Assembly: GCA_963787835.1 (NCBI GenBank)
Contig: CAWBEI010000003.1
Coordinates: 439,586-503,585 of the forward strand
Direction of reading: 5' to 3'
Length of the DNA stretch: 64,000 bases
Source of the DNA: Ignavibacteriota bacterium
GTDB lineage: Bacteria > Bacteroidota > Ignavibacteria > Palsa-1295
Shown here: one piece after another, positions 1 to 64,000 of the stretch
Layout: the number at the start of each line of letters is the position of its first letter
Position numbering within the stretch: the first letter of the stretch is position 1
Program-made: the position numbers and the translations under genes
The notes under the pieces: model-generated
Database searches by the model: none
The model's input: only the letters and a program-made list of their open reading frames with translations
Told to the model about the DNA's origin: nothing

Positions 1-1179
1 AACGACTTCATCGAAATCGGAAGGATAGTTCGGACCCGTCGAGCCATCGTTACCACTGGAGCCGAACACGGTCACGCCTTTTGAGATCGCGTAGCGAATG
101 GCATCACGCTGCAGCAGCGAGGGAATGATATCGCCAAAGGAAAGGCTCAGAATTTGAACATGATTATCGGCTGCATAGATAATGGCCGTTGCAATATCAT
201 CATCGGAACCTGTGCCATTGGCATCGAATGCGCGGAGCGCAACCAGCTTGCATTTCGGGGCAATACCACTAATACCAATACCATTATTTTGCTGTGCGGC
301 GAGAATGCCCGCCATTGCAGTTCCGTGACCGTGCAGGTCGTATGGAATTGGGCCGCGTGTTGATACATCCCCGATCCCGATCTCTTCCTGATTGACAAAA
401 TTGTAGCCTATGACATCGTTCGCGTAACCGTTCCCATCGTGATCCTTGCCATCGATGTCGCCATACACCGTATCACCACGCGCATTCACACCGAGCGAAT
501 CCGATGCCCATGCTTCGAACAGGCCATCGTGATTAATATCCTCTGCAGGATTGACCGCAAATTGAAATTTGAGATCGGGATGAAGCCAATCCACGCCGGT
601 ATCGACAAAACCGATATGAATGGTGCTATCGCCTTCTGTAACCTGCCATGTTTCTGGCGCATGAACACTTTGCAGCCACCACTCCAGGTCGAAGTTCGGA
701 TCGTTCGGAGATATTTGACCTTTCAACACTTTCTCCATGCTGGAGTATAAACCCCCTCGCACAGCAGTGCAAGCGGATTTAGGGGTTGGTGGTCCCCGTT
801 GAATATGATAATGGTAGTTCGGCTCCGCATACTCGATGTTACTCACGCCTGAAAGAGAGCGAACAGCATCAGCAACCGTCATTCCTTCGCGCACCGGAAT
901 TTTAATGATGCGATCCAGCCCAACGGTATCGTTGCTGACGGCTTGAACAGAAAACTGTGGCGTTGGCCGTGTAAACACGGGACGCATAACCTCGATGGTG
1001 GAGCTGACAGCCTGAAGTTTTGCGAGCGTTGCCGCATCGCTCATCGCTGCACGTGTGCGAAATTTTACAATGATGCTGCGAACAGTGGAATCGACGGCAG
1101 ATCGGGCAATCGGCTTTACAGAAGGTTGGGCAAAGCCCGTGCCAGCAAATAGTAAGAAGAAAAGCACCCGCTTGAACAT
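1..1179 (-). CDS. S8 (subtilisin-like) serine peptidase, secreted; runs off the left edge
   Basis: Not in the ORF track; translated manually from ATG 1179. Signal peptide MFKRVLFFLLFAGTGFAQ, prodomain end IEYAEPNY, catalytic Asp GFVDTG, His HGHGTAMAGIL, oxyanion SSGNDG. Confidence 0.92.
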   Translation of the reverse strand, partial: MFKRVLFFLLFAGTGFAQPSVKPIARSAVDSTVRSIIVKFRTRAAMSDAATLAKLQAVSSTIEVMRPVFTRPTPQFSVQAVSNDTVGLDRIIKIPVREGMTVADAVRSLSGVSNIEYAEPNYHYHIQRGPPTPKSACTAVRGGLYSSMEKVLKGQISPNDPNFDLEWWLQSVHAPETWQVTEGDSTIHIGFVDTGVDWLHPDLKFQFAVNPAEDINHDGLFEAWASDSLGVNARGDTVYGDIDGKDHDGNGYANDVIGYNFVNQEEIGIGDVSTRGPIPYDLHGHGTAMAGILAAQQNNGIGISGIAPKCKLVALRAFDANGTGSDDDIATAIIYAADNHVQILSLSFGDIIPSLLQRDAIRYAISKGVTVFGSSGNDGSTGPNYPSDFDEVV

Positions 1180-1188
1180 CGTAGCTTT

Positions 1189-1214
1189 AACGGATGCTTT
1201 GCGCGTGGGGTTCA
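1189..1214 (-). promoter_or_regulatory. Putative ECF-sigma promoter (TGAAC-N17-CGTT) just upstream of the S8 gene
   Basis: Minus strand reads TGAAC-cccacgcgcaaagcatc-CGTT, ending 9 nt before the ATG; matches the general ECF AAC/CGT consensus. Confidence 0.4.
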
Positions 1215-1242
1215 AGCGGATAGGGTAATTCTGAGTGACCTT

Positions 1243-1276
1243 GTGTAGCATCGGGAATATATTCCCGATGCTACAC
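1243..1276. repeat. Perfect 34-bp palindrome with GTAG/CTAC feet (REP-like)
   Basis: GTGTAGCATCGGGAATA|TATTCCCGATGCTACAC between purF and the S8 gene. Confidence 0.75.
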
Positions 1277-1289
1277 TGCGCGGGCTATT

Positions 1290-2906
1290 TCAATCGTCGT
1301 TCTCTTGCGTCTCATCATCGAAGGGAACGGGGTAATCACCGGTGAAACAGGCCGTGCAATAACCGATCTCTTTTCCGGCTTTGTCTTTATGCGGGACGCT
1401 TTCAAGCAATTTCTTTACTGTGAGATATTTCAGTGAATCGACTCCTAAGTATTTACCAATTTCTTCTTCATTCTCATGATGATTTGCGATCAGTTCTCCC
1501 TTACTGGGGAAATCCATACCATATTTGCAGGGATGAGTGATCGGAGGCGCAGTAATTCGTAAATGTATTTCACGCGGGCCGGCCTCACGAATAAGATTGA
1601 TGAGCGCTTTTGAAGTAGTGCCACGAACAATGGAATCATCGACCACGACGACCTTTTTATCTTTCAGCACCCCTTTTACCGTATTGAATTTCACTTTCAC
1701 TTTCATCTCTCGCCGGTCTTGACCCGGCTGAATGAAGGTGCGGCCCACATAGTGCGAGCGAATAAGGCCGATCTGATATTTCGTCTGGTTCCCAAGCTTT
1801 TGGTTCTGGCTGGCGTAGCCAAGAGTCGCAGTGTTCGAGGAATCCGGCACATTAATAACCGTCACTCTGCGGCCAGGGTCGTGCTCGACCGGTGATTCGA
1901 TCGCAAGCGTTTTTCCAAGCTTGCGGCGAACCCTATCAACATTCTCTTCAAAGACTTTCGAGTCGGGCCTTGCGAAGTAAATATATTCGAAAATGCAATG
2001 AGTCGGTGTAGGCGCGTGCTCGAGTATGCGAGTCGACTGCACTTCGCCGGTCTTTACGGTATGCTCATCGATGATAAGTATTTCGTTCGGTTGGACATCC
2101 CGGATATATTCGGCGCCAACAATATCGAAAGCGCACGTTTCGGAGGCAACCATATAGGCCCATGCGCCATCCGGCCGTTTGAGGCGGCCAAATGCCAGGG
2201 GCCGAATACCATGAGGATCTCGCACGGCAACCAGCGAAGTATCCGTCAGCATGGCGAGCGAATAGGCTCCGCGTGCTTGCTGAAGCGCATCACGGATCTG
2301 ATCAACCTGCGTTTCCTTGTGGGAGCGCGCGATTAAGTGCAGGATCAGTTCACTATCGGTCGAGGTTTGGAAGATCGTTCCTTGCGAGGCGAGTTCATCG
2401 CGCAAGGCATGGGTATTTGTTAGATTCCCATTGTGCGAGAGCCCGAAATTCCCCATGCGATAATGCATGATGAAGGGCTGTATGTTTTCGATCTTCCCGC
2501 TGGCACCGGTGGTGGAATAACGATTGTGAGCCAAGGCGGAATCACCAATAAGAACTTCTGACAAGATCTTGTCATCCTTGAAGACATCGAGGACAAGCCC
2601 ATTATCCTTATGGATGCGAAATTTTCGTTTCGGCCCCCTGGGCGTTTCCTCTGTGAATGCAGAAAGAATCCCTCCCGCTTCCTGGCCTCGATGCTGCAAC
2701 GCATGGAGCGCGTAATATGCAATGACGCTCGCTTCCGGATGATTATAGACCCCGACCACGCCACAATTACTTTCCGGCTTATCGATGAACCGGTTCGCAT
2801 TCCCGTGACCGGAAATGCTTAAGATAGGTAACTCAATATCCTCAGGAGCGCTGAGAGGGATGGTGGGCGAAGTGTAGTTCTGCATTTGCGTGAGGCAGAA
2901 CAGCAT
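1290..2906 (-). CDS. purF: Amidophosphoribosyltransferase
   Basis: CGVVG, LQHRGQE, HNRYST, HNGNLTN, CIFEYIYFARPDS, VDDSIVRGTT, CKYGMDF, CTACFTGDYP; start could be ATG 2885. Confidence 0.97.
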   Translation of the reverse strand: MLFCLTQMQNYTSPTIPLSAPEDIELPILSISGHGNANRFIDKPESNCGVVGVYNHPEASVIAYYALHALQHRGQEAGGILSAFTEETPRGPKRKFRIHKDNGLVLDVFKDDKILSEVLIGDSALAHNRYSTTGASGKIENIQPFIMHYRMGNFGLSHNGNLTNTHALRDELASQGTIFQTSTDSELILHLIARSHKETQVDQIRDALQQARGAYSLAMLTDTSLVAVRDPHGIRPLAFGRLKRPDGAWAYMVASETCAFDIVGAEYIRDVQPNEILIIDEHTVKTGEVQSTRILEHAPTPTHCIFEYIYFARPDSKVFEENVDRVRRKLGKTLAIESPVEHDPGRRVTVINVPDSSNTATLGYASQNQKLGNQTKYQIGLIRSHYVGRTFIQPGQDRREMKVKVKFNTVKGVLKDKKVVVVDDSIVRGTTSKALINLIREAGPREIHLRITAPPITHPCKYGMDFPSKGELIANHHENEEEIGKYLGVDSLKYLTVKKLLESVPHKDKAGKEIGYCTACFTGDYPVPFDDETQENDD

Positions 2907-2959
2907 TCTTTCAATGAGAATTTCCTTCGTGAATGAAAGATCGAAATTGGACCGGCCTG

Positions 2960-3850
2960 CTATTCTTTTCTGACGCGGTCGATCAGGTATTGATCGAACC
3001 CCGCTTCCTTCATTTTTTCATCCGAGGCTGCGGCGTGATGAATGAGATGCAGCAGTTCGGTCGTCATTCCCATGCTGCTGTATCCGCCATCGTGAAACAG
3101 GTTCTGCATGGTAACTTTTCTTGTGAGATCGCTGAGCAGGGTCACGACGTAATCCGCGCATTCCTCTGCCGTTGGGTTGCCGAGCGGTGAAAGAAGATTG
3201 GCAAATTCGTAGATCTTATCGAAATCAACGATGCCGGAGCCGGCGCGAGTGGGCGTTGGGCTTTGGCTGACGGTATTCACACGTATCTTTTTCTTACCAA
3301 GCCGCGCGCCAAAACTGCGAGTGATGGATTCCAGCAGGGCTTTCGCATCGGCCATATCGGCATACGTCGTAAAGGTGCGTTGCGCCGCGATGTAGCTGAG
3401 CGACAGAATACTCGCCCCATCGGCAAGCGCATCCATCGCGAGAGCGCCATGAATGAGCCTGTGAAGCGATAGCCCACTGACATCCAGTGTTTTCAGGAAC
3501 CAATCGTAGTTGGCTTTTTCATATTTCAATCCCTTGCGAATGTTTTGCGATATTCCGACGGAATGAACAAAAAAATCGAGCGAGCCGAGCTTCTCTTTCG
3601 CTTCCGCAAAACAGGCTTCGACTTCCTTGCTATTCGAGACATCGCATTGGATGAGCGGTGCGTCACCGAGAATCTTCGCAAGCTCCGCCGGTTTACCGAC
3701 GCGCAGAGCAACCGCTACATTACTAACAGCAAGCCTTGCTCCCTCCCGATGAGCCGCAAGTGCAATTTGCCATCCGAGGCTCGTTTCGTCTAATGGACCG
3801 AAAACGATTCCCTTTTTACCCTTCAGTAATCCGTAAGATCTTTCTGCCAT
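2960..3850 (-). CDS. fabI: Enoyl-ACP reductase
   Basis: LLKGKKGIVFG, catalytic YADMADAK (Yx6K), VTMQNLFHDGG; Bacteroidota-type FabI. Confidence 0.92.
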   Translation of the reverse strand: MAERSYGLLKGKKGIVFGPLDETSLGWQIALAAHREGARLAVSNVAVALRVGKPAELAKILGDAPLIQCDVSNSKEVEACFAEAKEKLGSLDFFVHSVGISQNIRKGLKYEKANYDWFLKTLDVSGLSLHRLIHGALAMDALADGASILSLSYIAAQRTFTTYADMADAKALLESITRSFGARLGKKKIRVNTVSQSPTPTRAGSGIVDFDKIYEFANLLSPLGNPTAEECADYVVTLLSDLTRKVTMQNLFHDGGYSSMGMTTELLHLIHHAAASDEKMKEAGFDQYLIDRVRKE

Positions 3851-3880
3851 GTTGCTTTAAACAGATATTCGATTGGAGAG

Positions 3881-5143
3881 TTACAATACGAACGGCGTTT
3901 GCAACCCAAATTCGTGAAAAACCAGCCCAGTGAGCAGTTTCGGATAAAAAAAGGTGGTCTTTTGCGGCATGAACTCACCCCGCTCCACGACGGCCTGGAG
4001 TTCGCTGGGGCGAACTTCCCTTAGCAAGAACGCAGCATCCCAGGCTTGCTCCTCTTCAAACTCATCGAGTTCGCGGAGGGTATGAGGATAGAGCAGGTTG
4101 ACGCGCTCGTCGATCGCTTTCCTTGAAATGCCCAGCATGGGCATAAATACTTCCTCTTCCAACCGCTCTGCTGCCGGTTTGACAAAATCTCGTTCTCGTA
4201 AACGAATATCTCGAACTAACACCCACTTAGGATCCTCCGCAAATTCGATGAGTGTCAATGCGGCATTATCTCGTTCTAATTCCACCACACCCTCTTCGCG
4301 ACTTGTGAAGGTCAGTAGTTCGAACCGCTCTCGCAAGCGATCTAATAAACGATATTGATTGAATTCCGAGACATCGTGAAGCAGCCGGTGTGTTGGTAAA
4401 ATAACGGTTCCCTCCGACTGTAAATTGGAAAGGAACATCATAATATGATCGCCACCGGCCACATCAGGATGCTTCTTATGAAATTCGACCGCCGTTTCAT
4501 AGCGATGGTGGCCATCCGCAATGATAACCGTAAGCGGCCTCACTACTTTAGCGATCCTCATCATACCATCCTCCTCTTGCAATCGCCACAGCAAATGTCG
4601 TACGCTCTCGCCACTTGGAAGTGCCTCTTCGACATCCGCGATGGGTGAATGCACCGTTGCCATATCCAGCGATTGGTCGAACAGAAAACTGGGATCGGAT
4701 ATTAGCCCGAAGATCGGTGAGAAATTCGCATGGGTGTGCTCCATCAGTTCCAGCCTGTCCTTCTTGGGCCAGTCATGAGTGCGTTCGTGAGGAATTACCT
4801 CTTTTGCGGCGTATGCACTGAGCTTCAACCGTCCTATCACTCCGGATCGAGTCACCTGGCCGCCATCAGGTTTCTTGAATACCTGATGATATACATAAAA
4901 GGCATCCCAATCGTCCGTCTTTAAGATTCCCTCCTGCTTCCAGTGTTTGAAATATCGCGCGGCGCTCTCGTATGGATCGGAGTCACGGCTCCATTCAAGT
5001 CGAATGACATTGTGTGGATCACGCGCATACAAACGGTCGCGGTAATCTCGAGAAATGACATCGTATGGCGGGGAAGTTACATTTTCGATCTGCACCTTTG
5101 AGGTGTTATATCGAGTGCCTTTAAACGGGAGGAATTCCGGCAT
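3881..5143 (-). CDS. DUF1015 family protein
   Basis: PFKGTRY, SPPYDVIS, PHERT, IADGHHRYET, MPQKTTFFYPKLLTGLV. Confidence 0.9.
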   Translation of the reverse strand: MPEFLPFKGTRYNTSKVQIENVTSPPYDVISRDYRDRLYARDPHNVIRLEWSRDSDPYESAARYFKHWKQEGILKTDDWDAFYVYHQVFKKPDGGQVTRSGVIGRLKLSAYAAKEVIPHERTHDWPKKDRLELMEHTHANFSPIFGLISDPSFLFDQSLDMATVHSPIADVEEALPSGESVRHLLWRLQEEDGMMRIAKVVRPLTVIIADGHHRYETAVEFHKKHPDVAGGDHIMMFLSNLQSEGTVILPTHRLLHDVSEFNQYRLLDRLRERFELLTFTSREEGVVELERDNAALTLIEFAEDPKWVLVRDIRLRERDFVKPAAERLEEEVFMPMLGISRKAIDERVNLLYPHTLRELDEFEEEQAWDAAFLLREVRPSELQAVVERGEFMPQKTTFFYPKLLTGLVFHEFGLQTPFVL

Positions 5144-5193
5144 GGACTGAGATTCGTATGATTTTTAGGGAGATCTTTAAGATGGGTTGATTT

Positions 5194-6117
5194 TCAAACG
5201 TGGTAGCCAAGTTCCGAAAGCGCTCGCTTATTCTGGCGCCAATCGGATTTGGTTTTTACGTGAAGTTCGAGATAAACAGGATGTCCGAGAAACCGTTCGA
5301 TCTCCTCCCGGGCACGCTCACCCAGCGATTTCAACGCCGAACCATCGCGCCCTATAAGAATAGATTTTTGCGTGTCGCGCTCGACGATCACTTCGGCGCT
5401 TACGAACCACTTCCCGGCCGCTCGCTCTTTGAATTCGGAGATCGCTACTTCGGTAGAATACGGAATTTCTTCCTTAAACTTTTGAAAGATTGCCTCGCGT
5501 ATAAGCTCACCCACAAAGAACCGGTCGTTCTGGTCGCTTAATTGCTCTGGATCATAGAACGGCTCAGTGCTGGGAAGGTAGTTACGGAGCGTTGCGATCA
5601 ACTCCTTTATGTTATAGTTTTTTGCCGCCGAGATCGGAACAAGCTCTTTGAATTCCGGCTGTTCCCCATAGCGTTGTAAAATGGGAAGCAGATCGTTCCT
5701 GTTTTTCAATAGATCGCTTTTAGAGATAGCAAGCACGATGGGCTTCTCCCCCGCGATCTTTTTATAATCGTTCCAAAGCCCCGGTAATGCACGTTCGAAC
5801 GGCTGGTGGGCCTCGGCAAGCACAAGAATGACGTCCGCGTCTGCGAACGACCGCTGCACTTCCGCGAGCATCGCCTTATGGAGCAAAGTGGTCGGACGCG
5901 GCATGATGCCGGGTGTATCGAGGAAAACGATCTGCTCCTGCGGAGTAGAATAGATCCCAAGCACGCGTTTGCGCGTTGTTTGCGGCTTGCGTGTCACGAT
6001 CGAAAGCTTCGTGCCAAGCATCGCATTCATCAGCGTGGACTTACCGGCATTCGGCACTCCCACGATCGCACAATATCCGGACTTGAACCCGGTTTCTCCC
6101 GATTGGTCAGTTGTCAT
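5194..6117 (-). CDS. era: GTPase Era
   Basis: GVPNAGKST, KPQTTR, DTPG, ELIRE, EEIPYS, C-terminal KH domain. Confidence 0.97.
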   Translation of the reverse strand: MTTDQSGETGFKSGYCAIVGVPNAGKSTLMNAMLGTKLSIVTRKPQTTRKRVLGIYSTPQEQIVFLDTPGIMPRPTTLLHKAMLAEVQRSFADADVILVLAEAHQPFERALPGLWNDYKKIAGEKPIVLAISKSDLLKNRNDLLPILQRYGEQPEFKELVPISAAKNYNIKELIATLRNYLPSTEPFYDPEQLSDQNDRFFVGELIREAIFQKFKEEIPYSTEVAISEFKERAAGKWFVSAEVIVERDTQKSILIGRDGSALKSLGERAREEIERFLGHPVYLELHVKTKSDWRQNKRALSELGYHV

Positions 6118-7354
6118 TTTTCATTAAAGTAACCGTGCGTTGCTGCATGTTTGCCATTGCTTGTTCGGGAGTCTCGGTCTTATAAAGTGCCTTGGAAACT
6201 TCATCTTCGATGATCGCTTCTACATCGAGCCACTGCGGAATAACGGGCGTCATTCGCGCATGGGCGAGCTGTTCGGTGAATACCGCACCCTCGCGCCGAT
6301 GAAGGTAAAATGTATCTGACTGAGTCCTGACATCGGCAGGATATTCGTTCACATTCCGGGCAAATGCAAGCTCGTTAGTGGGTCGTGTAATATACTCCAG
6401 AAACAACTCCGCCTCATGCTTCATTACGCTCTTTGCGTTAATAGCCAGATATTCACCACCAGCAAACGATTCACCGGAATGCCCGTTGTTCCCCGGAAAC
6501 ACAGCCGTATGCCATTGGAACGTTGCCTTTGAAAGCCTCGGGATCAGCCACGATCCGCTGAACCACATTCCCAGCTTCCCGCGCACAAAGTCATCGTCAA
6601 GATCCTTCTGCGTTTCCATGACACCACACTCCAATTGACCGATATAGAAACGCAGTGCTTCAACGTTTTGAGGTGTGTTCATCATGGGTTGGCCCAAACT
6701 ATCGAAAAGATCGCCGCCATTCGACCAAACATACGGGAGGAATTTTTTGTAAAGCCGGTGCTGATCTGATCCATTTACGCCAATGCCCTGCATGCCAATT
6801 TTTTCAGCAATAGATTTCATTGTTTGCCAGTTCCATGCATTCGTTCCATTGGACGGAGTGGACATAGTGGCGGAGGTTGTAATAAGATCATCATTAATAA
6901 AAATAACGCGTGTATCGAGCAGCCAGGGCACTGCAAAATAATGACCACCCCACATTCCTGAACTGAGAGCATATTTTGGCGAGGCTGCGAACCGCGACAT
7001 GATAGCAGAGTCAGCATCAAGCGGCAGGAGCACGCCACTGGAGGAAAACTGCGCAACCCAATCGCTGCCAAGTTCAAGGACATCCGGTGCCGTCTCGGAA
7101 TTAAATCCGGCCATAAGTTTGGTTTTGCCGTCCGCCCAGCTAAGCTCTGTCACTTCTACGGGGATATCCGGATGCTCGCGATGAAATCCGGCAAGCAGAG
7201 AATCCATAGCAATTCGCTGTGCCGGTTCCGACCAGAAATGCGAGAATCGAAGCACACCGGGTGTGATACCACGATCGCATCCCATAATGCTTATTACTAT
7301 GACGCAAAAGAAGAAACCGCAGAACGAAACGCGCTTCAGGAAGCTCAGTGTCAT
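6107..7354 (-). CDS. Extracellular sugar-binding lipoprotein (ABC SBP family 1)
   Basis: Likely start ATG 7354; lipobox-like IMGC; APDVLELGSDWVAQF, VPWLLDTRVIF, SFAGGEYLAI. Confidence 0.88.
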   Translation of the reverse strand: MTLSFLKRVSFCGFFFCVIVISIMGCDRGITPGVLRFSHFWSEPAQRIAMDSLLAGFHREHPDIPVEVTELSWADGKTKLMAGFNSETAPDVLELGSDWVAQFSSSGVLLPLDADSAIMSRFAASPKYALSSGMWGGHYFAVPWLLDTRVIFINDDLITTSATMSTPSNGTNAWNWQTMKSIAEKIGMQGIGVNGSDQHRLYKKFLPYVWSNGGDLFDSLGQPMMNTPQNVEALRFYIGQLECGVMETQKDLDDDFVRGKLGMWFSGSWLIPRLSKATFQWHTAVFPGNNGHSGESFAGGEYLAINAKSVMKHEAELFLEYITRPTNELAFARNVNEYPADVRTQSDTFYLHRREGAVFTEQLAHARMTPVIPQWLDVEAIIEDEVSKALYKTETPEQAMANMQQRTVTLMKNDN

Positions 7355-7358
7355 CGAT

Positions 7359-7889
7359 CTATTTCGTTGTGAACGAGATAAAACTGATGAGCGCGGTAAT
7401 AATGACCATGATATTCGTGATAACGCCAATGGCCTGAAAGAAGACATCCAACGCACGCCCGCTTACCATAATGGTATCGCCGGGTTCGAGCAAGGGGTTT
7501 TGGGAAAGATCGCCGTTATCGCGATAGGCTTCAAGATTGTAGGTTTCAACACGCTTTTCGGAGGCGGTATCAGCATGGATGATCCGAATATCGACCAAAC
7601 GAGCCGATGCCGTTGGGCCGCCCGCAAAGCTAAGCAGTTCCACCAATGACGTCGATCCCGGAACACGGTAATGCCCCGGCGCACCGACATATCCCCATAA
7701 ATTAACATCGATCTGAACCTCACCCCCGCGCATGACGCTATAGATCGCCATATTAGGCGTAGTGGGATTGAGCGGCTGGCTGGCTCCCGGCCCAGTCTGG
7801 CCTGGGATAGCCGGCGGGCCTTGTGCAACTGCGGCGCCTTCCGCAGAAAGTACCAAAAATAAGGCGATGATTATGTTGGAAAATCTCAT
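7359..7889 (-). CDS. SLBB-domain (Wza-like) protein
   Basis: Signal peptide from ATG 7889; VNLWGYVGAPGHYRVP-LVELLSFAGGP, NPLLEPGDTIMV; C-terminal hydrophobic helix. Confidence 0.82.
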   Translation of the reverse strand: MRFSNIIIALFLVLSAEGAAVAQGPPAIPGQTGPGASQPLNPTTPNMAIYSVMRGGEVQIDVNLWGYVGAPGHYRVPGSTSLVELLSFAGGPTASARLVDIRIIHADTASEKRVETYNLEAYRDNGDLSQNPLLEPGDTIMVSGRALDVFFQAIGVITNIMVIITALISFISFTTK

Positions 7890-7935
7890 GAATACAAAAA
7901 TACGGTTGCGGAGCCGCCGGCGCACGTCACCGGCA

Positions 7936-8706
7936 TCACGGTTCTACAGTAAACCCCAACCAGGTCGAAGTGGAGCCGCCAAACGGTTCGATCCATTTTA
8001 CACGCCACTGATACGGTACTCCAGACACAAGCGGCGTCGCGCTCATGGGATATTGGATGGTTTCTGTGTTTTCGAAATCCTGGTCGCTGCCGGACCACAC
8101 ATATTGTAAATTATCAAGTCGCTGAACAATGATCTGGTAACTTCCACCATCGTTCGGATCTTGCCACAATAGTTGGAGTGGGAACCCGTGCAGGGTATCG
8201 GTCCCATTCGGACTGAGAACCAGTATGCGCTGCGCATATGTAAAAGATGTCGAAATTCCAACATGCGTCGGATGACTATACGTAACAGCGTTGGTTGGGG
8301 AACGATAAAATGCCTGAAGCTGGTAATAATACGTCGCGCCGGGCGTAATCCCCAACGTGTCAGAATAGGAAGTATCCAATGGTGAAATGAGCTGATTGCT
8401 GCTTTCTATATCTGCGATCGTCGTGCGATGCGCGAGCAGTCCGTCGGAGCCGACACTCGAATCGCCAACGGAACGATAAAGAAGATACCCGGTCGTAGTG
8501 CCCGTTGAGTCGGGTTTCCATTCAATATCGATCGCATTCTGAGGGCCCGCATCTGCGTAAATGCCGTGATCCACTGGATCAGGTGGCGAGGTATTCGGAA
8601 CGAAAACTGGCGGCGGCGGCGTGACCACCGGTTCAGGGGGCGCGCTACACGCTGCAAGCATCACGGCGACCAGTGCAATGCCACATTTCCGGTTCCTGTT
8701 ATTCAC
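7936..8706 (-). CDS. Lipoprotein with FN3/Ig-like domains
   Basis: Lipobox LAAC, Pro-rich linker, FN3-like GYLLYRS...YYYQLQA and PYQWRV. Confidence 0.75.
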   Translation of the reverse strand: MNNRNRKCGIALVAVMLAACSAPPEPVVTPPPPVFVPNTSPPDPVDHGIYADAGPQNAIDIEWKPDSTGTTTGYLLYRSVGDSSVGSDGLLAHRTTIADIESSNQLISPLDTSYSDTLGITPGATYYYQLQAFYRSPTNAVTYSHPTHVGISTSFTYAQRILVLSPNGTDTLHGFPLQLLWQDPNDGGSYQIIVQRLDNLQYVWSGSDQDFENTETIQYPMSATPLVSGVPYQWRVKWIEPFGGSTSTWLGFTVEP

Positions 8707-9877
8707 TCGTTGAATCCTTCTTCATAAGATTATCGAGATCTGCGGAAAAGCTCAAACGGTTCTCCGGCCCGAGTGCATTATTGATCGAGAGCGAGTAATT
8801 GATGTCGATCTTATGCTCCCAATTATAACCTGCTCCGGTCGTGAACTCCCCCTGATCGAGGCCGAGCCGAAGCGAGATGTTCTTTTCGTAGGTCATCTCC
8901 AAACCGAAGCGTGGCAACGCCCGTTCATTCATCAGGTAGTCTGTGGAAAATGTAGCGACAGACTGAATGGCTGGAATCGGCTGGGCATACGCGATCCCGC
9001 CATTGACCTGCATGGGAATGATCTCAGTTCGCTGGGTACTCCAGGCGAGTTGTGTTCCCGCAATATCGGTGACCGAAACACCTAAGGAAACCTTACCAAG
9101 CGCGGGATTCAACAAAAATTCCGCGAGAGAAAACCGGAGCATCGCACCACCATCGACTCCAATGGCATTCGCCGTGCCAAAACTCCCGATCGCCTGATGA
9201 ATGACCTTGAAATTAATTCCAATGGGTACTTCGATCTGTTCTTTGTAATAGAGCCAGCCCCAGTCCAGCGTAAATTTATTATCCCGCGCGATCGATAGCA
9301 CGATGGCATCCTCATTATCGCTGAAATAATTCGGAGCGCCGTCATATATTTCCTCGACGAGTTGCGCGCGTTCATCGGTAACACTGACATTAGTAAGATC
9401 CGGCGTTTGATTGAGATCGCCGACGGAAAGCCGCACCCAGTTCAAAGCCAGCGTCATATCCTTCATTGGATAAGTAAACCCAAGCTGATAAAAGTTTGCA
9501 AGTGAGTTCCCAGGTGTTCCATATTCAGCGGAATACATAAACCCAAAGAGCTGATCCGGAATTAACGAAACGCCCGCAGGATTCCAGTGAAATGCGGACT
9601 CATCATTCGCAATGGCAGTATAAGCGCCGCCCATCCCGAGTGCGCGTGACCCGACCGGGATCCGAAGAAATTCCCCGGCATAAAGATCCTGAGCATGCGA
9701 CGAAGAAACACTCCCGACGAGCAAGGTCATTGCGAGAAGGATTTCGAAGCGAAGCGACGAAATCCGACGAAGCAATCTCTTCGGGGAAGGATATTGCTTC
9801 GTCGAACAAATCTCCCTCTGGTCGATTCGTTCTCCTCGCAATGACAATATATATATATGCCTATCGAACACGCGCAA
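8699..9877 (-). CDS. PorV/PorQ-family outer-membrane beta-barrel (T9SS shuttle-like); start uncertain
   Basis: EFLRIPVGSRALGMGGAYTAIANDESAFHWNPAG; lies directly after a C25 peptidase; N-terminus overlaps a palindromic repeat. Confidence 0.85.
   Translation of the reverse strand: MRVFDRHIYILSLRGERIDQREICSTKQYPSPKRLLRRISSLRFEILLAMTLLVGSVSSSHAQDLYAGEFLRIPVGSRALGMGGAYTAIANDESAFHWNPAGVSLIPDQLFGFMYSAEYGTPGNSLANFYQLGFTYPMKDMTLALNWVRLSVGDLNQTPDLTNVSVTDERAQLVEEIYDGAPNYFSDNEDAIVLSIARDNKFTLDWGWLYYKEQIEVPIGINFKVIHQAIGSFGTANAIGVDGGAMLRFSLAEFLLNPALGKVSLGVSVTDIAGTQLAWSTQRTEIIPMQVNGGIAYAQPIPAIQSVATFSTDYLMNERALPRFGLEMTYEKNISLRLGLDQGEFTTGAGYNWEHKIDINYSLSINNALGPENRLSFSADLDNLMKKDSTSE
9726..9845. repeat. Four-way-junction palindromic repeat, copy 1
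   Basis: GTCATTGCGAG...GACGAAGCAAT...ATTGCTTCGTC...CTCGCAATGAC, shared with 22057-22182 and 62363-62480. Confidence 0.92.
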
Positions 9878-12800
9878 ATTTTCCTTTTACCTCTTGTGTC
9901 GATGATGACGTATTGACCGTCAGTCTGTAAAAATACACTCCATTGGCGACCTCCGCACCACCGTCATCCAGACCATTCCACCATACCTCATGATAGCCGA
10001 TGCTGGTCGGCGTTCCGGTACCGCCCTGCAAAAAGCCGAAGGTTCGCGTTGGATCGGTGGATGGGTAACTCATCGTACGGATACGCCTCCCGCTAACAGT
10101 ATAAATATCGAGACTCACCGATTGTGCGTACGCAATACCGCTGATCTGATAGGCAATGAACATTTGCACCCCAGTGAACGGATTTGGGAACGAACCAAGT
10201 ACGACCACCCCGAACTGATTCGATACATGGACATCCAGTTCTTTCGCCGGAGCATTCGTTTGTCCGTTATTATCCGTCGCCTGAATAGTGATGGTATGGT
10301 TACCGCTCGAAAGCGATGGCTGCATCGTGAGATTTAATGTGGTCTGCGTTCGGCTCGAATCCAGCATGACATACTGCGATGGCTGAAGCGCGCGGTTATC
10401 GATCTTCACGATCGTTTTTCCCGGCGTAATGTCGATACCATTGGCATCCTGAATGATCGCATCGAGTTTCGGCTGTGGAGGAACTTCGCCGTTATTGATG
10501 AACACCTGCCCTTCGACCGTAATATCCACGATAGGTGGAACCTTATCCGTATTATACGCAATCGCGAACGTGCCGAGATTGGTGATCGAAGCAGTCAACT
10601 GATTTGGCGAAGGACGTGACGTGGAAAGAATGGTCCATAGTTTTGATCGGTCGTCCAGGCGATAAATAAAAAGGCTGTCGTTGCTATGGAGCTTAATAAG
10701 CGAATCGTTCAGATTCAAGGTTACGGTAAGTGTCGAAGGACCAAACCTCGAAGTAGTAAGCGCGATGGCACCAAGTGAATCGCTCACAATGCGAAGGCTT
10801 GAATAGCGCACTTTCTTGTCCGTGTACATGGGCAGGAAGTGAATATCCGGCTGGGCGGTTTGCGCTGGAGTATAAACTCGGGCTACGCGAATGACATCGG
10901 CACCGATATTCCCTTCCGCACCAGGTTGCAGACCCAGGACAACCTCACCATTGTTGAAGACCGCAGGTGTTGTGGATACTCCATCCGATGTCGTTCCCAC
11001 GGCGGAAAGATAGGCAACAGCGCCAGGCGCAAAAGCGAGAGGCAGCGTGGTATCGTTGGTTGTGATACTATCTCGTAGATTAAGTGGGCCAATGCCCGCT
11101 TCCGGAGTAATTGCAAACGCCAGTGTGGACGAATCGAGCGAGGTGATCACAAGTGGGATACTCACCAAGGTATCACTGTGTGAAGCAATTTCACTTACAG
11201 AGGTGCTTCCAAGTAACTGTGGCGCACCGGATCGCATATTCAACAGCGAGGCCATCGCCGAACTCACTGGAGATGACCCCCAATTGTACACAAATTCGTT
11301 CCATACCAGCCCGTTTTTCGTCGATGCGTATTTGCCACTAACCGAACGGTGGTACAGATCTTTATCCGCCGAAGGATCGCTGGCCGCTCCAACAATAATA
11401 TAAATTGAATCCGAGGTAATATTATCGCTGCCCGGCAATCAGAGAAACGGTGGCCACGACTTTATTTCCCGCACTTATCGTGCTGGCCGGAATGACGACG
11501 TGATACCGATCCGAGATCGGCAGCATCGTCATCGGAGGTAACGCATTCGCTGTGACCACCCCGTTTGCACTTTGCGAATAGATCGTGATATTCGCTGTCA
11601 CGCTTGTGATCGGCTGTGGGGTCTGGATTGCCGCGCTGAAATCCAGCGGCAGGCCCACCGGCAAGGGATGTGGCTCAAAATCCAACTCGGTTATTCGGGA
11701 ATTAGTAATGGTTATATCTTCTGCGGTAGCAGCAAACTGGTTCGTCGATTTATCATACACAATAGCACGGTACGTTCCGTACGGCATGGTAACGATCGGA
11801 ACATTATCGGTCAGCGTAAACGCACCACCCGTGACGGGGATATTGTCTATACTATGCACCGGTGATAGCGGGCTGAGGACATCGTTGGCAAGTTCGATAC
11901 GCGCCACGCCACTCTTGATCGTGGTTGTGCCTGTTAGCTGCACCGTCCCCGAAGGCTGAAGGACACGGCTGGAAAGCGTAAGCCCAACTCTATCCGTCGG
12001 ATAATTTGGCGATAGCAATGGATCACCCAAAAAATGGTAGCAATAGACGAGCGTCGGAGGGATAAGATCGCCAGAAAGCGCCTCGGAAAGAAAATCCATC
12101 TTGGCGTCGATGATGCGCTCGGCCATCGTTCCACCGACGGAATCATAGATGCGTGGAACAACCGCTTCTGCAAGACGGGCATCATTTTGCTCCCATCCAA
12201 AACTTGTGGTTCCCAACGCTGCGATCGAGCCGGCACTTGCAATATTTTGTAGGCTATTGAGTATCCCAGTGTTCGGACCATCGTATGTTGCGGTAAAGCA
12301 GGTCATGCTCAGAACGAGTGGATACCGTGCATTATTATTGAAGCCCGTTACCTGGGGATTTGACAGGAACGGCGGACCGCTGGTGTCATTGACGGGATCA
12401 TCCCAAATATCTGCGCCGCCATGGCCGAAATAGGCGATCAGTCCTAGCCCATTGTTGACATTATCAAATACGGTTTCTTGGGTTCCATGATAAGGTGACG
12501 CGGGAACTGTCGATTGACGCAGCACACTGACACGTTCCGGAAGCGCACCCTGCAAAATTCTACCGATGCCAGTATCGAAACTTCCACCGGCTCCAATAAA
12601 GAGCGCGCGGTCTTTCCAGTCTCCGGGAATCGCGGGATCGGATTCAAATTGTTTGAGCTTAGTGATATACGCCGCATCGCCGCTAATGTTCGAAGTTGCA
12701 AGACGGCCCAGAACCAGATCCGGCACAAGGTCATTGCTATCGAGCATGGAATACCATGCATCGGCAGCGACATCCCCTTCGATATAAGCCTGAATATAGG

Positions 12801-15123
12801 GCGCGGGAACCTGATCGTTTGGGAAATATTCTTCCGAATCGTCCGTGCCTTCGTGCGTTACCCCGACAAGCAGCACATATTTGGGAGGATCTTGCCAATT
12901 ATTATAGGCATACGTTAAAAATGATTTGATCGCATTTGCGGATGGACTCCCATAATGAAATTCATCATAGATATTTGCAACATCGATGAGCTGAGTGGTC
13001 ACATGGTTCGTGCTGGCGCGGTAACTTAGCAGATCCTGCAGCGGAACATGTGCGTTGTTATTCCCTTTCGGAAGATGGTCGCGATTTGTGATGACGATAT
13101 ACTCGCCAGAGTTCGATGGCGAGGCAAGGCCGGCAAAATTGTCCTTCTCATACTTGTAAGGCTTGAGCTTGCCGGAATCCGTGACAGCGAAAAACTCGTC
13201 GGCTGCACTGGTAATATTAACCTGAAAGATCGCCTGCGTACTACGCTCCTGCTTGGGATTAGAAACGAAGACAACATTGGATATCTTCGAAATCCCCTTC
13301 CGATAAATGGAAATATCGGTGCGATCGAAATTTTGCAGCGTAAATTGATACAGTCCTGCGGTGCTGTATTGCGGCGCATGAAAGGTGATCGTGTCCTGAT
13401 AGGCATAATACCTGCGATTATATCCGATCTCGATCCAATTGAACGCGAATCGGCAACTTTGAACCGGTGTCTGCTTTTGCTGCGCGACTGTGATCGCGAT
13501 CGGTGGAAGTCCTCCGCTGGTATCTGCCGGATTAACGCCCAACAACTGCGCGGATGGAATATAGGAGACAAGCTGCGATGCCGTGTCGGTCGACAGGAAC
13601 TTCAAGTTCTGACCGCTCCAGACGCCGTGCAGCACTGCTTGCTGATTGACCGAGATCAACGCATCTTCTTCGCTATCGACATACGGAAGGGGGTTACCTT
13701 TCTCATCGGTCGCGCCCTGCACATAATCATCGATACCATGCAGCGCGACCCGAAAAGAAACTGGCCGGTTTTGCCGCACATCCGGGTACGGCACAATGGT
13801 ACTTGCCGTGTAACTCGAAGGATATGTTCCACCCGTCGAAACGATTCCCATAAACCAGTGATCTCGCAGATCGGAACGCTGATCGATATCCGTGACATCG
13901 AGCGGGTCAGAAATGTTATCTTGCTCGAAGTGTATCTTGGTCGCGAATGAGCTATCCTTCAGATCGACATAAAAACTGTTGCGCGGATAAGGCGACCGGT
14001 TAGCCGTTCGGATTTCACCCGATTCCTCCGCCAACCGCTTTACTCCCGTCACTGGGATCGGTGAATAATGACTTCCCCACACGAGGAAATAAATATTGTT
14101 TTTTGTGTCCGGGTCGTAATAAAAATCCCCAAGCGTATCTGGCCCGTTATACCGCTCCTTGTTGCCAAAGAACTCGAAATAATCATCCGAATGAAAATGG
14201 CCATCCTGATAAATATCGGAAACATAGACGGCAACTTGCTGCCCTTTATTAATGACCCGCAAGGTTGCTGGATCGATCTGCGAAGGATCGATCCCAAAAT
14301 GTTGGAGATCGCTAAAAGTGATATGATAAATACCGCTCTGGCGGACGTACATCCGATAGACATTTCCATCGTCAGACTGAATGCCGGGAAGTTGCTGAAC
14401 ATCCCCGACCGACAGTGTTTGCATGCCTTTAGACTGGCCACGACTCGCAGCAAGACGCGATCTAAACACTCCGTTCGATACTTTGAACGGCTCATTTAAG
14501 TCTGTGACCGGTAGTGATGAAAGCCCCGACGGATCGGTAATTTGGACAATGATCTTTTTCGCCGCGCGAATAGTGGACGAACCGGATCTATCCAGAATTC
14601 CCAGTTCGAGTCGCGAAATATCAGCCGCCCGCATCGTTCCCATAAAGGTAAGCCCAGCATAGCCGATTCCGTGGTGCTCACTGGATATCGGCTTCGGTCG
14701 GTGAACCGACGCTCCCGGCTTCCCATTACTCGCAACATCCTCGATTAGTGTGCTGGTGAGGTCAAGTTTATTTGCCGTTGTGTTCACATCGTTATGCGAA
14801 AGGATCGTTACACTTGCATGGCGAGAAACCCGGAGCGGGATCGCGATCGAAGCTAAGGCATCGCCGCCCTGAACTTGTCCGGAAATTCGGCGAACGCGAA
14901 GCACCTTTTGAAAGGTATCGAACGTGGGTGAAGGGAGCGTGACTTCAATCGTTACCGTGTTCCCCGATCGTTTCAATTCCCGTACCTTAACACCTCCTGG
15001 AAGATGAGCGCGAGAGGACACCGCGAATAGCAGGATGCTAATCGCGCAAGCAAACCCGATGCATCGTTTGGGATGCAGACATCGAAGGCGATTCGAATGG
15101 CGCATGGAGCGCGGCCAGAGCAT
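9861..15123 (-). CDS. PorU-like C25 (gingipain-family) cysteine peptidase with a C-terminal sorting domain; one gene split by a +1 frameshift near 11432
   Basis: ORF 11422-15123 has IYDEFHYG, PKYVLLVG, YFGHGG (His), SMTCFT (Cys), FLGDP. ORF 9861-11438 continues it (DKVPPIVD, FPNPF, ANGVYFYRL). Removing one G at 11431-11433 fuses them into ~1753 aa. Confidence 0.85.
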
Positions 15124-15371
15124 CGAAAATAATTCGACTTTATTAATGGCACATCATCTCAGAAGACCAAACGCGGGGCAACGCTGGCAAACCTGAGTAC
15201 AGAGCGTGGCGATGGATGATGAATCACCCACACTTCTACATAATACTACACAAAAATGACCTCAGTTCAGTTCATTTTTGAGAAAACTTGCATTCAAGCG
15301 GCACAAGAATCCACTGCTCCCTGTTTCGCTACCCTGTCCACATTCAGGAATGTGGGCGCTAACCATGTTTT

Positions 15372-15459
15372 GGAGAGGTGCAGGAGTGGTTTATCTGGGT
15401 CGCCTGGAAAGCGGCTGTACGTTAATAGCGTACCGAGAGTTCGAATCTCTCCTTCTCCG
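15372..15459 (+). tRNA. tRNA-Ser (anticodon GGA)
   Basis: Acceptor GGAGAGG/CTTCTCC-G, anticodon arm GTCGC-CTGGAAA-GCGGC, long variable arm GTACG..CGTAC, T arm GAGAG-TTCGAAT-CTCTC; CCA not encoded. Confidence 0.97.
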
Positions 15460-15898
15460 CTGTAATTGAGGTGTGGACCATTTGGGGCTCTTCGAGATGA
15501 CTGAGAGCGTACGTATCGAGTCTTTATATGTCTTTTATGAAAAGTAAGCGTCACTTATAAATTATTCATAATTTTTATTTGTAACCCGAGCGACCTTGTG
15601 CGTTTTAAATAATAGGAAGGATTCTGTCAATGAGAGAGATCGGGGGGCTGCACTATGGATTCGGAAGTCGGGGAGAAGGTAGCTGGCTTTCCTATTCAAC
15701 CGACAGGTTTTCCTATTAAAGATTGTATTTTTCGGAGTGGTCGTTTCGGGCAGGAGAAATTAAGTTTTTGTAACTTCTTTTGCTGTTTAATTCGTTGTTT
15801 TGGTACCAACTATGACCATGACACATTCTAACCCTTTCGTTTTTTTCGCAGCGGGCGGCAGGAATCGTGTGTCCTCTATGATACAGATATTATTCCTG

Positions 15899-18800
15899 AT
15901 GCGGGCATTTTCCAGGGTGCGGGTGGTAGTATGGGTTGCAACGATCATCCTGTTATCGTCCATGCTGTTTTCAGAAACCGCATTGGCGCAGAACCCGCTG
16001 ATCAACCATACCATCGTCAAAACGCACAACACCCCTCCCCCCGAGGGCCGGGATTTCTGGTTCTCGATGATGTCCAACTACTGGGGCCAGGACTTAGGCG
16101 GGAAGTACATGCGTATTTACATTACGTCCGCAAACAATTGCACGGCGTTTGTCGAGTCCAATGGGAACACGACGCCCGTGCCGGTTCAGGCCTATCAGAT
16201 CTCCAGTTTCAAAATTCCAGAGTTTTGGGAAATGGAGTCCAGCGGTATCGTGGAAAATAAGGCGATCCATGTTTATTCCAATACGGCTGACCTTACGGTC
16301 TATGATATGTCCCATAACGCCTATACGTCGGATGGTTCGTATATTATTCCAACGATCGGCTGGGGCACGGATTATGTTGTTGCTGCGTATGGCTCGCTGT
16401 TCGAAGGAAGCGGTTCTTATATTTATGATCTTCCTTCCACGTTAGCTATTACCGCCGATCAGGACAATACTATTGTTACGATTACTCCAACGTGCGATTG
16501 CCGCAAATGTACCAGCGGAAATGTCAACGGAGATGCCAATTCCACGATCCTCGTGTATCCGCAAGGCGTTCCTGTTCAGTTCCAGCTTGATCGTGGGCAA
16601 TGCATGGAATTAATGCCCATTAAGGCGTCGGATCCGGATAATTTTGACCTGACGGGAACGATCATACATTCGAATGTGCCCGTCGGCGTGTCCGGCGGAT
16701 CCGTTTGCCCAAACATTCCGTCGGACTTTCCCTATTGCGATCACGTCGAGGATATGCTTCCTCCCATTCGAACCTGGGCTGAAACCTATTATACGACCAA
16801 TCCCCAGCAGCCTGAAGGTTCAACGGATGACTATGCCCGCTACTGTTTTATTTCGTCGGTACCGGGGCAAACGATCACTCGGCATGATTATGTGTCCGGC
16901 GACCACACCGAATGTATCATTCCTAACCAATATGGTATCTATTGGGATGAATTAGAACTTGGTCAAAAGTTTACGAGCACGGCGCCATTCCTCTGTGTAT
17001 GGTATATCAATAGTGCTACATACCCCAATGGCCAAAACGGCAATGGCGATCCTGCCGAGTGTATTATTAATCCAAAAGAGCAATATACCACGACGGTCGT
17101 TTTTGAGACTCCGGAGAGCGTCGGTAATATCGTGCCGTACGATAATTATGCAAATATTATTTGCCGCGACACCGACGCGCGATACACGCTCTACGATGGA
17201 AAAGGAATTCTCGGCCTGGGCGCTCAACCCATTGACGATACTTTCGAGATCTTCAACGTGCCTCATATCGCACCCGGCACGCATACCGTGGTGCAGGATC
17301 TTGTACATGATTCCACGGCCGCCGGCGTTGGGGTGTATATCTATGGTTATGGCTATGACGAATCCTACGCCTGGGCCGGCAGTTTCGGAACTGGTACGTT
17401 CCATTCACCGGACTCGATTCCCCCGCTTGCCGATACTATGGGCCATTGCTTCTCCGCGTATGTCCATGTAAGCGATTCCGGACTGTTGCCGGATGGCATC
17501 AATAAACAGAGCGGCCTCGGCGAAATACGGCTTGACTCGGTCTATAATATGGCCTACCTGCCCGATCCTAACTTTGTGGAGGGAGCAGGACAAGATAGCA
17601 GCGATTATAGTATGTACGTGGTCGATGTGACCAAACCAGCCATACTCGTTATCGATGCCTATGATATTGCCGGTAATGAAACGAAGATCACAAGCACCTA
17701 TGAACCCCTTGTGGACAGCATGAAGCCGACGCTGCAAAATGTTGGTGTGTGGAATCCGGGAACTCCGCCGGATACGGCGTACGATACACTTTACAATTTA
17801 GGAGAGCTACCACTCAAACTAGACGAACTTCATCTGATGTATGGCAATGTTGGATTCACGATCTACGATAGTATTGGCGGGCCGATCGATACGTCTCCGA
17901 TCCCTCCGGGACAATATCGATTGATCGAGATCCAATTCAAGGCATTGGTTTCCACCAAAGCGGTTGACAGCATTATCTATGGTAATGCCTGCAATCCGCA
18001 ATCGGTGGCAGTGATCGGCAGCGGCGGCGCAGCGGACTTTGTTGTGACCGACCAAACCTGGCCAAATGAGCCGCTTCAAGGTGGCACTTGCTATCCAAAA
18101 CCGGTTTATATCGAGAATCTCTCGAAGGCTGTGATCACCATTGACTCTGCATGGTGGGCCGATACGATCCATTTCCATCCGGATCCTTCCAATGGGTTCC
18201 CATTCACGGTTCCAGCTTCTCCGGGTAAGGCAACGTTCATTATTGACTATTGTCCGGATTCCAGTTCGCTGATCTCGGCCAATCGTACCGAAGGTAACTG
18301 GACGAGTCCGCAAGTGCTCACCCCCGAACACAAGGAAGACCCACGTTTCGACAGCCTGATCGGCTGGGCCGTGGCACCAAGCGCAATATTCTACCAGGAT
18401 ACGACCATTACGCTCGACTGCCAGAACACGAACGATACCATCACCGCTACTTTCACGATCGCAGCGATCGGTACCAGCATCACAACGATCAATCGCGTGT
18501 ATCAAACCGATACGGTGGATTTCTTCAATCTCATGGGAACCCTCAATAATAACAATTTGACATGGGATCCGACGAAGACCGCCCAACAGCTTGACACCGG
18601 CCAATCCGCGACGATCTCGGTGCAATATATCGCTAAGGGCCAACAGAATGCAACGGTGGTCGATCATTTAGTGGCGTTGGATGGTGAAAATAATGTTATT
18701 GGAGATACCCTTCAGGTAACGATCAATTCCAATTACGCTTCCGGCAGTACGGGTTCAGGAATGCTCACGCTTGCTCCGGTTCCATATCAAACACCGACTC

Positions 18801-20326
18801 CGAGCTCAAGCACCTTCACGATACAAAATACCGCGAATGCACCGCTCGTGATCGATAGCGTTGGGTTACAAGCGGGGATATTCAATCCTGCATTTACCTA
18901 TACGGTGGCAACACTATCGCCCACAACGCTTATAACAACGTTCCCTTATTCCATACCGGCAGGACAAAGTTTGCTCGTCACGGTGAATTTCAATGACTCA
19001 ATATTCCCCGATCCGGCACAACAAGTGGAGTTCGCCATTACCAGTACGAACAGTTGCACCACGTTACCGATGATCGTCACGGCATACGTTACGCATGTTG
19101 GGCCAACAACGTCCGGCTTCGAAGGAGCACCCATCCTTTCCTGCGATACGCAGATGAACAACATTACGATCACTAACGATGGGCCAAGAACCTCAACGTA
19201 CGATGACAGCGATAGGGTTATCTCCGTCCAATGGATTGGCCCAGACAAGGGTAAGTTCTTTACGACCCCGCTTATGCCACCCGCAGTATTCCACGGAAGC
19301 ATGCAGACGATTACGGATCCGGCAGACACGAACGTGAAGCTCCCAGTCGCGGCAAACTACCTTGTTCCCGTGACATTTAAACCGAATCCCGATAGCACAG
19401 GAATCGTTACCTATACCGACGAGCTACAGATCATATTCGTTAACAGCGATGGAGATACCTCGACGCAAGTGATACCAGTATCTGGAACTGCTGGAACAGC
19501 CCTGGTATCCGCCAGTTCAGTTATTGCGAACGTAACAAATGCGTCCGATGGCACATCGGGTCACGCCAATGATATGTTGTCCATGCCAGCAAACGTCTCG
19601 GTGTCGATACCAGGTGGGCTTGCGGGCGTGACGGTCGATCAATTGGCGATCACGGGCGTGACGTTGACGTATGTGATCCCGAATCGTGATATGCTGACGC
19701 TTACAGGTAAGGGATTCAACCCAATTAACCCTTGGGTGATGCCAAATGCACCCGTCGTCACGCCTGGTGCTGGTACTTCGGAGACTATCACGGTCACCCT
19801 GACCGGTGGTCCTTTGAATGCGAATACTACCAGCTTCGGTAACTTCACATTTACAGCGGATCTGGATACGGCAACGAACCTCACCACTCCGGTTCAGCTT
19901 CAGTCCATGCAGCTCTTTACTGGCGCGAGCGGTTCTACGCCGGTCGGAGCGTGTATCGGCAACACGGTATCGGGCACGGACTTCACACTCTTGCTTGCTT
20001 GCGGTGATTCTACACTCCGCACAGTAATGAGAGGCCGAGGCGGGAACATCAGCTTCATTGGCGCGGCTACACCTGACCCTGTCACGTCTGGTAACGTCAC
20101 GGTGAAGTATGCGAATCTCGGTGCAGCCACGATGACACTTGCGATCTACGACGAACTCGGCAACGAGGTCGCTCGTCCGGTCAACAATGTGTTCCAGAAT
20201 GCCGGTGCGTGGCAGGTAACGGCCGATGTATCGAAGCTTCCGAGCGGTACTTATACGTATCGCTTGAGCGGCACCAGCGCGACTGGACCGATGGTAGTCT
20301 CGAACCAATTCGTCATCCAGCGATAG
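15899..20326 (+). CDS. Large secreted protein: IgGFc-binding-like N-terminal domain, Ig-like repeats, T9SS-type CTD
   Basis: Signal peptide from ATG 15899 (frame open from 15800); EGRDFWFSM, DLTGTIIHSNVPVGVSGG, CDHVEDMLPP, GDPA, YDESYAW; C-terminal PDPVT...LPSGTYTYRL. Confidence 0.85.
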   Translation: MRAFSRVRVVVWVATIILLSSMLFSETALAQNPLINHTIVKTHNTPPPEGRDFWFSMMSNYWGQDLGGKYMRIYITSANNCTAFVESNGNTTPVPVQAYQISSFKIPEFWEMESSGIVENKAIHVYSNTADLTVYDMSHNAYTSDGSYIIPTIGWGTDYVVAAYGSLFEGSGSYIYDLPSTLAITADQDNTIVTITPTCDCRKCTSGNVNGDANSTILVYPQGVPVQFQLDRGQCMELMPIKASDPDNFDLTGTIIHSNVPVGVSGGSVCPNIPSDFPYCDHVEDMLPPIRTWAETYYTTNPQQPEGSTDDYARYCFISSVPGQTITRHDYVSGDHTECIIPNQYGIYWDELELGQKFTSTAPFLCVWYINSATYPNGQNGNGDPAECIINPKEQYTTTVVFETPESVGNIVPYDNYANIICRDTDARYTLYDGKGILGLGAQPIDDTFEIFNVPHIAPGTHTVVQDLVHDSTAAGVGVYIYGYGYDESYAWAGSFGTGTFHSPDSIPPLADTMGHCFSAYVHVSDSGLLPDGINKQSGLGEIRLDSVYNMAYLPDPNFVEGAGQDSSDYSMYVVDVTKPAILVIDAYDIAGNETKITSTYEPLVDSMKPTLQNVGVWNPGTPPDTAYDTLYNLGELPLKLDELHLMYGNVGFTIYDSIGGPIDTSPIPPGQYRLIEIQFKALVSTKAVDSIIYGNACNPQSVAVIGSGGAADFVVTDQTWPNEPLQGGTCYPKPVYIENLSKAVITIDSAWWADTIHFHPDPSNGFPFTVPASPGKATFIIDYCPDSSSLISANRTEGNWTSPQVLTPEHKEDPRFDSLIGWAVAPSAIFYQDTTITLDCQNTNDTITATFTIAAIGTSITTINRVYQTDTVDFFNLMGTLNNNNLTWDPTKTAQQLDTGQSATISVQYIAKGQQNATVVDHLVALDGENNVIGDTLQVTINSNYASGSTGSGMLTLAPVPYQTPTPSSSTFTIQNTANAPLVIDSVGLQAGIFNPAFTYTVATLSPTTLITTFPYSIPAGQSLLVTVNFNDSIFPDPAQQVEFAITSTNSCTTLPMIVTAYVTHVGPTTSGFEGAPILSCDTQMNNITITNDGPRTSTYDDSDRVISVQWIGPDKGKFFTTPLMPPAVFHGSMQTITDPADTNVKLPVAANYLVPVTFKPNPDSTGIVTYTDELQIIFVNSDGDTSTQVIPVSGTAGTALVSASSVIANVTNASDGTSGHANDMLSMPANVSVSIPGGLAGVTVDQLAITGVTLTYVIPNRDMLTLTGKGFNPINPWVMPNAPVVTPGAGTSETITVTLTGGPLNANTTSFGNFTFTADLDTATNLTTPVQLQSMQLFTGASGSTPVGACIGNTVSGTDFTLLLACGDSTLRTVMRGRGGNISFIGAATPDPVTSGNVTVKYANLGAATMTLAIYDELGNEVARPVNNVFQNAGAWQVTADVSKLPSGTYTYRLSGTSATGPMVVSNQFVIQR

Positions 20327-20419
20327 AGGAATCGTCCGAAATGAGATGATGTTGCGTTTTCTGTGCTTTATCGGTCATGCAAGTCAATGCGACGTCGGAG
20401 ATATTAATGTTGAAAAAAA

Positions 20420-20889
20420 TGGATGCTACTCGCCAAGACAAAATAACAGCGATCCGTACGTTGCCCTCGGAATTATCAGAAGCTGTCAACGGACTGAGCA
20501 AGGAACAACTGAATACGCCCTATCGCGAAGGCGGCTGGAGCCCTCGACAAATTGTGCATCATATTGCGGACTCTCACCTGAATGCATTCGTCCGAATGAA
20601 ACTCATTCTGACCGAAGAGCAGCCTCTGTTCAAGACGTACGATCAGGATGCCTGGGCTGCAATGCATGATTACACCTATGATATCGCGCCATCCCTCGCG
20701 ATCGTGTCTGGCATTCAGGAGCGTATGGCTAATCTCTTGGAAGATGCAAGCGAGGATGATCTCGCAAAAAAAGCCAATCATCCCGATAATGGGGTGATGA
20801 CGTTACAAAATTTGCTCGATCTGTACGCAACACATGGCAGGAACCATGTTGAGCAGATCACGGGATTACGCAAGAAAATGGGTTGGTAG
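20420..20889 (+). CDS. YfiT/BstA-family (DinB superfamily) bacillithiol-type S-transferase
   Basis: QLNTPYREGGWSPRQIVHHIADSH and HGRNH metal ligands; start uncertain (20377-20420). Confidence 0.88.
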
Positions 20890-20902
20890 AATTCCCACTG
20901 CG

Positions 20903-22033
20903 CTACCCCAGTTTTTTCCTAAATCTCATCGAACTCAGCGTTAACACCCCCCCGCTGAAAATGAACATGGCCAATACTTGAGGCCATAGCTCCGTCAATC
21001 CTGCGCCACGCAGAAAGATCCCACGAATGATCTCGAAAAAATAGCGGAGTGGCAAAAAATAGCTGAACCACTGGATAACTTTTGGCATATTCTCGATCGG
21101 GAATATGAAACCCGAAAGGAAATTCATCGGGAGCACCACGAAGAACACGGTCGTCATCATGGCTTGCTGTTGTGTTCCGCTCACGGTAGAAACAAAAAGC
21201 CCAAGGCCGAGCGTCGTGAAGATAAATACCAAAGCAAGCGCCACGAGTAAGAGAACAGACCCCCGAACTGGAATGCCAAGTATAAGCGTTACTCCGGCAA
21301 GAGCAAGAACGATATCGATAATACCAATGATCGTAAACGGAGCAAGCTTGCCGATAATGATCTGCCACGTCTTGATGGGTGTCACGATAAGCTGTTCCAG
21401 GGTTCCCCGTTCTTTCTCCTTTACGATCGCCAACGCCGTCAGCAGAACCGTCGCCTGAGTAATGATCATTCCCAACAGCCCCGGCAAAATGTAGTTGCGG
21501 CTCTTCAGTTCGGGATTATACCAAACACGAATCTCCGGCGTGACTGTGATCGGCTTCAGTGCACCCAATCCGCGACGAGAATAACTTTCGAGCAAAGCAT
21601 TCTGTGAATACCCGGCAACGATGGCACCGGCATAGTTGAGGCCCACCGATGCCGCGTTACTTTCCGAACCATCGACGATCGCCTCGACTTTTGCTTGTTG
21701 CCCACGCAGGATCTTCTTGCCAAATTCCGGCGGGATGGTCAATGCGAGTGAGGCATCTCCTTGCATGATATACTTATCGACATCGGAAAGCCGCTCGACG
21801 CGAGCTACAACTGGGAAATATCCTGAGTTTTCGAAGCGCGCGATAAAATCGTGGCTCTGGAGCGAATGATCCTGATCGCAGACCACCATCGGAACGGAAT
21901 TCACATCGAGATTAATAGCAAACCCAAAGAGAAGCAATTGCGCGATCGGGCCGATGAAGATCAGCCGGATCATATTCGGATCCCGCCGAAGCTGCTGGAA
22001 CTCCTTTCGAAGAAAGATAAGAATGGTGCGCAT
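20903..22033 (-). CDS. ABC-2 exporter permease (YbhR-like)
   Basis: KEFQQLRRD, WYNPELKS, EKERGTLEQLIVTP, LSGFIFPIENMP. Confidence 0.92.
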   Translation of the reverse strand: MRTILIFLRKEFQQLRRDPNMIRLIFIGPIAQLLLFGFAINLDVNSVPMVVCDQDHSLQSHDFIARFENSGYFPVVARVERLSDVDKYIMQGDASLALTIPPEFGKKILRGQQAKVEAIVDGSESNAASVGLNYAGAIVAGYSQNALLESYSRRGLGALKPITVTPEIRVWYNPELKSRNYILPGLLGMIITQATVLLTALAIVKEKERGTLEQLIVTPIKTWQIIIGKLAPFTIIGIIDIVLALAGVTLILGIPVRGSVLLLVALALVFIFTTLGLGLFVSTVSGTQQQAMMTTVFFVVLPMNFLSGFIFPIENMPKVIQWFSYFLPLRYFFEIIRGIFLRGAGLTELWPQVLAMFIFSGGVLTLSSMRFRKKLG

Positions 22034-22056
22034 CGTCTGAATGGAAGTATTATTTT

Positions 22057-22182
22057 GTCATTGCGAGGAGAGCATTCGAAGCAGAGCGGTGAATGCTCGA
22101 CGAAGCAATCTCTATCCTACGGGATAGAGATTGCTTCGTCGAACGAATCTCCCTTCGGTCGATTCGTTCTCCTCGCAATGAC
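22057..22182. repeat. Four-way-junction palindromic repeat, copy 2
   Basis: GTCATTGCGAGGA outer stem with three internal hairpins; intergenic between the two permease genes. Confidence 0.92.
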
Positions 22183-22210
22183 ATATTCTCACAGTTCATT
22201 TGAATCATTG

Positions 22211-23344
22211 TTAAAATAATTTTTTCATCTTATTCCAACTGATGGTCGTGATCGCAGATGCAAAGATCACCATAAAAAGCGTCTCTTTCCAGAACACCTC
22301 AATTCCGGCACCGCGAAGGATGATCGCTCGCAAGATCCACAGAAAATACCGTGCCGGATTGATGTAGGTAATAGCCTGTATCACTACCGGCATATTCCGG
22401 ATGGGAAAGGTAAATCCCGAAAGCATGAATGTGGGCAGCAAAGAGACTAATGTCGCAAGTTGAAACGCCTCCTCTTGCCGTTCCGAAACGGACGATACCC
22501 ACAGGCCAAGCCCAAGCCCACAAAAAATAAAGATCAGGGACTCTATGAATAACAGCACGATACTACCACGAATGACGACATCGAATAAGAAATAGCCTGT
22601 AAGCAATATGAGTGAAGTGCTAATGATCGAGATCACGACATACGGCATTGTTTTCCCGATGATCAGTTCCATTGGGTGGATCGGCGAGACGATGATCTGC
22701 TCCATCGTCCCCTTCTCGCGTTCGCGCACGATCGAAAGTGAGGTAGAAACGACAGTCGAGATCATGAGAATAAAACCGATCAGACCTGGAACCAGAAATT
22801 TAGGACTGGTCAACTCGGGATTGTACCACACTCGTGCCCGGTAATCAATGGGAAGTTCCGGTTTTCCAAGTCCGTTGCGCGCGAGCGCTTGCAAGGTTAT
22901 CTTCGTCGAGTAATCTTGTGCCATCGCCTGAAGGTATCCGGCGGCTGCGGTTGCATTCGTAGCATTCGAGCCATCGACAATCACCTGCACTTCGACCGAC
23001 CGATTGGCACGCAGATCCTTCTCGAAATCGACAGGAATGACGAGCACGGCCCGCGCGATCTGTTTGACAAGCATTGTATCGATCTGGCGATCGCTCGAAA
23101 GGGTTGCCACCTTATCGAAATATTCAGTATGCAAAAATCCATCCGTAAGTTCACGGCTTGTTGTGGTGCGATCCTGATCGTAAATCGCAAGCGGAACGTG
23201 CTTTACATCATAATTCAACGCATAGCCAAAAAGGATAAGCATTGCGGCCGGCACGCCAAGAAGTACACCAAGCGAACGCCGGTCGCGAGAGATCTGGCGA
23301 AGTTCCTTTCGGATGATCGGTCGAATACGTGCGCGTGAGATCAT
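22211..23344 (-). CDS. ABC-2 exporter permease (YbhS-like)
   Basis: KELRQISRDRRS, WYNPELTS, EREKGTMEQ, LSGFTFPIRNMP. Confidence 0.92.
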   Translation of the reverse strand: MISRARIRPIIRKELRQISRDRRSLGVLLGVPAAMLILFGYALNYDVKHVPLAIYDQDRTTTSRELTDGFLHTEYFDKVATLSSDRQIDTMLVKQIARAVLVIPVDFEKDLRANRSVEVQVIVDGSNATNATAAAGYLQAMAQDYSTKITLQALARNGLGKPELPIDYRARVWYNPELTSPKFLVPGLIGFILMISTVVSTSLSIVREREKGTMEQIIVSPIHPMELIIGKTMPYVVISIISTSLILLTGYFLFDVVIRGSIVLLFIESLIFIFCGLGLGLWVSSVSERQEEAFQLATLVSLLPTFMLSGFTFPIRNMPVVIQAITYINPARYFLWILRAIILRGAGIEVFWKETLFMVIFASAITTISWNKMKKLF

Positions 23345-24285
23345 GCAACTTTCTCCTTTGTCTCCAGATCGATCAAATGGATGAATACATCCTCAAGCGA
23401 AGGTGTGATCTGTTCAATACGAACCATATTGATCCCCTGTGAGCGAAGTGTATCCGTGATAACTGCTCGTGCATCCTGCGATTTGGGGATGCTCACATGC
23501 AAAAAGCTCCCGAACACAGATGTTTCCTCCACACGACTGTCGCTATCAAGCGCAGCCATCGCTTCGATGACGCGGTCCGTCTCAACCTCGAACACCGGCG
23601 TTTGGAGATGCTTTGTCTTTAGCTCTTCCGGCGTACCTCCGGCGATGATGCGGCCTTCGTGAATCAGCATGATCCGGTTGCAATACTCTGCTTCATCGAG
23701 ATAATGTGTGGTCACGAATACCGTAGTACCCCCTGCGGCGAGCTGTCGAATAAGATCCCAAAACCGCCGCCGCATGATGGGATCGACGCCGCCCGTAGGC
23801 TCATCAAGAAACACTACTTTCGGCGAATGGAGCATGGCGCACCCGAGCGCCAGCCGCTGCTTGAAGCCTCCCGGCAGATCGCGCGGAAGGCTATTTTCCC
23901 TGCCTTCAAGACCAGCAATGCCTATCGCCCATTTGCTTCGTTCCGCGATCGTCTCATCAGATAATCCATAGATCCCACCCCAAAACCGAATATTTTCGGT
24001 ACAGGTGAGATCGTCATACAGCGAGAACTTTTGCGACATATAGCCGATATTCTTCTTGATGTCATCCGGTTGGGAATTTATATCAAATCCCGCGACCGTT
24101 GCTGTGCCGCTCGTCGATTGCAGAAGTCCGCAGAGCATCCGTATCGTCGTGGATTTTCCCGAACCGTTCGCTCCCAGGAAGCCGAAGATCTCACCGGCAT
24201 GTACATTGAAGGAAATACTATCTACGGCAGTGAATGAGCCAAATCGCTTCGTGAGGTCTTTGGCATCGATAGCAAGATCAGGCAT
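23341..24285 (-). CDS. ABC exporter ATP-binding protein (second YbhF-like NBD)
   Basis: Likely start ATG 24285 overlapping the upstream stop; GANGSGKST, LPGGFKQR, LDEPTGGVD. Confidence 0.93.
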   Translation of the reverse strand: MPDLAIDAKDLTKRFGSFTAVDSISFNVHAGEIFGFLGANGSGKSTTIRMLCGLLQSTSGTATVAGFDINSQPDDIKKNIGYMSQKFSLYDDLTCTENIRFWGGIYGLSDETIAERSKWAIGIAGLEGRENSLPRDLPGGFKQRLALGCAMLHSPKVVFLDEPTGGVDPIMRRRFWDLIRQLAAGGTTVFVTTHYLDEAEYCNRIMLIHEGRIIAGGTPEELKTKHLQTPVFEVETDRVIEAMAALDSDSRVEETSVFGSFLHVSIPKSQDARAVITDTLRSQGINMVRIEQITPSLEDVFIHLIDLETKEKVA

Positions 24286-25246
24286 GAGTAGCCTCCATGG
24301 TCTTTGCCGGAGCATCCTCTTCTCCCGATGGTTCCACGTCTCGCAACAGTGCAATAAATACATTTTCGAGCGAGGGTTGGATTAATCGTGCGCTCCGCAC
24401 CGGCACTCCCTTTGACTCAAGACGCCCCTTGACCGTGTTTGCATCAACATCCTTCTTTACTACCGCGTTGATCCGGTCGCCGAAGGTCTGCACCTCGATG
24501 ACATCCGGGAAGGAACGAAGCAACTCCGTAGCGTTGTCCAATACTTCGGGAATGATCTCGATCACACTCCCGATCATTTGTTTCTTCACATTTTTCGGAG
24601 TATCGGTCAAAAGAATGTGTCCATCACTCATAAGCCCTACTCGTGTGCAACGTTCGGCTTCATCAAGGTAGGGAGTGGTCATAAGAATGGTGATTCCTTC
24701 ATCAAGAAGCGATGATAATATCTTCCAAAATTCGCGCCGTGAAACGGGATCGACGCCAGTCGTCGGCTCATCGAGAAAAATGATCTCCGGCTTATGAATA
24801 AGCGTTGCAGCAAGCGCGAGCTTTTGCTTCATACCACCCGATAGTTGATCTGCCAGACGTGCTCGGAACGGAGTGAGGCGCGTAAAGTCAAGCAGTTCGT
24901 TACGTCGAGTCGCGTAATCTTTTACCTCGTGGATCTCTGCAAAAAATTCGATATTCTCATCGACGGTAAGATCGGGATACAGGCTAAACCGCTGCGAAAG
25001 ATAGCCAATGCGAGGCTTTATCTCCTTTATTTGGGTTGCAAGATCGAGACCTAATATCTTAGCGTCACCGCCATCGGGTTTAACAATGCCGCAGAGCATT
25101 CGAATGAGCGTTGTCTTCCCGGCTCCATCTGGCCCGACCAGTCCAAACATTTCTCCTTTTGCAATGGTAAGATCAATGCCACGCACCGCCTCCGTCTCAC
25201 CGAAAGACTTCTTAAGAGCGTGGATTTCGAGAGCTTGTTCTGGCAC
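24278..25246 (-). CDS. ABC exporter ATP-binding protein (first YbhF-like NBD)
   Basis: GPDGAGKTT, LSGGMKQK, LDEPTTGVD. Confidence 0.94.
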   Translation of the reverse strand: MPEQALEIHALKKSFGETEAVRGIDLTIAKGEMFGLVGPDGAGKTTLIRMLCGIVKPDGGDAKILGLDLATQIKEIKPRIGYLSQRFSLYPDLTVDENIEFFAEIHEVKDYATRRNELLDFTRLTPFRARLADQLSGGMKQKLALAATLIHKPEIIFLDEPTTGVDPVSRREFWKILSSLLDEGITILMTTPYLDEAERCTRVGLMSDGHILLTDTPKNVKKQMIGSVIEIIPEVLDNATELLRSFPDVIEVQTFGDRINAVVKKDVDANTVKGRLESKGVPVRSARLIQPSLENVFIALLRDVEPSGEEDAPAKTMEATHA

Positions 25247-25263
25247 GATCTTGCTCCTCGTGC

Positions 25264-26229
25264 TTAACGAATATGTACCGTCGCGTCGGCGGGCAATCCC
25301 TTTTTCAGTTCACCGGTTGGATTCGGAATTTCGACCTTCACTCCAAAGACAAGCTTCACCCGATCATCCTTCGTTTGAATGTCTTTGGGCGTAAATTCGG
25401 CTTCCGGCGAAATATAGGTAACCGTCCCTGTGAAATTCTTTTTCGGGAGGCCATCAACCTGCACATCAACCTTTTGCCCAAGTTTAACATGCGGAAGTTC
25501 TTCTTCTGTTAAATAGATCATCAGATACACGCTCGAAAGATCGGTTACCGTCGCAACTGTAGAGCCTGAGCCAACAAGCTCGCCTTGTTCCGCTACTTTA
25601 TGCGTGACGATGCCCTTGAGCGGCGAAGTGATGTACGAATCGTCGATCGACTTTTGAACTTCATCGCGGGTTGCTTCCAGTTGATTGACATGGGCCAGGG
25701 CAGAACTCACATCCTCCGGACGCGCCAGATGCCGTACCTTCGCCAAATTTGCTTCCGCCTGATCGAGCTGGCTTTGTGCTACACGAAACTTCGCTTCTTC
25801 CTGATCGAGTTGTTCCTTTGTTGCTGCACCACCGGCATGAAGATTCCGTACACGATCTAATTCATCCGCCTCGAGCTTGCGGTTCGTCTCTGCTTGCGTA
25901 ACGGCTTGTTCTGCGGATTGAATATCCTCCGTGCGCGAGCCTTCTTGCGTCAAGGAAAGCTGTGCACGAGCCTGATCTACGGCTGCCTGAGCTGCGCGTA
26001 ATTGAATATCCAGCTCGCTTCGATCCTGAGCGGCAAGCAAGCTACCGGAATCGACGGGTGTTCCATCGTCGATGTAGAGCGTAGTAATTTGGGCAGATAC
26101 TTTCGCCGCAACGTTCACGTCCGTTGCTTCGATGGTGCCACTGGCGGTAATGTCATTGGGGTCGTCGTTCTTGCCGCAGCTAATGAACAGTGCTGCCACA
26201 AAGGCCAAAAGAAGGATGTGTTTTTTCAT
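25264..26229 (-). CDS. HlyD/YbhG-family periplasmic adaptor lipoprotein
   Basis: Lipobox FISC, ASGTIEA, coiled-coil hairpin, ISPEAEFTPKDIQT, LKKGLPAD. Confidence 0.93.
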   Translation of the reverse strand: MKKHILLLAFVAALFISCGKNDDPNDITASGTIEATDVNVAAKVSAQITTLYIDDGTPVDSGSLLAAQDRSELDIQLRAAQAAVDQARAQLSLTQEGSRTEDIQSAEQAVTQAETNRKLEADELDRVRNLHAGGAATKEQLDQEEAKFRVAQSQLDQAEANLAKVRHLARPEDVSSALAHVNQLEATRDEVQKSIDDSYITSPLKGIVTHKVAEQGELVGSGSTVATVTDLSSVYLMIYLTEEELPHVKLGQKVDVQVDGLPKKNFTGTVTYISPEAEFTPKDIQTKDDRVKLVFGVKVEIPNPTGELKKGLPADATVHIR

Positions 26230-26302
26230 GCTAGATCACGTTGCCGTTATGACGGCTTTCGCATGAACATATTGTATCGCAACATCACGCCCGATACACT
26301 TC

Positions 26303-27412
26303 TTATCTATTGATCAATTTTGTATTATCCTCTACTCTAGACACGATCGCAAAAAGCTTCAGCATTTCCGCAACCTCGGGAAGGAACTGAACATTGCATG
26401 GCACCCCGATGTACGCGCCTTGTAAAACCGGTTTTCCTTTGAGATCATAGCGCGAATAGAATCCGTGGGCTGCAATATCATCCGGCGTTCGGTTATTGGC
26501 AAAGAAGGCTATAAATTTCTCGGCAAGCGCTTTGTACTTTGCCTGATGCGTTGCAGAATAAAAATGGAGGAGTCCATCTGCAAGATCACCGATGTCCGTT
26601 GGGTTGCGCTCGCCGGTGCCATCATGATGAAGCAATGCAAGACCACCAGCCACAGCAGAATCCTCGAGTTCCATCGCGCGATCTCGAAAAGAGTCTTCTT
26701 TTGAAACTTCGAACACCGTTAGAGCTGCATCTGCAGCGACCATCATGTCACGAGGGAAAAAACCTACTTGCGGGGTATGCAGAGCTCTAAGGGAAGCCAA
26801 AACCCATTGCCGATAGACGGCTTCATGCGTAACCCGATACAACCGCGCCGCAGCAAGTGCACCGTATGCGGTACTAACCCCGTTGGGACGCCGGTCGTTT
26901 GAATTCCACGACCACCCTTTTGACGCTCCATCCTGCCAAAAATCCATGTTGATCAACGCATTGAAGGATGACTTGGCGGCATTGAGATATTCACTGTCTT
27001 TCGTTACTTCGTAGCAATGGACAAGTGCTGCACACCATTGGAGATCATCGTCGCCGCCGACGTAGATCTGGTCGCCTTGCCGCGCAAGAACTCGCGCACC
27101 AGAATTTCCGTCCGTCTTGCTATAGAGACCTGTTGAAGCCTGAAAATATTGCTTCAAGCCCGGAGGCTGTATGAGTCCTTCGGGAATCATGTACGCCATC
27201 CCGTCGAGCAGGATCGTGATTCCCCAGGCATCGCTGCCGGGAGCGCCCGGTTGATCGGCACGACGAATAAAATTGCCGGACTGCGGATTCCAAAAGTGAT
27301 TCTGCAAATAAGCGCGCGTTGCAACAAGCCGGTCGTGCCAGACTTTTTTCTGAGCCTGCGAATTACTCGCAACGCCACAAACAAATATCGATACTAAGAC
27401 GATTCTTCTCAT
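26303..27412 (-). CDS. Glycoside hydrolase family 76-like secreted protein
   Basis: Signal peptide; GDDDLQW vicinal-Asp motif; helical barrel-type repeats such as YEVTKDSEYLNAAK. Confidence 0.7.
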   Translation of the reverse strand: MRRIVLVSIFVCGVASNSQAQKKVWHDRLVATRAYLQNHFWNPQSGNFIRRADQPGAPGSDAWGITILLDGMAYMIPEGLIQPPGLKQYFQASTGLYSKTDGNSGARVLARQGDQIYVGGDDDLQWCAALVHCYEVTKDSEYLNAAKSSFNALINMDFWQDGASKGWSWNSNDRRPNGVSTAYGALAAARLYRVTHEAVYRQWVLASLRALHTPQVGFFPRDMMVAADAALTVFEVSKEDSFRDRAMELEDSAVAGGLALLHHDGTGERNPTDIGDLADGLLHFYSATHQAKYKALAEKFIAFFANNRTPDDIAAHGFYSRYDLKGKPVLQGAYIGVPCNVQFLPEVAEMLKLFAIVSRVEDNTKLINR

Positions 27413-27432
27413 AGTTGGTGTTTATCAAACGA

Positions 27433-28660
27433 ATGACAAAGTACATACATTTCGCGATAGCTTGCTTTCTCTCCTTTTCGGCCCACGCTCAGGTAAGAAC
27501 CGGGCTGGATAATCTGATTGTGCAAGGTTACGCGCCTATTAAAGGGAAGCATGTGGGCCTTATCACAAACCAGACCGGGCGCACGAGCGATGGCCGGTTC
27601 GGCCCCGATGTGTTAGCAAAGTCAAAGGTTTTCACGCTCACGGCACTGTTCGCGCCGGAGCATGGACTGATGGGTACGCGGCAGGCGGGCGTTTAATAGC
27701 GATACGCTCGAACATTTTCAGGGAATTCCCGTCTATTCGCTGTATGGTGTTACGCGCAAACCTACGCGAACGATGCTGAAGGGCATCGATGCGCTCGTCT
27801 TCGATATTCAGGATGTGGGAGTTCGCCCATATACGTTTCTCTCAACGATGATCCTTGCGATGGAAGCGGCAGCGGAAAATAAGATCCCGTTCTATGTGCT
27901 CGACCGCCCGAATCCGCTTTCGGGGGAACGGATCGAAGGAAATATCCTCGATACTGCACTGAAAAGTTTTGTAGGGATCATTCCAGTTCCCTATCTGCAT
28001 GGCATGACGCTTGGCGAACTGGCGAAGATGGCACAAGCAAAGGGATGGTTTCATCATGCTGCCGCATTAAAGCTGACGGTTATTCCGATGACCGGCTGGA
28101 AGCGTTCGATGTACTGGAATGAAACAGGCCTGACGTGGACGCCCTCCAGCCCGAACGTCCCAAGTTTCGAAAGCGCAGTTGGGCTTGCAATGCTTGGCGC
28201 CACCGGCGAGCTTGGGATCCTTTCCGTCGGGCTTGGGAGCGATCTGCCGTTTCTGCGGCTTGGTTCGACGCTTATGAGCGCCGGTGAAATTCTTAGGATC
28301 GCTGACACCGCCTATTCCGGTTCGTTTCCTTTGGTTACCGACGTCTATACCGCGACCACCAGCGCAGGAACGAAGACGTATCAGGGCGTAAAGATCATAC
28401 TGCCCAAGGATCTAAAAAAGATCCCATCGCTCTATGAGGGCCAGTTTCGGGCTATCGAAGAAATGCTTCACGATACCGCGTTCCGTGCGGCATTCGATGC
28501 CATGCCCTACTCGGTGAACACCATGTTCGAAAAAGTGACTGGCGAACGAACCATTATCGAATCGCTGCGCAGGTGTGTTAGTCTCGATACCATCTTCGAC
28601 CGCTGGAATACGGATGCCGAAAGATTTCGCGCCGAACGAAAGCCCTGGCTGATCTATTAG
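27433..28660 (+). CDS. NamZ/DUF1343 exo-beta-N-acetylmuramidase; frameshifted near 27693
   Basis: 5' part: GKHVGLITNQTG, LFAPEHG. After one extra T the frame continues VYSLYG..RKPT, FDIQDVGVRPYT, VLDRPNP, HGMTLGE, SPNVP; ~408 aa if repaired. Confidence 0.88.
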
Positions 28661-28686
28661 AACTATTCGACCGACTTCACCTCATT

Positions 28687-29766
28687 TCATCGAGATATCT
28701 GAACCTTCGTTGATTGATTCCCTAATCGTAGAAAATACGTTCCAGGATCAAGATGAGATACATCCAGCGTAGCGGTCGTGCCATCGTCTGAGGCATTCAT
28801 GCGCTCCCGGCCCATAATATCGAAGAGGTGAACCGTGCCGGGTTGACCGCCGAGAACTTGGAGTTCATCCGAAACCGGGTTCGGGAAGACTTTAATTTGA
28901 TCGTTCAAGATTGCGACATCACTCACTGAGGATGCAGGATAGACCTTATATTCAAAGCTCCATGTCAAATAATGGCCATCTGTTGAATGAAAAATAAGAT
29001 AATGATGTCTTAAACCGGTAGTATCAACAACCTTAGGTGTAAATACATAATTAAAAACGAGCGAATCCTCACTTGGCATTGAATATGGCAAATGAGGGAA
29101 CGGATCGAAGGAGAATTCGGAAAAGTCTCCAACCTCATAGATCGAATCAATGGTTGCACCACCGCATGAGTGGAGTGATACTGGTTGATTATAAATCCCA
29201 CCATTTTCACTCGGTGCGGCTCCCACATAATATATCTCATTACCACCCGGCATTAGCTGGTCGTGCATTGTATCGGTTAATTCATCCAAGTTATAGTCTC
29301 CAAAACCATTACCGTCAACAAAATACGCTGTCGTCTTGGTGTGGCCGTACAATGCGAGATTGGGACTACTCCGAGCGTGAAAGATGATCGTGGCCGTTGC
29401 GGTGAATTGTCCGTTATAATACACAGTCTCATGAATGGTATCGTCTCCTGCACGAGTCGGAGCAAAACCGGCATTTCCACCCACAGAAACATCATTCAGG
29501 ACAAAGTTAGGTATTACTATTACTTGTTGATCCGGAAAGACCGATGGATCGCCTGACGGAACTATCGAGTCGATTGTAAGAGGGACGCTCGGATTCAAGT
29601 TTAGAAGTCCGTACTGAACCGAAACATAACTCTCAGGTTGACCGTCACAAACATAGCCTATTTGACCGGTATCGTTATAAGATGTAATATAAAGCTTCCC
29701 AGCTTGTTGAGCTTTTGTAATCGTTGTGGCAAAAAGAAGAATTAGCAAAATACTAAGTGGTTTCAT
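28687..29766 (-). CDS. Secreted protein with T9SS-type CTD
   Basis: Signal peptide; Ig-like segments; C-terminal VFPNPVSD...LDPGTYFLR. Confidence 0.8.
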   Translation of the reverse strand: MKPLSILLILLFATTITKAQQAGKLYITSYNDTGQIGYVCDGQPESYVSVQYGLLNLNPSVPLTIDSIVPSGDPSVFPDQQVIVIPNFVLNDVSVGGNAGFAPTRAGDDTIHETVYYNGQFTATATIIFHARSSPNLALYGHTKTTAYFVDGNGFGDYNLDELTDTMHDQLMPGGNEIYYVGAAPSENGGIYNQPVSLHSCGGATIDSIYEVGDFSEFSFDPFPHLPYSMPSEDSLVFNYVFTPKVVDTTGLRHHYLIFHSTDGHYLTWSFEYKVYPASSVSDVAILNDQIKVFPNPVSDELQVLGGQPGTVHLFDIMGRERMNASDDGTTATLDVSHLDPGTYFLRLGNQSTKVQISR

Positions 29767-29954
29767 GATTTATCCTCAAGAAATACCGCGTGCATCCTAA
29801 TAATATGCATTGGAGCTATGAGTTATGTTCAATTTTGATCTATGATGGTCATTAATAAACATCATTGATACCACTTCTTGTAAACCCTTCTTTCATTAGA
29901 AATAATTACGACAAAAGGAACCAACCTTATTAAGACTTAGTCTTAGTAGCCAAA

Positions 29955-31262
29955 TTGAAAGAAACCATAAAAATTACAGAGCCACAGGCCGGAAATCCGT
30001 TTGCGCCCCCTGAGGGAAGCACACAGCGGCAAAAACTTGGCCGCATTGGCCTTTTGCTGGCTGTTATCGGGCCGGGGCTGATGGTCATGCTTGCCGATAC
30101 CGACGCCGGCAGCATCATCACGGCGGCGCAGTCCGGCGCGGAATGGGGATATACGATGATCCTCCCCCAGCTTTTGCTCATCCCGATCCTCTATATTGTG
30201 CAGGAGATCACCGTCCGGCTTGGCGTGGTGACCGGCAAGGGACATGGCGAGCTTATCCGCGAGCATTTCGGCATGAGTTGGGCCATGCTTTCGGTTATCA
30301 CGCTTTTTGTCGCGTGCGTCGGCGCATTAGTGACGGAGTTCGCCGGTATCGCCGGAGTTGCCGAGATGTTCCATATTCCCGTGTGGGTGAGCGTCCCAAC
30401 GGTAACGATATTACTTGTACTTGTCGGGCTAAGTGGAAGCTACCGCAGAGTAGAAAAGATCGGCCTTGCCGTTGGCCTGCTGGAATTGCTGTTCATCGTT
30501 GCAGCCATCATGGCAAAACCGGATCTATCCGAAATGGCGCATGGAATGGTACGTTTCCCAGTTCGTGATGGGAATTATATGTTCCTGCTTGCGGCGAACG
30601 TCGGCGCTGTGATCATGCCGTGGATGGTCTTTTATCAGCAGGGGGCAGTCATCGATAAAAAACTGTTTAGTCACCACATGAGGCTGGTGCGCTGGGATAC
30701 AAAGATCGGCGCAGTGCTAACGCAGATCATTATGATAGCAGTGGTGATCGTTGCCGCTGTTGGCATTCATGCGACAAGCCCCAATGCGACGCTGAACGAT
30801 GTAAAGGATATCAGCCATGCGCTTGTGCCCGTGCTTGGCAAAGCAAGCGGCGTCGTGTTGTTCGGACTTGGTATGGCCGGAGCATCATTTCTCGCAGCGA
30901 TCGTGGTGTCGCTGGCTGGCGCGTGGGGATTGACCGAGGCGCTCGGCATGAAACGCAGCCTCGATATGCCCTTCAAAAAAGCCAAGGGATTTTACAGCGT
31001 TTATACGCTCGCACATATTGGCGGCGCAACGATCGTGCTGCTGGGCATTCCGCTCGTCAATTTGATGATCGATGTCGAGGTGATGAATGCCGCGCTGCTG
31101 CCGATCGTGCTGGGGTTCCTCATCCTGCTCGAAATGAAAGCGCTGCCGAAAGAATACAAGATGCATGGCACTCGCAAATACATCGCCTGGACGCTAACGG
31201 GAATTACAATTCTATTCGGGCTTTATACGGCGGGGGTGTCGCTAATGGGGGCGATGGGTTAG
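29955..31262 (+). CDS. Nramp-related divalent metal transporter
   Basis: Multi-TM protein; GPGLMVMLADTDAGS, VQEITVRLGVVTGKG, GAVIMPWMVFYQQ. Confidence 0.9.
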   Translation: MKETIKITEPQAGNPFAPPEGSTQRQKLGRIGLLLAVIGPGLMVMLADTDAGSIITAAQSGAEWGYTMILPQLLLIPILYIVQEITVRLGVVTGKGHGELIREHFGMSWAMLSVITLFVACVGALVTEFAGIAGVAEMFHIPVWVSVPTVTILLVLVGLSGSYRRVEKIGLAVGLLELLFIVAAIMAKPDLSEMAHGMVRFPVRDGNYMFLLAANVGAVIMPWMVFYQQGAVIDKKLFSHHMRLVRWDTKIGAVLTQIIMIAVVIVAAVGIHATSPNATLNDVKDISHALVPVLGKASGVVLFGLGMAGASFLAAIVVSLAGAWGLTEALGMKRSLDMPFKKAKGFYSVYTLAHIGGATIVLLGIPLVNLMIDVEVMNAALLPIVLGFLILLEMKALPKEYKMHGTRKYIAWTLTGITILFGLYTAGVSLMGAMG

Positions 31263-31287
31263 AGAGAAGTATGGGAATCGGGAATCT

Positions 31288-31509
31288 TCATATCCGGTCT
31301 TCCTCTTCGCGATAGACCTCGGTATCGATCCCTTTTGCGAACCCGCGCAACGCACGAACATCCCGGCGATAAGCCTCTGCTTCATCAATGGCGACAAGCT
31401 TTGCAAGCGGTTTGTTATGCTCTGTGAGAAAAACTTCCTCGCCATTGGCCGCCAAGTGTACAAGCGCGGAAAGATCGGCTTTGGCTGCTTCTATCGAATA
31501 GGTTTGCAT
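31288..31509 (-). CDS. Phd/YefM-family antitoxin (orphan)
   Basis: SIEAAKADLSALVHLAANGEEVFLTEHNKPLAKLVAI. Confidence 0.82.
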   Translation of the reverse strand: MQTYSIEAAKADLSALVHLAANGEEVFLTEHNKPLAKLVAIDEAEAYRRDVRALRGFAKGIDTEVYREEEDRI

Positions 31510-31559
31510 GTATTTTTAACAGTCATGCTTGACGCTTCGTGCCGATGCCAATTCCCCTT

Positions 31560-32159
31560 TTAGTATCTCACCTCAACCACAACTGCCCCACCATAGCTTG
31601 GCTGAAATGCGCTGATAGTATAGAACAGCAGCGCGCCAATTCCGAGATACCGGATCGGCTCATAGATCGCCTGCAACTGAATAGGCAGTCCGGGCGAGAT
31701 TTGTGTAGTGTTGAAATTCGAGTCAGGAAAGACGGGCTTTCTAAAACGGGAATTTGTTTGATAGGCGCTGAGGCAAATTCCCGCAGAAATGCTGGCATGA
31801 AATAATTCCGAAGCCCCGGCATAATGCTGAAGCGCGCCATCGTATGCAATGCCATAGAGCAGATCGAATTCTGAATAAGTCCTGCGTGGGAATCCGCGCG
31901 AATTAGAACTACTTGAAAGAAATCCGGCCGTAAGCACGCTTGGCGCAAACTCACGACTTATACTACCGATATAGGTTCGGGGAGTAAGCCCACCAAGGCC
32001 ACCATCAGCGCCGTAACCAAAAAGTAGCCGGTATCGAGGTTCCGGCGGCTGTTTATATGGTTGGACTCCAATACCTGAATATGCATTCTGATCGAACGGC
32101 TGCGCTCGAAGTGCACCGAACGAAATAAAGCATACTATCGCAATGATCCCTTTGACCAT
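31560..32159 (-). CDS. Hypothetical exported protein, possibly a small OM beta-barrel
   Basis: Signal peptide from ATG 32159; alternating beta-strand pattern; ends GGAVVVEVRY. Confidence 0.6.
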   Translation of the reverse strand: MVKGIIAIVCFISFGALRAQPFDQNAYSGIGVQPYKQPPEPRYRLLFGYGADGGLGGLTPRTYIGSISREFAPSVLTAGFLSSSSNSRGFPRRTYSEFDLLYGIAYDGALQHYAGASELFHASISAGICLSAYQTNSRFRKPVFPDSNFNTTQISPGLPIQLQAIYEPIRYLGIGALLFYTISAFQPSYGGAVVVEVRY

Positions 32160-32178
32160 ACAGGCCTGATTTTTCACC

Positions 32179-32214
32179 AAAAAAAGAACCCGCTCCCGTT
32201 GCCGGTCGCGGGCC
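32179..32214 (-). terminator. Intrinsic terminator after the BatA gene
   Basis: GGCCCGC-GA-CCG-GCAA-CGG-GA-GCGGGTT-C-TTTTTTT on the minus strand. Confidence 0.8.
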
Positions 32215-32281
32215 TTTGAGGGAAGACCTGATTTACCCCGAATATGATGTAGTTATTTGGACGCATGGCATTTGAAATGGT

Positions 32282-34525
32282 TTAATTTGCTCCAACGACG
32301 GCTTGTTTTCCTGCACTTCTGCCTTCACGCGCGAGCAGGAGTTCGATCAACGCAAGAACCAGTGCCGCCCATAAGAAGGACTGCCATAATTCCACACCAT
32401 AACGAGACTGCTCGATCGTTTTATCCAAATCTTTATCTTCGGAAGCAAGCTGCACAATTAGCGGTTTCGCATTGCTCATCCGAGCGGCAAGATATTCCTT
32501 CATCTCTTTAAGTGACGCAGCGCGAAGATCGGACTCATCGGACTGAATATTTACCGCGAACGCACCAACCGGTACCTGAGCCGCTGCGTCGCGGAACACC
32601 GTGTAGTTGCCTGCCACGAGGGCATCGTCAAAACGTAATTGTGGCTTGCCATCCGCATTGATCGAGATGGGTACACGGGAACTGCTGCCATCCGGCGCTT
32701 GCACAAGGACGGTTGCGCCGGCCTGCTCGCCCGCCAACGCTGGCAATTGTACATCGAAGGGTTCCGTGGTCACGAAATTCTTCGTCTGGCTTTCATCCAG
32801 CGAAGCTTGAATGGCGCAGGCGTATGCAGCGGTCCGCCGAATGAGCGGCAAAAAAATGCTCTTCTGAGGAAAATCGCTGTAGGCCATTGTCGGCGGAATG
32901 TTGTAAAGAAGAATATCTCCCTTCCCCATTTTTGCTTCGAGGAGAAATGCAGATCCGTTTGATAATTTGATGAGCGGCAAACCAGCGTTTCCAGCAAGTG
33001 CATAGGATTCAAATATCTTCGGCGACGAAATCCCCTGTAATGCAGAACTATTGCTCGGCGTGGATTCGAACATTCCGGCGAAGAATGGATGCGAGAATTC
33101 CATCTTCGCGAAGCTAAGATAATGCGTGGCATCGTTAGGTGCGCCATCCTTCCTCGTGATATCCGGGAGCGAAAGCGAGACAAGATCGTGGTCGATCGGA
33201 TTAATATCGATCCCTGACATGAGAAAGATCGCCGCGCCATGCCCACTCGCCACAAAACCTTTGAGGCCATTCAGATCGCTCTCGTTCAATGCTTGCGGAC
33301 CAAGCTCCACCATAATCCCATCGTAATGTCCGGCATTTGCTGATAAGCTTCGCAGTTCTTCCAGGGGTTTTACCTCTGTTTCAAACGGCAACGAGCCTTG
33401 GGTACCAGAAAGCGTTTGCTCCAGCGCTAGTTTTATAAAAGTTACATTTGATGGGTCCTGAGTAAAGATCCCAATTCGCCGAGAGAGCGGTACCGTAATA
33501 ACAGCAAAACGCTTATTATCGAATGGGAGCGCGTCTGGCTCCAACTCCGCGTGGATTTCGACCGTGCCAGATCCGCGCGCCGGTCCATCCATTTGAACAT
33601 GCTGCGATTCATTACCCGCCACAAATGGAATTGTTTTTTGCGCCACACGGTCACTATTGTAAAAAAGCGAGAGCACTACATTCTGCGCCGGTTCCTCTGT
33701 GGTATTGCGTACCCACGCTTCAAACTGAATTGGCCGGCCGGGTTCGAAGATCGTGGTAACGGCTTTTAGCGAATCGAGTGAAAGATTTCTGCCCGTGATA
33801 TGCTCGCCATTCCCAAGCGTCATCGTAAAAAGTTTTGTTGTAGCATCAAAGAGCTTCGTCACAGGGCTGGAATCGGAGTTTGAGATCGATCCTGCATTCT
33901 CGTCGCGTAGATTTCGAGCCTGATCGTCGGAGAATAAATATACTTCCTTGTTCACATTGTGGGAACCGGACAACACACTGCTCGCCATGCGAAGCCCATC
34001 GGAAAGTAGAGCTGGCCGATCGGCAATGCGTACATCGGCGATCGCGGCAAGTACTTCCTGTTTGGTATGCACGGAATGATAGGAGACATTCCGACCGATC
34101 GAGGCTAATGGGATTATCGTTGCTTCGTCACCATCTGCCAATACCTTCACAATATCGGATGCGGCATCCTTTGCCTGCTTGAGTAACTCCCCATGATCAT
34201 CCGAACGCGACATGCTTGCAGAATTATCGATGAGAAACACCATCGACGTATTGGCATGGGACGAGCCAAAAAAACTTCCGAGATATCCCTTTATGGCGGG
34301 ACGGGCAAATGCGAGCACAAGCGCAGCAATAAGCATCGTCCGCACAATGAGCAATAACAACTGCCGTATCTTGACGGCGCGCATGGAAGTTTTTTCAAGC
34401 TTCTGCAGGAACCGGAGGGAACTGAATTCTACGCGGCGTGATCGACGCCGGGCGAACAGATGGAACAGCACCGGCAAACTTGCCGCCGCAAGTCCAAATA
34501 AAAAGAAAGGGTTTAGAAAGTTCAT
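32282..34525 (-). CDS. BatA-domain / vWA protein
   Basis: MNFLNPFFLFGL..LPVLFHL..FSSLRFL..LAFARP, MIDAS DNSASM, FSDDQ, ESDL motif, C-terminal TM. Confidence 0.9.
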   Translation of the reverse strand: MNFLNPFFLFGLAAASLPVLFHLFARRRSRRVEFSSLRFLQKLEKTSMRAVKIRQLLLLIVRTMLIAALVLAFARPAIKGYLGSFFGSSHANTSMVFLIDNSASMSRSDDHGELLKQAKDAASDIVKVLADGDEATIIPLASIGRNVSYHSVHTKQEVLAAIADVRIADRPALLSDGLRMASSVLSGSHNVNKEVYLFSDDQARNLRDENAGSISNSDSSPVTKLFDATTKLFTMTLGNGEHITGRNLSLDSLKAVTTIFEPGRPIQFEAWVRNTTEEPAQNVVLSLFYNSDRVAQKTIPFVAGNESQHVQMDGPARGSGTVEIHAELEPDALPFDNKRFAVITVPLSRRIGIFTQDPSNVTFIKLALEQTLSGTQGSLPFETEVKPLEELRSLSANAGHYDGIMVELGPQALNESDLNGLKGFVASGHGAAIFLMSGIDINPIDHDLVSLSLPDITRKDGAPNDATHYLSFAKMEFSHPFFAGMFESTPSNSSALQGISSPKIFESYALAGNAGLPLIKLSNGSAFLLEAKMGKGDILLYNIPPTMAYSDFPQKSIFLPLIRRTAAYACAIQASLDESQTKNFVTTEPFDVQLPALAGEQAGATVLVQAPDGSSSRVPISINADGKPQLRFDDALVAGNYTVFRDAAAQVPVGAFAVNIQSDESDLRAASLKEMKEYLAARMSNAKPLIVQLASEDKDLDKTIEQSRYGVELWQSFLWAALVLALIELLLAREGRSAGKQAVVGAN

Positions 34526-34543
34526 GGCCTTGCCCCTGAACGG

Positions 34544-36601
34544 TCAATGAATAACCACAACAGGAACGGTCGATGCTTTGCCTGACACACTGATAAACTC
34601 AATATAATATGCTCCATTGGCAAGTTGTGACATCGGTACTCGAATGACTGATGGCCCCTGAGAACGATCACCCATTACTTTTTTCCCGGCAGGATCAACG
34701 AGCTGCCATTCCCCGGCAGCACTGATATTCAATTCAAATTCCGAAGAGCACGGATTCGGAAACGCCTCGATCTGGGATGACAAATTATTTAAGCCTTCGC
34801 TGTGAACATCCGCAGGTGGGGGCATCAACGGGAGGGTAAGCATATTCCAGCCAGATAGCGGGTTAACCGTTGTATCACCGGAACCCTCGACCACCGATAT
34901 TCGGTAATAAATATGAGTTCCAAGATCATTGATTGCTGCTTGACCTTGAGCAGCAGTACAAGAATAGATCAGAGAGTCCTCGGCAAGATGGAACTGCGCC
35001 TCGCGTGGGTTGATATCGCTATCGCCGAAATACGTGAGCGTTACGTGCTCAATAGGATACTTCGAGGCAATTCCTGCACATAAATGGAATGCGGTATCTA
35101 CCCAGCTATGCATGGGATGGATTATCGTTCCGAGTTCCAATGCGGCAGCATAGGCATTGAGCTTTCCCCATCCATAGGCGGTATCGGGATCAGCCGCATT
35201 ATTGCCAGTCACCATCACAGCATGGCGGATCTGCTGCGCGGTTGCTTCCGGATGAGCCTGCTGGATGAGACAACACGAGCCGGAGGTGAGCGGCGTGGCG
35301 AAGCTGGTACCATCGAGCGAACCAAAGTCTCCAAGCGGGCCCTGCGCCCAAACTGCAACGCCCGGAGCGCAAATATCCGGTTTTATCCGCCCATCGAAAG
35401 TGGGGCCACGCGAGGAAAAACCAGCGATCGTGTCATCGACATCAAGCGCGCCGCAGGCAAGAATACTATCCGCATCACCGGGCGCCCATACATAAGGATA
35501 GGCGGTATCGCCACCGCCATTCCCCATCGCGGTGACTACAAGTACTCCAAGCTTTGCGGCACGTTCGACGGATTGTGTACAGATCGCGGTTTGGCCATTC
35601 ATATCGGCATAGGTGTAGCTATGTTGGCCGGAATCAAAGGTAAAATAACCGAGGGAACTCGTTGTTATTTGCACGCCGCGTGCTTCGAAATCTTCGAGCG
35701 CTTCTGCATAATTATCTTCTTCGATGTTGTGCTCATAATCGGTGTTTTCCGTATGCGCGATCATGACCGAAGCTTTGTATGCTGGACCGATGAGCGTATC
35801 CGGAAGGTATCCCATAGCCGTCGAAAGAGTTTCGGTGCCATGTTGATCCTGTGGATTAGCAACGCTCGAATCATGGAATACATAATCGTATTGAAACAAG
35901 ACATTTGTGTTATCGAGCGACGATACGCTGAGATCGCATCCCACATCGAGATGCCCAAGCAAGATACCGGAAGCATCCAGCCCCATCGCATGAAGTGGCC
36001 ATACATTGATACGATACATATTGATCCGATTGGTGGAACCAATATCCGTATCGCCATACGCATAGATGATCGGGTCGTAGCCACAGCCGGAATCCATTGA
36101 CTCGATACCCATGTGCGGCTCCGAATGAAAAATTTCCGGATCCATTTTGTGCATGACCGACATTGGCTGCGCTGACGCCAAATGAGCATAGCCGACTGGA
36201 GACAATCGCCGCACAAACGGCAATGATACCACACTTTTTACTTGTTCGTTTGTGAGACTTGCACTTACAGCATTCGTCCATTTGGACTGACGCAGCACCT
36301 TAATTCCCATTGGATAAAGTGCGGCGAGATATGTGGAACAAATCGGCGCATCTTCAATGGTAATGGTAGAAAGTTCGTCCTCTTCTAACGCTCGTGCTCG
36401 GCGAAAGAGGCACGGTAACGAAAGAGAAGCATGAGTTGCATCAAAAATAGGATTGCCTGGAACAAATTCACTGGGTAAAATTCCTTTATCGGTAAATTCG
36501 ATCCAATATTTGGATTGCGCCTGCGAAATAGTAGGACGAAACAGGATAAAAATGAAAACGATCAGCGACAGAATAATACCGACAATCCAGTTTTTACGCA
36601 T
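34544..36601 (-). CDS. S8 serine peptidase with T9SS-type CTD
   Basis: HLDVG, QHGTETLS, AMGNGG, FSSRGPTFDGRIKPD, GTSFATP; C-terminal FPNP...LANGAYYI. Confidence 0.92.
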   Translation of the reverse strand: MRKNWIVGIILSLIVFIFILFRPTISQAQSKYWIEFTDKGILPSEFVPGNPIFDATHASLSLPCLFRRARALEEDELSTITIEDAPICSTYLAALYPMGIKVLRQSKWTNAVSASLTNEQVKSVVSLPFVRRLSPVGYAHLASAQPMSVMHKMDPEIFHSEPHMGIESMDSGCGYDPIIYAYGDTDIGSTNRINMYRINVWPLHAMGLDASGILLGHLDVGCDLSVSSLDNTNVLFQYDYVFHDSSVANPQDQHGTETLSTAMGYLPDTLIGPAYKASVMIAHTENTDYEHNIEEDNYAEALEDFEARGVQITTSSLGYFTFDSGQHSYTYADMNGQTAICTQSVERAAKLGVLVVTAMGNGGGDTAYPYVWAPGDADSILACGALDVDDTIAGFSSRGPTFDGRIKPDICAPGVAVWAQGPLGDFGSLDGTSFATPLTSGSCCLIQQAHPEATAQQIRHAVMVTGNNAADPDTAYGWGKLNAYAAALELGTIIHPMHSWVDTAFHLCAGIASKYPIEHVTLTYFGDSDINPREAQFHLAEDSLIYSCTAAQGQAAINDLGTHIYYRISVVEGSGDTTVNPLSGWNMLTLPLMPPPADVHSEGLNNLSSQIEAFPNPCSSEFELNISAAGEWQLVDPAGKKVMGDRSQGPSVIRVPMSQLANGAYYIEFISVSGKASTVPVVVIH

Positions 36602-36613
36602 CCTAATCGAAGG

Positions 36614-37639
36614 TTACTCCTTGATTAATCGTTCGATCATTTCCACGCTGGAAAGACCTTCCGCTTCCGCATTGAAATTTGTGATGATGCGGTGACGGAG
36701 CACCGGCAATGCCAACGCACGCACATCTTCTATCGAGGGGGTATATCGCCCATTCAATACGGCGCGCACTTTAGCGCCCAACACCAGATATTGCGAGGCA
36801 CGAGGTCCGGCACCATAACTAACATACTTCGAGATAAAATCTGGAGTTCCCGCGCGTTTTGGGCGCGTTTTTCCAGCCAGACGAACAGCGTACGCAATGA
36901 CGTTCTCAGCAACGGGAACCGTACGAACCAAATCCTGAAACGCGCAGATCTCGTTGGCATCCATCACTTTCGTGAGACTCGCGTGATATTCGCTCGTCGT
37001 CGTGCGAACGATCTCCATCTCTTCCTGCTCGGTCGGATAATCGAGCCACAGATTGAACATAAAACGATCGAGTTGTGCCTCCGGCAGTGGGTAAGTTCCC
37101 TCTTGCTCGATGGGATTCTGCGTAGCCAACACGAAGAATGGCTCCGCAAGCGTATAGGTAATGTTGGCTGCTGTTACGCGGTGCTCCTGCATGGCTTCCA
37201 ACAGAGCGGCCTGTGTTTTTGGAGGTGTGCGATTTACTTCATCCGCAAGAATAATATTGGCGAATACCGGTCCGCGAATAAAGCGAAAATCCTTGCCACC
37301 CGTTGTAAGATTTTGCTCGAGGATCTCCGTGCCGGTAATATCCGTCGGCATAAGATCTGGGGTGAACTGAATGCGGCTGAACGTGAGGTGCAACACATCA
37401 CTGACGGTACGAATTAGGAGGGTCTTGGCAAGACCCGGCACTCCGACCAGCAAACAATGACCGCGCGCAAGCAAGGCGATCATTAACTGATCGATCACAG
37501 CTTCCTGACCGACTATAACCTTCCCTACTTCACGTTTTAATTGTTGAAATTTATGAACGAGATCGCTTGCAGCCTCGATCTCCCTTCCATTAGAAGATGG
37601 TTGCACCCGAGAAGTAAGTTCTGTCGTGGATTGAGCCAT
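36614..37639 (-). CDS. MoxR-family AAA+ ATPase
   Basis: GVPGLAKT, RIQFTPDLMP, ADEVNRTPPKTQ, ATQNPIEQEGTYPLPEAQLDRF. Confidence 0.96.
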   Translation of the reverse strand: MAQSTTELTSRVQPSSNGREIEAASDLVHKFQQLKREVGKVIVGQEAVIDQLMIALLARGHCLLVGVPGLAKTLLIRTVSDVLHLTFSRIQFTPDLMPTDITGTEILEQNLTTGGKDFRFIRGPVFANIILADEVNRTPPKTQAALLEAMQEHRVTAANITYTLAEPFFVLATQNPIEQEGTYPLPEAQLDRFMFNLWLDYPTEQEEMEIVRTTTSEYHASLTKVMDANEICAFQDLVRTVPVAENVIAYAVRLAGKTRPKRAGTPDFISKYVSYGAGPRASQYLVLGAKVRAVLNGRYTPSIEDVRALALPVLRHRIITNFNAEAEGLSSVEMIERLIKE

Positions 37640-37646
37640 TAGAATC

Positions 37647-39035
37647 CTATAGAGTGACTGGTTTTTCTATGACCGTTCCCTCATCGTTAAATACATTCAT
37701 TTCACCAAATTCACCCATGCCGGCTTCAAGCGCCTGCACGTCGCCACTTGCCGCGATGACAAGCTGACTCGGATGGAGATATTCCCTGGCGATCCTATAG
37801 AGATCGACGGATGTGATCGCCGAAAGTTTCTCACGATAGGTGTCCCAGTAATCGTGGTCCAGCCCATAGAGCACAAGTGTTGCCACGCGGCCTGCGACCT
37901 GCTGAGGCGTTTCGATCTGAAGCGGAAAATTTCCGATCATGTAATTCTTCACCATCTGGAGTTCCTCTTCGGGAACTTGTTCCACGGTCAAGCGCGTGAT
38001 CTCGCTCACAATTTCCTCGACCGCTCGGGTGGTGACCTCCGTACGCACTTCAGTGGAAACAACGAACGGCCCCGGCTCGATTCGTGCATCGAACGCACTC
38101 CTTGCTCCGTAGGTATATCCATGCACTTCCCGAAGATTGAGATTGATGCGGGAATTAAAATACCCTCCCAACAGTACGTTCAAAACCGAGACTGGAATAT
38201 AATCAGGACTGTTCCGAGGAATACCGACATGGCCCACCCGAAGCGCAGACTGTACTGCCCCCTCGCGATTAATAAGACCAACCTGACTCGAAGCCCTTAA
38301 ACTGACATCCCCGAAACTCACCTTTGGATGCGTGCCTCCAGACCAGGTTGACAAGTTCGCCTCCATCAATGAGCGCAAATGCTCTGAACGTACATCACCG
38401 GCAGCCACCATGAAGGCATTCGAAGGGGTAATGTATTTTTTGGCAAAACCGGTTATATCGGCACGGCTCATCTCGGTGATAGATCGCTCGGTTCCCATGG
38501 ATTGCTGACCATAGGGATGTCCGGGAAAAACCATATTGGAGAATACCATATCGGCCAGGAACCCTGCGTCGGCTTTTGCCTGACGTAAACTTGCAAGCCG
38601 CTGCAACCGCATTCGCTCGATCTCCTCTTCAGGGTACGTCGAAAACTGGATGACATCTGCAAGAAGATCAATAGCCACATCGAGATATTTGCTCAGCACG
38701 CTGACATTGATCGTCATGGTATCCCAGCCAGCCGATGCACTCAGCGAACCGCCGACAAAATCAATTTCTTCCGCGATCTGAGTAGCATTCCTTCGGGCAG
38801 TTCCCTTCGTCAAAAGATCGGCAACCATGCACACAAGCCCTTCGCGATTCCGAGGATCTAATGCGGAACCCGCGCGAAGAAAAAGCGACAAGGATACGAT
38901 CGGCTGTTCGTGATTTGGTACGGTCCAAACATCGATCCCATTAGAAATGGGTATGCGCTCGAACGAAGGAAAAAAGACCTTGGGTGTTGGCGCTGCTTTG
39001 GGTGGGATCGAGCGATCCAATATGTAATCGTTCAT
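37647..39035 (-). CDS. M16 peptidase family, non-catalytic subunit
   Basis: M16 fold motifs (SRINLNLREVHGYTYG), but HxxEH is replaced by CMVAD; ATGA overlap at 39032-39035. Confidence 0.88.
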   Translation of the reverse strand: MNDYILDRSIPPKAAPTPKVFFPSFERIPISNGIDVWTVPNHEQPIVSLSLFLRAGSALDPRNREGLVCMVADLLTKGTARRNATQIAEEIDFVGGSLSASAGWDTMTINVSVLSKYLDVAIDLLADVIQFSTYPEEEIERMRLQRLASLRQAKADAGFLADMVFSNMVFPGHPYGQQSMGTERSITEMSRADITGFAKKYITPSNAFMVAAGDVRSEHLRSLMEANLSTWSGGTHPKVSFGDVSLRASSQVGLINREGAVQSALRVGHVGIPRNSPDYIPVSVLNVLLGGYFNSRINLNLREVHGYTYGARSAFDARIEPGPFVVSTEVRTEVTTRAVEEIVSEITRLTVEQVPEEELQMVKNYMIGNFPLQIETPQQVAGRVATLVLYGLDHDYWDTYREKLSAITSVDLYRIAREYLHPSQLVIAASGDVQALEAGMGEFGEMNVFNDEGTVIEKPVTL

Positions 39036-40372
39036 GGATTCATTTGTTCTATTGGCACATTCGGGTTCATGGAATAGACGATCGTGCAACGATTGGCTAC
39101 GGCAAGATAGCGCTCCGCTGCGGCGCGTATCTCATCTATGGTGATGGAGTTATACTCTTCCAAAAGATGGTTCACTCGTCCAGCATTATTAAACATAAGT
39201 GCAGCATGGGCGAGCTGATCGGCCTTTCCGTGCATCGTGACGCGGCTTGCTACGAACATCGCCTCTGTTTTATTCTTAGCCTTTTGCAATTCCTCCGCGC
39301 TGACGCCATGCTCCACCAGATCGCGGACGATCGCTTCTAAAGCTGTTTCTAATTCATCCGTTCCTCCGTCGGGTGAGCTATGCACCGCTAAGATATAGAG
39401 CAGCCCAGGCATCTCGCGCCCATCGACGTAAGCGGCTGCTTCTGAAGCAATTTGCTGATCATACACCAGCAATCGATACAAGCGTGAACTTTCACCACTC
39501 GATATGATCGTGGTTAAGAGATCAAGCGCCAGATATTCCCGCGATCCTTCGGCCGGAATACGATACGCATAAAAAACAGCTGGCAGTGGAACGGGTTCCG
39601 AATCAACGAGCTCCCGACGTTCACCAATATTCGTTGACTCATCAAACTCCGGTTGATGGATCGCGTGCGCTTCAGGATTATTGATCTCTCCAAAGTAATG
39701 CTTAATTCGTGACAGCGCGATCGAGGGATCGAAATCTCCCGCTAACACGAGCACCGCATTGGAAGGAAGATAAAATGTTTCGAAAAAGTTACGAACATCA
39801 TCCACGGTTGCGGCATCGATCGTTTCCATATCACCAATCACGGCCCATCGGTACGGAAAGGATTGATACGCTAAACGGTTCATCCGAATGGTCATCGAGC
39901 CATAAGGAGTATTGTCATAACGCTCCCTCTTTTCTTCTTTGACGACCTGCTTTTGGGTCGCTAATCCAACATCCGATACCGCAAACTCCAGCAGCCGGTC
40001 ACTTTCAAGCCATAGGGCCAGATCTAACTGATTCGAAGGCAGAACCTCGTAATAGTTGGTTTTATCCTCGGTGGTATAGGCGTTATCATTCCCGCCCGCC
40101 TGCGTGATATAGACGTCAAACGCACCGCGAGGAATGTTCTTCGATCCGTCGAACAATAGATGCTCGAAAAGATGTGCGAAACCGCGACGGCTGCTATCCT
40201 CATTTTTGCTACCGACGTGATACGCAATATTAAGGCAAACAACCGCTGACGTATGATCCTCATGAAGAATCACGCGCAAACCATTGGTTAAGCGATGTTC
40301 CTCGAAATCGATAAACCCAGTGGGCACGGTTCCTTGAGCGTTCGTAATGGTATCGAGTGTGGTTTCTCTCAT
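39032..40372 (-). CDS. M16 zinc peptidase, catalytic type
   Basis: YHVGSKNE, HLFEH, WLESDR, VVKEEKR; ATGA overlap gives start 40372. Confidence 0.93.
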   Translation of the reverse strand: MRETTLDTITNAQGTVPTGFIDFEEHRLTNGLRVILHEDHTSAVVCLNIAYHVGSKNEDSSRRGFAHLFEHLLFDGSKNIPRGAFDVYITQAGGNDNAYTTEDKTNYYEVLPSNQLDLALWLESDRLLEFAVSDVGLATQKQVVKEEKRERYDNTPYGSMTIRMNRLAYQSFPYRWAVIGDMETIDAATVDDVRNFFETFYLPSNAVLVLAGDFDPSIALSRIKHYFGEINNPEAHAIHQPEFDESTNIGERRELVDSEPVPLPAVFYAYRIPAEGSREYLALDLLTTIISSGESSRLYRLLVYDQQIASEAAAYVDGREMPGLLYILAVHSSPDGGTDELETALEAIVRDLVEHGVSAEELQKAKNKTEAMFVASRVTMHGKADQLAHAALMFNNAGRVNHLLEEYNSITIDEIRAAAERYLAVANRCTIVYSMNPNVPIEQMNP

Positions 40373-41661
40373 TTGGGAATAACAGTACCAACGACACAAT
40401 GGGAACGGTTCAGATACTCCTGTGCAGCGCGTTGAATATCCTCGGCCGTGATCGAACGATACATATCAAGTTCACGAAGACAGCACGCGGTATCCGCATT
40501 GAAGCACCAACCTTGCTGTAAGCGGTCTGCGCGGCGACCCAGTTCGACCATCGAACTCACGACTTCCATTTCCGCGCGATTCTTAACTTTTTCAAGTTCC
40601 GATCCGTCGATCGGCGCTTGCTTCAGCTTCTCGATCTCACCCCAGATCGCTTCTTCGACTTCTTCCACCGAGCTATTCGTCTGCACCTTTGCATCGAAGT
40701 AGAATACGCCTGTTTTCTCCGATCCGTTATTATTTGCATCCGCGCTACGGGCGATCTTTCGGCGATAAACCAATTCCTGATACAGCCTGCTACTACGCCC
40801 ACCCGCTAACGCCATGGATAGCAGATCAAGAACATATTCATCATGGCTGAGCCCTGGGGCGGACTGAAACGCGATATACACCGCTGGAAGCTTCACAGAA
40901 TCTTCGAGTGTGAACCGGACCTGTGAAGGTGTTGGAGTAATGATCTGCTCTGGGCGATTGACTGGAGCACCTTTGGGAATTGAACCGAAATAACGCTCGA
41001 TCAACCGGCGTACTTCCGATTCCTTAAAATCTCCAACGACCGCCAAGGAGCAATTATTCGGTTTGTAATATTCTGCGTGGAATGCTTGAGCATCCCCGAC
41101 AGTAGCTTGATCTAGATGATCCATCGAGCCAATAGTCGTCCAATGGTAACCACTGGTCGGCCAGAGCCTGCGAGCAATATTTTCCCAGACCGTGCCATAT
41201 GGTCGGTTATCGTAACGCTGACGGCGCTCTTCCTTGACCACTGCCCTTTGATTCTCAAAATTTTCGTGCGTTACATTGAGCGTCAGAAGCCGGTCACTCT
41301 CGAGCCACAGTGCGGTCTCTAATTCCGAGGAGGGAAGTGTTTCGAAATAATTCGTTCGATCGACATTCGTCGTTGCATTAAGCAACCCACCGGCACTCAG
41401 AACATATTTGAAATGCTCGGCTTTCCCGACATGCTTCGATCCCTGAAACATCATGTGCTCGAAGAGATGGGCAAAACCGGTGCGTGAAGGCGGATCGTCC
41501 TTCGAACCAACATGGTACCACAGGTTCGCCACGACGAGTTGAACACGGTGGCTTGGCGCCAATATCACATGGAGACCATTCTCCAGATCATATTCTGTAA
41601 AAGAGATCTTAGGGCCGCCAGTGGCATTAGCACGCAGGGTGGCATCTATTATTCTATCCAT
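40369..41661 (-). CDS. M16 zinc peptidase, catalytic type
   Basis: YHVGSKDD, HLFEHMMF, WLESDR, VVKEERR. Confidence 0.93.
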   Translation of the reverse strand: MDRIIDATLRANATGGPKISFTEYDLENGLHVILAPSHRVQLVVANLWYHVGSKDDPPSRTGFAHLFEHMMFQGSKHVGKAEHFKYVLSAGGLLNATTNVDRTNYFETLPSSELETALWLESDRLLTLNVTHENFENQRAVVKEERRQRYDNRPYGTVWENIARRLWPTSGYHWTTIGSMDHLDQATVGDAQAFHAEYYKPNNCSLAVVGDFKESEVRRLIERYFGSIPKGAPVNRPEQIITPTPSQVRFTLEDSVKLPAVYIAFQSAPGLSHDEYVLDLLSMALAGGRSSRLYQELVYRRKIARSADANNNGSEKTGVFYFDAKVQTNSSVEEVEEAIWGEIEKLKQAPIDGSELEKVKNRAEMEVVSSMVELGRRADRLQQGWCFNADTACCLRELDMYRSITAEDIQRAAQEYLNRSHCVVGTVIPK

Positions 41662-41676
41662 CTCCGAGTGGCAATT

Positions 41677-43008
41677 TTAATAATAGTTTGAGAGATCGTG
41701 AACATCCACATAGATCGTCGAGCGCGCATGGGCGAGCCATCGGGCGAGATCCTGACTTTGCTTCCATTGCAGCGCAGCCGCTTCGAGTTCGCGGTAATCC
41801 TCGTCAAGCGAGATTTTATGCGCCGGTACTTTTCGAATAAGTTTTACAATTTGAAATCCCGTTTTATTCGCGGCGTACGCAATGTGAATAGGTTCTGAAA
41901 CATCTCCTACGTTCAGGGAATCCACAACGGCACGTTGCTCCGGCGCAAGATCTTCGAGGCGAATACGCCCGAGCGTTCCACCGAAGGAACGGGTTTCGGC
42001 ATCGTCGGAATGATTTTCTGCCAGTTTAGCAAAATCCGCCCCGTGTTCGGCGCTGTCGCGTAAAACAAGCAGGCTATCCCGGATGGCTCCTTCATCGGCG
42101 GAATTGATCGTAGGCTTTATCAATATTTGGGCAACATGCACCTCTTCGCCTCGCCGCTCGATGAGTTTGATGATATGGAACCCTTGTACCGTTTCCACGA
42201 CATCCGAAATTTCCCCTGGCTTCAGTTTAAACGCCGCTTCTTCGAACGCGGGCAGGAACGTTCCCCGCGGATAGGAAGCGCCAAGATCCCCGCCACTCGA
42301 CGCATTAGGGTCCTGGGAGTACCGTTTTGCCATCACAGCAAAATCGGCCCCATGGCGGAGGGAATCGAGAATAGATTTGGCCAGATCGAGCGAGTGTTCC
42401 TTTTGATTCGGAAGCGGTTTAACGAGTTCCACGATCGTGGCAAGTTCGACTTCGTCACCAACAACAGGAAGCGAATCCTTATAGATCTGAAAGAATTTCT
42501 CGACATCCTGCCGAGAGATACTGGTTGACGGAGGAAGCACTTTATACCGTTCCTGTTGAACGATAAGATTCTCGCGCGTACGGGACCGAAGATCGGGGGA
42601 AGCTTTTAGCTCAGCGATCGTATGTCCAAATTGGCGTTCTACTTCCGACTCGCTGCCAAATCGCGTTACATAGCCCTTGATGAGGTCATTGATCTGATTA
42701 TCGACTTCCTGCTCCGAGACCGTCACAGAATCTTCGTCTGCTTTTGCAAGCAGCAGTTTTTGATCGATCTCGCTTTCTAATACTTGCTTCCTGAGCGCCA
42801 TCATAGTATCCGGATTTATATCCGTAGCGCCACGCTGCATCAGATAAAGCTGAGCCTGTGCATCGATCGAGGATTTATAGATCGGGTGCTTCCCCACGAC
42901 CGCAACAACAGCATCGAGCGTGGAGCCGTCTTTTATGGTTGCAGGCTGGCCTACGGCAACCTGAGCCATAAAAAGGATGAGGGCAAAAAAAGATAATGTA
43001 TGTTTCAT
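41677..43008 (-). CDS. SurA-like periplasmic chaperone/PPIase
   Basis: Signal peptide, LDAVVAVVG SurA N-domain, two parvulin domains (YSQD..GGDLG, HSDD..GGTLG). Confidence 0.9.
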   Translation of the reverse strand: MKHTLSFFALILFMAQVAVGQPATIKDGSTLDAVVAVVGKHPIYKSSIDAQAQLYLMQRGATDINPDTMMALRKQVLESEIDQKLLLAKADEDSVTVSEQEVDNQINDLIKGYVTRFGSESEVERQFGHTIAELKASPDLRSRTRENLIVQQERYKVLPPSTSISRQDVEKFFQIYKDSLPVVGDEVELATIVELVKPLPNQKEHSLDLAKSILDSLRHGADFAVMAKRYSQDPNASSGGDLGASYPRGTFLPAFEEAAFKLKPGEISDVVETVQGFHIIKLIERRGEEVHVAQILIKPTINSADEGAIRDSLLVLRDSAEHGADFAKLAENHSDDAETRSFGGTLGRIRLEDLAPEQRAVVDSLNVGDVSEPIHIAYAANKTGFQIVKLIRKVPAHKISLDEDYRELEAAALQWKQSQDLARWLAHARSTIYVDVHDLSNYY

Positions 43009-43059
43009 ATTAAGACTCTGATTTACCCGTATTGCGCCACAGAGGCGATCAGAGTGTGC

Positions 43060-45195
43060 TTAATGCTTAATTAAATTCCCCTGCTCACCGGAATGCTGCT
43101 TTGTCCAGGCGGCGGTAATGACCGGCTCGTTGATCTGACGGTCATATTTGGCTCGTAGTTCTTCGACCCATTGGGTGCGCAATTCCTGGGCACGATCATC
43201 CTGATACTGGCTTGCAACCTCCTGGCGTGCCTCGGCAAAGGTTTTTTGATGCGGCGGATCGCGGCGATTCAGCAGAACAATAGAATATCCACCCTGAAAG
43301 GCAAATGGCTCCTTGATCTCTCCCACCATAAAGCTGAAGCATTTTTGCGCCAACTGGTTCTCATCTTTGGTAACAAGCCCCCAATGTCCAGCCTTTTGCT
43401 TGAAACCGGGGCGATCCGTATATTGCTTGGCTAAGGTATCGAAGTTCTCACCGGCAATAGCACGTTTGTAGATCACTTTAGCAAGGGAATCCTTACCGGC
43501 GTTAAAGTAGATCTCCGAAATATCCACACGCTCCGGCCAGAGGAAATTGGCTTTGTGTGCTTCATAATACTTTACTTCATTTGCGCTATCCGGCACCACC
43601 TTCGACCACACGCGTTTATTCTCAAGATCGAACAAGATAATTCCGTTCTTGTAATCCTCCATGATCTTTTCGAACTCCGGATATTTGGAAGGAATCACAC
43701 GGGCCTCGATCTGGAGCGCAGCGTTCTCGGCGTTGGTCGTTATAATATCGCGTAACGAGTTGCGAGCAAGCGGTGCACCGGCCTTTGCGGTAAGGGAATC
43801 GATGAGCGTTCCGACGGTCCAGCTAACATCCCCCATGGTAAAAATGGGCTTGGAACGATCTTTCAGCTTCGAGGCCCAGTTCGAATCGGCGGAAGTCCGT
43901 GAGGAATCGATATGTGCCATGATATAATCAAGCGCAGTGGAATCGAGATGATAATGGTGAGTAGCTTCTATCCCCGAGATGAACTTCGCTTTGTCTTCAT
44001 CGAAATAATACTTCTTATAGAATTGCTCCAAATGATCCTTGGATTCATCAAACGTTCTGCCTCTCACCCCATTGACGCGCTTGATGATATGGTATCCAAA
44101 GCTCGTGCGAATGATACCCGATATCTCTCCATCCTTCAACGCATAGGCGGCTCGATCAAAAGAATATTCCGTACGGCGATCTTCATGGTTAATGGTGTCC
44201 ATATCGCCGCCGCGCACTGCGGTAGGCTTATCGTTGGAAGATTCCCTTGCAACTTCCTCGAAATTCGCCCCATTATGAATGGCCGTAAGAAGACTGTCTG
44301 CGGTGTGGTAAAAGGGCATCGTATCGATCCCCCCTATCTTTGGCATCGAAACAAGAATATGCTTAACATGCACACCACCCGTGTGAGGTTCTTTCGCGTA
44401 GAGCATAATGACATGGTAACCATACCGAGTTTTGACCGGGGTCTTCGTGTATTCACCCGGCTGGAGTGTGAACAGCGCATCCTCGAACGGGCGGACGGTC
44501 ATCCCAGCCATAAAAAAGCCGAGATCGCCACCCCCAAGGGAACTTGCATGATCGTCCGAACCACCCCAATTTACCATCAACGAGGTGTCGAGCTTTTTGC
44601 CATGAAGCACGGCAAGATCATGCTGATAGATCAGTGCGCGGTCACCGGGCTGCATACATACAAAGGCAAACGGGTAACCCTCATTCAACATTTGTATGAC
44701 CTGCATGGCACGTTTATAGGCTGCAAGGGTGTCTGCCGGATTTTTCCAATTCTTCACGCTCGCAAGAAAATGCGCGGCATGAACATCCCACTGCCTCCGT
44801 TCATACAAGGCTCGAACGGCGGGGTCAGTTATCTCTTTATCTAATATAAACGGGCCAGAAAGCATCCGGCGATATCCGGTGATCTCTTTTTGAACAGAGG
44901 GATCCTGATCGAGACCCTCTTCTTTTGCTTCCTGCAGCTTTAAATGGTAATCGGCATACACGCTGAGAAAATCCTTGAGTGAGTCCAGGGTGGTGGAATA
45001 CGGCGCCTTGCCATTCATGCGCTGAAACGCATCCTCGAATTCCGCAAGCGATACCTCGCCACCTTTCCACTTGATGAGCCACGGGCTGTTATCAGGCGAC
45101 GATGGGGTTTGCGCGTGAACAGGTGTATAACCGGTTCCGGCAAGAATAATGAAGCAAATTCCGAACAATAGCTTTCGGAGATGTGTACTCTGCAT
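43060..45195 (-). CDS. Multi-parvulin peptidylprolyl isomerase
   Basis: Likely start ATG 45195 with signal peptide; GGDLGFF..PVKTRYGYHVI, HILV..GGDM..GYHII, and a third parvulin-like domain. Confidence 0.9.
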   Translation of the reverse strand: MQSTHLRKLLFGICFIILAGTGYTPVHAQTPSSPDNSPWLIKWKGGEVSLAEFEDAFQRMNGKAPYSTTLDSLKDFLSVYADYHLKLQEAKEEGLDQDPSVQKEITGYRRMLSGPFILDKEITDPAVRALYERRQWDVHAAHFLASVKNWKNPADTLAAYKRAMQVIQMLNEGYPFAFVCMQPGDRALIYQHDLAVLHGKKLDTSLMVNWGGSDDHASSLGGGDLGFFMAGMTVRPFEDALFTLQPGEYTKTPVKTRYGYHVIMLYAKEPHTGGVHVKHILVSMPKIGGIDTMPFYHTADSLLTAIHNGANFEEVARESSNDKPTAVRGGDMDTINHEDRRTEYSFDRAAYALKDGEISGIIRTSFGYHIIKRVNGVRGRTFDESKDHLEQFYKKYYFDEDKAKFISGIEATHHYHLDSTALDYIMAHIDSSRTSADSNWASKLKDRSKPIFTMGDVSWTVGTLIDSLTAKAGAPLARNSLRDIITTNAENAALQIEARVIPSKYPEFEKIMEDYKNGIILFDLENKRVWSKVVPDSANEVKYYEAHKANFLWPERVDISEIYFNAGKDSLAKVIYKRAIAGENFDTLAKQYTDRPGFKQKAGHWGLVTKDENQLAQKCFSFMVGEIKEPFAFQGGYSIVLLNRRDPPHQKTFAEARQEVASQYQDDRAQELRTQWVEELRAKYDRQINEPVITAAWTKQHSGEQGNLIKH

Positions 45196-45369
45196 GTATT
45201 CGAATGAGTGCGAAAAGTGAGCGATATAAAGCCGAAATTGACCTAAAAAACGAGAATCTGTTCCGAATCGGGCGATTCCTTCTGCACGACGGAAAACAGT
45301 TTGGAAACAACGCCACAACCAGAGATTTTGGTTCGCTCAATCACCCTATAGCAAAGGCTGGGAAGCGGA

Positions 45370-46398
45370 TTACAGCTTGCGCTTCATCGCTCGCAATACC
45401 GCTACTTTAACGTCTGCACTGGTGAGACCGAAGAACTTCATGAGTTCATCGGGTTTGCCACTGCCGCCGAAGGTATCTTTTACACCAACGAATTCGACAG
45501 GCGTGGGAATTTCCTGGGCAAGTACTTCGGCTACTGCTCCGCCGAGACCTGCGGTGATCTGATGCTCTTCCGCAGTAACGATCGCGCCGCATTCGGAAGC
45601 GGCTGTCACGATGGCAGCACGGTCGAGCGGTTTAATGGTGGACATATTGATGACGCGAACGCTCACTCCTTCTGCTTCAAGTTCATACGCCGCAACAAGG
45701 GATTCCCAAACCATCGGCCCGCAGGCGATGATGGCCACATCACTGCCTTCTTTGAAAATTTGTGCTTTGCCAATTTCGAACGGAGTATCTTCCCGCGTGA
45801 AACTCGGAATATCTACTCTGCCGAAGCGAATGTAGGTTGGGCCGTAATATTCGCCAACAGCAACTGTCGCTTTCTTGGCTTCGAGGAAATCGCAGGGAAC
45901 AACGAGCGTCATGTTCGGCAATACTCGAATGATCGCTATCTCTTCGAGCGCCTGATGCGTAGCGCCATCCTCGCCAACGGAGATTCCGGCATGGCCTCCG
46001 CCGATCTTCACATTGGCGTCGTTATAGGCGCAAGAGATGCGTAGCATATCCGTATTGCGGCACGAAGCAAATGCGCCATAGGTAGCAAAAAATGGAATAT
46101 TTCCGGAAAGCGCGAGGCCCGTTGCAACCAGCGTGGCAGCAGCTTCGGTAATACCCATCGAGAAGAAGCGCTCAGGGAATTTATCTTTGAAATAGGAGGT
46201 CATGACGGAACCGGTAATATCGCCACCTAAGACGACGATGTTATCCCATCGCTCACCAAGCATCACCAAGCCCTCGCCAAACCCAAAGCGGGTGGCTTTC
46301 TTGCCTTGCATTTCGAATTTTTGTAGCACTCCGTATGTCGATGATAATATTGGACTGATTGGACTAAGTGGTCCGCTTAAAACTTCTGTTTTTGTCAT
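45370..46398 (-). CDS. Transketolase, C-terminal subunit
   Basis: ATRFGFG, FSMGITEA, GEDGATHQALEE, TAEEHQ..GLGGAVAE. Confidence 0.93.
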   Translation of the reverse strand: MTKTEVLSGPLSPISPILSSTYGVLQKFEMQGKKATRFGFGEGLVMLGERWDNIVVLGGDITGSVMTSYFKDKFPERFFSMGITEAAATLVATGLALSGNIPFFATYGAFASCRNTDMLRISCAYNDANVKIGGGHAGISVGEDGATHQALEEIAIIRVLPNMTLVVPCDFLEAKKATVAVGEYYGPTYIRFGRVDIPSFTREDTPFEIGKAQIFKEGSDVAIIACGPMVWESLVAAYELEAEGVSVRVINMSTIKPLDRAAIVTAASECGAIVTAEEHQITAGLGGAVAEVLAQEIPTPVEFVGVKDTFGGSGKPDELMKFFGLTSADVKVAVLRAMKRKL

Positions 46399-46442
46399 TA
46401 TTTCCCTATCCCAAAAATCCCATTCATCCCATAAATCCTGGT

Positions 46443-47393
46443 TTAGACCAATTCTTTCAATGCTTCTTCACCCTGCTCAGCTGTCGGCGGTTTGCCATGC
46501 CAGCGGTAATCGTCTTCCATAAAGCTTACGCCGCGACCCATGAAGGTTTGGGCTACAATGCAGGTAGGCCGGCCAGTTATCGTTCGCGCTTCCCTGAATG
46601 CCGCACGCAGTTCACCGATATTATTCCCGTTGCATTCGATCACATGGAAATTGAACGCCCGGAATTTATCGCCAACAGGATTTAACTTCATCACATCTTC
46701 GGTTCGTCCATCGATCTGACAATTGTTTCGATCGACGACCATCGTGAAATTATCGAGTTCCCAATGCGCTGCGATAAGCGCTGCTTCCCAAATTTCGCCT
46801 TCGGATAATTCGCCATCACCGGTGAGCGCAAACACTCTTCGGCCATTTTTATCGACTCGTTTATCGGCTAATGCCATTCCAACGGCGATACCCAACCCTT
46901 GCCCCAGTGAACCGGTCGAGCTTTCGATACCCGGCAATCCCATATCTCGTCCGGGATGGCCTTGCAGCCGAGAGTTAAAATTGCGAAGCGTCAGTAATTC
47001 CGATTTAGGGAAAAATCCGGCGTTGGCAAGAGTTGAATACAATACGGGACACATGTGGCCAGCGGAAAGAATAAAACGATCCCGACCTTCCCACCAGGGA
47101 TTCTTCGCGTCGTAGCGCATAACACCTGCGAAATACAGTGTTGCAAAAATATCCGCAGACCCGAGCGGCCCACCGGAATGCCCGCTCTTCGCCTCTACCA
47201 GTTCATGAATGATATCCCTGCGGATAGTTTGAGCAATTTCATGCAATTTCTCATCGCTATGATCTGCCGAGTTCCCGTATGGCACGAACGAGTCATAGCC
47301 ATATTTCGCGATGAGTTCGGGATTCGGAACAGGCCTCGTTGGGCCATGAAAGCCGGTGGTAAGAGGATAGATCTGATGCGTTAGCCGTGCCAT
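46443..47393 (-). CDS. Transketolase, N-terminal subunit
   Basis: SGHSGG, DRFILSAGH, LQGHP, STGSLGQG, GDGE ThDP motif, WHGK. Confidence 0.95.
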   Translation of the reverse strand: MARLTHQIYPLTTGFHGPTRPVPNPELIAKYGYDSFVPYGNSADHSDEKLHEIAQTIRRDIIHELVEAKSGHSGGPLGSADIFATLYFAGVMRYDAKNPWWEGRDRFILSAGHMCPVLYSTLANAGFFPKSELLTLRNFNSRLQGHPGRDMGLPGIESSTGSLGQGLGIAVGMALADKRVDKNGRRVFALTGDGELSEGEIWEAALIAAHWELDNFTMVVDRNNCQIDGRTEDVMKLNPVGDKFRAFNFHVIECNGNNIGELRAAFREARTITGRPTCIVAQTFMGRGVSFMEDDYRWHGKPPTAEQGEEALKELV

Positions 47394-47505
47394 GCGTGTG
47401 GAGGGTACCGTTTAATCAGCCCTCAAAAGAGAGCGAAGCGAGAAATGGTTTCAAAAAATAGAGTTCAATAATAATACGCGCATATATTGCTTTTTCCCTA
47501 AAAGC

Positions 47506-47536
47506 AAAAAACCCACTCGGTTTCGAATGGGTTTTT
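47506..47536 (-). terminator. Intrinsic terminator after rpsU (possibly bidirectional)
   Basis: AAAAAACCCA-CTCG-GTTT-CGAA-TGGGTTTTT. Confidence 0.8.
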
Positions 47537-47559
47537 GAAAAATTCATGCGAGGAGAGCA

Positions 47560-47754
47560 TTATACCTGTTCTGCCTGCACGTGCATCTGCCGGCGTGCCG
47601 CACGCTGACGCAGCATCTTGTTCTTGACCGAGGGCTTTTCGAAATACGTCCTGCGGCGATATTCTTTTAAGATGCCCGAACGCTCGTACTTCTTCTTGAA
47701 GCGGCGAAGCGCCCGATCGATCGGTTCGTGTTCCTGTACGATGATTCCTACCAA
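47560..47754 (-). CDS. rpsU: 30S ribosomal protein S21
   Basis: IDRALRRFKKK..GILKEYRRRTYFEKPS; TTG start preceded by AGGAG. Confidence 0.96.
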   Translation of the reverse strand: MVGIIVQEHEPIDRALRRFKKKYERSGILKEYRRRTYFEKPSVKNKMLRQRAARRQMHVQAEQV

Positions 47755-47795
47755 GCTAAATACTCCTTTTTGAAAATTGGGATGGCGAAAACCGC

Positions 47796-48266
47796 TTATT
47801 GCGGCTGAAAGTTCTCCAACAGTTTCCGCTCACCGGACTTCTCGAAATGTACCAACACGGCGTTCCTTCCACTGGCCGTGACTTCCTTACCCATCACCGT
47901 GCCGACGTCATCCCAATCCTTGTGGAAGATCGCTTCGCCGATCGCATAAATGCGGCTGGGCGAGTACGGCGTGCATTCCGAAGCAGAAAGCATCGTATGC
48001 GCCTTGGGCTTCTCGCTCATCAGCGCCGTAAGGTTGACGAGCATCGTGTTGTGGCACTTGGTGCAGCGAACCCACAAATTCTCCGGCACAGGCTCTTCGG
48101 CAGCGCGGTCGATCGGCTGAGGATCTTCACCGGCCAAACGGGTGCGCGCCTCGCCAACGATCTCCTTTCGGGCCGTACGAGTGCATTCCGAGCAGAGCAT
48201 CAGCCCAGTGATGTACTTCGAGCGCCGTCGGGTGCGGGGTGTCTTTGTTGCGGTTTTCGTCGCCAA
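47796..48266 (-). CDS. Hypothetical protein: Zn ribbon plus C-terminal Tudor/KOW-like domain
   Basis: CSEC...CTKC; YAIGEAIFHKDWDDVGTV...VLVHFEKSGERKLLEN; TTG start. Confidence 0.8.
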   Translation of the reverse strand: MATKTATKTPRTRRRSKYITGLMLCSECTRTARKEIVGEARTRLAGEDPQPIDRAAEEPVPENLWVRCTKCHNTMLVNLTALMSEKPKAHTMLSASECTPYSPSRIYAIGEAIFHKDWDDVGTVMGKEVTASGRNAVLVHFEKSGERKLLENFQPQ

Positions 48267-48543
48267 GGTAGTGGTATATTCGATGCGGTTTTACGGTCCG
48301 AACCTTGCTTATTGAAAGAAAAACGCTCTTTTCAGGGAGAGTTTAGTTTTCATTTAGCAAAGTCGCGGAATTACGAGTCTTATTAAACTACTAATTCATT
48401 GTGATACGTTCCCTTTACCGGTCTCGATCAAGAAACAACATTAAATTTTCATGAATTTCAACGTGAAGTCAGCGGAAGAATACTCTGGTTGACTACATGA
48501 ACCTACCGATCATGCACGGCAAACGACTATTTCTACAAATGCA

Positions 48544-48569
48544 AAGAGGCGGGGGAAACCCCGCCTCTT
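48544..48569 (-). terminator. Hairpin terminator after rpoC
   Basis: AAGAGGCGGGG-GAAA-CCCCGCCTCTT; short U tail. Confidence 0.75.
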
Positions 48570-48614
48570 ATACAAGTTAGCTGTAAGTCAATCAATAATT
48601 ACGCACAGGGAGCG

Positions 48615-51600
48615 TTACGCTACCGCGAGCCGCTCTTTTTTGGTGCGGCCGGTTGGCGCGGGTGGCGCAGCTTCCTGCGCGCCCATCCATCCGTTCGTTT
48701 CGAAGGAAGTTTGGAATCCTTCCTTCGGCGTAACGATAAGCTCGCGGAATTTCGGCAAGCCCGTTCCCGCCGGAATAAGATGCCCGACGATGACATTTTC
48801 CTTCAAGCCAAGGAGGGTATCCTTCTTGGCATTGATGGAGGCTTCGGTGAGCACTTTGGTCGTCTCCTGGAAGGATGCAGCGGAGATAAAGCTCTCGGTC
48901 TGCAGCGCGGCCTGGGTGATACCAAGCAGGATCGGCTCGCCATGCACGGGTTCTGCCGGCCGTGCTTCTGGGAACGCTTTACCCTTCTTCTTCAGCTCGC
49001 CCGCGACTTCCTTGAAGCGTTTCTTATCGACCATCTGGCCGATCTTGAACTTCGCGTCGCCGCGTTTGGTGATAAAGACGGAGTTCCGCATGATGTCGTT
49101 CTCCTCAGCAACCTTCACCTTATCGACTTCATCGTTGACAAGCAACAGTGAGTCACCAGAGGCCGTGATACGCACCTTGCCAAGCATCTGCCGGACGATC
49201 ACTTCGATGTGCTTATCCGAAATTTTCACGCCCTGCATACGATAGACTTCCTGGATCTCGTTGACGAGATACTGCTGCACTTCGGCCACACCCTTGATGG
49301 CAAGAATGTCATGCGGGTCAATGGCACCATCGCTCAGGCGTTCGCCGGAACGGACGGTATCGCCTTCCTGCACGAGGATGTGCTTACCGAACGGGATGGT
49401 GTACTCGCGGCGGTCTGTCGCATCGTGCGAGGTGACGACGACCACGCGGGAACCACGGCGAGGCTTCTCGAAATGCACCGTTCCATCGATCTCGGACACC
49501 GTCGCAGGATCGCTTGGCGAGCGCGCTTCGAACAGCTCGGTCACTCGCGGCAGACCGCCCGTGATGTCGCGCTGTTTACCGCTTTCGCGAGCGATCTTGA
49601 CGAGCACTTCACCCGGCTTGATCTGCGCATGATTTTGCACTTGCAGGATCGCGTTGCTGGGAATGATGTAATTGATCATGATGTGCCCATCGGGATGTAC
49701 AATATCGATCGTCGGCGATTTGGTGCGGTCGCGCGAGTCGATGGTGCGGGTCTGGAGGTTCCCGGTAAGTTCATCAGCCACCTGACGGAACGTTACATTC
49801 TCGATAAAGTCCTTGAAGCGGACCGTTCCGGGATGTTCCGAAATAATAACTGCATTATATGGATCCCACTCGTAGAGCATTTGTCCGCGGGTGATCTTCT
49901 CGTTCTTTTGGACAAGGATCTTCGCGCCGTAGGGCACATCGAACTTGCCGACCGTGCGGTTATCGTCATCAAGCACATTAACGACGCCGGAACGGCTCAT
50001 CACGATATTCTCGCCATCAGGATTTGTGATGACCTTCATGTCTTCGTACTGCACTGTGCCATCGAACTTCGACGTGACCTGCGACTGGGAAGCAATAAGA
50101 GACGCCGCACCGCCCGTATGGAATGTGCGGAGCGTGAGCTGTGTACCCGGTTCGCCGATGGACTGCGCGGCAATGATACCGACGGCCTCGCCCATTTCGA
50201 CGATCTTGTGCGTGGTAAGATTGCGCCCGTAGCATTGCGCGCACACGCCGCGGCGCTGCTCACAGGTGAGTACGGAACGAATAAGCACGGTTTCGATGGA
50301 AGTCGAAGCGATCTTGGCTGCCACTTCTTCGTCGATCATGCCGCCTGCTTCGAGGATCACTTCCTGCGAAATAGGATCGATGATATGATCGAGGCACACG
50401 CGGCCCAGAATTCGTTCCGAAAGCGGCTCCTTCACATCCTCGCCCTCTTTGAGTGCGCTGACGGGAATTCCGCGGATCGTCCCGCAATCGAAGCCGCTGA
50501 TGATCGCGTCCTGCGCGGCATCGATAAGGCGGCGCGTGAGATAACCGGCGTCGGCCGTTTTGAGAGCCGTGTCGGCAAGTCCCTTACGAGCGCCGTGCGT
50601 CGAAATAAAGTATTCGAGGATCGAAAGTCCCTCATGGAAGTTCGAGATGATCGGGTTCTCGATGAGTTCCCCTGTCTGGCCGGAAAGCGATTTCTGCGGC
50701 TTGGCCATAAGACCGCGCATACCGGCAAGCTGACGCACCTGCTCCTTGGAACCGCGAGCGCCGGAATCGACCATCATATATAATGGATTGAATCCGTTAC
50801 GGTCGTGTGCAAGAGCATCGAACAGCTTATCCGCTGTGCGATTCGTGGCACGGGTCCAGATGTCGATCACCTTATTGTACTTTTCACCGGAAGTGATAAA
50901 GCCGTTCAGGTATTTATCCTGCACGTCATCGACCTGTTTGCGGGCCTTCGAAATGATCTCGTCCTTTTCCTTCGGAACGATAATATCTGAGAGCGCCACC
51001 GAAAGACCGCCCTTCATAGCATAGCTGAATCCCATTTCCTTGAGCTTGTCAAGGAACTCGACCGTCTTCAGATTGCCGACCGTGCGGAATGTCGTCGCAA
51101 TGATCTGGCGCAGACGTTTCTTGGTGAGCAGTTCGTTGAGATAGCCCAGTTCTTGCGGAACGATCTCATTGAAAATGACGCGGCCCGTTGTCGTTTCGAT
51201 CATCTTGCCGTTAACGCGAACGTGAACTTTCGCATGAAGATCGAGGCGTCCAAGATTATTGGCAATAATAACTTCCGCCGGGGAGTGGAAACGCATGCCC
51301 TCGCCTAAAACACCATCGCGGTGCTTCGTGAGGTAATACGCTCCAAGAACCATGTCCTGGCTGGGAACCGCGATCGGTTCGCCGTTCTGCGGGGAAATGA
51401 TGTTGTGCGACGAAAGCATGAGGATAGCACATTCGAGCTGTGCCTCATACGAAAGCGGTACGTGTACGGCCATTTGATCGCCGTCAAAGTCAGCATTGAA
51501 CGCCGTACAGACGAGCGGGTGAACCTGAATAGCGCGTCCCTCGACAAGCCGAGGCTGGAACGCCTGAATGCCAAGCCTGTGCAGCGTTGGCGCACGATTG

Positions 51601-52904
51601 AGCATGATCGGATGCCCATCGATAATGGATTCCAGGATGTCCCACACTTCGGTCGTTTTTCGTTCCACAACCTTCTTCGCGCTCTTGACGGTCTTCGTCA
51701 ATCCGCGCTCGATAAGTTTGCGTATGATGAACGGTTTGAAGAGTTCGACCGCCATCTCTTTGGGCAAGCCGCACTCGTGCAATTTCAGTTCGGGTCCGAC
51801 AACGATCACCGAACGGCCAGAATAATCGACACGCTTTCCGAGCAAGTTCTGACGGAAGCGGCCTTGCTTACCCTTCAGCGTATCCGAAAGGGATTTGAGC
51901 GCGCGGCTGGTGTCCGAACGCACGGCAGAAACGCGGCGGGAATTATCTAAAAGTGAATCAACGGCTTCCTGAAGCATGCGCTTCTCATTACGCAAAATTA
52001 CTTCCGGCGCTTTGATATCCATCAGGCGCTTCAAGCGGTTGTTGCGGATGATCACGCGGCGATAGAGATCGTTAAGATCGCTCGTCGCAAAACGTCCGCC
52101 CTCCAGCGGTACGAGCGGACGAAGCTCCGGCGGAATGACGGGGATGACATCCATGACCATCCACCACGGCTTGTTCTCGGGTTTGCCTTCCTCTTCGCGG
52201 AATGCTTCGATGGAACGCAGGCGCTTGAGCGCGTCCTGACGCTTCAACTGGGATGTTTCCTCGCGCGCGGCACGGCGAAGATCTAGCGAAAGCGCTTCGA
52301 TGTCGATACGGCGAAGCAATTCTTTAACGGCTGCACCACCGATAAGGGCGACGAACTTATTCGGGTCGTCATTTGGGAGGTCCTGATTGCCGGCCGGGAG
52401 CGAATCGAGCACGCGGTAGTATTCTTCTTCCGTAAGAAGATGGCGTGACGGAAGCCCGGTTGGTCCCGGATTCACGACCGCATACGACTCATAATAAACG
52501 ATCTTTTCGAGATCCTTGGTCGGAAGCCCGAGCAAATGGCCGATCTTGTTCGGCAGCGAACGGAAAAACCAAATGTGTACCACTGGCACACCAAGCTGGA
52601 TGTGTCCGAAGCGCTCGCGGCGAACGGAACGTGTCGTTACCTCGACGCCGCACCGGTCGCAAATAATGCCTTTATAGCGGATACGTTTGTATTTTCCGCA
52701 ATAACATTCCCAGTCGCGGGTTGGGCCAAAGATCTTCTCGCAAAAGAGTCCATCTTTTTCCGGGCGATACGAGCGGTAATTGATCGTCTCCGGTTTGGTC
52801 ACTTCTCCGTGACTCCGGTTCAGGATCGATTCCGGGCTCGAAAGCCCGACCGAGATCGATGCGAAATTACGAAGTGGTACTTCCTGCGGCAACATGTAAG
52901 CCAT
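48615..52904 (-). CDS. rpoC: RNA polymerase beta' subunit
   Basis: [51 protein letters not shown]. Confidence 0.99.
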
Positions 52905-52991
52905 AATATCTCCTATTATATTTCTCTAAAACTTTTTTCTATGGTGCATTTGTCCATTCGATCCCAAAGGACCGAATGGACAGAAATGACA

Positions 52992-55900
52992 TTAATCGAT
53001 ACGGATCTCTATTCCGAGACCTTGCAGCTCGCGCACGAGCACGCTGAACGATTCCGGTACGCTTGGCTCCGGCATATTCTCGCCCTTGACGATCGCCTCA
53101 TAGACCTTCGAGCGGCCCGGCACATCGTCCGACTTCACGGTAAGAATTTCCTGGAGGGTGTGCGCAGCGCCATACGCTTCGAGCGCCCACACTTCCATCT
53201 CACCAAAACGCTGACCACCGAACTGCGCTTTACCACCCAACGGCTGCTGCGTGATAAGCGAATACGGTCCGATCGAACGCGCGTGGATCTTATCATCGAC
53301 CAAGTGCGAGAGCTTCATCATATAGATCTCGCCAACGGTAACGGGCTGGCTGAATTTCTCTCCGGAACGGCCATCATAAAGCTCGGTTCGAGCATCGACA
53401 TTCAGATCCGCTTCCGTGAGATACGACTTCACATCGTTCCAGTGCGCACCATCGAAGATCGGGGTCTCGAAACGCACGCCAAGCTTATGAGCTGCGAACC
53501 CGAGGGCGGTCTCATACAACTGCCCGATATTCATACGGCTTGGTACGCCAAGCGGGTTGAGAACGATATCGACCGGAGTTCCATCGGCAAGGAATGGCAT
53601 ATCCTGCTGAGGCACGATCTTCGCCACGACTCCCTTGTTACCATGGCGGCCTGCCATTTTATCGCCAACGGAAAGCTTGCGCTTTTTTGCGACATAAACT
53701 TTCGCCATTTGCATGATACCCGGCTGAAGTTCATCGCCCAAGCCCACTTTGGAGCGCTCGCGGCGCACATCGGCGTCGATGTCCTCGCGTTTGCCCCAGT
53801 ATCCTTCATAGATCCGGCGAACCTGATTCATCTTTCGGCGGTCTTCGAGCCAATCGGCGCCGACGTAAAGCTTCTCAAGCTCGTCCAATCGAGAGTAGAA
53901 GGTGTCGTGCTTGAACGAAACGCCCGACCGGATAACGGTTGCACCATCCAGATCGCGAACGCCAACGGACACTTCGCCATCGAGAACCTTCAGCAGTTTC
54001 TCGGCAAGTTTGCGATTGGTGTCATCGAACTGATCCTTGTACATCTTGTCGATGGCGTCGATACGGCGTTTTTCTTCACGCTTTTCTTCGCCCTCTTTTT
54101 TGATGCCCTTGCGGGAAAAGAGCTTGGTCTCGACAACGACACCCTTAATTCCGGGCGGCGCTTTCATAGAAGCATCCTTGACATCGCCGGCCTTATCGCC
54201 GAAGATCGCGCGCAGAAGTTTTTCTTCCGGTGTAGGATCGGTCTCGCCCTTCGGGGTGATCTTACCGATGATAATATCGCCTTCTTTTACTTCCGCGCCG
54301 GTACGAATGACGCCCGTCTCATCGAGATCTTTCGTCGCTTCTTCGGAGACGTTCGGGATTTCGCGCGTTAGTTCTTCCTCGCCACGCTTGGTGTCGCGGA
54401 CGTGCAGTTCGAACTCCTCGATATGGATAGAAGTATAAATATCTTCCGAAACGACGCGCTCGGAAATGACGATAGCATCCTCAAAGTTATATCCGCGCCA
54501 CGGCATGAATGCCACCAGCACGTTGCGGCCAAGGGCCAATTCGCCGAGTTCCGTGGAAGAAGAATCCGCGAGAACGGTTCCCTTCTTCACGCGCTGGCCT
54601 TCGCGCACGCTCGGGCGCTGCGAGATGCAGGTATCCTGATTCGTTCGGAAGAACTTGGTCAGTTTGTATTCGCGATGACGGCGATCGTCAAAGCTGGAAA
54701 GGATCTCGTCGCGGGAGCCTTCATCATCATAGACCATCACGATGCGATCGGCGTCCACCGACTCTACAAGACCATCGCGTTCCGCGAGAAGCAGCGCACG
54801 GCTATCGCGCGCAATCTTGCCTTCAAAACCTGTGGCGACGAGGGGCGCTTCCGGACGTAACAGCGGGACGGCTTGGCGTTGCATGTTCGATCCCATAAGA
54901 GCGCGGTTAGCATCGTCATGTTCCAGGAATGGAACGAGCGCCGCAGCCGCGCTGACGATCTGCGAGGGCGCAACATCCATATATTGCACTTTATCCGGCG
55001 CGATCACTATAAAATCGCCGAACTGACGCGCACTGATGCGGTCATCGACAAAGTGACCATCCTTATCGAGCGCCTGATTCGCCTGCGCGATGACCTTATC
55101 CTCTTCATCGTCGGCGCTCAGATACGTAATATCGGTGGTAACTTTACCATCCTTCACGATGCGGTACGGCGTTTCCAAGAACCCGAACTCATTGATCCGA
55201 GCATAGACCGCAAGCGAAGAGATAAGACCAATATTCGGACCTTCCGGCGTTTCGATCGGGCAGAGGCGGCCGTAATGTGTGTAGTGAACGTCACGAACTT
55301 CGAAGCCGGCGCGTTCGCGGGTAAGACCGCCAGGTCCCAGCGCGGACATACGGCGCTTGTGTGTCATTTCCGCCAAAGGATTGGTCTGATCCATGAACTG
55401 CGAAAGCTGATTTGTTCCGAAGAATGTGTTGACCACGCTCGTCACCGTTCTAGCATTGACGAGATCGGCAGGCCCGACCTTTTCATCATGGATCGACATA
55501 CGCTCACGGATTGTACGCGCCATACGCGCAAGGCCGATATTGAACTGCTGTGCAAGCTGCTCGCCAACGGTGCGAACGCGGCGGTTACCAAGATGATCGA
55601 TATCATCCACCGAAGCTTTGCCAAGCTGCAAACGAATGATATATTTCAGGATCTCGATAATATCTTCCTTCGTGAGCGTGGTGATCTCGTTCGGAATTCC
55701 CGGGGTTCCCTCGTGGAGGGTTTGGTTGAGGCGAATACGCCCGACCAAGCCGAGATCGTATCGCTTCTGATTGAAAAAGAGCTTTTCAAGCAATCCGCGT
55801 GCAGCTTCCATATCCGGAGCTTCGGAGGAACGCATGACGCGATAGATCGCTTCGAACGCATCGTCCGTCGAACGGGAAGTATCTTTCTGGATCGTATTGA

Positions 55901-56825
55901 GAATAACGGCGCCGCCGGTATCTTCGAGATCCATAAAGCGTACCTTACGAATACCGCCGGTACGAAGGCGCTCGATGTGCTCTTCGAGGAATGTCGAATC
56001 TTTCGAAAGGAAAATTTCGCCCGTGTTCATGTCGATCACGTCGGCGGCGATGAGCTTGCCAACATAAGCGGTAAGATCGGCAGTCTTGACATCGACATCC
56101 TGAATAAGACCGAAAAGATGGAGAATATCCTCATCGCTGGACCATCCGAGTGCGCGGAGCAGCATCGTGACCGGGAATTTCTTCTTACGGTCGATGTAGG
56201 CCCAAAGCACATTATTAATATCGGTGGTGAACTCGACCCAGCTTCCGCGGAACGGGATGACACGACCGGAAAAGATCGTCGTACCGTTTGGATGCAAGCT
56301 TTCCGCAAAGAATACACCCGGCGAGCGGTGCAACTGCGAAACAACAACGCGCTCGGCGCCATTGATAATGAAGGTACCGCGCTCGGTCATCATGGGAAGG
56401 TTACCGAGAAACACTTCCTGCTCGACGGTCTCTACAAAATCCTCGCTCTTTTCTTCGGGATTTTTTGAGGCAAGGCGAAGTCGAGTCTTCAGCGGAACGC
56501 TGAACGTCAGCCCGCGCTCCTGGCACTCCTGCACGGTATAGCGTGGCTTTTCAAGGCGATAATCGAGATATTCGAGCACGAACGTCTCGCGGCTGTCGAT
56601 GATCGGGAAATTTAACTGAAACACGGATTCGAGTCCGGTCACGCGGCGATCGGCGATCGGCACACCATCCTGAAGGAATTCCTGAAACGACTGAAGCTGC
56701 ACGTCCAACAGATCGGGCAGATCATAATCGCGTGGAATTTTGGAGAACGAGATACGCCCCGTGTCTATTACGTGAGCGTCCCCGAGTAGTGGAATTTTAT
56801 TGGTTGCTTTCGCTGAACGTGCCAT
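52992..56825 (-). CDS. rpoB: RNA polymerase beta subunit
   Basis: SQLHRSPG, DIDHLGNRR, SQFMDQTN, GDKMAGRHGNKG, GQRFGEMEVWALEAYG. Confidence 0.99.
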   Translation of the reverse strand: MARSAKATNKIPLLGDAHVIDTGRISFSKIPRDYDLPDLLDVQLQSFQEFLQDGVPIADRRVTGLESVFQLNFPIIDSRETFVLEYLDYRLEKPRYTVQECQERGLTFSVPLKTRLRLASKNPEEKSEDFVETVEQEVFLGNLPMMTERGTFIINGAERVVVSQLHRSPGVFFAESLHPNGTTIFSGRVIPFRGSWVEFTTDINNVLWAYIDRKKKFPVTMLLRALGWSSDEDILHLFGLIQDVDVKTADLTAYVGKLIAADVIDMNTGEIFLSKDSTFLEEHIERLRTGGIRKVRFMDLEDTGGAVILNTIQKDTSRSTDDAFEAIYRVMRSSEAPDMEAARGLLEKLFFNQKRYDLGLVGRIRLNQTLHEGTPGIPNEITTLTKEDIIEILKYIIRLQLGKASVDDIDHLGNRRVRTVGEQLAQQFNIGLARMARTIRERMSIHDEKVGPADLVNARTVTSVVNTFFGTNQLSQFMDQTNPLAEMTHKRRMSALGPGGLTRERAGFEVRDVHYTHYGRLCPIETPEGPNIGLISSLAVYARINEFGFLETPYRIVKDGKVTTDITYLSADDEEDKVIAQANQALDKDGHFVDDRISARQFGDFIVIAPDKVQYMDVAPSQIVSAAAALVPFLEHDDANRALMGSNMQRQAVPLLRPEAPLVATGFEGKIARDSRALLLAERDGLVESVDADRIVMVYDDEGSRDEILSSFDDRRHREYKLTKFFRTNQDTCISQRPSVREGQRVKKGTVLADSSSTELGELALGRNVLVAFMPWRGYNFEDAIVISERVVSEDIYTSIHIEEFELHVRDTKRGEEELTREIPNVSEEATKDLDETGVIRTGAEVKEGDIIIGKITPKGETDPTPEEKLLRAIFGDKAGDVKDASMKAPPGIKGVVVETKLFSRKGIKKEGEEKREEKRRIDAIDKMYKDQFDDTNRKLAEKLLKVLDGEVSVGVRDLDGATVIRSGVSFKHDTFYSRLDELEKLYVGADWLEDRRKMNQVRRIYEGYWGKREDIDADVRRERSKVGLGDELQPGIMQMAKVYVAKKRKLSVGDKMAGRHGNKGVVAKIVPQQDMPFLADGTPVDIVLNPLGVPSRMNIGQLYETALGFAAHKLGVRFETPIFDGAHWNDVKSYLTEADLNVDARTELYDGRSGEKFSQPVTVGEIYMMKLSHLVDDKIHARSIGPYSLITQQPLGGKAQFGGQRFGEMEVWALEAYGAAHTLQEILTVKSDDVPGRSKVYEAIVKGENMPEPSVPESFSVLVRELQGLGIEIRID

Positions 56826-57398
56826 AATTATTATCGAGAATCCTTATAAATCTTTACTAAATCTGATGCGAGATCAGGAGGTTTTCTTACGTAAGAGGCG
56901 ACTATTCCTCTCGCGGCTTGTCAGAACAAGCCACTTGGATGTGGCCGCGCGGGTTACGATTGCGGCGGAGCAAAAAACGGGGGGGTACCTCGGCTCAGTG
57001 GCCAGAGCGCGAATGACAGACGATTCGCAGGAGAGGACAAAATGACGACATTAGGAACAGCGGCGCTGCTCCCGAAGTATGAGTATAAGATCAATGTGGT
57101 CGAATGTTTAATTTGCCGCTGAATTTCTACTGGCCTACCATCCCCACCCAAAGGGTGTTGAATCAGGTGTCTAAATTCAGACAACCAAACGTTTTTCGAT
57201 GAAAAATTGCTTTTCCATCGCAGTTTTAGCCATTTCCTGGCCGTTATGCGAACGATCGCTCATTCGCTTTTCCTCTGCTGCACTTTAGGGTTGGAGTATG
57301 CTTTAATTGTCTCCCCCTTTTTTCGCGCGTGACGGAAACCAAAGATGAATTCGAATAATTCCGGGGAAATTATTCGTATGATAATTAATTATTATTAG

Positions 57399-57434
57399 AA
57401 AAAAGGCTTCTTCAAGAAAAGCTTGAGAAAGGCC
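57399..57434 (-). terminator. Probable intrinsic terminator after the coiled-coil gene
   Basis: Minus strand GGCCTTTCTCAAG-CTTTT-CTTGAAGAAGCC followed by a T run; imperfect stem. Confidence 0.55.
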
Positions 57435-57455
57435 CAGGAGGAATAAATCTATTTT

Positions 57456-57743
57456 TTAAATACCCGCACGGGAGAGACGGTCGTCGTGATTATCCACCTT
57501 CCGGTCGATAGACTGGAACAATCGCACCAGCATTCCATGATCCTCGGCCTGGATGCGTTGCGTTTCGATGATCTTCGCATCGTTTTCAGCTAAAAGAAGC
57601 TGGATATCCTTAATGTCCCGCATATCGGCCTGAAGCAGCTTCATATCGGTTCGAAGCTCATCCAGCCATTTGTAGAACATAGCCATATACTCATCGAAAT
57701 TCATCTCAAGCCTTCCTAACCGCGCTTCTATATCGTCTGCCAT
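57456..57743 (-). CDS. Small coiled-coil hypothetical protein
   Basis: 95 aa with heptad pattern (LRTDMKLLQADMRDIKDIQ); ATG start; followed by a terminator. Confidence 0.7.
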   Translation of the reverse strand: MADDIEARLGRLEMNFDEYMAMFYKWLDELRTDMKLLQADMRDIKDIQLLLAENDAKIIETQRIQAEDHGMLVRLFQSIDRKVDNHDDRLSRAGI

Positions 57744-57847
57744 GCTTTTCTAATGATTAATCTCCGGCTTTGGTTCATGTAGTAGAATGCGGTTTTGGCA
57801 CGGCATAGAACATTAAGAAGATAAATGTTCTGAATGGTGCTATTCCT

Positions 57848-59230
57848 TCACAAACTTCGCCCCGAATGCCCATCACTTATGAAATACACTCCCAATGGAA
57901 GCGAAGAAATATCTAGCATATTCCCGTTTCTGGGAACCGCATAACTGCGACCAAGCGGATCGGCAATAGAAATCGCTCCGGCTGGCGATGCGATGTTAAT
58001 GAGATTTATTGCAGGATTAGGATAAAGAGTGAAATTAGCTTGAGATGGAACATTCGGTGTAACGCTGGAAGGAACAGGCTCTAAATAGGCAAGCACATCG
58101 GAGTTGTAAGTAAAACTATTGGTATCTAAAGTAACTGAAGCAATGATGCCTCCTGAACCGGTCACACCGATCGCGTTTATCCGAAAGTAGCTATGTCCAT
58201 CATCCAAAGGCACCGTATCCAGTTCCCATGTCGTTCCCCGATCCCTGCTAATGAGTATTTCGCCCAGAGAGTCAAAACCTGCCACAACAATGGTCTGCTG
58301 ATCGAGTGCCGTGAGGATGTCTTCGTCCATCCCATGATGCGTGCGGGGGACAGGCAATTCTTCCCAATTGAGCCCAAGGTCTGTGGAGCGGACGACGGTT
58401 GGGATTTCATCGGAGTATTGATTGGTACCTGCGGAATCATACCGGTATGCCAAAAAGGCGAGCGTATCGCCTGGCCCAAAGTAAAAATATTCGGGGACTA
58501 GATCTCCGTTTAAGAAGGGGCCATTCAGTGTACAAAGCGAGGTGTCCGATGTTGCCCAATCATTATATGTGGTTACAATAGTGTCCGGGTCGTTGGATTT
58601 AGCTCCCCCAAAAATTTCTCGGAACATTCCGTTCCCGTAGGAATGACCATATTCTGAACTACGTGTACAATGTAACCCGGAATCGTCCGTGGAAAAATAT
58701 AGCTCGTCACCTACATCGAAAAGATATCCTTCCGCAGGAGTGGAAAAATCTACGCCTGAAAAACCAATTGCTTGCGTATCGTACCCGAAAATCAAGGGTT
58801 TTAGAACTACAGTATCTGTTCGCCATGTATTCCAATTATCGGACGTTCTCACGGTAATGCCTTTTTCGCCAACGGCCATTGCATGCACGGAGTCGATCTG
58901 CTCCATGGCATACAGCACCAAATTTCCAGAGGAATTCCATGTGTAATATTCCTGCGGAAGTCCTGCCGGAGGGATAGAATCCCATGTGAGGCCACCATCG
59001 CTGCTATGAAAAATAACGTTCGAATTTACCTGATCTATGCTTTTGCGGATCGGCCATGAATAACATAAAGCGGAACAATTTTCACCGCTACACGATATCG
59101 AAATAAACCCATATCGTGTTGTATCGATCTGGTTAGCATGAACGATGTGCCACCGGTATTGCGCGTGCGCATAAGGGGCGAATGCCAGGAAAGCGAACAG
59201 AGCCAGTAGAATTGATTTTCGTAAACTCAT
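57848..59230 (-). CDS. Secreted BNR/beta-propeller protein with T9SS-type CTD; probable frameshift in the last codons
   Basis: Signal peptide; SSDGGLTW, STDLGLNW, SRDRGTTW repeats; LYPNPA...LPLGVYFI; the alternative frame gives AKFVKE* ending at 57840. Confidence 0.83.
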   Translation of the reverse strand: MSLRKSILLALFAFLAFAPYAHAQYRWHIVHANQIDTTRYGFISISCSGENCSALCYSWPIRKSIDQVNSNVIFHSSDGGLTWDSIPPAGLPQEYYTWNSSGNLVLYAMEQIDSVHAMAVGEKGITVRTSDNWNTWRTDTVVLKPLIFGYDTQAIGFSGVDFSTPAEGYLFDVGDELYFSTDDSGLHCTRSSEYGHSYGNGMFREIFGGAKSNDPDTIVTTYNDWATSDTSLCTLNGPFLNGDLVPEYFYFGPGDTLAFLAYRYDSAGTNQYSDEIPTVVRSTDLGLNWEELPVPRTHHGMDEDILTALDQQTIVVAGFDSLGEILISRDRGTTWELDTVPLDDGHSYFRINAIGVTGSGGIIASVTLDTNSFTYNSDVLAYLEPVPSSVTPNVPSQANFTLYPNPAINLINIASPAGAISIADPLGRSYAVPRNGNMLDISSLPLGVYFISDGHSGRSL

Positions 59231-59381
59231 CTCAATAATGTCGTGACTTAATTAATCGACCCAGACGAAGACGGTCTTCGCATTTTCTTGAAGCGGAAGA
59301 TTCAGAAAAAATCGTGCTTTAAGAAAATACACAAAACGGGGTTGAGTTCATACCCCTCGTTCATAGCTCTCGTTGATCCGC

Positions 59382-59849
59382 TTAATAATTCACCTTGATC
59401 GTCTTTGCTGTCGCATTAAGTGTGACGCTATAGTTCGTTAGTGGCGATGCTGCAGGACCGTTGACGACCTGACCGAATAAATTGAACCTCGATCCGTGGC
59501 ATCCACAATAGATCGACCCACCGCTCGGGGAATCGACCTGACATCCCTGGTGCGTGCAGAGCATCGAAAGCGCCGTGTAAGTTGTAGCATTTTGCCGAAT
59601 GACAAGTATTGGTGTTCCGTCGGGCGTTACACTCGAATCAACCATGAACTGGCCGTTCGAGGTAAGCGAAGCGATGTTTATCGTGGTTGTTCCATGCGAA
59701 ATGGAAGGCCCCGTTAAGGAAGAACATGCTTCAATTATCTGGCCGAGCGCTCCTGCAAGCGTTACGCCCGTTAAAACCATACCTGTTCTTTTGAGGAATT
59801 CGCGGCGACCAACCGCAGATTCCAGAGAAAAAATTTGGGAGGATTCCAT
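59382..59849 (-). CDS. Small Tat-exported Rieske [2Fe-2S] protein
   Basis: Tat motif GRREFLK, CTHQGC, CGCHGSRF, GPA..PL; likely start ATG 59849. Confidence 0.92.
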   Translation of the reverse strand: MESSQIFSLESAVGRREFLKRTGMVLTGVTLAGALGQIIEACSSLTGPSISHGTTTINIASLTSNGQFMVDSSVTPDGTPILVIRQNATTYTALSMLCTHQGCQVDSPSGGSIYCGCHGSRFNLFGQVVNGPAASPLTNYSVTLNATAKTIKVNY

Positions 59850-60051
59850 TATATTTTGTACTAATGCTACTGTGACCGTTGCAAACATTTGAATTAAGAC
59901 ACATTGTGCCTTTGAAATGGAACTCCATACCGGTGCTTACGTCACACAAATAAAATATCCATCACATTTCTGAGTTCAGACACCCATCGCGAGCGATGCT
60001 GTTTTTACCCGGTATGACGAACTATTATCAATCCTCGTGAATTAAACCATT

Positions 60052-60294
60052 ATGATTCAGGAATACATCCGAGCAGCAATGCAACACGCCCACTATAAAT
60101 TACTTGATGACGACCATTCCTATTTTGGCGAGATCCCGGAGTGTCAGGGAGTGTGGGCTAATGCCGAAACGCTCGAAGCTTGCCGGCAGGAGCTTGAGGA
60201 GGTGCTTGAGGATTGGCTGCTCATTCGCTTGCGAAAAGATATGCCTGTTCCAGAAATAAATGGTATCTCACTCGAAGTTCACTCGTTCGCCTGA
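60052..60294 (+). CDS. hicB: HicB-family antitoxin (short form)
   Basis: YFGEIPECQGVWANAETLEACRQELEEVLEDW. Confidence 0.88.
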   Translation: MIQEYIRAAMQHAHYKLLDDDHSYFGEIPECQGVWANAETLEACRQELEEVLEDWLLIRLRKDMPVPEINGISLEVHSFA

Positions 60295-60512
60295 TGCCAA
60301 GAATTGGCCCGATCAGCAGAGACGATCTGATTCGTAACTTGCGTAAGCTCGGATTTCGCGGCCCGGAAGCAGGCGCAAAGCATCAAGCAATGGCACGCGG
60401 CAGTTTGCTCGTCAGAATTCCAAATCCGCACGGATCGGATATCGGAATAGGATTGCTCAAAGAAGTGCTTCGTCAAGCTGGTATCTCCAAAAACGAGTGG
60501 GAAAAAATGTAA
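60294..60512 (+). CDS. hicA: HicA-family toxin
   Basis: TGATG coupling; LIRNLRKLGF..GAKH..IPNPH..LLKEVLRQAGI. Confidence 0.88.
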   Translation: MPRIGPISRDDLIRNLRKLGFRGPEAGAKHQAMARGSLLVRIPNPHGSDIGIGLLKEVLRQAGISKNEWEKM

Positions 60513-60592
60513 TTGCCCGATAGTATTACACCGAGACACACACCTCTCTTGTCGTATTTTTGCATTTAAGAATAAGCAATACTATTTCAAAA

Positions 60593-62359
60593 ATGGGATT
60601 TCAACAACGGTCGATCATGGCGGGCGAGCTCCGGAGCGAGCATATTGGTCAGCGGGTGGTATTAAAAGGATGGGTCGATGGCCACCGTGATTTCGGTGGC
60701 ATGCTCTTTATTGATGTTCGTGACCGCTCGGGTAAATCTCAATGTGTAGTTTCGAAGGAAACGCAGGAGTCCGTGTATGGAACGCTCGGTTCTATTCGAA
60801 GTGAAGACGTCGTCTGCATAGCGGGATCCGTTCGCGAGCGGAGCAATAAGAATCCTAAAAATCCTACGGGCGATGTCGAAGTTGAGATCGATTCCATCGA
60901 GATTCTCAACCGATCCGAAGTACCGCCGTTCGAAGTTAAGGAAGACACGAACGCCAACGAAGATCTACGCCTGAAATATCGCTATCTCGATCTTCGGCGC
61001 CCGAGCTTACAAGCAAATTTAGCCACACGGCACAAGATCGTAAAAACCATACGCGATTATTTCGATGAGCGTGGATTTTACGAGATCGAAACCCCCATCC
61101 TGATGAAAGCCACGCCGGAAGGCGCCCGCGATTTCCTTGTGCCCTCGCGCTTACATCCGGGATCGTTCTATGCGCTTCCGCAATCGCCGCAGCTTTACAA
61201 GCAGGTGCTGATGATCTCTGGTTTCGATCGTTATTTCCAGATCGCGCGCTGCTTCCGCGATGAGGATCTTCGTGCCGACCGCCAGCCGGAGTTCACGCAG
61301 CTCGACGTGGAGATGAGCTTCCCGAACGAGAGTATGATCTATGAGGTGATGGAAAACTGCCTTCACCGAGTCTGGGAACAATTAGGGCTGACGCTTCCGC
61401 CGTTCCTGCAACTAAGTTACCATGAGGCGATGAGCCGGTTCGGCAGTGACAAACCGGACCTGCGGTACGGCCTTGAAATTCAGACGCTGACCGAGATGGT
61501 GCGCGGAAAATCTGAATTCAAAGTTTTTAACGACGTGCTTCAAAAGAAACATGGCGTGATCGGAGCCGTCGTCGCACCCGGAGGAGCGGTATGGTCACGA
61601 AAGCAGCTTGACACGCTTACCGATCTTGCGAAAGTCTATGGCGCAGGAGGATTGGTTTGGATAAAAGTTACAGCTGAAGGCTTCGATTCGAGCGCGAAGA
61701 AATTCCTGTCCGATAATCTCCTTGCCAACATTTGCACGGTCTGCGGCGCGCGCGAGGGCGATCTGATCCTTGTTGCCACGCATGAAAAATGGGAACGGGC
61801 CTATACTATCCTCGGAGCTTTACGGTCGGAGCTTGCAAGACGGCTCGGCCTGCTCGAAGGCAAGCAGTTCGAATTCGCTCCGGCGTGGATCACCAATTTC
61901 CCGATGTTCGCTGAAAATGAAGATGGAACGTTCACCTTCCAGCATCATCCGTTCACCGCTCCCGACCCCCACGATTGGAACCGACGGCAAGAAGGCCTCG
62001 GTGAGGTGCGGGCGCGCGTCTATGATATTGTGATGAATGGCTACGAATTAGGCTCTGGCTCCATTCGTATTCACGACCGCACGATGCAGGAGCAGGTCTT
62101 CGATATGCTCGGCCACACCCGGGAGCAGCAGCAGGAGAAATTCGGATTTATTCTGGAAGCTTTCCAATATGGCGCGCCGCCGCATGGCGGGATGGCGCTC
62201 GGAATCGACCGCATTGTCATGCTTTGCGTCGGGACCGATAACATTCGCGACGTTATCGCCTTCCCCAAGACCACCAGAATGCAGAATTTGATGGATGGGT
62301 CACCTTCGTTCATCGAAGAAAAACAGTTGCGGGAATTGCATATCGCTGTTAAAGCCTAA
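60593..62359 (+). CDS. aspS: Aspartate--tRNA ligase
   Basis: RDFGG..FIDVRD, LKYRYLDLRR, TPEGARD, LPQSPQ, FRDEDLRADRQPEFTQ, GAPPHGG; likely start ATG 60593. Confidence 0.98.
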   Translation: MGFQQRSIMAGELRSEHIGQRVVLKGWVDGHRDFGGMLFIDVRDRSGKSQCVVSKETQESVYGTLGSIRSEDVVCIAGSVRERSNKNPKNPTGDVEVEIDSIEILNRSEVPPFEVKEDTNANEDLRLKYRYLDLRRPSLQANLATRHKIVKTIRDYFDERGFYEIETPILMKATPEGARDFLVPSRLHPGSFYALPQSPQLYKQVLMISGFDRYFQIARCFRDEDLRADRQPEFTQLDVEMSFPNESMIYEVMENCLHRVWEQLGLTLPPFLQLSYHEAMSRFGSDKPDLRYGLEIQTLTEMVRGKSEFKVFNDVLQKKHGVIGAVVAPGGAVWSRKQLDTLTDLAKVYGAGGLVWIKVTAEGFDSSAKKFLSDNLLANICTVCGAREGDLILVATHEKWERAYTILGALRSELARRLGLLEGKQFEFAPAWITNFPMFAENEDGTFTFQHHPFTAPDPHDWNRRQEGLGEVRARVYDIVMNGYELGSGSIRIHDRTMQEQVFDMLGHTREQQQEKFGFILEAFQYGAPPHGGMALGIDRIVMLCVGTDNIRDVIAFPKTTRMQNLMDGSPSFIEEKQLRELHIAVKA

Positions 62360-62362
62360 AAG

Positions 62363-62480
62363 GTCATTGCGAGGAATCCCGGAGGGATGACGAAGCAATC
62401 CGTTGAGATTCTGCTTAATCTTGGGCGATTGCTTCGTCGAGTTTGACTCTCTTCGGTCGTCAAACTCTCCTCGCAATGAC
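62363..62480. repeat. Four-way-junction palindromic repeat, copy 3
   Basis: GTCATTGCGAGGA...TCCTCGCAATGAC with a GACGAAGCAATC/GATTGCTTCGTC arm; starts 3 nt after the aspS stop. Confidence 0.92.
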
Positions 62481-62524
62481 ATATAAGTGGACTTTAGCGC
62501 TTATTTCCGTTGTTACTTTTAATC

Positions 62525-62926
62525 ATGAGGTCACTTCTCGTCATTATTATCATTTTAGCCAGCGCATCCGCGTTTGCCCAGTCGGGTGCCGGGTCGCAGG
62601 ATTCCACCGGGACGGAGGCATTGCGCCCGCGGTCTTTTGGCGCTTATGTGGTGGGTTGCTTTCCATCGCCGGCCAAAAGCGGCCAGACAATCACCGTGCA
62701 GACGTATAATCGAAATCCGGTGGAGCTATCGGTAACCATCTACGATAATGCCGGCCGGGAAACGCTTGATCTCATTCCAAAACAAATGATGCCCGGCGGG
62801 TTGCAAACCATGACGATCCTACCCTATCAGTTGCCATCCGGGGCGTATCATGTTCGGCTTGTAACCTATACGGCATCGGACGCACCGGACATCGTCGATG
62901 ACGACCGTTTTATCATTCTTCATTGA
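62525..62926 (+). CDS. Small secreted protein consisting essentially of a T9SS-type CTD
   Basis: MRSLLVIIIILASASAFA|Q, then CFPSPA..VTIYDNAGR..LPSGAYHVRL..RFIILH. Confidence 0.75.
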   Translation: MRSLLVIIIILASASAFAQSGAGSQDSTGTEALRPRSFGAYVVGCFPSPAKSGQTITVQTYNRNPVELSVTIYDNAGRETLDLIPKQMMPGGLQTMTILPYQLPSGAYHVRLVTYTASDAPDIVDDDRFIILH

Positions 62927-64000
62927 TGCCCCCACATTTATTGATGCGCCGGGCTACACTACATTTTCTCCTCGCAGCACTTCTTGTCTTTCTGGCAAAC
63001 GGCGCATTGCCGGTGATGCTTCGCGCACAAGCCATCGTTCAACCTCCGATGCAGGATTCGAGGGGGAAGGATTTCTGGCTAGCCTTTCCACAAAACGCGA
63101 TCTTGGAACAAGGTCATACCATGAGCCTAAAACTCTTCCTCACCAGCGACCACGCAACGAACGGGTTTGTTTCGGTTCCCGGACTCGGCGAACGAAAAGC
63201 GTTCCATCTGAATCCATTTGAAGTTGACGTCATTGATATTGATTCGGTCGCTCAATTGCTCGTTAGTGAGCAAGTTCAAAAATTGGGAGTGCATGTCGAA
63301 GCCGATAACGATGTAGCCGTATTTGGACTTTCTCATCGCACCGCAAGTACAGACTCCTATTTGGCCTATCCGGTAAAAGTATTAGGAACGACCTATCGCG
63401 CTGTCGGGTATGCACCGTTACTCAATGGCGCTCTGAGCTTCACCTCCCAAGTTGCAATCGTCGCCACGGAAGACCATACCGTTGTGACCATGACACTAAA
63501 TGCCGATACAAAGGGAGGCCGTCGCAAAGGTGAGACATTCTCGGTATCGCTCAATCAAGGAGAAACCTATATGGTGCAGGGATCTCCAATCATCGGCCAT
63601 CCAAGCGATCTCACGGGGTCACTTGTAACCTCCACGAAACCCATAGGATTTTTTATCGGTCACACCTGCGCACAAGTGCCAACGGAAGTGGAGTTCTGTA
63701 ATCAACTACTCGAAATGGAGCCGCCCATCCCGAGCTGGGGCCGGCAATTTTATGTCGGACGCTTCGAGGATAAGACCCAGTATGCTATGAGGGTTATTGC
63801 AAGCGAGGATAATACCGAGGTATTCGTCAATAATAAACGTGTTGCGAAACTCGCGGCCGGTGAGTTTTATGAGAATAATCATCTTGTTGACAATTCCTTT
63901 GTAACGGCTTCGGCACCCATTCTGGTGGCCGAATATGCACAAGGTTCGACAGCGGACACGATCGAAGTCGGCGATCCGATGATGATGCTCATCACGCCGA
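62926..64000 (+). CDS. IgGFc-binding-domain secreted protein; runs off the right edge
   Basis: Not in the ORF track; translated manually from ATG 62926 (TGATG overlap). DSRGKDFWLAFPQN, STDSYLAYP, DLTGSLVTSTKP, GHTCAQVP, GDPMMMLITP. Confidence 0.88.
   Translation, partial: MPPHLLMRRATLHFLLAALLVFLANGALPVMLRAQAIVQPPMQDSRGKDFWLAFPQNAILEQGHTMSLKLFLTSDHATNGFVSVPGLGERKAFHLNPFEVDVIDIDSVAQLLVSEQVQKLGVHVEADNDVAVFGLSHRTASTDSYLAYPVKVLGTTYRAVGYAPLLNGALSFTSQVAIVATEDHTVVTMTLNADTKGGRRKGETFSVSLNQGETYMVQGSPIIGHPSDLTGSLVTSTKPIGFFIGHTCAQVPTEVEFCNQLLEMEPPIPSWGRQFYVGRFEDKTQYAMRVIASEDNTEVFVNNKRVAKLAAGEFYENNHLVDNSFVTASAPILVAEYAQGSTADTIEVGDPMMMLITP

What the first reader, a model, noticed from the sequence alone, without database searches (positions are those of the whole stretch)
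9726..62480. Dispersed ~120-bp four-way-junction repeat family with covarying arms
Seen: three copies (9726-9845, 22057-22182, 62363-62480) share an outer stem GTCATTGCGAG/CTCGCAATGAC and a central arm GACGAAGCAAT/ATTGCTTCGTC. The other two arms differ in sequence but keep pairing. Arm 1: GGATTTCG/CGAAATCC, GAGCATTC/GAATGCTC, ATCCC/GGGAT. Arm 3: GAACAAATC/GATTCGTTC, GAACGAATC/GATTCGTTC, GAGTTTGAC/GTCAAACTC, all around a similar pyrimidine-rich ..GGTC loop. All copies have an ATAT-rich right flank and the same + orientation, although two lie in minus-strand operons and one follows a plus-strand gene. Inference: structure is under selection and orientation is independent of transcription, which suggests a non-autonomous ssDNA/cruciform-recognised element reminiscent of Rickettsia palindromic elements. 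No mobiliser is in this window.
Basis: partly seen in the sequence, partly recalled or inferred. Interest (0 to 1): 0.7.

Follow-up and report, generated by a model that had tools for sequence, protein, structure and literature searches.

The report
Paired hairpin repeats of Ssn-type nuclease
The three repeats are real copies of a genome-wide family, each made of two inverted DNA hairpins, and one copy elsewhere in the genome encloses a tiny GIY-YIG nuclease gene that likely cuts and spreads them, so this is a long-armed variant of a known hairpin-and-nuclease system rather than a new four-way-junction element.

Summary
The copies are real; G000 holds 64 such dimers. Each is a head-to-head pair of GTC-tagged hairpins on opposite strands. 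Variation covaries within a half (Fisher p about 1e-6), not across halves: 0 of 22 and 0 of 16 deviations are compensated. So the four-way junction, although the computed minimum-energy fold, looks like a by-product. Orientation is random (23:21) and unlinked to transcription or GC skew. One dimer (G000:C2:1244744-1245174) encloses a 98-aa GIY-YIG gene, 51% identical to a Neisseria SsnA homologue; that site is empty in 14 of 14 congeners. Of its 80 best homologues, 72 have the same hairpin within 300 bp, against 5 of 143 control segments. This is an Ssn/SRM-type (CGTC-REP-like) system, in a long-armed sub-family that the published SRM pattern misses (0 of 154). Extras: copies flip in place or are replaced by sister families at the same sites. 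Cleavage and mobilisation are inferred, not shown. This scan reported the same kind on other genomes before.

The parts
9726..9777 (+). Copy 1, left half: GTC tag + ATTGC..GCAAT basal stem + G-A internal loops + 8-bp arm + GC-GAA-GC apical loop (A-type)
9778..9791. Copy 1 spacer (14 nt by the parse)
9792..9845 (-). Copy 1, right half on the minus strand (B-type GA-CC..GG-GA loop). The element starts 16 nt past the stop of the minus-strand gene 9861-11438 (weak FlgD_ig/Y_Y_Y hits)
22057..22110 (+). Copy 2, left half (A-type, GAGCATTC arm)
22111..22128 (.). Copy 2 spacer (18 nt, the commonest length)
22129..22182 (-). Copy 2, right half (B-type, GAACGAATC arm). Lies between two ABC-2 permease genes; congener G005 has the same two halves at this site but inverted
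62363..62400 (+). Copy 3, left half (short type, 19-nt inner part), 4 nt past the stop of the aspartyl-tRNA synthetase gene 60560-62359
62401..62426 (.). Copy 3 spacer (26 nt)
62427..62480 (-). Copy 3, right half (B-type, GAGTTTGAC arm)

Best explanation
Each repeat is a head-to-head dimer of two GTC-tagged hairpin units on opposite strands, and these units are likely the single-stranded-DNA recognition sites of a small Ssn-type GIY-YIG nuclease whose gene sits inside one such dimer at G000:C2:1244744-1245174. Shown: dimer anatomy, within-half covariation, strand asymmetry, the nested gene, its empty site in congeners, and the hairpin-nuclease association across phyla. Inferred: when a strand is transiently single (replication, transcription, uptake), the half folds into the ATTGC/GCAAT stem with tandem G-A pairs and a C-GNA-G-type loop; the nuclease binds it and cuts a few bases 5' of the tag, as Neisseria SsnA does (PMC11893778); host repair of the nick then copies, flips or swaps the units. 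The gene-less dimers would be the non-autonomous offspring, as REPINs are for RAYT, and the length of the arm is tolerated because SsnA tolerates loop extensions.
For: Within-half covariation: 13 of 16 halves with a changed 3' GA also change the 5' GA, against 20 of 110 others (p=1e-6); 8 of 16 become fully Watson-Crick within the half; 0 of 16 are matched by the partner half; 0 of 22 deviations in the outer/central motifs are compensated across halves; cross-half tests p=1.0 over 62 dimers. Mismatches in the arms are G-T 28 vs A-C 3 on the tagged strand. A C-(R N1-2 A)-G apical loop is on the tagged strand in 109 of 126 halves and on the opposite strand in 1. Lone halves occur in G000, and same-strand arrays and trimers in relatives G021 and G033. 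Nested gene P0001: Pfam GIY-YIG E 1e-15; 46 of 91 identical to an NTS-flanked N. gonorrhoeae protein. Five congeners carry a close homologue inside the same dimer (G005, G011, G004, G009; G010 frameshifted), at four other gene neighbourhoods. The nuoC-nuoD site is empty in 14 of 14 congeners. 72 of 80 best homologues from many phyla have the half within 300 bp and 41 have it head-in on both sides, against 5 of 143 distal segments. On a quick tree, nuclease clades track hairpin type (9 changes vs shuffled mean 22.4; the NTS clade with the Neisseria protein has support 96). 0 of 10 Y1/RAYT loci have these tags. SsnA cuts only ssDNA, upstream of the hairpin, and tolerates loop extensions (PMC11893778, parts 2-4 read).
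Against: No activity of P0001 was tested, and PMC11893778 shows cleavage but only hypothesises mobility. The nearest-neighbour fold of a whole dimer is the four-way junction, which would bury the tag. Spacer position 1 shows weak cross-half pairing (48 of 64 vs 41.1 shuffled, p=0.013; position 2 p=0.054; positions 3-6 none). G014 has 46 dimers but no homologue at E<=1e-15 (91% complete); G006 and G007 are likewise without one (80-81% complete); G011 and G010 have the gene (frameshifted in G010) but only 4 long halves each (the pattern misses short halves). No target-site duplication. Copies are related by descent, so the p-values overstate. The tree is the quick, unfinished one on 96 columns, and the 80 loci were chosen by similarity to P0001.
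Confidence: 0.8

Rival explanations
1. The four-way junction (cruciform or cloverleaf) of the whole dimer is the functional unit.
For: It is the minimum-energy fold on both strands for all three copies. Nearly all halves are in dimers: 64 dimers, few credible singles. Spacer position 1 pairs slightly more than chance.
Against: 0 of 22 and 0 of 16 cross-half compensations, while within-half pairs covary. Spacer positions 3-6 do not pair. The spacer ranges from 6 to 321 nt. Relatives hold tandem same-strand halves and trimers.
Confidence: 0.07
2. The dimers are kept mainly for an RNA-level job (mRNA stabilising or terminating hairpin just past a stop codon), and the nuclease is only their historical source.
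For: Of 45 co-directional sites most start 4-42 nt past a stop. Slots are re-occupied by sister families in relatives: 13 of 33 syntenic sites hold some GTC-tagged element in G000. Di Nocera et al. proposed this for REPs (PMC3733652, passages read).
Against: The two halves fold best on opposite strands and orientation is unrelated to transcription (7:3 vs 9:9, p=0.43). 9 of 64 lie between divergent genes. SsnA does not bind RNA (PMC11893778).
Confidence: 0.2
3. Arm covariation comes from hairpin-templated correction (template switching at quasi-palindromes; recalled mechanism, not from a call) rather than selection; the repeats are mostly inert relics that mutate, flip and collapse in place.
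For: G-A mismatches are converted to exact complements in 8 of 16 cases. Almost every copy is unique (75 stems in 105 halves). Three of 6 shared sites are inverted, and G014 has a collapsed copy at window site 2.
Against: The GA/GA loops stay mismatched in 90 of 126 halves and the tag and basal stem are near-invariant. Copy number varies about 30-fold within the genus, and 20 of 33 syntenic sites lack any of the three families in G000, which needs gains or losses.
Confidence: 0.25
4. A Y1/RAYT tyrosine transposase of the genome mobilises the repeats.
For: The genome has 10 Y1_Tnp matches; REPINs have the same dimer anatomy.
Against: 0 of 10 Y1 loci carry the tag within 400 bp, whereas the GIY-YIG gene is enclosed by it here and in many phyla.
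Confidence: 0.04

Closest known systems
Ssn nucleases with NTS / Ssn-related motifs (Chenal et al. 2025, PMC11893778; parts 1-5 of 11, selected passages and Supplementary Data 5 read)
   Same: Single-domain ~95-aa GIY-YIG gene flanked by inverted GTC-tagged hairpins; many dispersed intergenic copies; P0001 is 51% identical over 91 aa to an NTS-flanked Neisseria homologue.
   Different: The ATTGC..GCAAT half with G-A internal loops and an 8-bp arm is not matched by the published SRM pattern (0 of 154), whereas the genome's NTS-like family is. P0001 falls outside the NTS clade. Halves are 38-72 nt rather than 20-50 nt.
CGTC-tagged REPs, families CGTC-1 to -4 (Di Nocera et al. 2013, PMC3733652; passages, section 6 and Additional file 3 rows read; Figure 2 with the consensus sequences not available as text)
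   Same: YGTC tag, A-T first pairs, short unpaired tail, predominantly head-to-head heterodimers, intergenic near 3' ends, reported in Bacteroidetes and Chlorobi.
   Different: Described stems are 8-9 bp with 4-5-nt loops; here a 5-bp basal stem, internal loops and a long arm. The CGTC-2 and -3 peptides in Additional file 3 imply other stems. That paper found no dedicated transposase; here a cognate nuclease gene is nested in a dimer.
Rickettsia palindromic elements RPE-4/-6/-7 (PMC3767692, passages read)
   Same: Shared ATGAC end, about 100-140 nt, and different families occupying the same site in different species.
   Different: That RPE-7 has ATTGC-type ends is my recollection and was not tested. 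Our copies are intergenic rather than in-frame.
REPIN/RAYT systems (as described in PMC3733652 and PMC11893778)
   Same: Inverted REP dimers dispersed as non-autonomous copies, plus one gene flanked by the repeats.
   Different: The partner is a GIY-YIG hydrolase rather than a HUH tyrosine transposase; GTC tag rather than GTAG; no RAYT linkage here.

Membership tests
Ssn family (cd10448) | Small single-domain GIY-YIG protein | tested here: met
   98 aa, PF01541 only, E 1e-15
Ssn family (cd10448) | Homology to Neisseria SsnA at E<1e-10 over >75% of length | tested here: met
   Tested against an unannotated, NTS-flanked N. gonorrhoeae homologue, not the N. meningitidis protein itself: tblastn E 5e-19, 91 of 94 aa aligned, 51% identity. 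The paper's stricter 60% identity criterion is not met.
Ssn family (cd10448) | rpsblast assignment to cd10448 | not testable with these tools
   No CDD library; NCBIfam gave only a sub-threshold TIGR01453 hit
Ssn family (cd10448) | Gene flanked by inverted GTC-tagged hairpins | tested here: met
Ssn family (cd10448) | Site-specific ssDNA cleavage 5' of the hairpin | not testable with these tools
   Needs biochemistry. Residues equivalent to SsnA Y6, Y17 and E64 are present (Y9, Y20, E67 in the alignment).
SRM as defined by the published degenerate pattern | Match to the SRM search string | tested here: not met
   0 of 154 half-matches; the same script finds the genome's NTS-like copies
CGTC-tagged REP superfamily | CGTC/TGTC tag at one end | tested here: met
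   The base before GTC is T or C in 110 of 128 ends
CGTC-tagged REP superfamily | Mostly head-to-head dimers, intergenic | tested here: met
   64 dimers; 63 of 64 outside predicted ORFs by a crude ORF caller
CGTC-1 to CGTC-4 families | 8-9-bp stem with 4-5-nt loop | tested here: not met
   5-bp basal stem, internal loops, inner part mostly 19 or 35 nt
Rickettsia RPE-7 | Sequence match to the RPE-7 consensus | not testable with these tools
   No RPE sequence was retrieved
REPIN/RAYT | Cognate RAYT gene flanked by the repeat | tested here: not met
   0 of 10 Y1 loci
Classical MITE | Target-site duplication | tested here: not met
   1-4-nt direct repeats at or below shuffled expectation
Known structured RNA | Rfam match | tested here: not met
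   0 matches at gathering threshold in the window

The most novel reading that the evidence does not exclude
Ssn-type GIY-YIG nucleases are the mobilisers of their own REPIN-like populations: nicking at a folded half drives copying, in-place inversion and homing-like replacement of one hairpin family by a sister family at an occupied site. Three nuclease/hairpin pairs (ATTGC, ATYCTG, NTS) would then compete for the same intergenic slots in this genus, with arms and spacers growing in fixed 8-nt steps.
Probability: 0.3. Interest if true: 0.65.

Novelty: new variant of a known kind. Interest (0 to 1): 0.3.

Why it matters
It assigns a very widespread hairpin sub-family, missed by the published SRM pattern, to its own clade of Ssn-like nucleases: a candidate new ssDNA-cutting specificity whose long variable arm marks where the site tolerates change. 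The genus offers a natural test of the open question whether Ssn enzymes spread their repeats, since it has gene-bearing copies at different loci, empty sites, flipped copies and family swaps. As a discovery it is modest: the system class is published, and this scan has met it many times.

Tried and rejected
Rfam: no match. blastn of copy 2 against plasmids: no match. PDB sequence search: only a weak UPF0213 hit, E 0.006. NCBIfam: nothing above cut-off. Literature search for the literal motifs gave no relevant paper among 25 listed of 483; searches for Ssn follow-ups listed only PMC11893778 as relevant; these searches do not cover subscription journals. RPE sequences were not found in the passages read. 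Sequencing runs: no RNA holder listed; this is no evidence either way. Earlier-findings look-up by sequence was blank. Orientation vs local GC skew: no link (10:11 vs 11:12); the genome is in 7 contigs, so this is a proxy for the replichore. No Infernal model or R-scape-type test was built: halves were parsed by anchors, and covariation was counted directly. The DNA-energy comparison (tagged strand more stable in 124 of 126) largely reflects the shared consensus, and I give it little weight. Rows dropped: 70 raw dimers were reduced to 64 by removing duplicate left anchors, and one left half was re-parsed by hand; 2 halves with inner part under 12 nt were left out of junction tests; 12 of 45 congener loci lacked two-sided synteny, and only the first 15 of 49, 52 and 46 dimers of G005, G009 and G014 were fetched; frameshifted L023 was left out of the tree; window site 1 in G005 was not scored for inversion.
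Full report
Observation. The three copies are present as described and fold far better than shuffles (z -6.2 to -12.8). The window is G000:C3:439586-503585. An anchor search found 61 complete copies at up to 1 mismatch. A half-based search found 154 half-matches (2-6 in three shuffled genomes), which resolve to 64 unique head-to-head dimers. Rfam has no match. The copies are intergenic: copy 1 starts 16 nt past a stop, copy 2 lies between two ABC-2 permease genes, and copy 3 is 4 nt past the aspartyl-tRNA synthetase stop.

The unit is the half. The two folds make opposite predictions, and the data separate them. Of 126 halves, 16 change the 3' GA; 13 of these also change the 5' GA of the same half (20 of 110 otherwise; p=1e-6), 8 become fully Watson-Crick within the half, and none is matched by the partner half. 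None of 22 deviations in the outer and central motifs is compensated by the partner. Cross-half association tests give p=1.0 on 62 dimers. The only cross-half signal is weak pairing at spacer position 1 (48 of 64 vs 41.1, p=0.013). Arm stems are 689 of 735 Watson-Crick with 75 distinct stems in 105 halves, and their wobble mismatches are G-T 28 to A-C 3 on the tagged strand. A C-(R N1-2 A)-G apical loop is on the tagged strand in 109 of 126 halves and on the other strand in 1. That tandem G-A pairs and GNA loops are especially stable in ssDNA is recalled knowledge. The halves thus fold on opposite strands, which fits DNA rather than one transcript. Against this, the computed minimum-energy fold of a whole dimer is the four-way junction, and copies are not independent, so p-values overstate.

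Orientation and flanks. Among 44 dimers with one B-type loop, 23 face as in the window and 21 the other way, with no link to local GC skew or gene direction. ATAT lies next to 8 of 128 ends, and there is no target-site duplication.

The cognate gene. A Pfam search of the genome gave 7 GIY-YIG matches, 5 of them small. One, P0001 (98 aa), lies inside the spacer of a complete dimer between nuoC-like and nuoD-like genes at G000:C2:1244744-1245174. Three others are flanked by two sister hairpin families (NTS-like, and an ATYCTG type), and one lies between duplicated tRNA-like sequences. The nuoC-nuoD junction lacks the element in 14 of 14 congeners. Of 14 congeners, 7 have a match to P0001 at E<=1e-15, and in 5 the best match sits in the same dimer, at four other neighbourhoods. 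Among the 80 best of 566 homologous loci from the genome collection, 72 have the half within 300 bp and 41 have it head-in on both sides, against 5 of 143 distal segments; hosts span Cyanobacteriota, Chloroflexota, Pseudomonadota, Planctomycetota, Bacteroidota and others. Two of the 80 encode proteins identical to congener loci, and their titles suggest that the host genus is Kapaibacterium-like Bacteroidota (inference). A quick tree groups nucleases by hairpin type. None of 10 Y1/RAYT loci carries the tag.

Dynamics in relatives. Long halves occur in 14 of 14 congeners and 20 of 24 family members, from 1 to 90 per genome. At the three window sites in five congeners (15 comparisons), an ATTGC element is present in 3 (one collapsed), a sister GTC-tagged family in 4, and neither in 8. 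Of 45 congener dimers, 33 had two-sided synteny with G000: 20 sites had none of the three families, 5 had ATTGC, 5 ATYCTG and 3 NTS. For scale, G000 has 179 tag clusters among about 2,830 ORF junctions; this background is too lenient, because many junctions are too short to hold an insert. At 6 shared sites scored, 3 show both halves matching crosswise (ranks 1 and 2, 3 and 22, 4 and 2 of 128), which indicates inversion in place; 1 is in the same orientation and 2 are unclear. Gene presence does not predict copy number well: G014 has 46 dimers and no homologue found.

Mechanism. Shown here: anatomy, covariation, association, empty sites, flips. From PMC11893778: Neisseria SsnA binds its hairpin only as ssDNA on the tagged strand, cuts a few bases upstream, ignores RNA and dsDNA, and tolerates extensions at the loop; mobility is proposed there but not shown. 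Inferred: P0001 does the same on these halves, and repair of the nick yields new copies, inversions and swaps. The whole-dimer fold might mask the tag and protect short dimers; that is speculation.

Comparison and verdict. It works like Ssn/SRM and fits the CGTC-REP superfamily (PMC3733652: tag, head-to-head heterodimers). P0001 meets the looser homology criterion when tested against a Neisseria homologue. The hairpin does not match the published SRM pattern or the CGTC-1 to -4 stem geometry; Figure 2 of PMC3733652 could not be seen and may bear on this. Site-sharing by different families was reported for Rickettsia RPE-4/6/7 (PMC3767692). Earlier notes of this scan reached the same class on other genomes (150 findings hold the search words); my reading was noted before that look-up. 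Verdict: real, a new variant of a known kind, interest 0.3.

Noticed in passing
G000, all 64 dimers; also G005, G009, G014: Lengths fall on a ladder: spacers of 10, 18, 26 and 34 nt (47 of 63 gene-less dimers; 32 at 18, 12 at 26), and inner half lengths of 19 and 35 nt (92 of 128) with a few at 50-53. The 8-nt and 16-nt steps are unexplained.
   Followed up: partly
G000:C2:1473150, C2:1221612, C2:1256678 (L001, L004, L005): Three more small GIY-YIG genes, flanked by an NTS-like family (78 tags genome-wide) and an ATYCTG family (83 tags); the latter shares apical-loop modules with the ATTGC family.
   Followed up: partly
G000:C5:67020-67214 (L002): A divergent 91-aa GIY-YIG gene between two near-identical tRNA-like sequences (CAT anticodon region); its reading frame runs into the second copy. 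No GTC-tagged hairpins.
   Followed up: no
e.g. G000:C2:399365, C2:525134, C3:346179, C2:97842, C2:486037: A 16-17-nt extra hairpin is inserted in the apical loop of some halves; two recurrent types, also seen in congeners G009 and G014.
   Followed up: no
L010-type relatives: G010:C4:7588-7809 (L023) and G011:C39 (L020): The gene-bearing dimer lies upstream of a biotin-carboxylase-like gene in both; the G010 copy is frameshifted near its 5' end.
   Followed up: no
window sites 1 and 3 in G002, G005, G006, G009, G014 (L132-L136, L143-L147): Slots without a GTC-tagged element often hold other repeats: heptamer-like inverted arrays or unrelated palindromes.
   Followed up: no
window 8699-9877 (-): A mechanical ORF runs open through copy 1 from a TTG at 9877; congeners suggest the real start is near 9696, so the element is probably intergenic.
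   Followed up: partly

Follow-up and report, generated by a model that had tools for sequence, protein, structure and literature searches.

Introduction

In Yersinia, the RU-2/YPAL MITE forms part of the signal peptide predicted for YPO1552 (Delihas 2007, PMC2759123; PMC2229807; PMC3184786, each in its accessible part). CGTC-tagged REP dimers, a family that includes Rickettsia RPE-4 and RPE-6, have been reported in Chlorobi and Bacteroidetes; the accessible text of that account suspects the copies at N-termini of being mis-annotated and draws no link to signal peptides (Di Nocera 2013, PMC3733652), and the peptides LLAMT, LAMT, SLRG and VIAR are absent from the accessible supplementary text of the same paper. 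A third system, that of the Ssn nucleases, pairs small single-domain GIY-YIG proteins with NTS/SRM repeats (Chenal 2025, PMC11893778, main points as accessible). As far as the accessible portions of these papers go, CGTC REP dimers, N-terminal overlaps and a MITE within a predicted signal are already known. Our search of the literature returned no study of repeats that systematically fill signal peptides or serially replace them; subscription papers and supplements may bear on this point.

Here we examine a 64,000-nucleotide stretch of an Ignavibacteriota genome (the window, whose coordinates are used throughout; the source genome is called G000), in which a palindromic repeat of the CGTC type lies across the 5′ part of a porV-like gene. 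The lineage is Kapaibacterium-like, one gene of G000 being 77% identical to a gene on a contig that carries this label. Comparison with orthologous loci makes it probable that this repeat is translated within a 62-aa export signal that starts at TTG 9877, where it would have replaced the front of an older signal.

Results

The gene in question is porV/porQ-like (8699..9877, minus strand; 392 codons from TTG 9877), and its frame, as a sequence-only reading of the window had claimed, is uninterrupted from 9877 to 8699 across the entire repeat. The predicted mature outer-membrane beta-barrel begins at a Gln at position 9691 on the minus strand. The product scored 88.3 bits with profile NF033709, for which the cut-off is 90, and fell far under the equivalog cut-offs for PorV, PorQ and PorV2. 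A PDB search with a profile of 28 homologues returned PorV as its sole match, and an AlphaFold model (pLDDT 83.8) had the PorV structures 8gl6_F and 6h3i_F as its best Foldseek matches (E 2e-9, TM 0.66-0.69). The solved PorV structures are 13-14% identical to the product, which has in common with the PorV/PorQ family (NF033709; 6h3i_F, 8gl6_F) its fold and its sequence family and which, here, has a porU-like neighbor. By frame, profile and model, the predicted product is a PorV-like outer-membrane barrel. Barrels of this kind require a Sec signal, and the product therefore needs a signal peptide.

A 95.6%-identical contig of run X1 crosses the repeat region, differs by substitutions only and keeps the repeat in frame, and a contig of run X5 matches positions 9824-9999 exactly, so the repeat at porV is not an assembly artefact. 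The same two contigs ruled out a hidden upstream ATG lost through a sequencing slip in the AT run. RNA run X6 yielded one contig over 9682-9969, which proves neither transcription nor the start.

The gene upstream is porU-like (C25 sortase; 9861..15123, minus strand), as judged from frame, profile, runs and relatives. Its frame is interrupted in the window by one extra base at 11431 (11422-11438). That base is missing from contigs of runs X1, X3 and X6, and in five of six relatives the gene is a single open frame of 1700+ codons, the frame of the sixth being cut by the end of the fetched stretch. A genuine split of porU is ruled out by these contigs and by the unsplit relatives; the interruption at 11431 is a one-base assembly error. 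A programmed frameshift fusion of porU and porV was also considered, and was set aside because the signal peptide lies between the two and because orthologues with a closed frame own an ATG. Two other genes in the window, an ABC substrate-binding gene (6107-7456, minus strand) and the porU-like part 11422-15123 (minus strand), have a long basic stretch before their hydrophobic cores.

Sequence, folding and comparison of genome copies define the repeat at porV as a 120-nt palindromic element (9726..9845, not assigned to a strand), composed of two inverted half-units with 11-nt terminal inverted repeats. It folds into three hairpins (-80.1 kcal/mol and z -6.16 for 9726-9845), and the 3′ arm of the central hairpin (9766..9803, minus strand) includes a TTG at 9775-9773. 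Two further copies lie in the window, likewise without strand: one (22057..22182) precedes an ABC permease gene equipped with an ATG of its own, and the other (62363..62480) overlaps no long ORF. G000 holds 61 paired copies and 11 unpaired exact ends. The repeat ends in GTCATTGCGAG, and most ends are preceded by T or C, giving the CGTC/TGTC tag of the CGTC-tagged REP dimers; like these, the 61 paired copies are inverted dimers, dispersed and mostly intergenic. The minimal form is short (C4:76316), and most halves carry an inserted hairpin; in the CGTC-tagged REP dimers (CGTC-1 to -4), the stem is 8-9 bp and the loop 4-5 nt.

No target-site duplication of the kind expected of a MITE was found, the flanks being identical in 3, 1, 0 and 0 of 61 copies at 2, 3, 4 and 5 nt. 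An Rfam search gave three weak matches below gathering scores, which we judged to be chance; RPE protein and RNA models from NCBIfam, Pfam and Rfam did not match the repeat at E values up to 10, and five repeat-encoded peptides compared with Pfam and NCBIfam matched neither RPE nor any other real family. Copy length is divisible by three in 32 of the 61 G000 copies, 126 nt is the commonest length, and most copies are intergenic. Exact paired copies range from 4 to 44 among close species (G002 versus G009, G005 and G014), and the family therefore appears to grow and shrink fast.

Of 122 copy orientations, 62 have an open frame that leaves the repeat through LLAMT, so that read-through without a stop is not in itself remarkable. 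An ATG is formed at the 5′ edge in 32 of 122 copy ends, and the flanks are 71% A+T in a genome of 50%, start regions being similarly AT-rich. The peptide encoded by the repeat has a net positive charge by default, signal copies carrying no additional charge, and a search for selection on this charge found none. With its open LLAMT frame, basic peptide, edge ATGs and AT-rich flanks, the repeat is, on its sequence, predisposed to a signal role.

Understanding how the repeat could be translated requires a choice among several start codons. Shine-Dalgarno motifs are rare in G000 (GGAGG at 2.7% and AGGAG at 2.5% of 438 unambiguous starts), the DNA upstream is G-poor and the starts are AT-rich; Bacteroidetes are likewise reported to make little use of such motifs (PMC6728339, accessible part). 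Since Shine-Dalgarno motifs are hardly used, the accessibility of the start should matter. Opening energies, computed over positions -15 to +12 of each candidate, were 7.7 kcal/mol for TTG 9877, 8.5 for GTG 9871, 14.6 for TTG 9847, 21.6 for ATG 9730 and 24.3 for TTG 9775. The first three of these, all in frame and upstream of the repeat or at its edge, had been overlooked by the sequence-only reading. On the evidence of orthologues and opening energy we favor TTG 9877 (9875..9877, minus strand), which is formed from the Phe-Ala codons at the end of porU, with a 17-nt overlap of the two genes.

Among 20 porV loci examined, L011 is without the start region and L020 lies outside the family, which leaves 18 for comparison. 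Although the TTG and the mature Gln are anywhere from 81 to 216 nt apart, this spacing is divisible by three in 16 of the 18, the exceptions being L010 and L015, of which L015 looks frameshifted; the frame from the TTG position is open in 13. An in-frame ATG is missing altogether from three loci (L002, L005 and L019), and in L006 the sole in-frame ATG stands just two codons before the cut. Conversely, every intact locus with a closed or shifted frame (L003, L007, L010 and L012) owns an ATG, and L007 has lost the start TTG. The Phe that overlaps the start is encoded by TTT in 16 of 17 rows, compared with 80 of 182 at eleven other Phe columns, figures for which p-values and tests overstate, as orthologues are kin and not independent. 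The either-or pattern of an open TTG frame or an ATG of the gene's own is hard to obtain by chance as read from these alignments, and we infer that translation probably reinitiates at TTG 9877, giving a 62-aa signal of which residues 11-51 would be repeat-encoded. The coupling to porU that had been proposed from the window alone would then be likely by way of the overlapping TTG 9877, and the hairpin may in addition control translation.

A start at the 5′ edge of the repeat, at TTG 9847 (9845..9847, minus strand), or at GTG 9871 would mean that the repeat brings the start or lies next to it; the repeat would still be translated and supply half of the core, with a looser coupling to porU. TTG 9847 follows an AT-only run and stands where 32 of 122 copy ends have an ATG, other fused genes (L012 and C5:118368) start at the repeat's 5′ edge, and the opening energies of the two codons (14.6 and 8.5 kcal/mol, respectively) also speak for them. 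Neither codon is conserved in orthologues, however, whereas TTG 9877 is conserved and shows the codon bias, and we regard initiation at either as unlikely.

It is also conceivable that the repeat is mostly 5′ untranslated and that translation begins at ATG 9730 (9728..9730, minus strand), inside the 3′ terminal repeat, with the stem opened by ribosomes or a nuclease. As the sequence-only reading correctly noted, this is the sole in-frame ATG before the mature Gln and would yield a 13-aa leader without charged residues. In a tilS-like gene (L127, G009:C11:134263-134383) and a membrane-protein gene (L107, G005:C7:27565-27678) of relatives, the start is apparently the equivalent ATG at the repeat's 3′ terminus; that ATG can therefore probably be used, which counts against a start at TTG 9877. 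Many N-terminal REPs have, moreover, been argued to be non-coding (Di Nocera 2013, PMC3733652, accessible text). Nevertheless, 13 residues are fewer than in the signal of any repeat-free orthologue seen (the shortest, in L020, has 17), the ATG costs 21.6 kcal/mol to open, and the conservation of the frame to TTG 9877 would be left unexplained. A rule that placed starts at the ATG of the repeat end would also give lipoproteins 10-aa leaders despite a basic in-frame ATG start upstream, and the lipoprotein genes of G000, G014, G009 and G001 clearly have such a start ahead of the repeat. We consider ATG 9730 a distinctly unlikely start.

The start proposed from the window alone, TTG 9775 inside the repeat, does encode the 28-aa leader described there, with basic, hydrophobic and SHA regions. 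Its layout is the textbook basic/hydrophobic/AxA at ordinary length, and repeat-internal starts seem to be present in Afipia. The codon, however, is base-paired within the central stem, and no other candidate is less accessible (24.3 kcal/mol); it has no counterpart in orthologues that carry other repeats, and its presence is uninformative because this TTG belongs to the repeat consensus. Orthologues favor TTG 9877 instead, and initiation at TTG 9775 appears very unlikely.

Read from TTG 9877, the predicted Sec signal (9692..9877, minus strand; from sequence and orthologues) comprises ten residues of flank, the repeat at residues 11-51 and flank again at 52-62. Its predicted h-region of 12 codons (9707..9742, minus strand) takes its first six, ILLAMT, from the repeat's 3′ end, and the predicted SPase I site is Ser-His-Ala followed by Gln (9689..9700, minus strand). 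Inspection and our heuristic identified the features of a Sec/SPase I signal: a net charge of +5 in the repeat part, an uncharged run of 17 and the S-H-A/Q junction. Orthologues have an equivalent A/Q or G/Q junction, in keeping with the N-terminal Gln rule after signal cutting (PMC5837995, accessible part).

Repeat-free orthologues have ordinary signals of 17-30 aa. In 23 repeat-free orthologues from four gene families, the median length of the uncharged stretch ahead of the cut is 17 residues, whereas 8-14 residues (median 11) are left after the repeat in 12 repeat-bearing orthologues; in all four intact porV cases exactly 11 residues follow the repeat, with four large hydrophobics, or eight when the repeat end is included. 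The difference between 11 and 17 indicates that LLAMT replaces the lost front half of the core. It is very likely, on these comparisons, that most of the predicted export signal's n-region, together with half of its h-region, comes from the repeat, and the earlier proposal that the n-region and part of the h-region are repeat-encoded is borne out to that extent. Since the repeat-free orthologues already possess ordinary signals, the repeat would have displaced the front of an existing signal and created none.

Could the signal-like look be the leftover of an insertion that silenced or crippled porV? A structure of -80 kcal/mol located 30 nt past a weak start could stall translation. Against this, the mature protein is intact and 70-91% identical within the genus, the repeat is in frame in the 95.6%-identical relative, and the four intact repeat-bearing orthologues share the 11-residue register, all of which make such damage hardly credible.

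A scan of G000 for LLAMT and SLRG peptides, which the sequence-only reading had proposed, placed 8 of the 61 repeat copies in predicted signal peptides, namely porV and seven others; signals were called by a home-made heuristic that over-calls (607 of 2040 genes, 30%) together with inspection by eye. Seven of the eight exit in the LLAMT frame and one in the other open frame, and two are lipoproteins. Nine copies are fused to genes that lack an ATG of their own farther downstream, and eight of these genes have predicted signals, against the 30% background; a further five copies whose frame continues into a long ORF were excluded on inspection because the gene had its own ATG or was spurious. 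None of the 61 copies is located mid-protein, in-frame fusions being confined to N-termini. The one fusion without a signal places a copy in frame at the N-terminus of a cytoplasmic protein (G000:C2:1474270-1474389), which we take, from its sequence type, to be PaaD-like.

It is the sequence after the repeat that goes beyond chance: an uncharged hydrophobic 8-mer follows in 9 of 10 signal-assigned copies and in 3 of 133 other open copies, a comparison in which the former were picked by eye on that trait and five more copies were set aside. When all repeat families were counted, 18 of 607 signal-like genes had repeat DNA within the 22 codons that precede the cut, a few of these being short chance matches; for mature controls the figure was 2 of 607. 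A narrower test, restricted to the 22 codons after the last ATG, showed a smaller enrichment, 13 of 562 versus 11 of 1184 (p 0.027). Several of the 11 non-signal genes look like missed signals.

In five relatives, 77 copies were examined out of 142 exact matches, and in 12 of the 77 the LLAMT frame continues without a stop into a long ORF. Inspection by eye classed eight of these 12 as signal-bearing, three of the eight being orthologues of genes already counted; one was classed as a membrane protein and three as cytoplasmic or spurious. The lipoprotein signals L061 and L065 hold shrunken remnants of the repeat (in L061 the ends are joined and the middle is gone), which suggests from their sequences that the repeat decays after capture. 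Other repeat families also occur in predicted G000 signals: a second CGTC family that ends in LRMT, GTAG-like palindromes and heptamer arrays, with sites at C4 ~318330 (minus strand) and at C2 ~1259843, ~1257097 and ~653803 (plus strand). The T-rich strand of the heptamer arrays codes for hydrophobic runs, and G000 contains 367 period-7 tandem arrays (TRF, low threshold), far above periods 6 or 8.

Within the genus, inspection by eye assigned the CGTC repeat to the porV loci L001, L008, L011, L012 and L015, GTAG-type palindromes to L002, L004 and L013, and heptamer arrays to L003, L005, L010 and L014; L006 and L009 are repeat-free and L007 is not clear-cut. The loci from other genera (L016-L020) have, by the same inspection, no repeat. 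An automatic classifier found repeats in 9 of the 20 porV loci and missed L011, L013 and L014. Sister pairs differ in repeat class (L001/L002, L003/L004 and L012/L013; SH-aLRT 95-100), and, with L011, L020 and L021 left out, a single clade of the four carriers of the CGTC repeat was rejected (p-AU 3e-58). Repeat class at porV changes at least 8 times among 17 rows. A single inherited insertion was rejected as a full account, the carriers not forming one clade; an ancestral copy followed by repeated replacement may fit as well as repeated gain. That sister species carry unrelated repeats at the porV site speaks against any special role for the CGTC palindrome. Orthologues of three other repeat-bearing genes, families chosen because G000 has a repeat there, contain repeats in 10 of 15, 5 of 14 and 4 of 14 cases, versus 0 of 63 mature controls. 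The presence of unrelated repeats at the porV site in relatives suggests that export signals are a recurring entry place for mobile repeats.

Beyond the genus, a GTDB scan for repeat ends with four hydrophobic-type codons behind them found at least 119 loci. Among the 121 matches listed, 27 run into an ORF of at least 80 codons, and about 12 look signal-like by eye, including matches from Ca. Villigracilis, Afipia, a Rhodospirillales genome and an Omnitrophota genome; because the pattern itself selects hydrophobic codons and the scan had no control, these are examples and not a rate. In Afipia (L235 and L242) the start apparently lies inside the repeat, and L242, from Afipia broomeae, is an LLAMT case. 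On a Gammaproteobacteria contig (L257), the repeat end with its hydrophobic codons is tandemly tripled before a dehydrogenase-like gene.

A candidate for the mobilizing enzyme is encoded at L033, a single-domain GIY-YIG gene (98-121 aa, PF01541 over cut-off) with inverted half-copies of the CGTC repeat on both sides, which is the layout of Ssn nucleases of under 150 aa with their SRMs. Three further small GIY-YIG genes (L031, L034 and L035) are flanked by other CGTC-type families, each different. NCBIfam gave only weak matches to group I intron endonucleases for the L033 protein, and the published SRM pattern was found in 0 of 61 copies and, with one substitution allowed, in 0 of 122 ends. L033 and its repeats resemble the Ssn-SRM layout, and by analogy the nuclease may mobilize the repeat. 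The four GIY-YIG genes lie in G000:C2 at 1.22-1.47 Mb, as if there were one nuclease per repeat family, and the half-copy before L033 offers the nuclease an in-frame ATG.

Discussion

We propose that ribosomes ending porU would restart 17 bases back at TTG 9877 and read through the hairpins. The repeat would yield a long, net-basic n-region, the LLAMT at its end would form the front half of the hydrophobic core, and the whole 62-residue leader would be removed at the Ala/Gln junction after Sec export. The repeat may have inserted into an AT-rich start region whose gene was already equipped with a signal; such an insertion could be tolerated because the signal is discarded, and the repeat would have become necessary after loss of the ancestral front half of the core. 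With unrelated repeats in sister species, and other envelope genes alike, the porV site appears to be a recurrent target, and the likely spreader would be the small GIY-YIG nuclease flanked by half-copies.

A broader proposition, which could equally prove right or wrong, is that short mobile repeats get into bacterial proteins mainly by way of signal peptides. In this lineage, the front half of a signal would be a replaceable slot, repeatedly overwritten by nuclease-linked palindromes, GTAG REPs and heptamer arrays and kept translated by a conserved upstream start; the LLAMT end of the repeat family would also serve as a ready-made hydrophobic core in Alphaproteobacteria, Chloroflexota and Omnitrophota. 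Signal peptides change quickly, and where they come from is difficult to establish. If the proposition is true, it would explain part of this fast, unalignable evolution, and many envelope genes would have mis-called starts. At porV, the front half of one signal appears to have been swapped among selfish repeats in sister species, with empty sites available for comparison, making visible a simple path by which a tolerated passenger could become a required component. For annotators, repeats at the N-termini of envelope genes need not be mis-annotation. Three questions become open to experiment: whether Sec accepts repeat-derived signals of 50-70 aa, whether ribosomes read through hairpins of -80 kcal/mol shortly after a weak coupled start, and whether Ssn-type nucleases place repeats at start regions.

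The porV repeat resembles the CGTC REP dimers, with which, according to the accessible account, it has in common (C/T)GTC ends, inverted dimers, structured spacers and tens of copies (PMC3733652). As in those dimers, most copies are intergenic and some lie at N-termini (PMC3733652, accessible text), but the porV repeat differs in the extra hairpin inserted in each half. In-frame insertion into proteins is common to RPEs and to the repeat described here; RPEs, however, are also found mid-protein, whereas the repeat occurs at N-termini only. The Ssn system likewise features a GIY-YIG gene flanked on both sides by a hairpin repeat, as at L033, although its published SRM pattern is unlike the porV repeat (0 of 61 copies) and the accessible account of it is without coding insertions (PMC11893778). 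The Yersinia RU-2/YPAL element was described, in the accessible text, from a few small hypothetical ORFs and read as the birth of new proteins (PMC2759123; Delihas 2008, PMC2229807). In contrast, the present case involves a conserved barrel of the T9SS type and seven other genes, a single predicted signal that three classes of repeat appear to have overwritten in different sister species, and an upstream start, conserved among orthologues, that would account for read-through of the repeat.

Follow-up and report, generated by a model that had tools for sequence, protein, structure and literature searches.

Downstream of rpoBC and immediately in front of the gene for ribosomal protein bS21 (rpsU), the genome of an Ignavibacteriota bacterium contains a small gene, here referred to as Q, whose product combines a pair of CxxC motifs with a Tudor-like domain. 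An earlier note on this DNA had proposed that Q is a stand-alone transcription factor or adaptor that binds RNA polymerase (RNAP). Does the protein dock on RNAP, or does its location point to a different partner? The gene was analyzed within a stretch of 64,000 nucleotides (the window), together with its homologs and their genomic surroundings.

Gene Q is a genuine reading frame

Q occupies positions 47796–48266 of the minus strand, starts with TTG preceded by a Shine-Dalgarno-like sequence, and encodes 156 amino acids. The end of rpoC (48615) lies 348 bp upstream, and rpsU (47560–47754, minus strand; PF01165, E = 7e-21) begins 41 bp downstream. The features previously read from the sequence, that is, the basic N-terminal tail, the cysteine pairs C25-x2-C28 and C68-x2-C71, and the quoted C-terminal sequence, were all present in the translation, and the existence of homologs in databases, in related genomes, and in genomes of the phylum makes Q more than a chance reading frame. 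Its record in the Atlas begins at M23; K17 is conserved in 112 of 114 homologs, which favors a start upstream of that residue.

No sigma-70-like promoter for Q was found on the coding strand. TAnnTTTG, a promoter element of Bacteroidota, occurred in 7 of 55 upstream regions (shuffled sequences: mean 2.9, at most 9); when the element was relaxed, the number rose to 40 of the 55 (mean 19, at most 27). Two terminator-like hairpins, both pattern matches only and matched in number by the 2.1 expected from shuffles, were detected on the minus strand, one 3′ of rpoC, between rpoBC and Q (48546–48562), the other just 3′ of rpsU (47507–47536). The genes that follow rpsU on the minus strand (36614–47393; a split transketolase, two PpiC/SurA-type isomerases, three M16 peptidases, and a MoxR-type AAA ATPase) are ordinary and not conserved beside Q.

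No Pfam or NCBIfam family matched the Q protein above cut-off, NCBIfam yielding nothing meaningful, and its look-alikes in the Atlas are unnamed clusters. In the clusters inspected, the members are recorded as “hypothetical” or “uncharacterized”, bar two stray automatic labels, in agreement with the earlier reading of Q as stand-alone and uncharacterized. A description of the family was not found in open-licence PMC and bioRxiv, nor was a paper there mentioning CT1920 or CT1919 (presumably the locus tags of the Chlorobaculum tepidum neighborhood) or Q8KB69. The main-text portions available of PMC1887533 and PMC9318685 do not identify a Q homolog, which could be listed in their supplements under a Plut number.

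Q is widespread among green sulfur bacteria and their relatives

Among 99 candidates, 36 database proteins matched Q at E ≤ 0.001, the nearest named relatives being those of Candidatus Kapabacteria and Ignavibacteriota. Q was present once per genome in 34 of 41 related genomes, and a profile (A2) detected it in 130 of 301 genomes of the phylum, never more than once in any of them. All 63 genomes of the Chlorobiaceae-like family f28 contained Q, and proteins encoded at f28 loci were identical to Chlorobaculum and Chlorobium records; the family member of C. tepidum is P0125 (UniProt Q8KB69). The same profile detected no Q in f36 (0/49), f29 (0/22), f24 (0/16), f15 (0/16), and f26 (0/5). We take f24, f29, and f32 to be Bacteroidia because of the bS21 they encode and the XerC-like gene downstream. 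Thirty of the Q-negative genomes were also searched with a second profile of greater distance, which did not reveal full-length Q either; apart from two weak strays, it matched UvrD-type tails within long frames.

When 1.84 billion representatives were searched with a profile, 233 proteins were retrieved at E ≤ 0.001, and 60 of the best 150 were examined; among the distant full-length forms, the four cysteines were present in 36 of 36 aligned sequences. No fused long form was found at E ≤ 0.001 among 7,990 candidates of 371–2,000 amino acids, which is weak evidence, and no phage copy was confirmed among 229 pattern matches in viral_contigs or found in 50,697 phage records. As kin are not independent of each other, all these counts describe the range of Q, not the number of events.

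The C-terminal barrel is homologous to the C-terminal domain found in PcrA/UvrD

The AlphaFold2 (AF2) model of Q, built from 114 sequences (pLDDT 78, pTM 0.45), consists of a ribbon (residues 18–78), a low-confidence linker, and a confident terminal β-barrel (pLDDT ∼94 over residues 101–150); the only listed helix of at least four residues spans 79–84. The Tudor/SH3-like barrel (residues 101–153; 47808–47966, minus strand) is supported by sequence profile, AF2, Foldseek, and the VIA alignment. Searches of the PDB with the single Q sequence retrieved nothing, and those with profile A2 nothing under E 0.08. When the profile was built from the 36 distant homologs (A5), the C-terminal domain (CTD) of Escherichia coli UvrD ranked first among 177,635 PDB sequences (7EGS_B, E = 4.1e-5; 6YI2, E = 4.9e-5). 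Comparison with 20 UvrD CTDs by hhalign gave probabilities of 96.6% with A5 and 85.9% with A3, and the UvrD CTD of the window's genome, used as a single sequence, gave 72.6%. The window protein itself scores 19 and 21.3 bits against PF21196, below the cut-off of 23.9, the homolog G027 scores 27.2 bits, and of 16 members, 13 gave a match with E ≤ 0.1. The likeness to the PcrA/UvrD Tudor-like domain that had been noticed by eye is thus borne out as homology, by sequence profile as well as by predicted fold.

Structural comparison alone was less discriminating. Foldseek gave its highest probabilities to 5DMA (0.99), 7EGS_B (0.98), 9DQS (0.97), and 9DCI (0.97), with no match at E ≤ 0.001. In VIA, the barrel aligned to 7EGS_B with Z 5.7 (rmsd 2.7, 47 residues) and to 5DMA with Z 5.2, but equally to CarD (4L5G; Z 5.2, rmsd 1.8, 47 residues) and to a designed SH3 domain (Z 6.1); because these scores are tied and middling, it is the sequence profiles that separate the UvrD CTD from CarD/Mfd. 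The CarD alignment, and the fact that the sole PF02559 match of this genome lies in a frame of 1,141 amino acids (Mfd), no stand-alone CarD being found in it, could suggest that Q acts like CarD, binding the β1 protrusion and stabilizing open promoter complexes in lineages devoid of CarD. This is very improbable: the Mfd RNAP-interacting domain (RID) of the genome, used as a single sequence, gave 0.24% with hhalign, that is, no detectable homology; the model lacks a C-terminal helical DNA-binding domain; and PcrA-type domains do not use β1 but dock on the β insert SI1 (PMC8318588). The parallel to CarD and Mfd drawn in the earlier note was, therefore, misleading.

The pattern on which the original recognition rested held for the C-terminal homology but not for its turn, expected to read [FW]-G-x-G. 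Q instead has W-D-D-V-G and a one-residue insertion; the turn glycine is invariant in 20 of 20 UvrD CTDs, whereas Q homologs have aspartate (83 of 114) or asparagine (27 of 114). The W-D-D-x-G turn may change specificity.

A PF21196 match was present in 45 of 45 genomes, 35 with and 10 without Q; it was above cut-off in 44, nearly always in frames of 727–852 amino acids, and in the genome of the window it belongs to a separate UvrD (frame of 789 amino acids). That Q might be a split-off tail of UvrD was rejected since UvrD retains its own domain; Q is a separate, paralogous module. One genome of the same genus has, besides UvrD and Q, a second PF21196 match above cut-off in a frame of 270 amino acids (G002:C4:770546-770674).

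The same Tudor subtype also occurs outside of Q. In P0261, P0273, P0281, and P0287, it is fused to tandem helix-turn-helix (HTH) domains, and P0273 from Candidatus Wallbacteria passes the cut-off for GcrA (27.5 versus 26.9); these proteins are candidate transcription regulators. Tudor-only proteins of 74–102 amino acids with a basic tail were found in 11 metagenome loci (L238–L248); their position is conserved, a large gene (∼750–790 amino acids) coming next, and there is no rpsU nearby.

A conserved four-cysteine ribbon precedes the barrel

The protein's N-terminal part is basic (median net charge +4) and contains a C4 β-ribbon (residues 17–78; 48033–48218, minus strand), defined by conserved cysteines and by AF2 strands at residues 18–24, 31–39, 63–68, and 74–78. 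C25, C28, C68, and C71 are present in 112, 112, 114, and 112 of 114 homologs, respectively, and presumably bind zinc. In L028, L166, and P0177, three or all of these cysteines are replaced, the ribbon pattern and the Tudor domain being retained. Folded alone and without an alignment, the ribbon was predicted with low confidence (pLDDT 55). Its profile matches were not significant (bL31, E = 0.016; Rpb9, 0.043; L44e, 0.047; Elf1, 0.12; 1QYP, 0.16), with Tim15 tying; a ribbon-only profile (A8) gave E = 0.053 at best, and its matches in Pfam were generic.

The long loop between the cysteine pairs (residues 40–62) varies in length and sequence. In cleavage factors of the TFS/TFIIS type, the tip of the hairpin bears two conserved acidic residues; no such pair is conserved in the loop of Q, and a TFS-like function was rejected on this ground. 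In some homologs (P0023, P0025, P0026, P0030, P0031, and P0033 of alignment A1; L018–L020 and L031–L033), the loop contains I-D-P-x-T-G-E, a hairpin-like motif of the helicase-interaction type that the window protein lacks; self-inhibition or chance could account for it.

Q is linked to rpsU

To survey the surroundings of Q, 168 loci (L001–L168) were reduced to 126 non-redundant ones by the last 70 residues of the protein. In 122 of them, rpsU is the next gene on the same strand, the exceptions being L011, L073, L075, and L121, and the gap between both genes has a median of 38 nt (range 12–626), with 99 of 115 measured gaps not exceeding 100 nt (seven loci were skipped as the anchor motif failed). 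The genes upstream of Q vary widely. In particular, rpoB or rpoC was present in the flank of only two of the 126 loci, both from the same genus (many flanks comprising 1.5 kb), and a conserved linkage of Q to rpoBC was rejected. Thus, of the two neighbors to which significance had been assigned, rpsU at 41 bp is a conserved partner, whereas the position directly downstream of rpoBC is a local arrangement of the window and close kin. The strongest contextual signal being a ribosomal gene and not rpoBC counts against a role at RNAP.

Six distant metagenome loci, five of which stem from one assembly, extend this picture. The order Q-rpsU-sigma was found in L233, L235, and L236, and L234 has Q-rpsU at the end of the contig. 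L232 and L237 have Q-sigma-priA, with no rpsU between Q and the sigma gene in L232; in L237, a broken copy of Q with in-frame stops (2735–3092) precedes the sigma gene, either a pseudogene or an assembly error. The best NCBIfam matches of these sigma factors are RpoD models, below their cut-offs.

In several genomes of f15, a gene whose product we take to be universal-stress-protein-like directly precedes rpsU; related genomes have that gene, Q, and rpsU in this order. As the upstream gene adjoins rpsU where Q is absent, a clean loss of Q is suggested, and f15 keeps a similar bS21 although it is without Q.

Q and bS21 are probably coexpressed. For the homologous locus L157, two studies (X3 and X4) yielded RNA-library contigs that cover Q and bridge its boundary to rpsU, which is only a hint because such contigs can neither show a single transcript nor exclude DNA. 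The ribosome-binding site of rpsU reads GGAGGTGA in most loci, GGGGGTGA in the f28 loci, and GGATCTCC or similar in L053, L119, L125, L126, L128, L137, and L148, and these divergent sites may go along with altered 16S tails. Strong ribosome-binding sites of rpsU in Chlorobia are described in PMC9976891.

From its neighborhood, Q might be a lineage-specific ribosome-associated protein, that is, a small-subunit protein or assembly factor made together with bS21, with the ribbon binding rRNA and the barrel binding rRNA or a ribosomal protein. The tight linkage to rpsU, the basic N-terminal part, and the weak matches to bL31 and L44e would agree with this role, and so would the presence, in Bacillus subtilis uL24 (RplX), of the hairpin motif recognized by PcrA (PMC8318588); PMC9976891 states that no Chlorobia ribosome structure was known. 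It is nevertheless rather unlikely, as Q retains the protein-binding face of UvrD-type domains (see below), the same Tudor domain occurs fused to HTH domains or alone, away from rpsU, L232 has Q before the sigma gene with no rpsU in between, and f15, devoid of Q, retains a similar bS21 with the upstream neighbor shifted up.

Residues that bind RNAP in PcrA are retained in Q

In PcrA, each of the exchanges H681A, W684A, K712A, and L714A severely reduced the amount of RNAP pulled down (PMC5397179). When residues 106–153 of Q were placed onto residues 672–718 of PcrA in the VIA register, the counterparts were H115, W118, R147, and L149. Among 114 homologs, the first is always histidine, the second tryptophan (95), leucine (13), or phenylalanine (6), the third always lysine or arginine, and the fourth always leucine; in the 36 distant homologs, the corresponding numbers are 36 for histidine, 36 for tryptophan, phenylalanine, or leucine, 30 for lysine or arginine, and 35 for leucine.

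The target of the PcrA CTD on RNAP is a TGE hairpin in β SI1, distinct from the β1 site of Mfd (PMC8318588). RpoB of the window contains the corresponding helicase-interaction motif in SI1 (residues 264–272, TGE at 268–270; 56010–56036, minus strand), matching eight of nine pattern positions, which is the putative docking site of Q. Of 30 relatives, 29 share the hairpin, whether they have Q or not; as it is also present in nine of nine genomes lacking Q, it does not track the gene.

A complex predicted for residues 92–156 of Q and 10–480 of RpoB scored 0.42, which is in the weak band, compared with 0.02 for the best of three controls; runs agreed in at least 91% of the contacts and the pLDDT of the partners was at least 83, the result being a score only, without an interface. 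The benchmark of the method comprised 157 solved pairs, of which 116 passed, and 215 mismatched ones, of which 2 passed, counts that are approximate for the alignments used here, and scores up to 0.60, the range into which Q and RpoB fall, comprised 18 of the 157 solved pairs and both passing mismatches. As 7EGS is a solved complex of the same kind, the score may also come from the memory of the model.

The hairpin is not confined to RpoB. It is also present in UvrB, and the PcrA CTD binds UvrB, YxaL, and YwhK via the same motif (PMC8318588); 7EGT is a complex of the UvrD CTD with UvrB, and five reading frames of the genome analyzed here match the motif core. Rather than regulating transcription, Q could serve DNA repair or the control of replication-transcription conflicts, acting on TGE-hairpin proteins as a decoy or adaptor that mainly titrates UvrD partners or binds a hairpin protein other than RNAP, and the priA gene after the sigma gene in distant loci would be in line with this. 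We consider such a role unlikely: UvrB of this genome lacks the TGE, no repair gene recurs beside Q in the neighbor clusters inspected by eye, and an invariant C4 ribbon exceeds the needs of a simple decoy.

Proposed role of Q

On balance, we lean toward a housekeeping role for Q, with likely docking on the SI1 hairpin of the β subunit. In favor of this reading are the homology to the UvrD CTD, the retained binding residues, the TGE in RpoB but not in UvrB of this genome, the weak complex score, the sigma gene at distant loci, and the fusion of the Tudor subtype to HTH domains. According to this proposal, Q would be made together with bS21, and its barrel would dock on the TGE β-hairpin of the RpoB lobe, the site used by the CTD of UvrD/PcrA; the basic zinc ribbon, on its flexible linker, could then touch DNA, RNA, or a further protein in the vicinity of the lobe, thereby tuning transcription. 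As the site is shared, Q would likely limit the recruitment of UvrD. In B. subtilis, the CTD of PcrA, when free, wins over the full-length protein in the competition for RNAP (PMC8318588).

A more far-reaching version is possible but doubtful. Green sulfur bacteria, Ignavibacteria, Kapabacteria, and lineages further away would then share Q as an unrecognized general transcription factor, encoded in an ancestral Q-rpsU-rpoD unit and representing the first ligand of the SI1 hairpin that stands alone; it would gate the access of UvrD to transcribing polymerase, its ribbon would act on the transcription complex, and the Tudor subtype would be a reusable RNAP hook that was also fused to HTH domains.

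According to PMC8318588, no protein was reported to interact with the SI1 insert before the contact with PcrA was described. If Q has the same hook, SI1 gains a second ligand and the cell a way to regulate UvrD recruitment, and the lineages carrying Q would have a new housekeeping transcription factor. The transcription machinery of these lineages has been little studied. C. tepidum is genetically tractable, and as it encodes P0125, the family is directly testable.

Comparison with known systems

With the TFS/Rpb9/Elf1-type proteins, Q shares a C4 β-ribbon with four conserved cysteines, but its widely varying loop sets it apart from TFS/TFIIS. CarD/CdnL and the Mfd RID (PF02559) are, like the barrel of Q, small Tudor-like folds docking on RNAP. 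CarD/CdnL has a C-terminal helical DNA-binding domain; Q has none, its domain order is reversed, and it does not match PF02559. PcrA-type domains, moreover, use an RNAP site different from that of CarD and the Mfd RID.

The closest relative is the PcrA/UvrD CTD (PF21196; 5DMA, 6YI2, 7EGS, and 7EGT), with which Q has in common the homologous barrel, counterparts of H681, W684, F705, K712, and L714, and the presence of the RpoB hairpin. Unlike the helicases, Q is devoid of an SF1 core and has the N-terminal ribbon instead; its barrel differs from theirs by an extension with an invariant Y101, the W-D-D-x-G turn with its insertion, and the invariant K127 and G133, and it coexists with a normal UvrD domain in the genome. 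What is new in Q is the architecture and the family, built on a known RNAP hook, with a function that is putative. DUF3553/DinX (PF12073) likewise has a PcrA-CTD-like Tudor domain on a protein that is not a helicase, and it is a look-alike of Q in the Atlas at 0.78, a score that, being below 0.9, is a lead only. Q does not match PF12073 at E ≤ 0.1, the family is not among the 22 listed for 16 members, and the partner domain is another one. DinX is nonetheless the precedent for Q, that is, a PcrA-like Tudor domain placed on a different protein, for which binding to RNAP was proposed from residue conservation only (PMC6511836).
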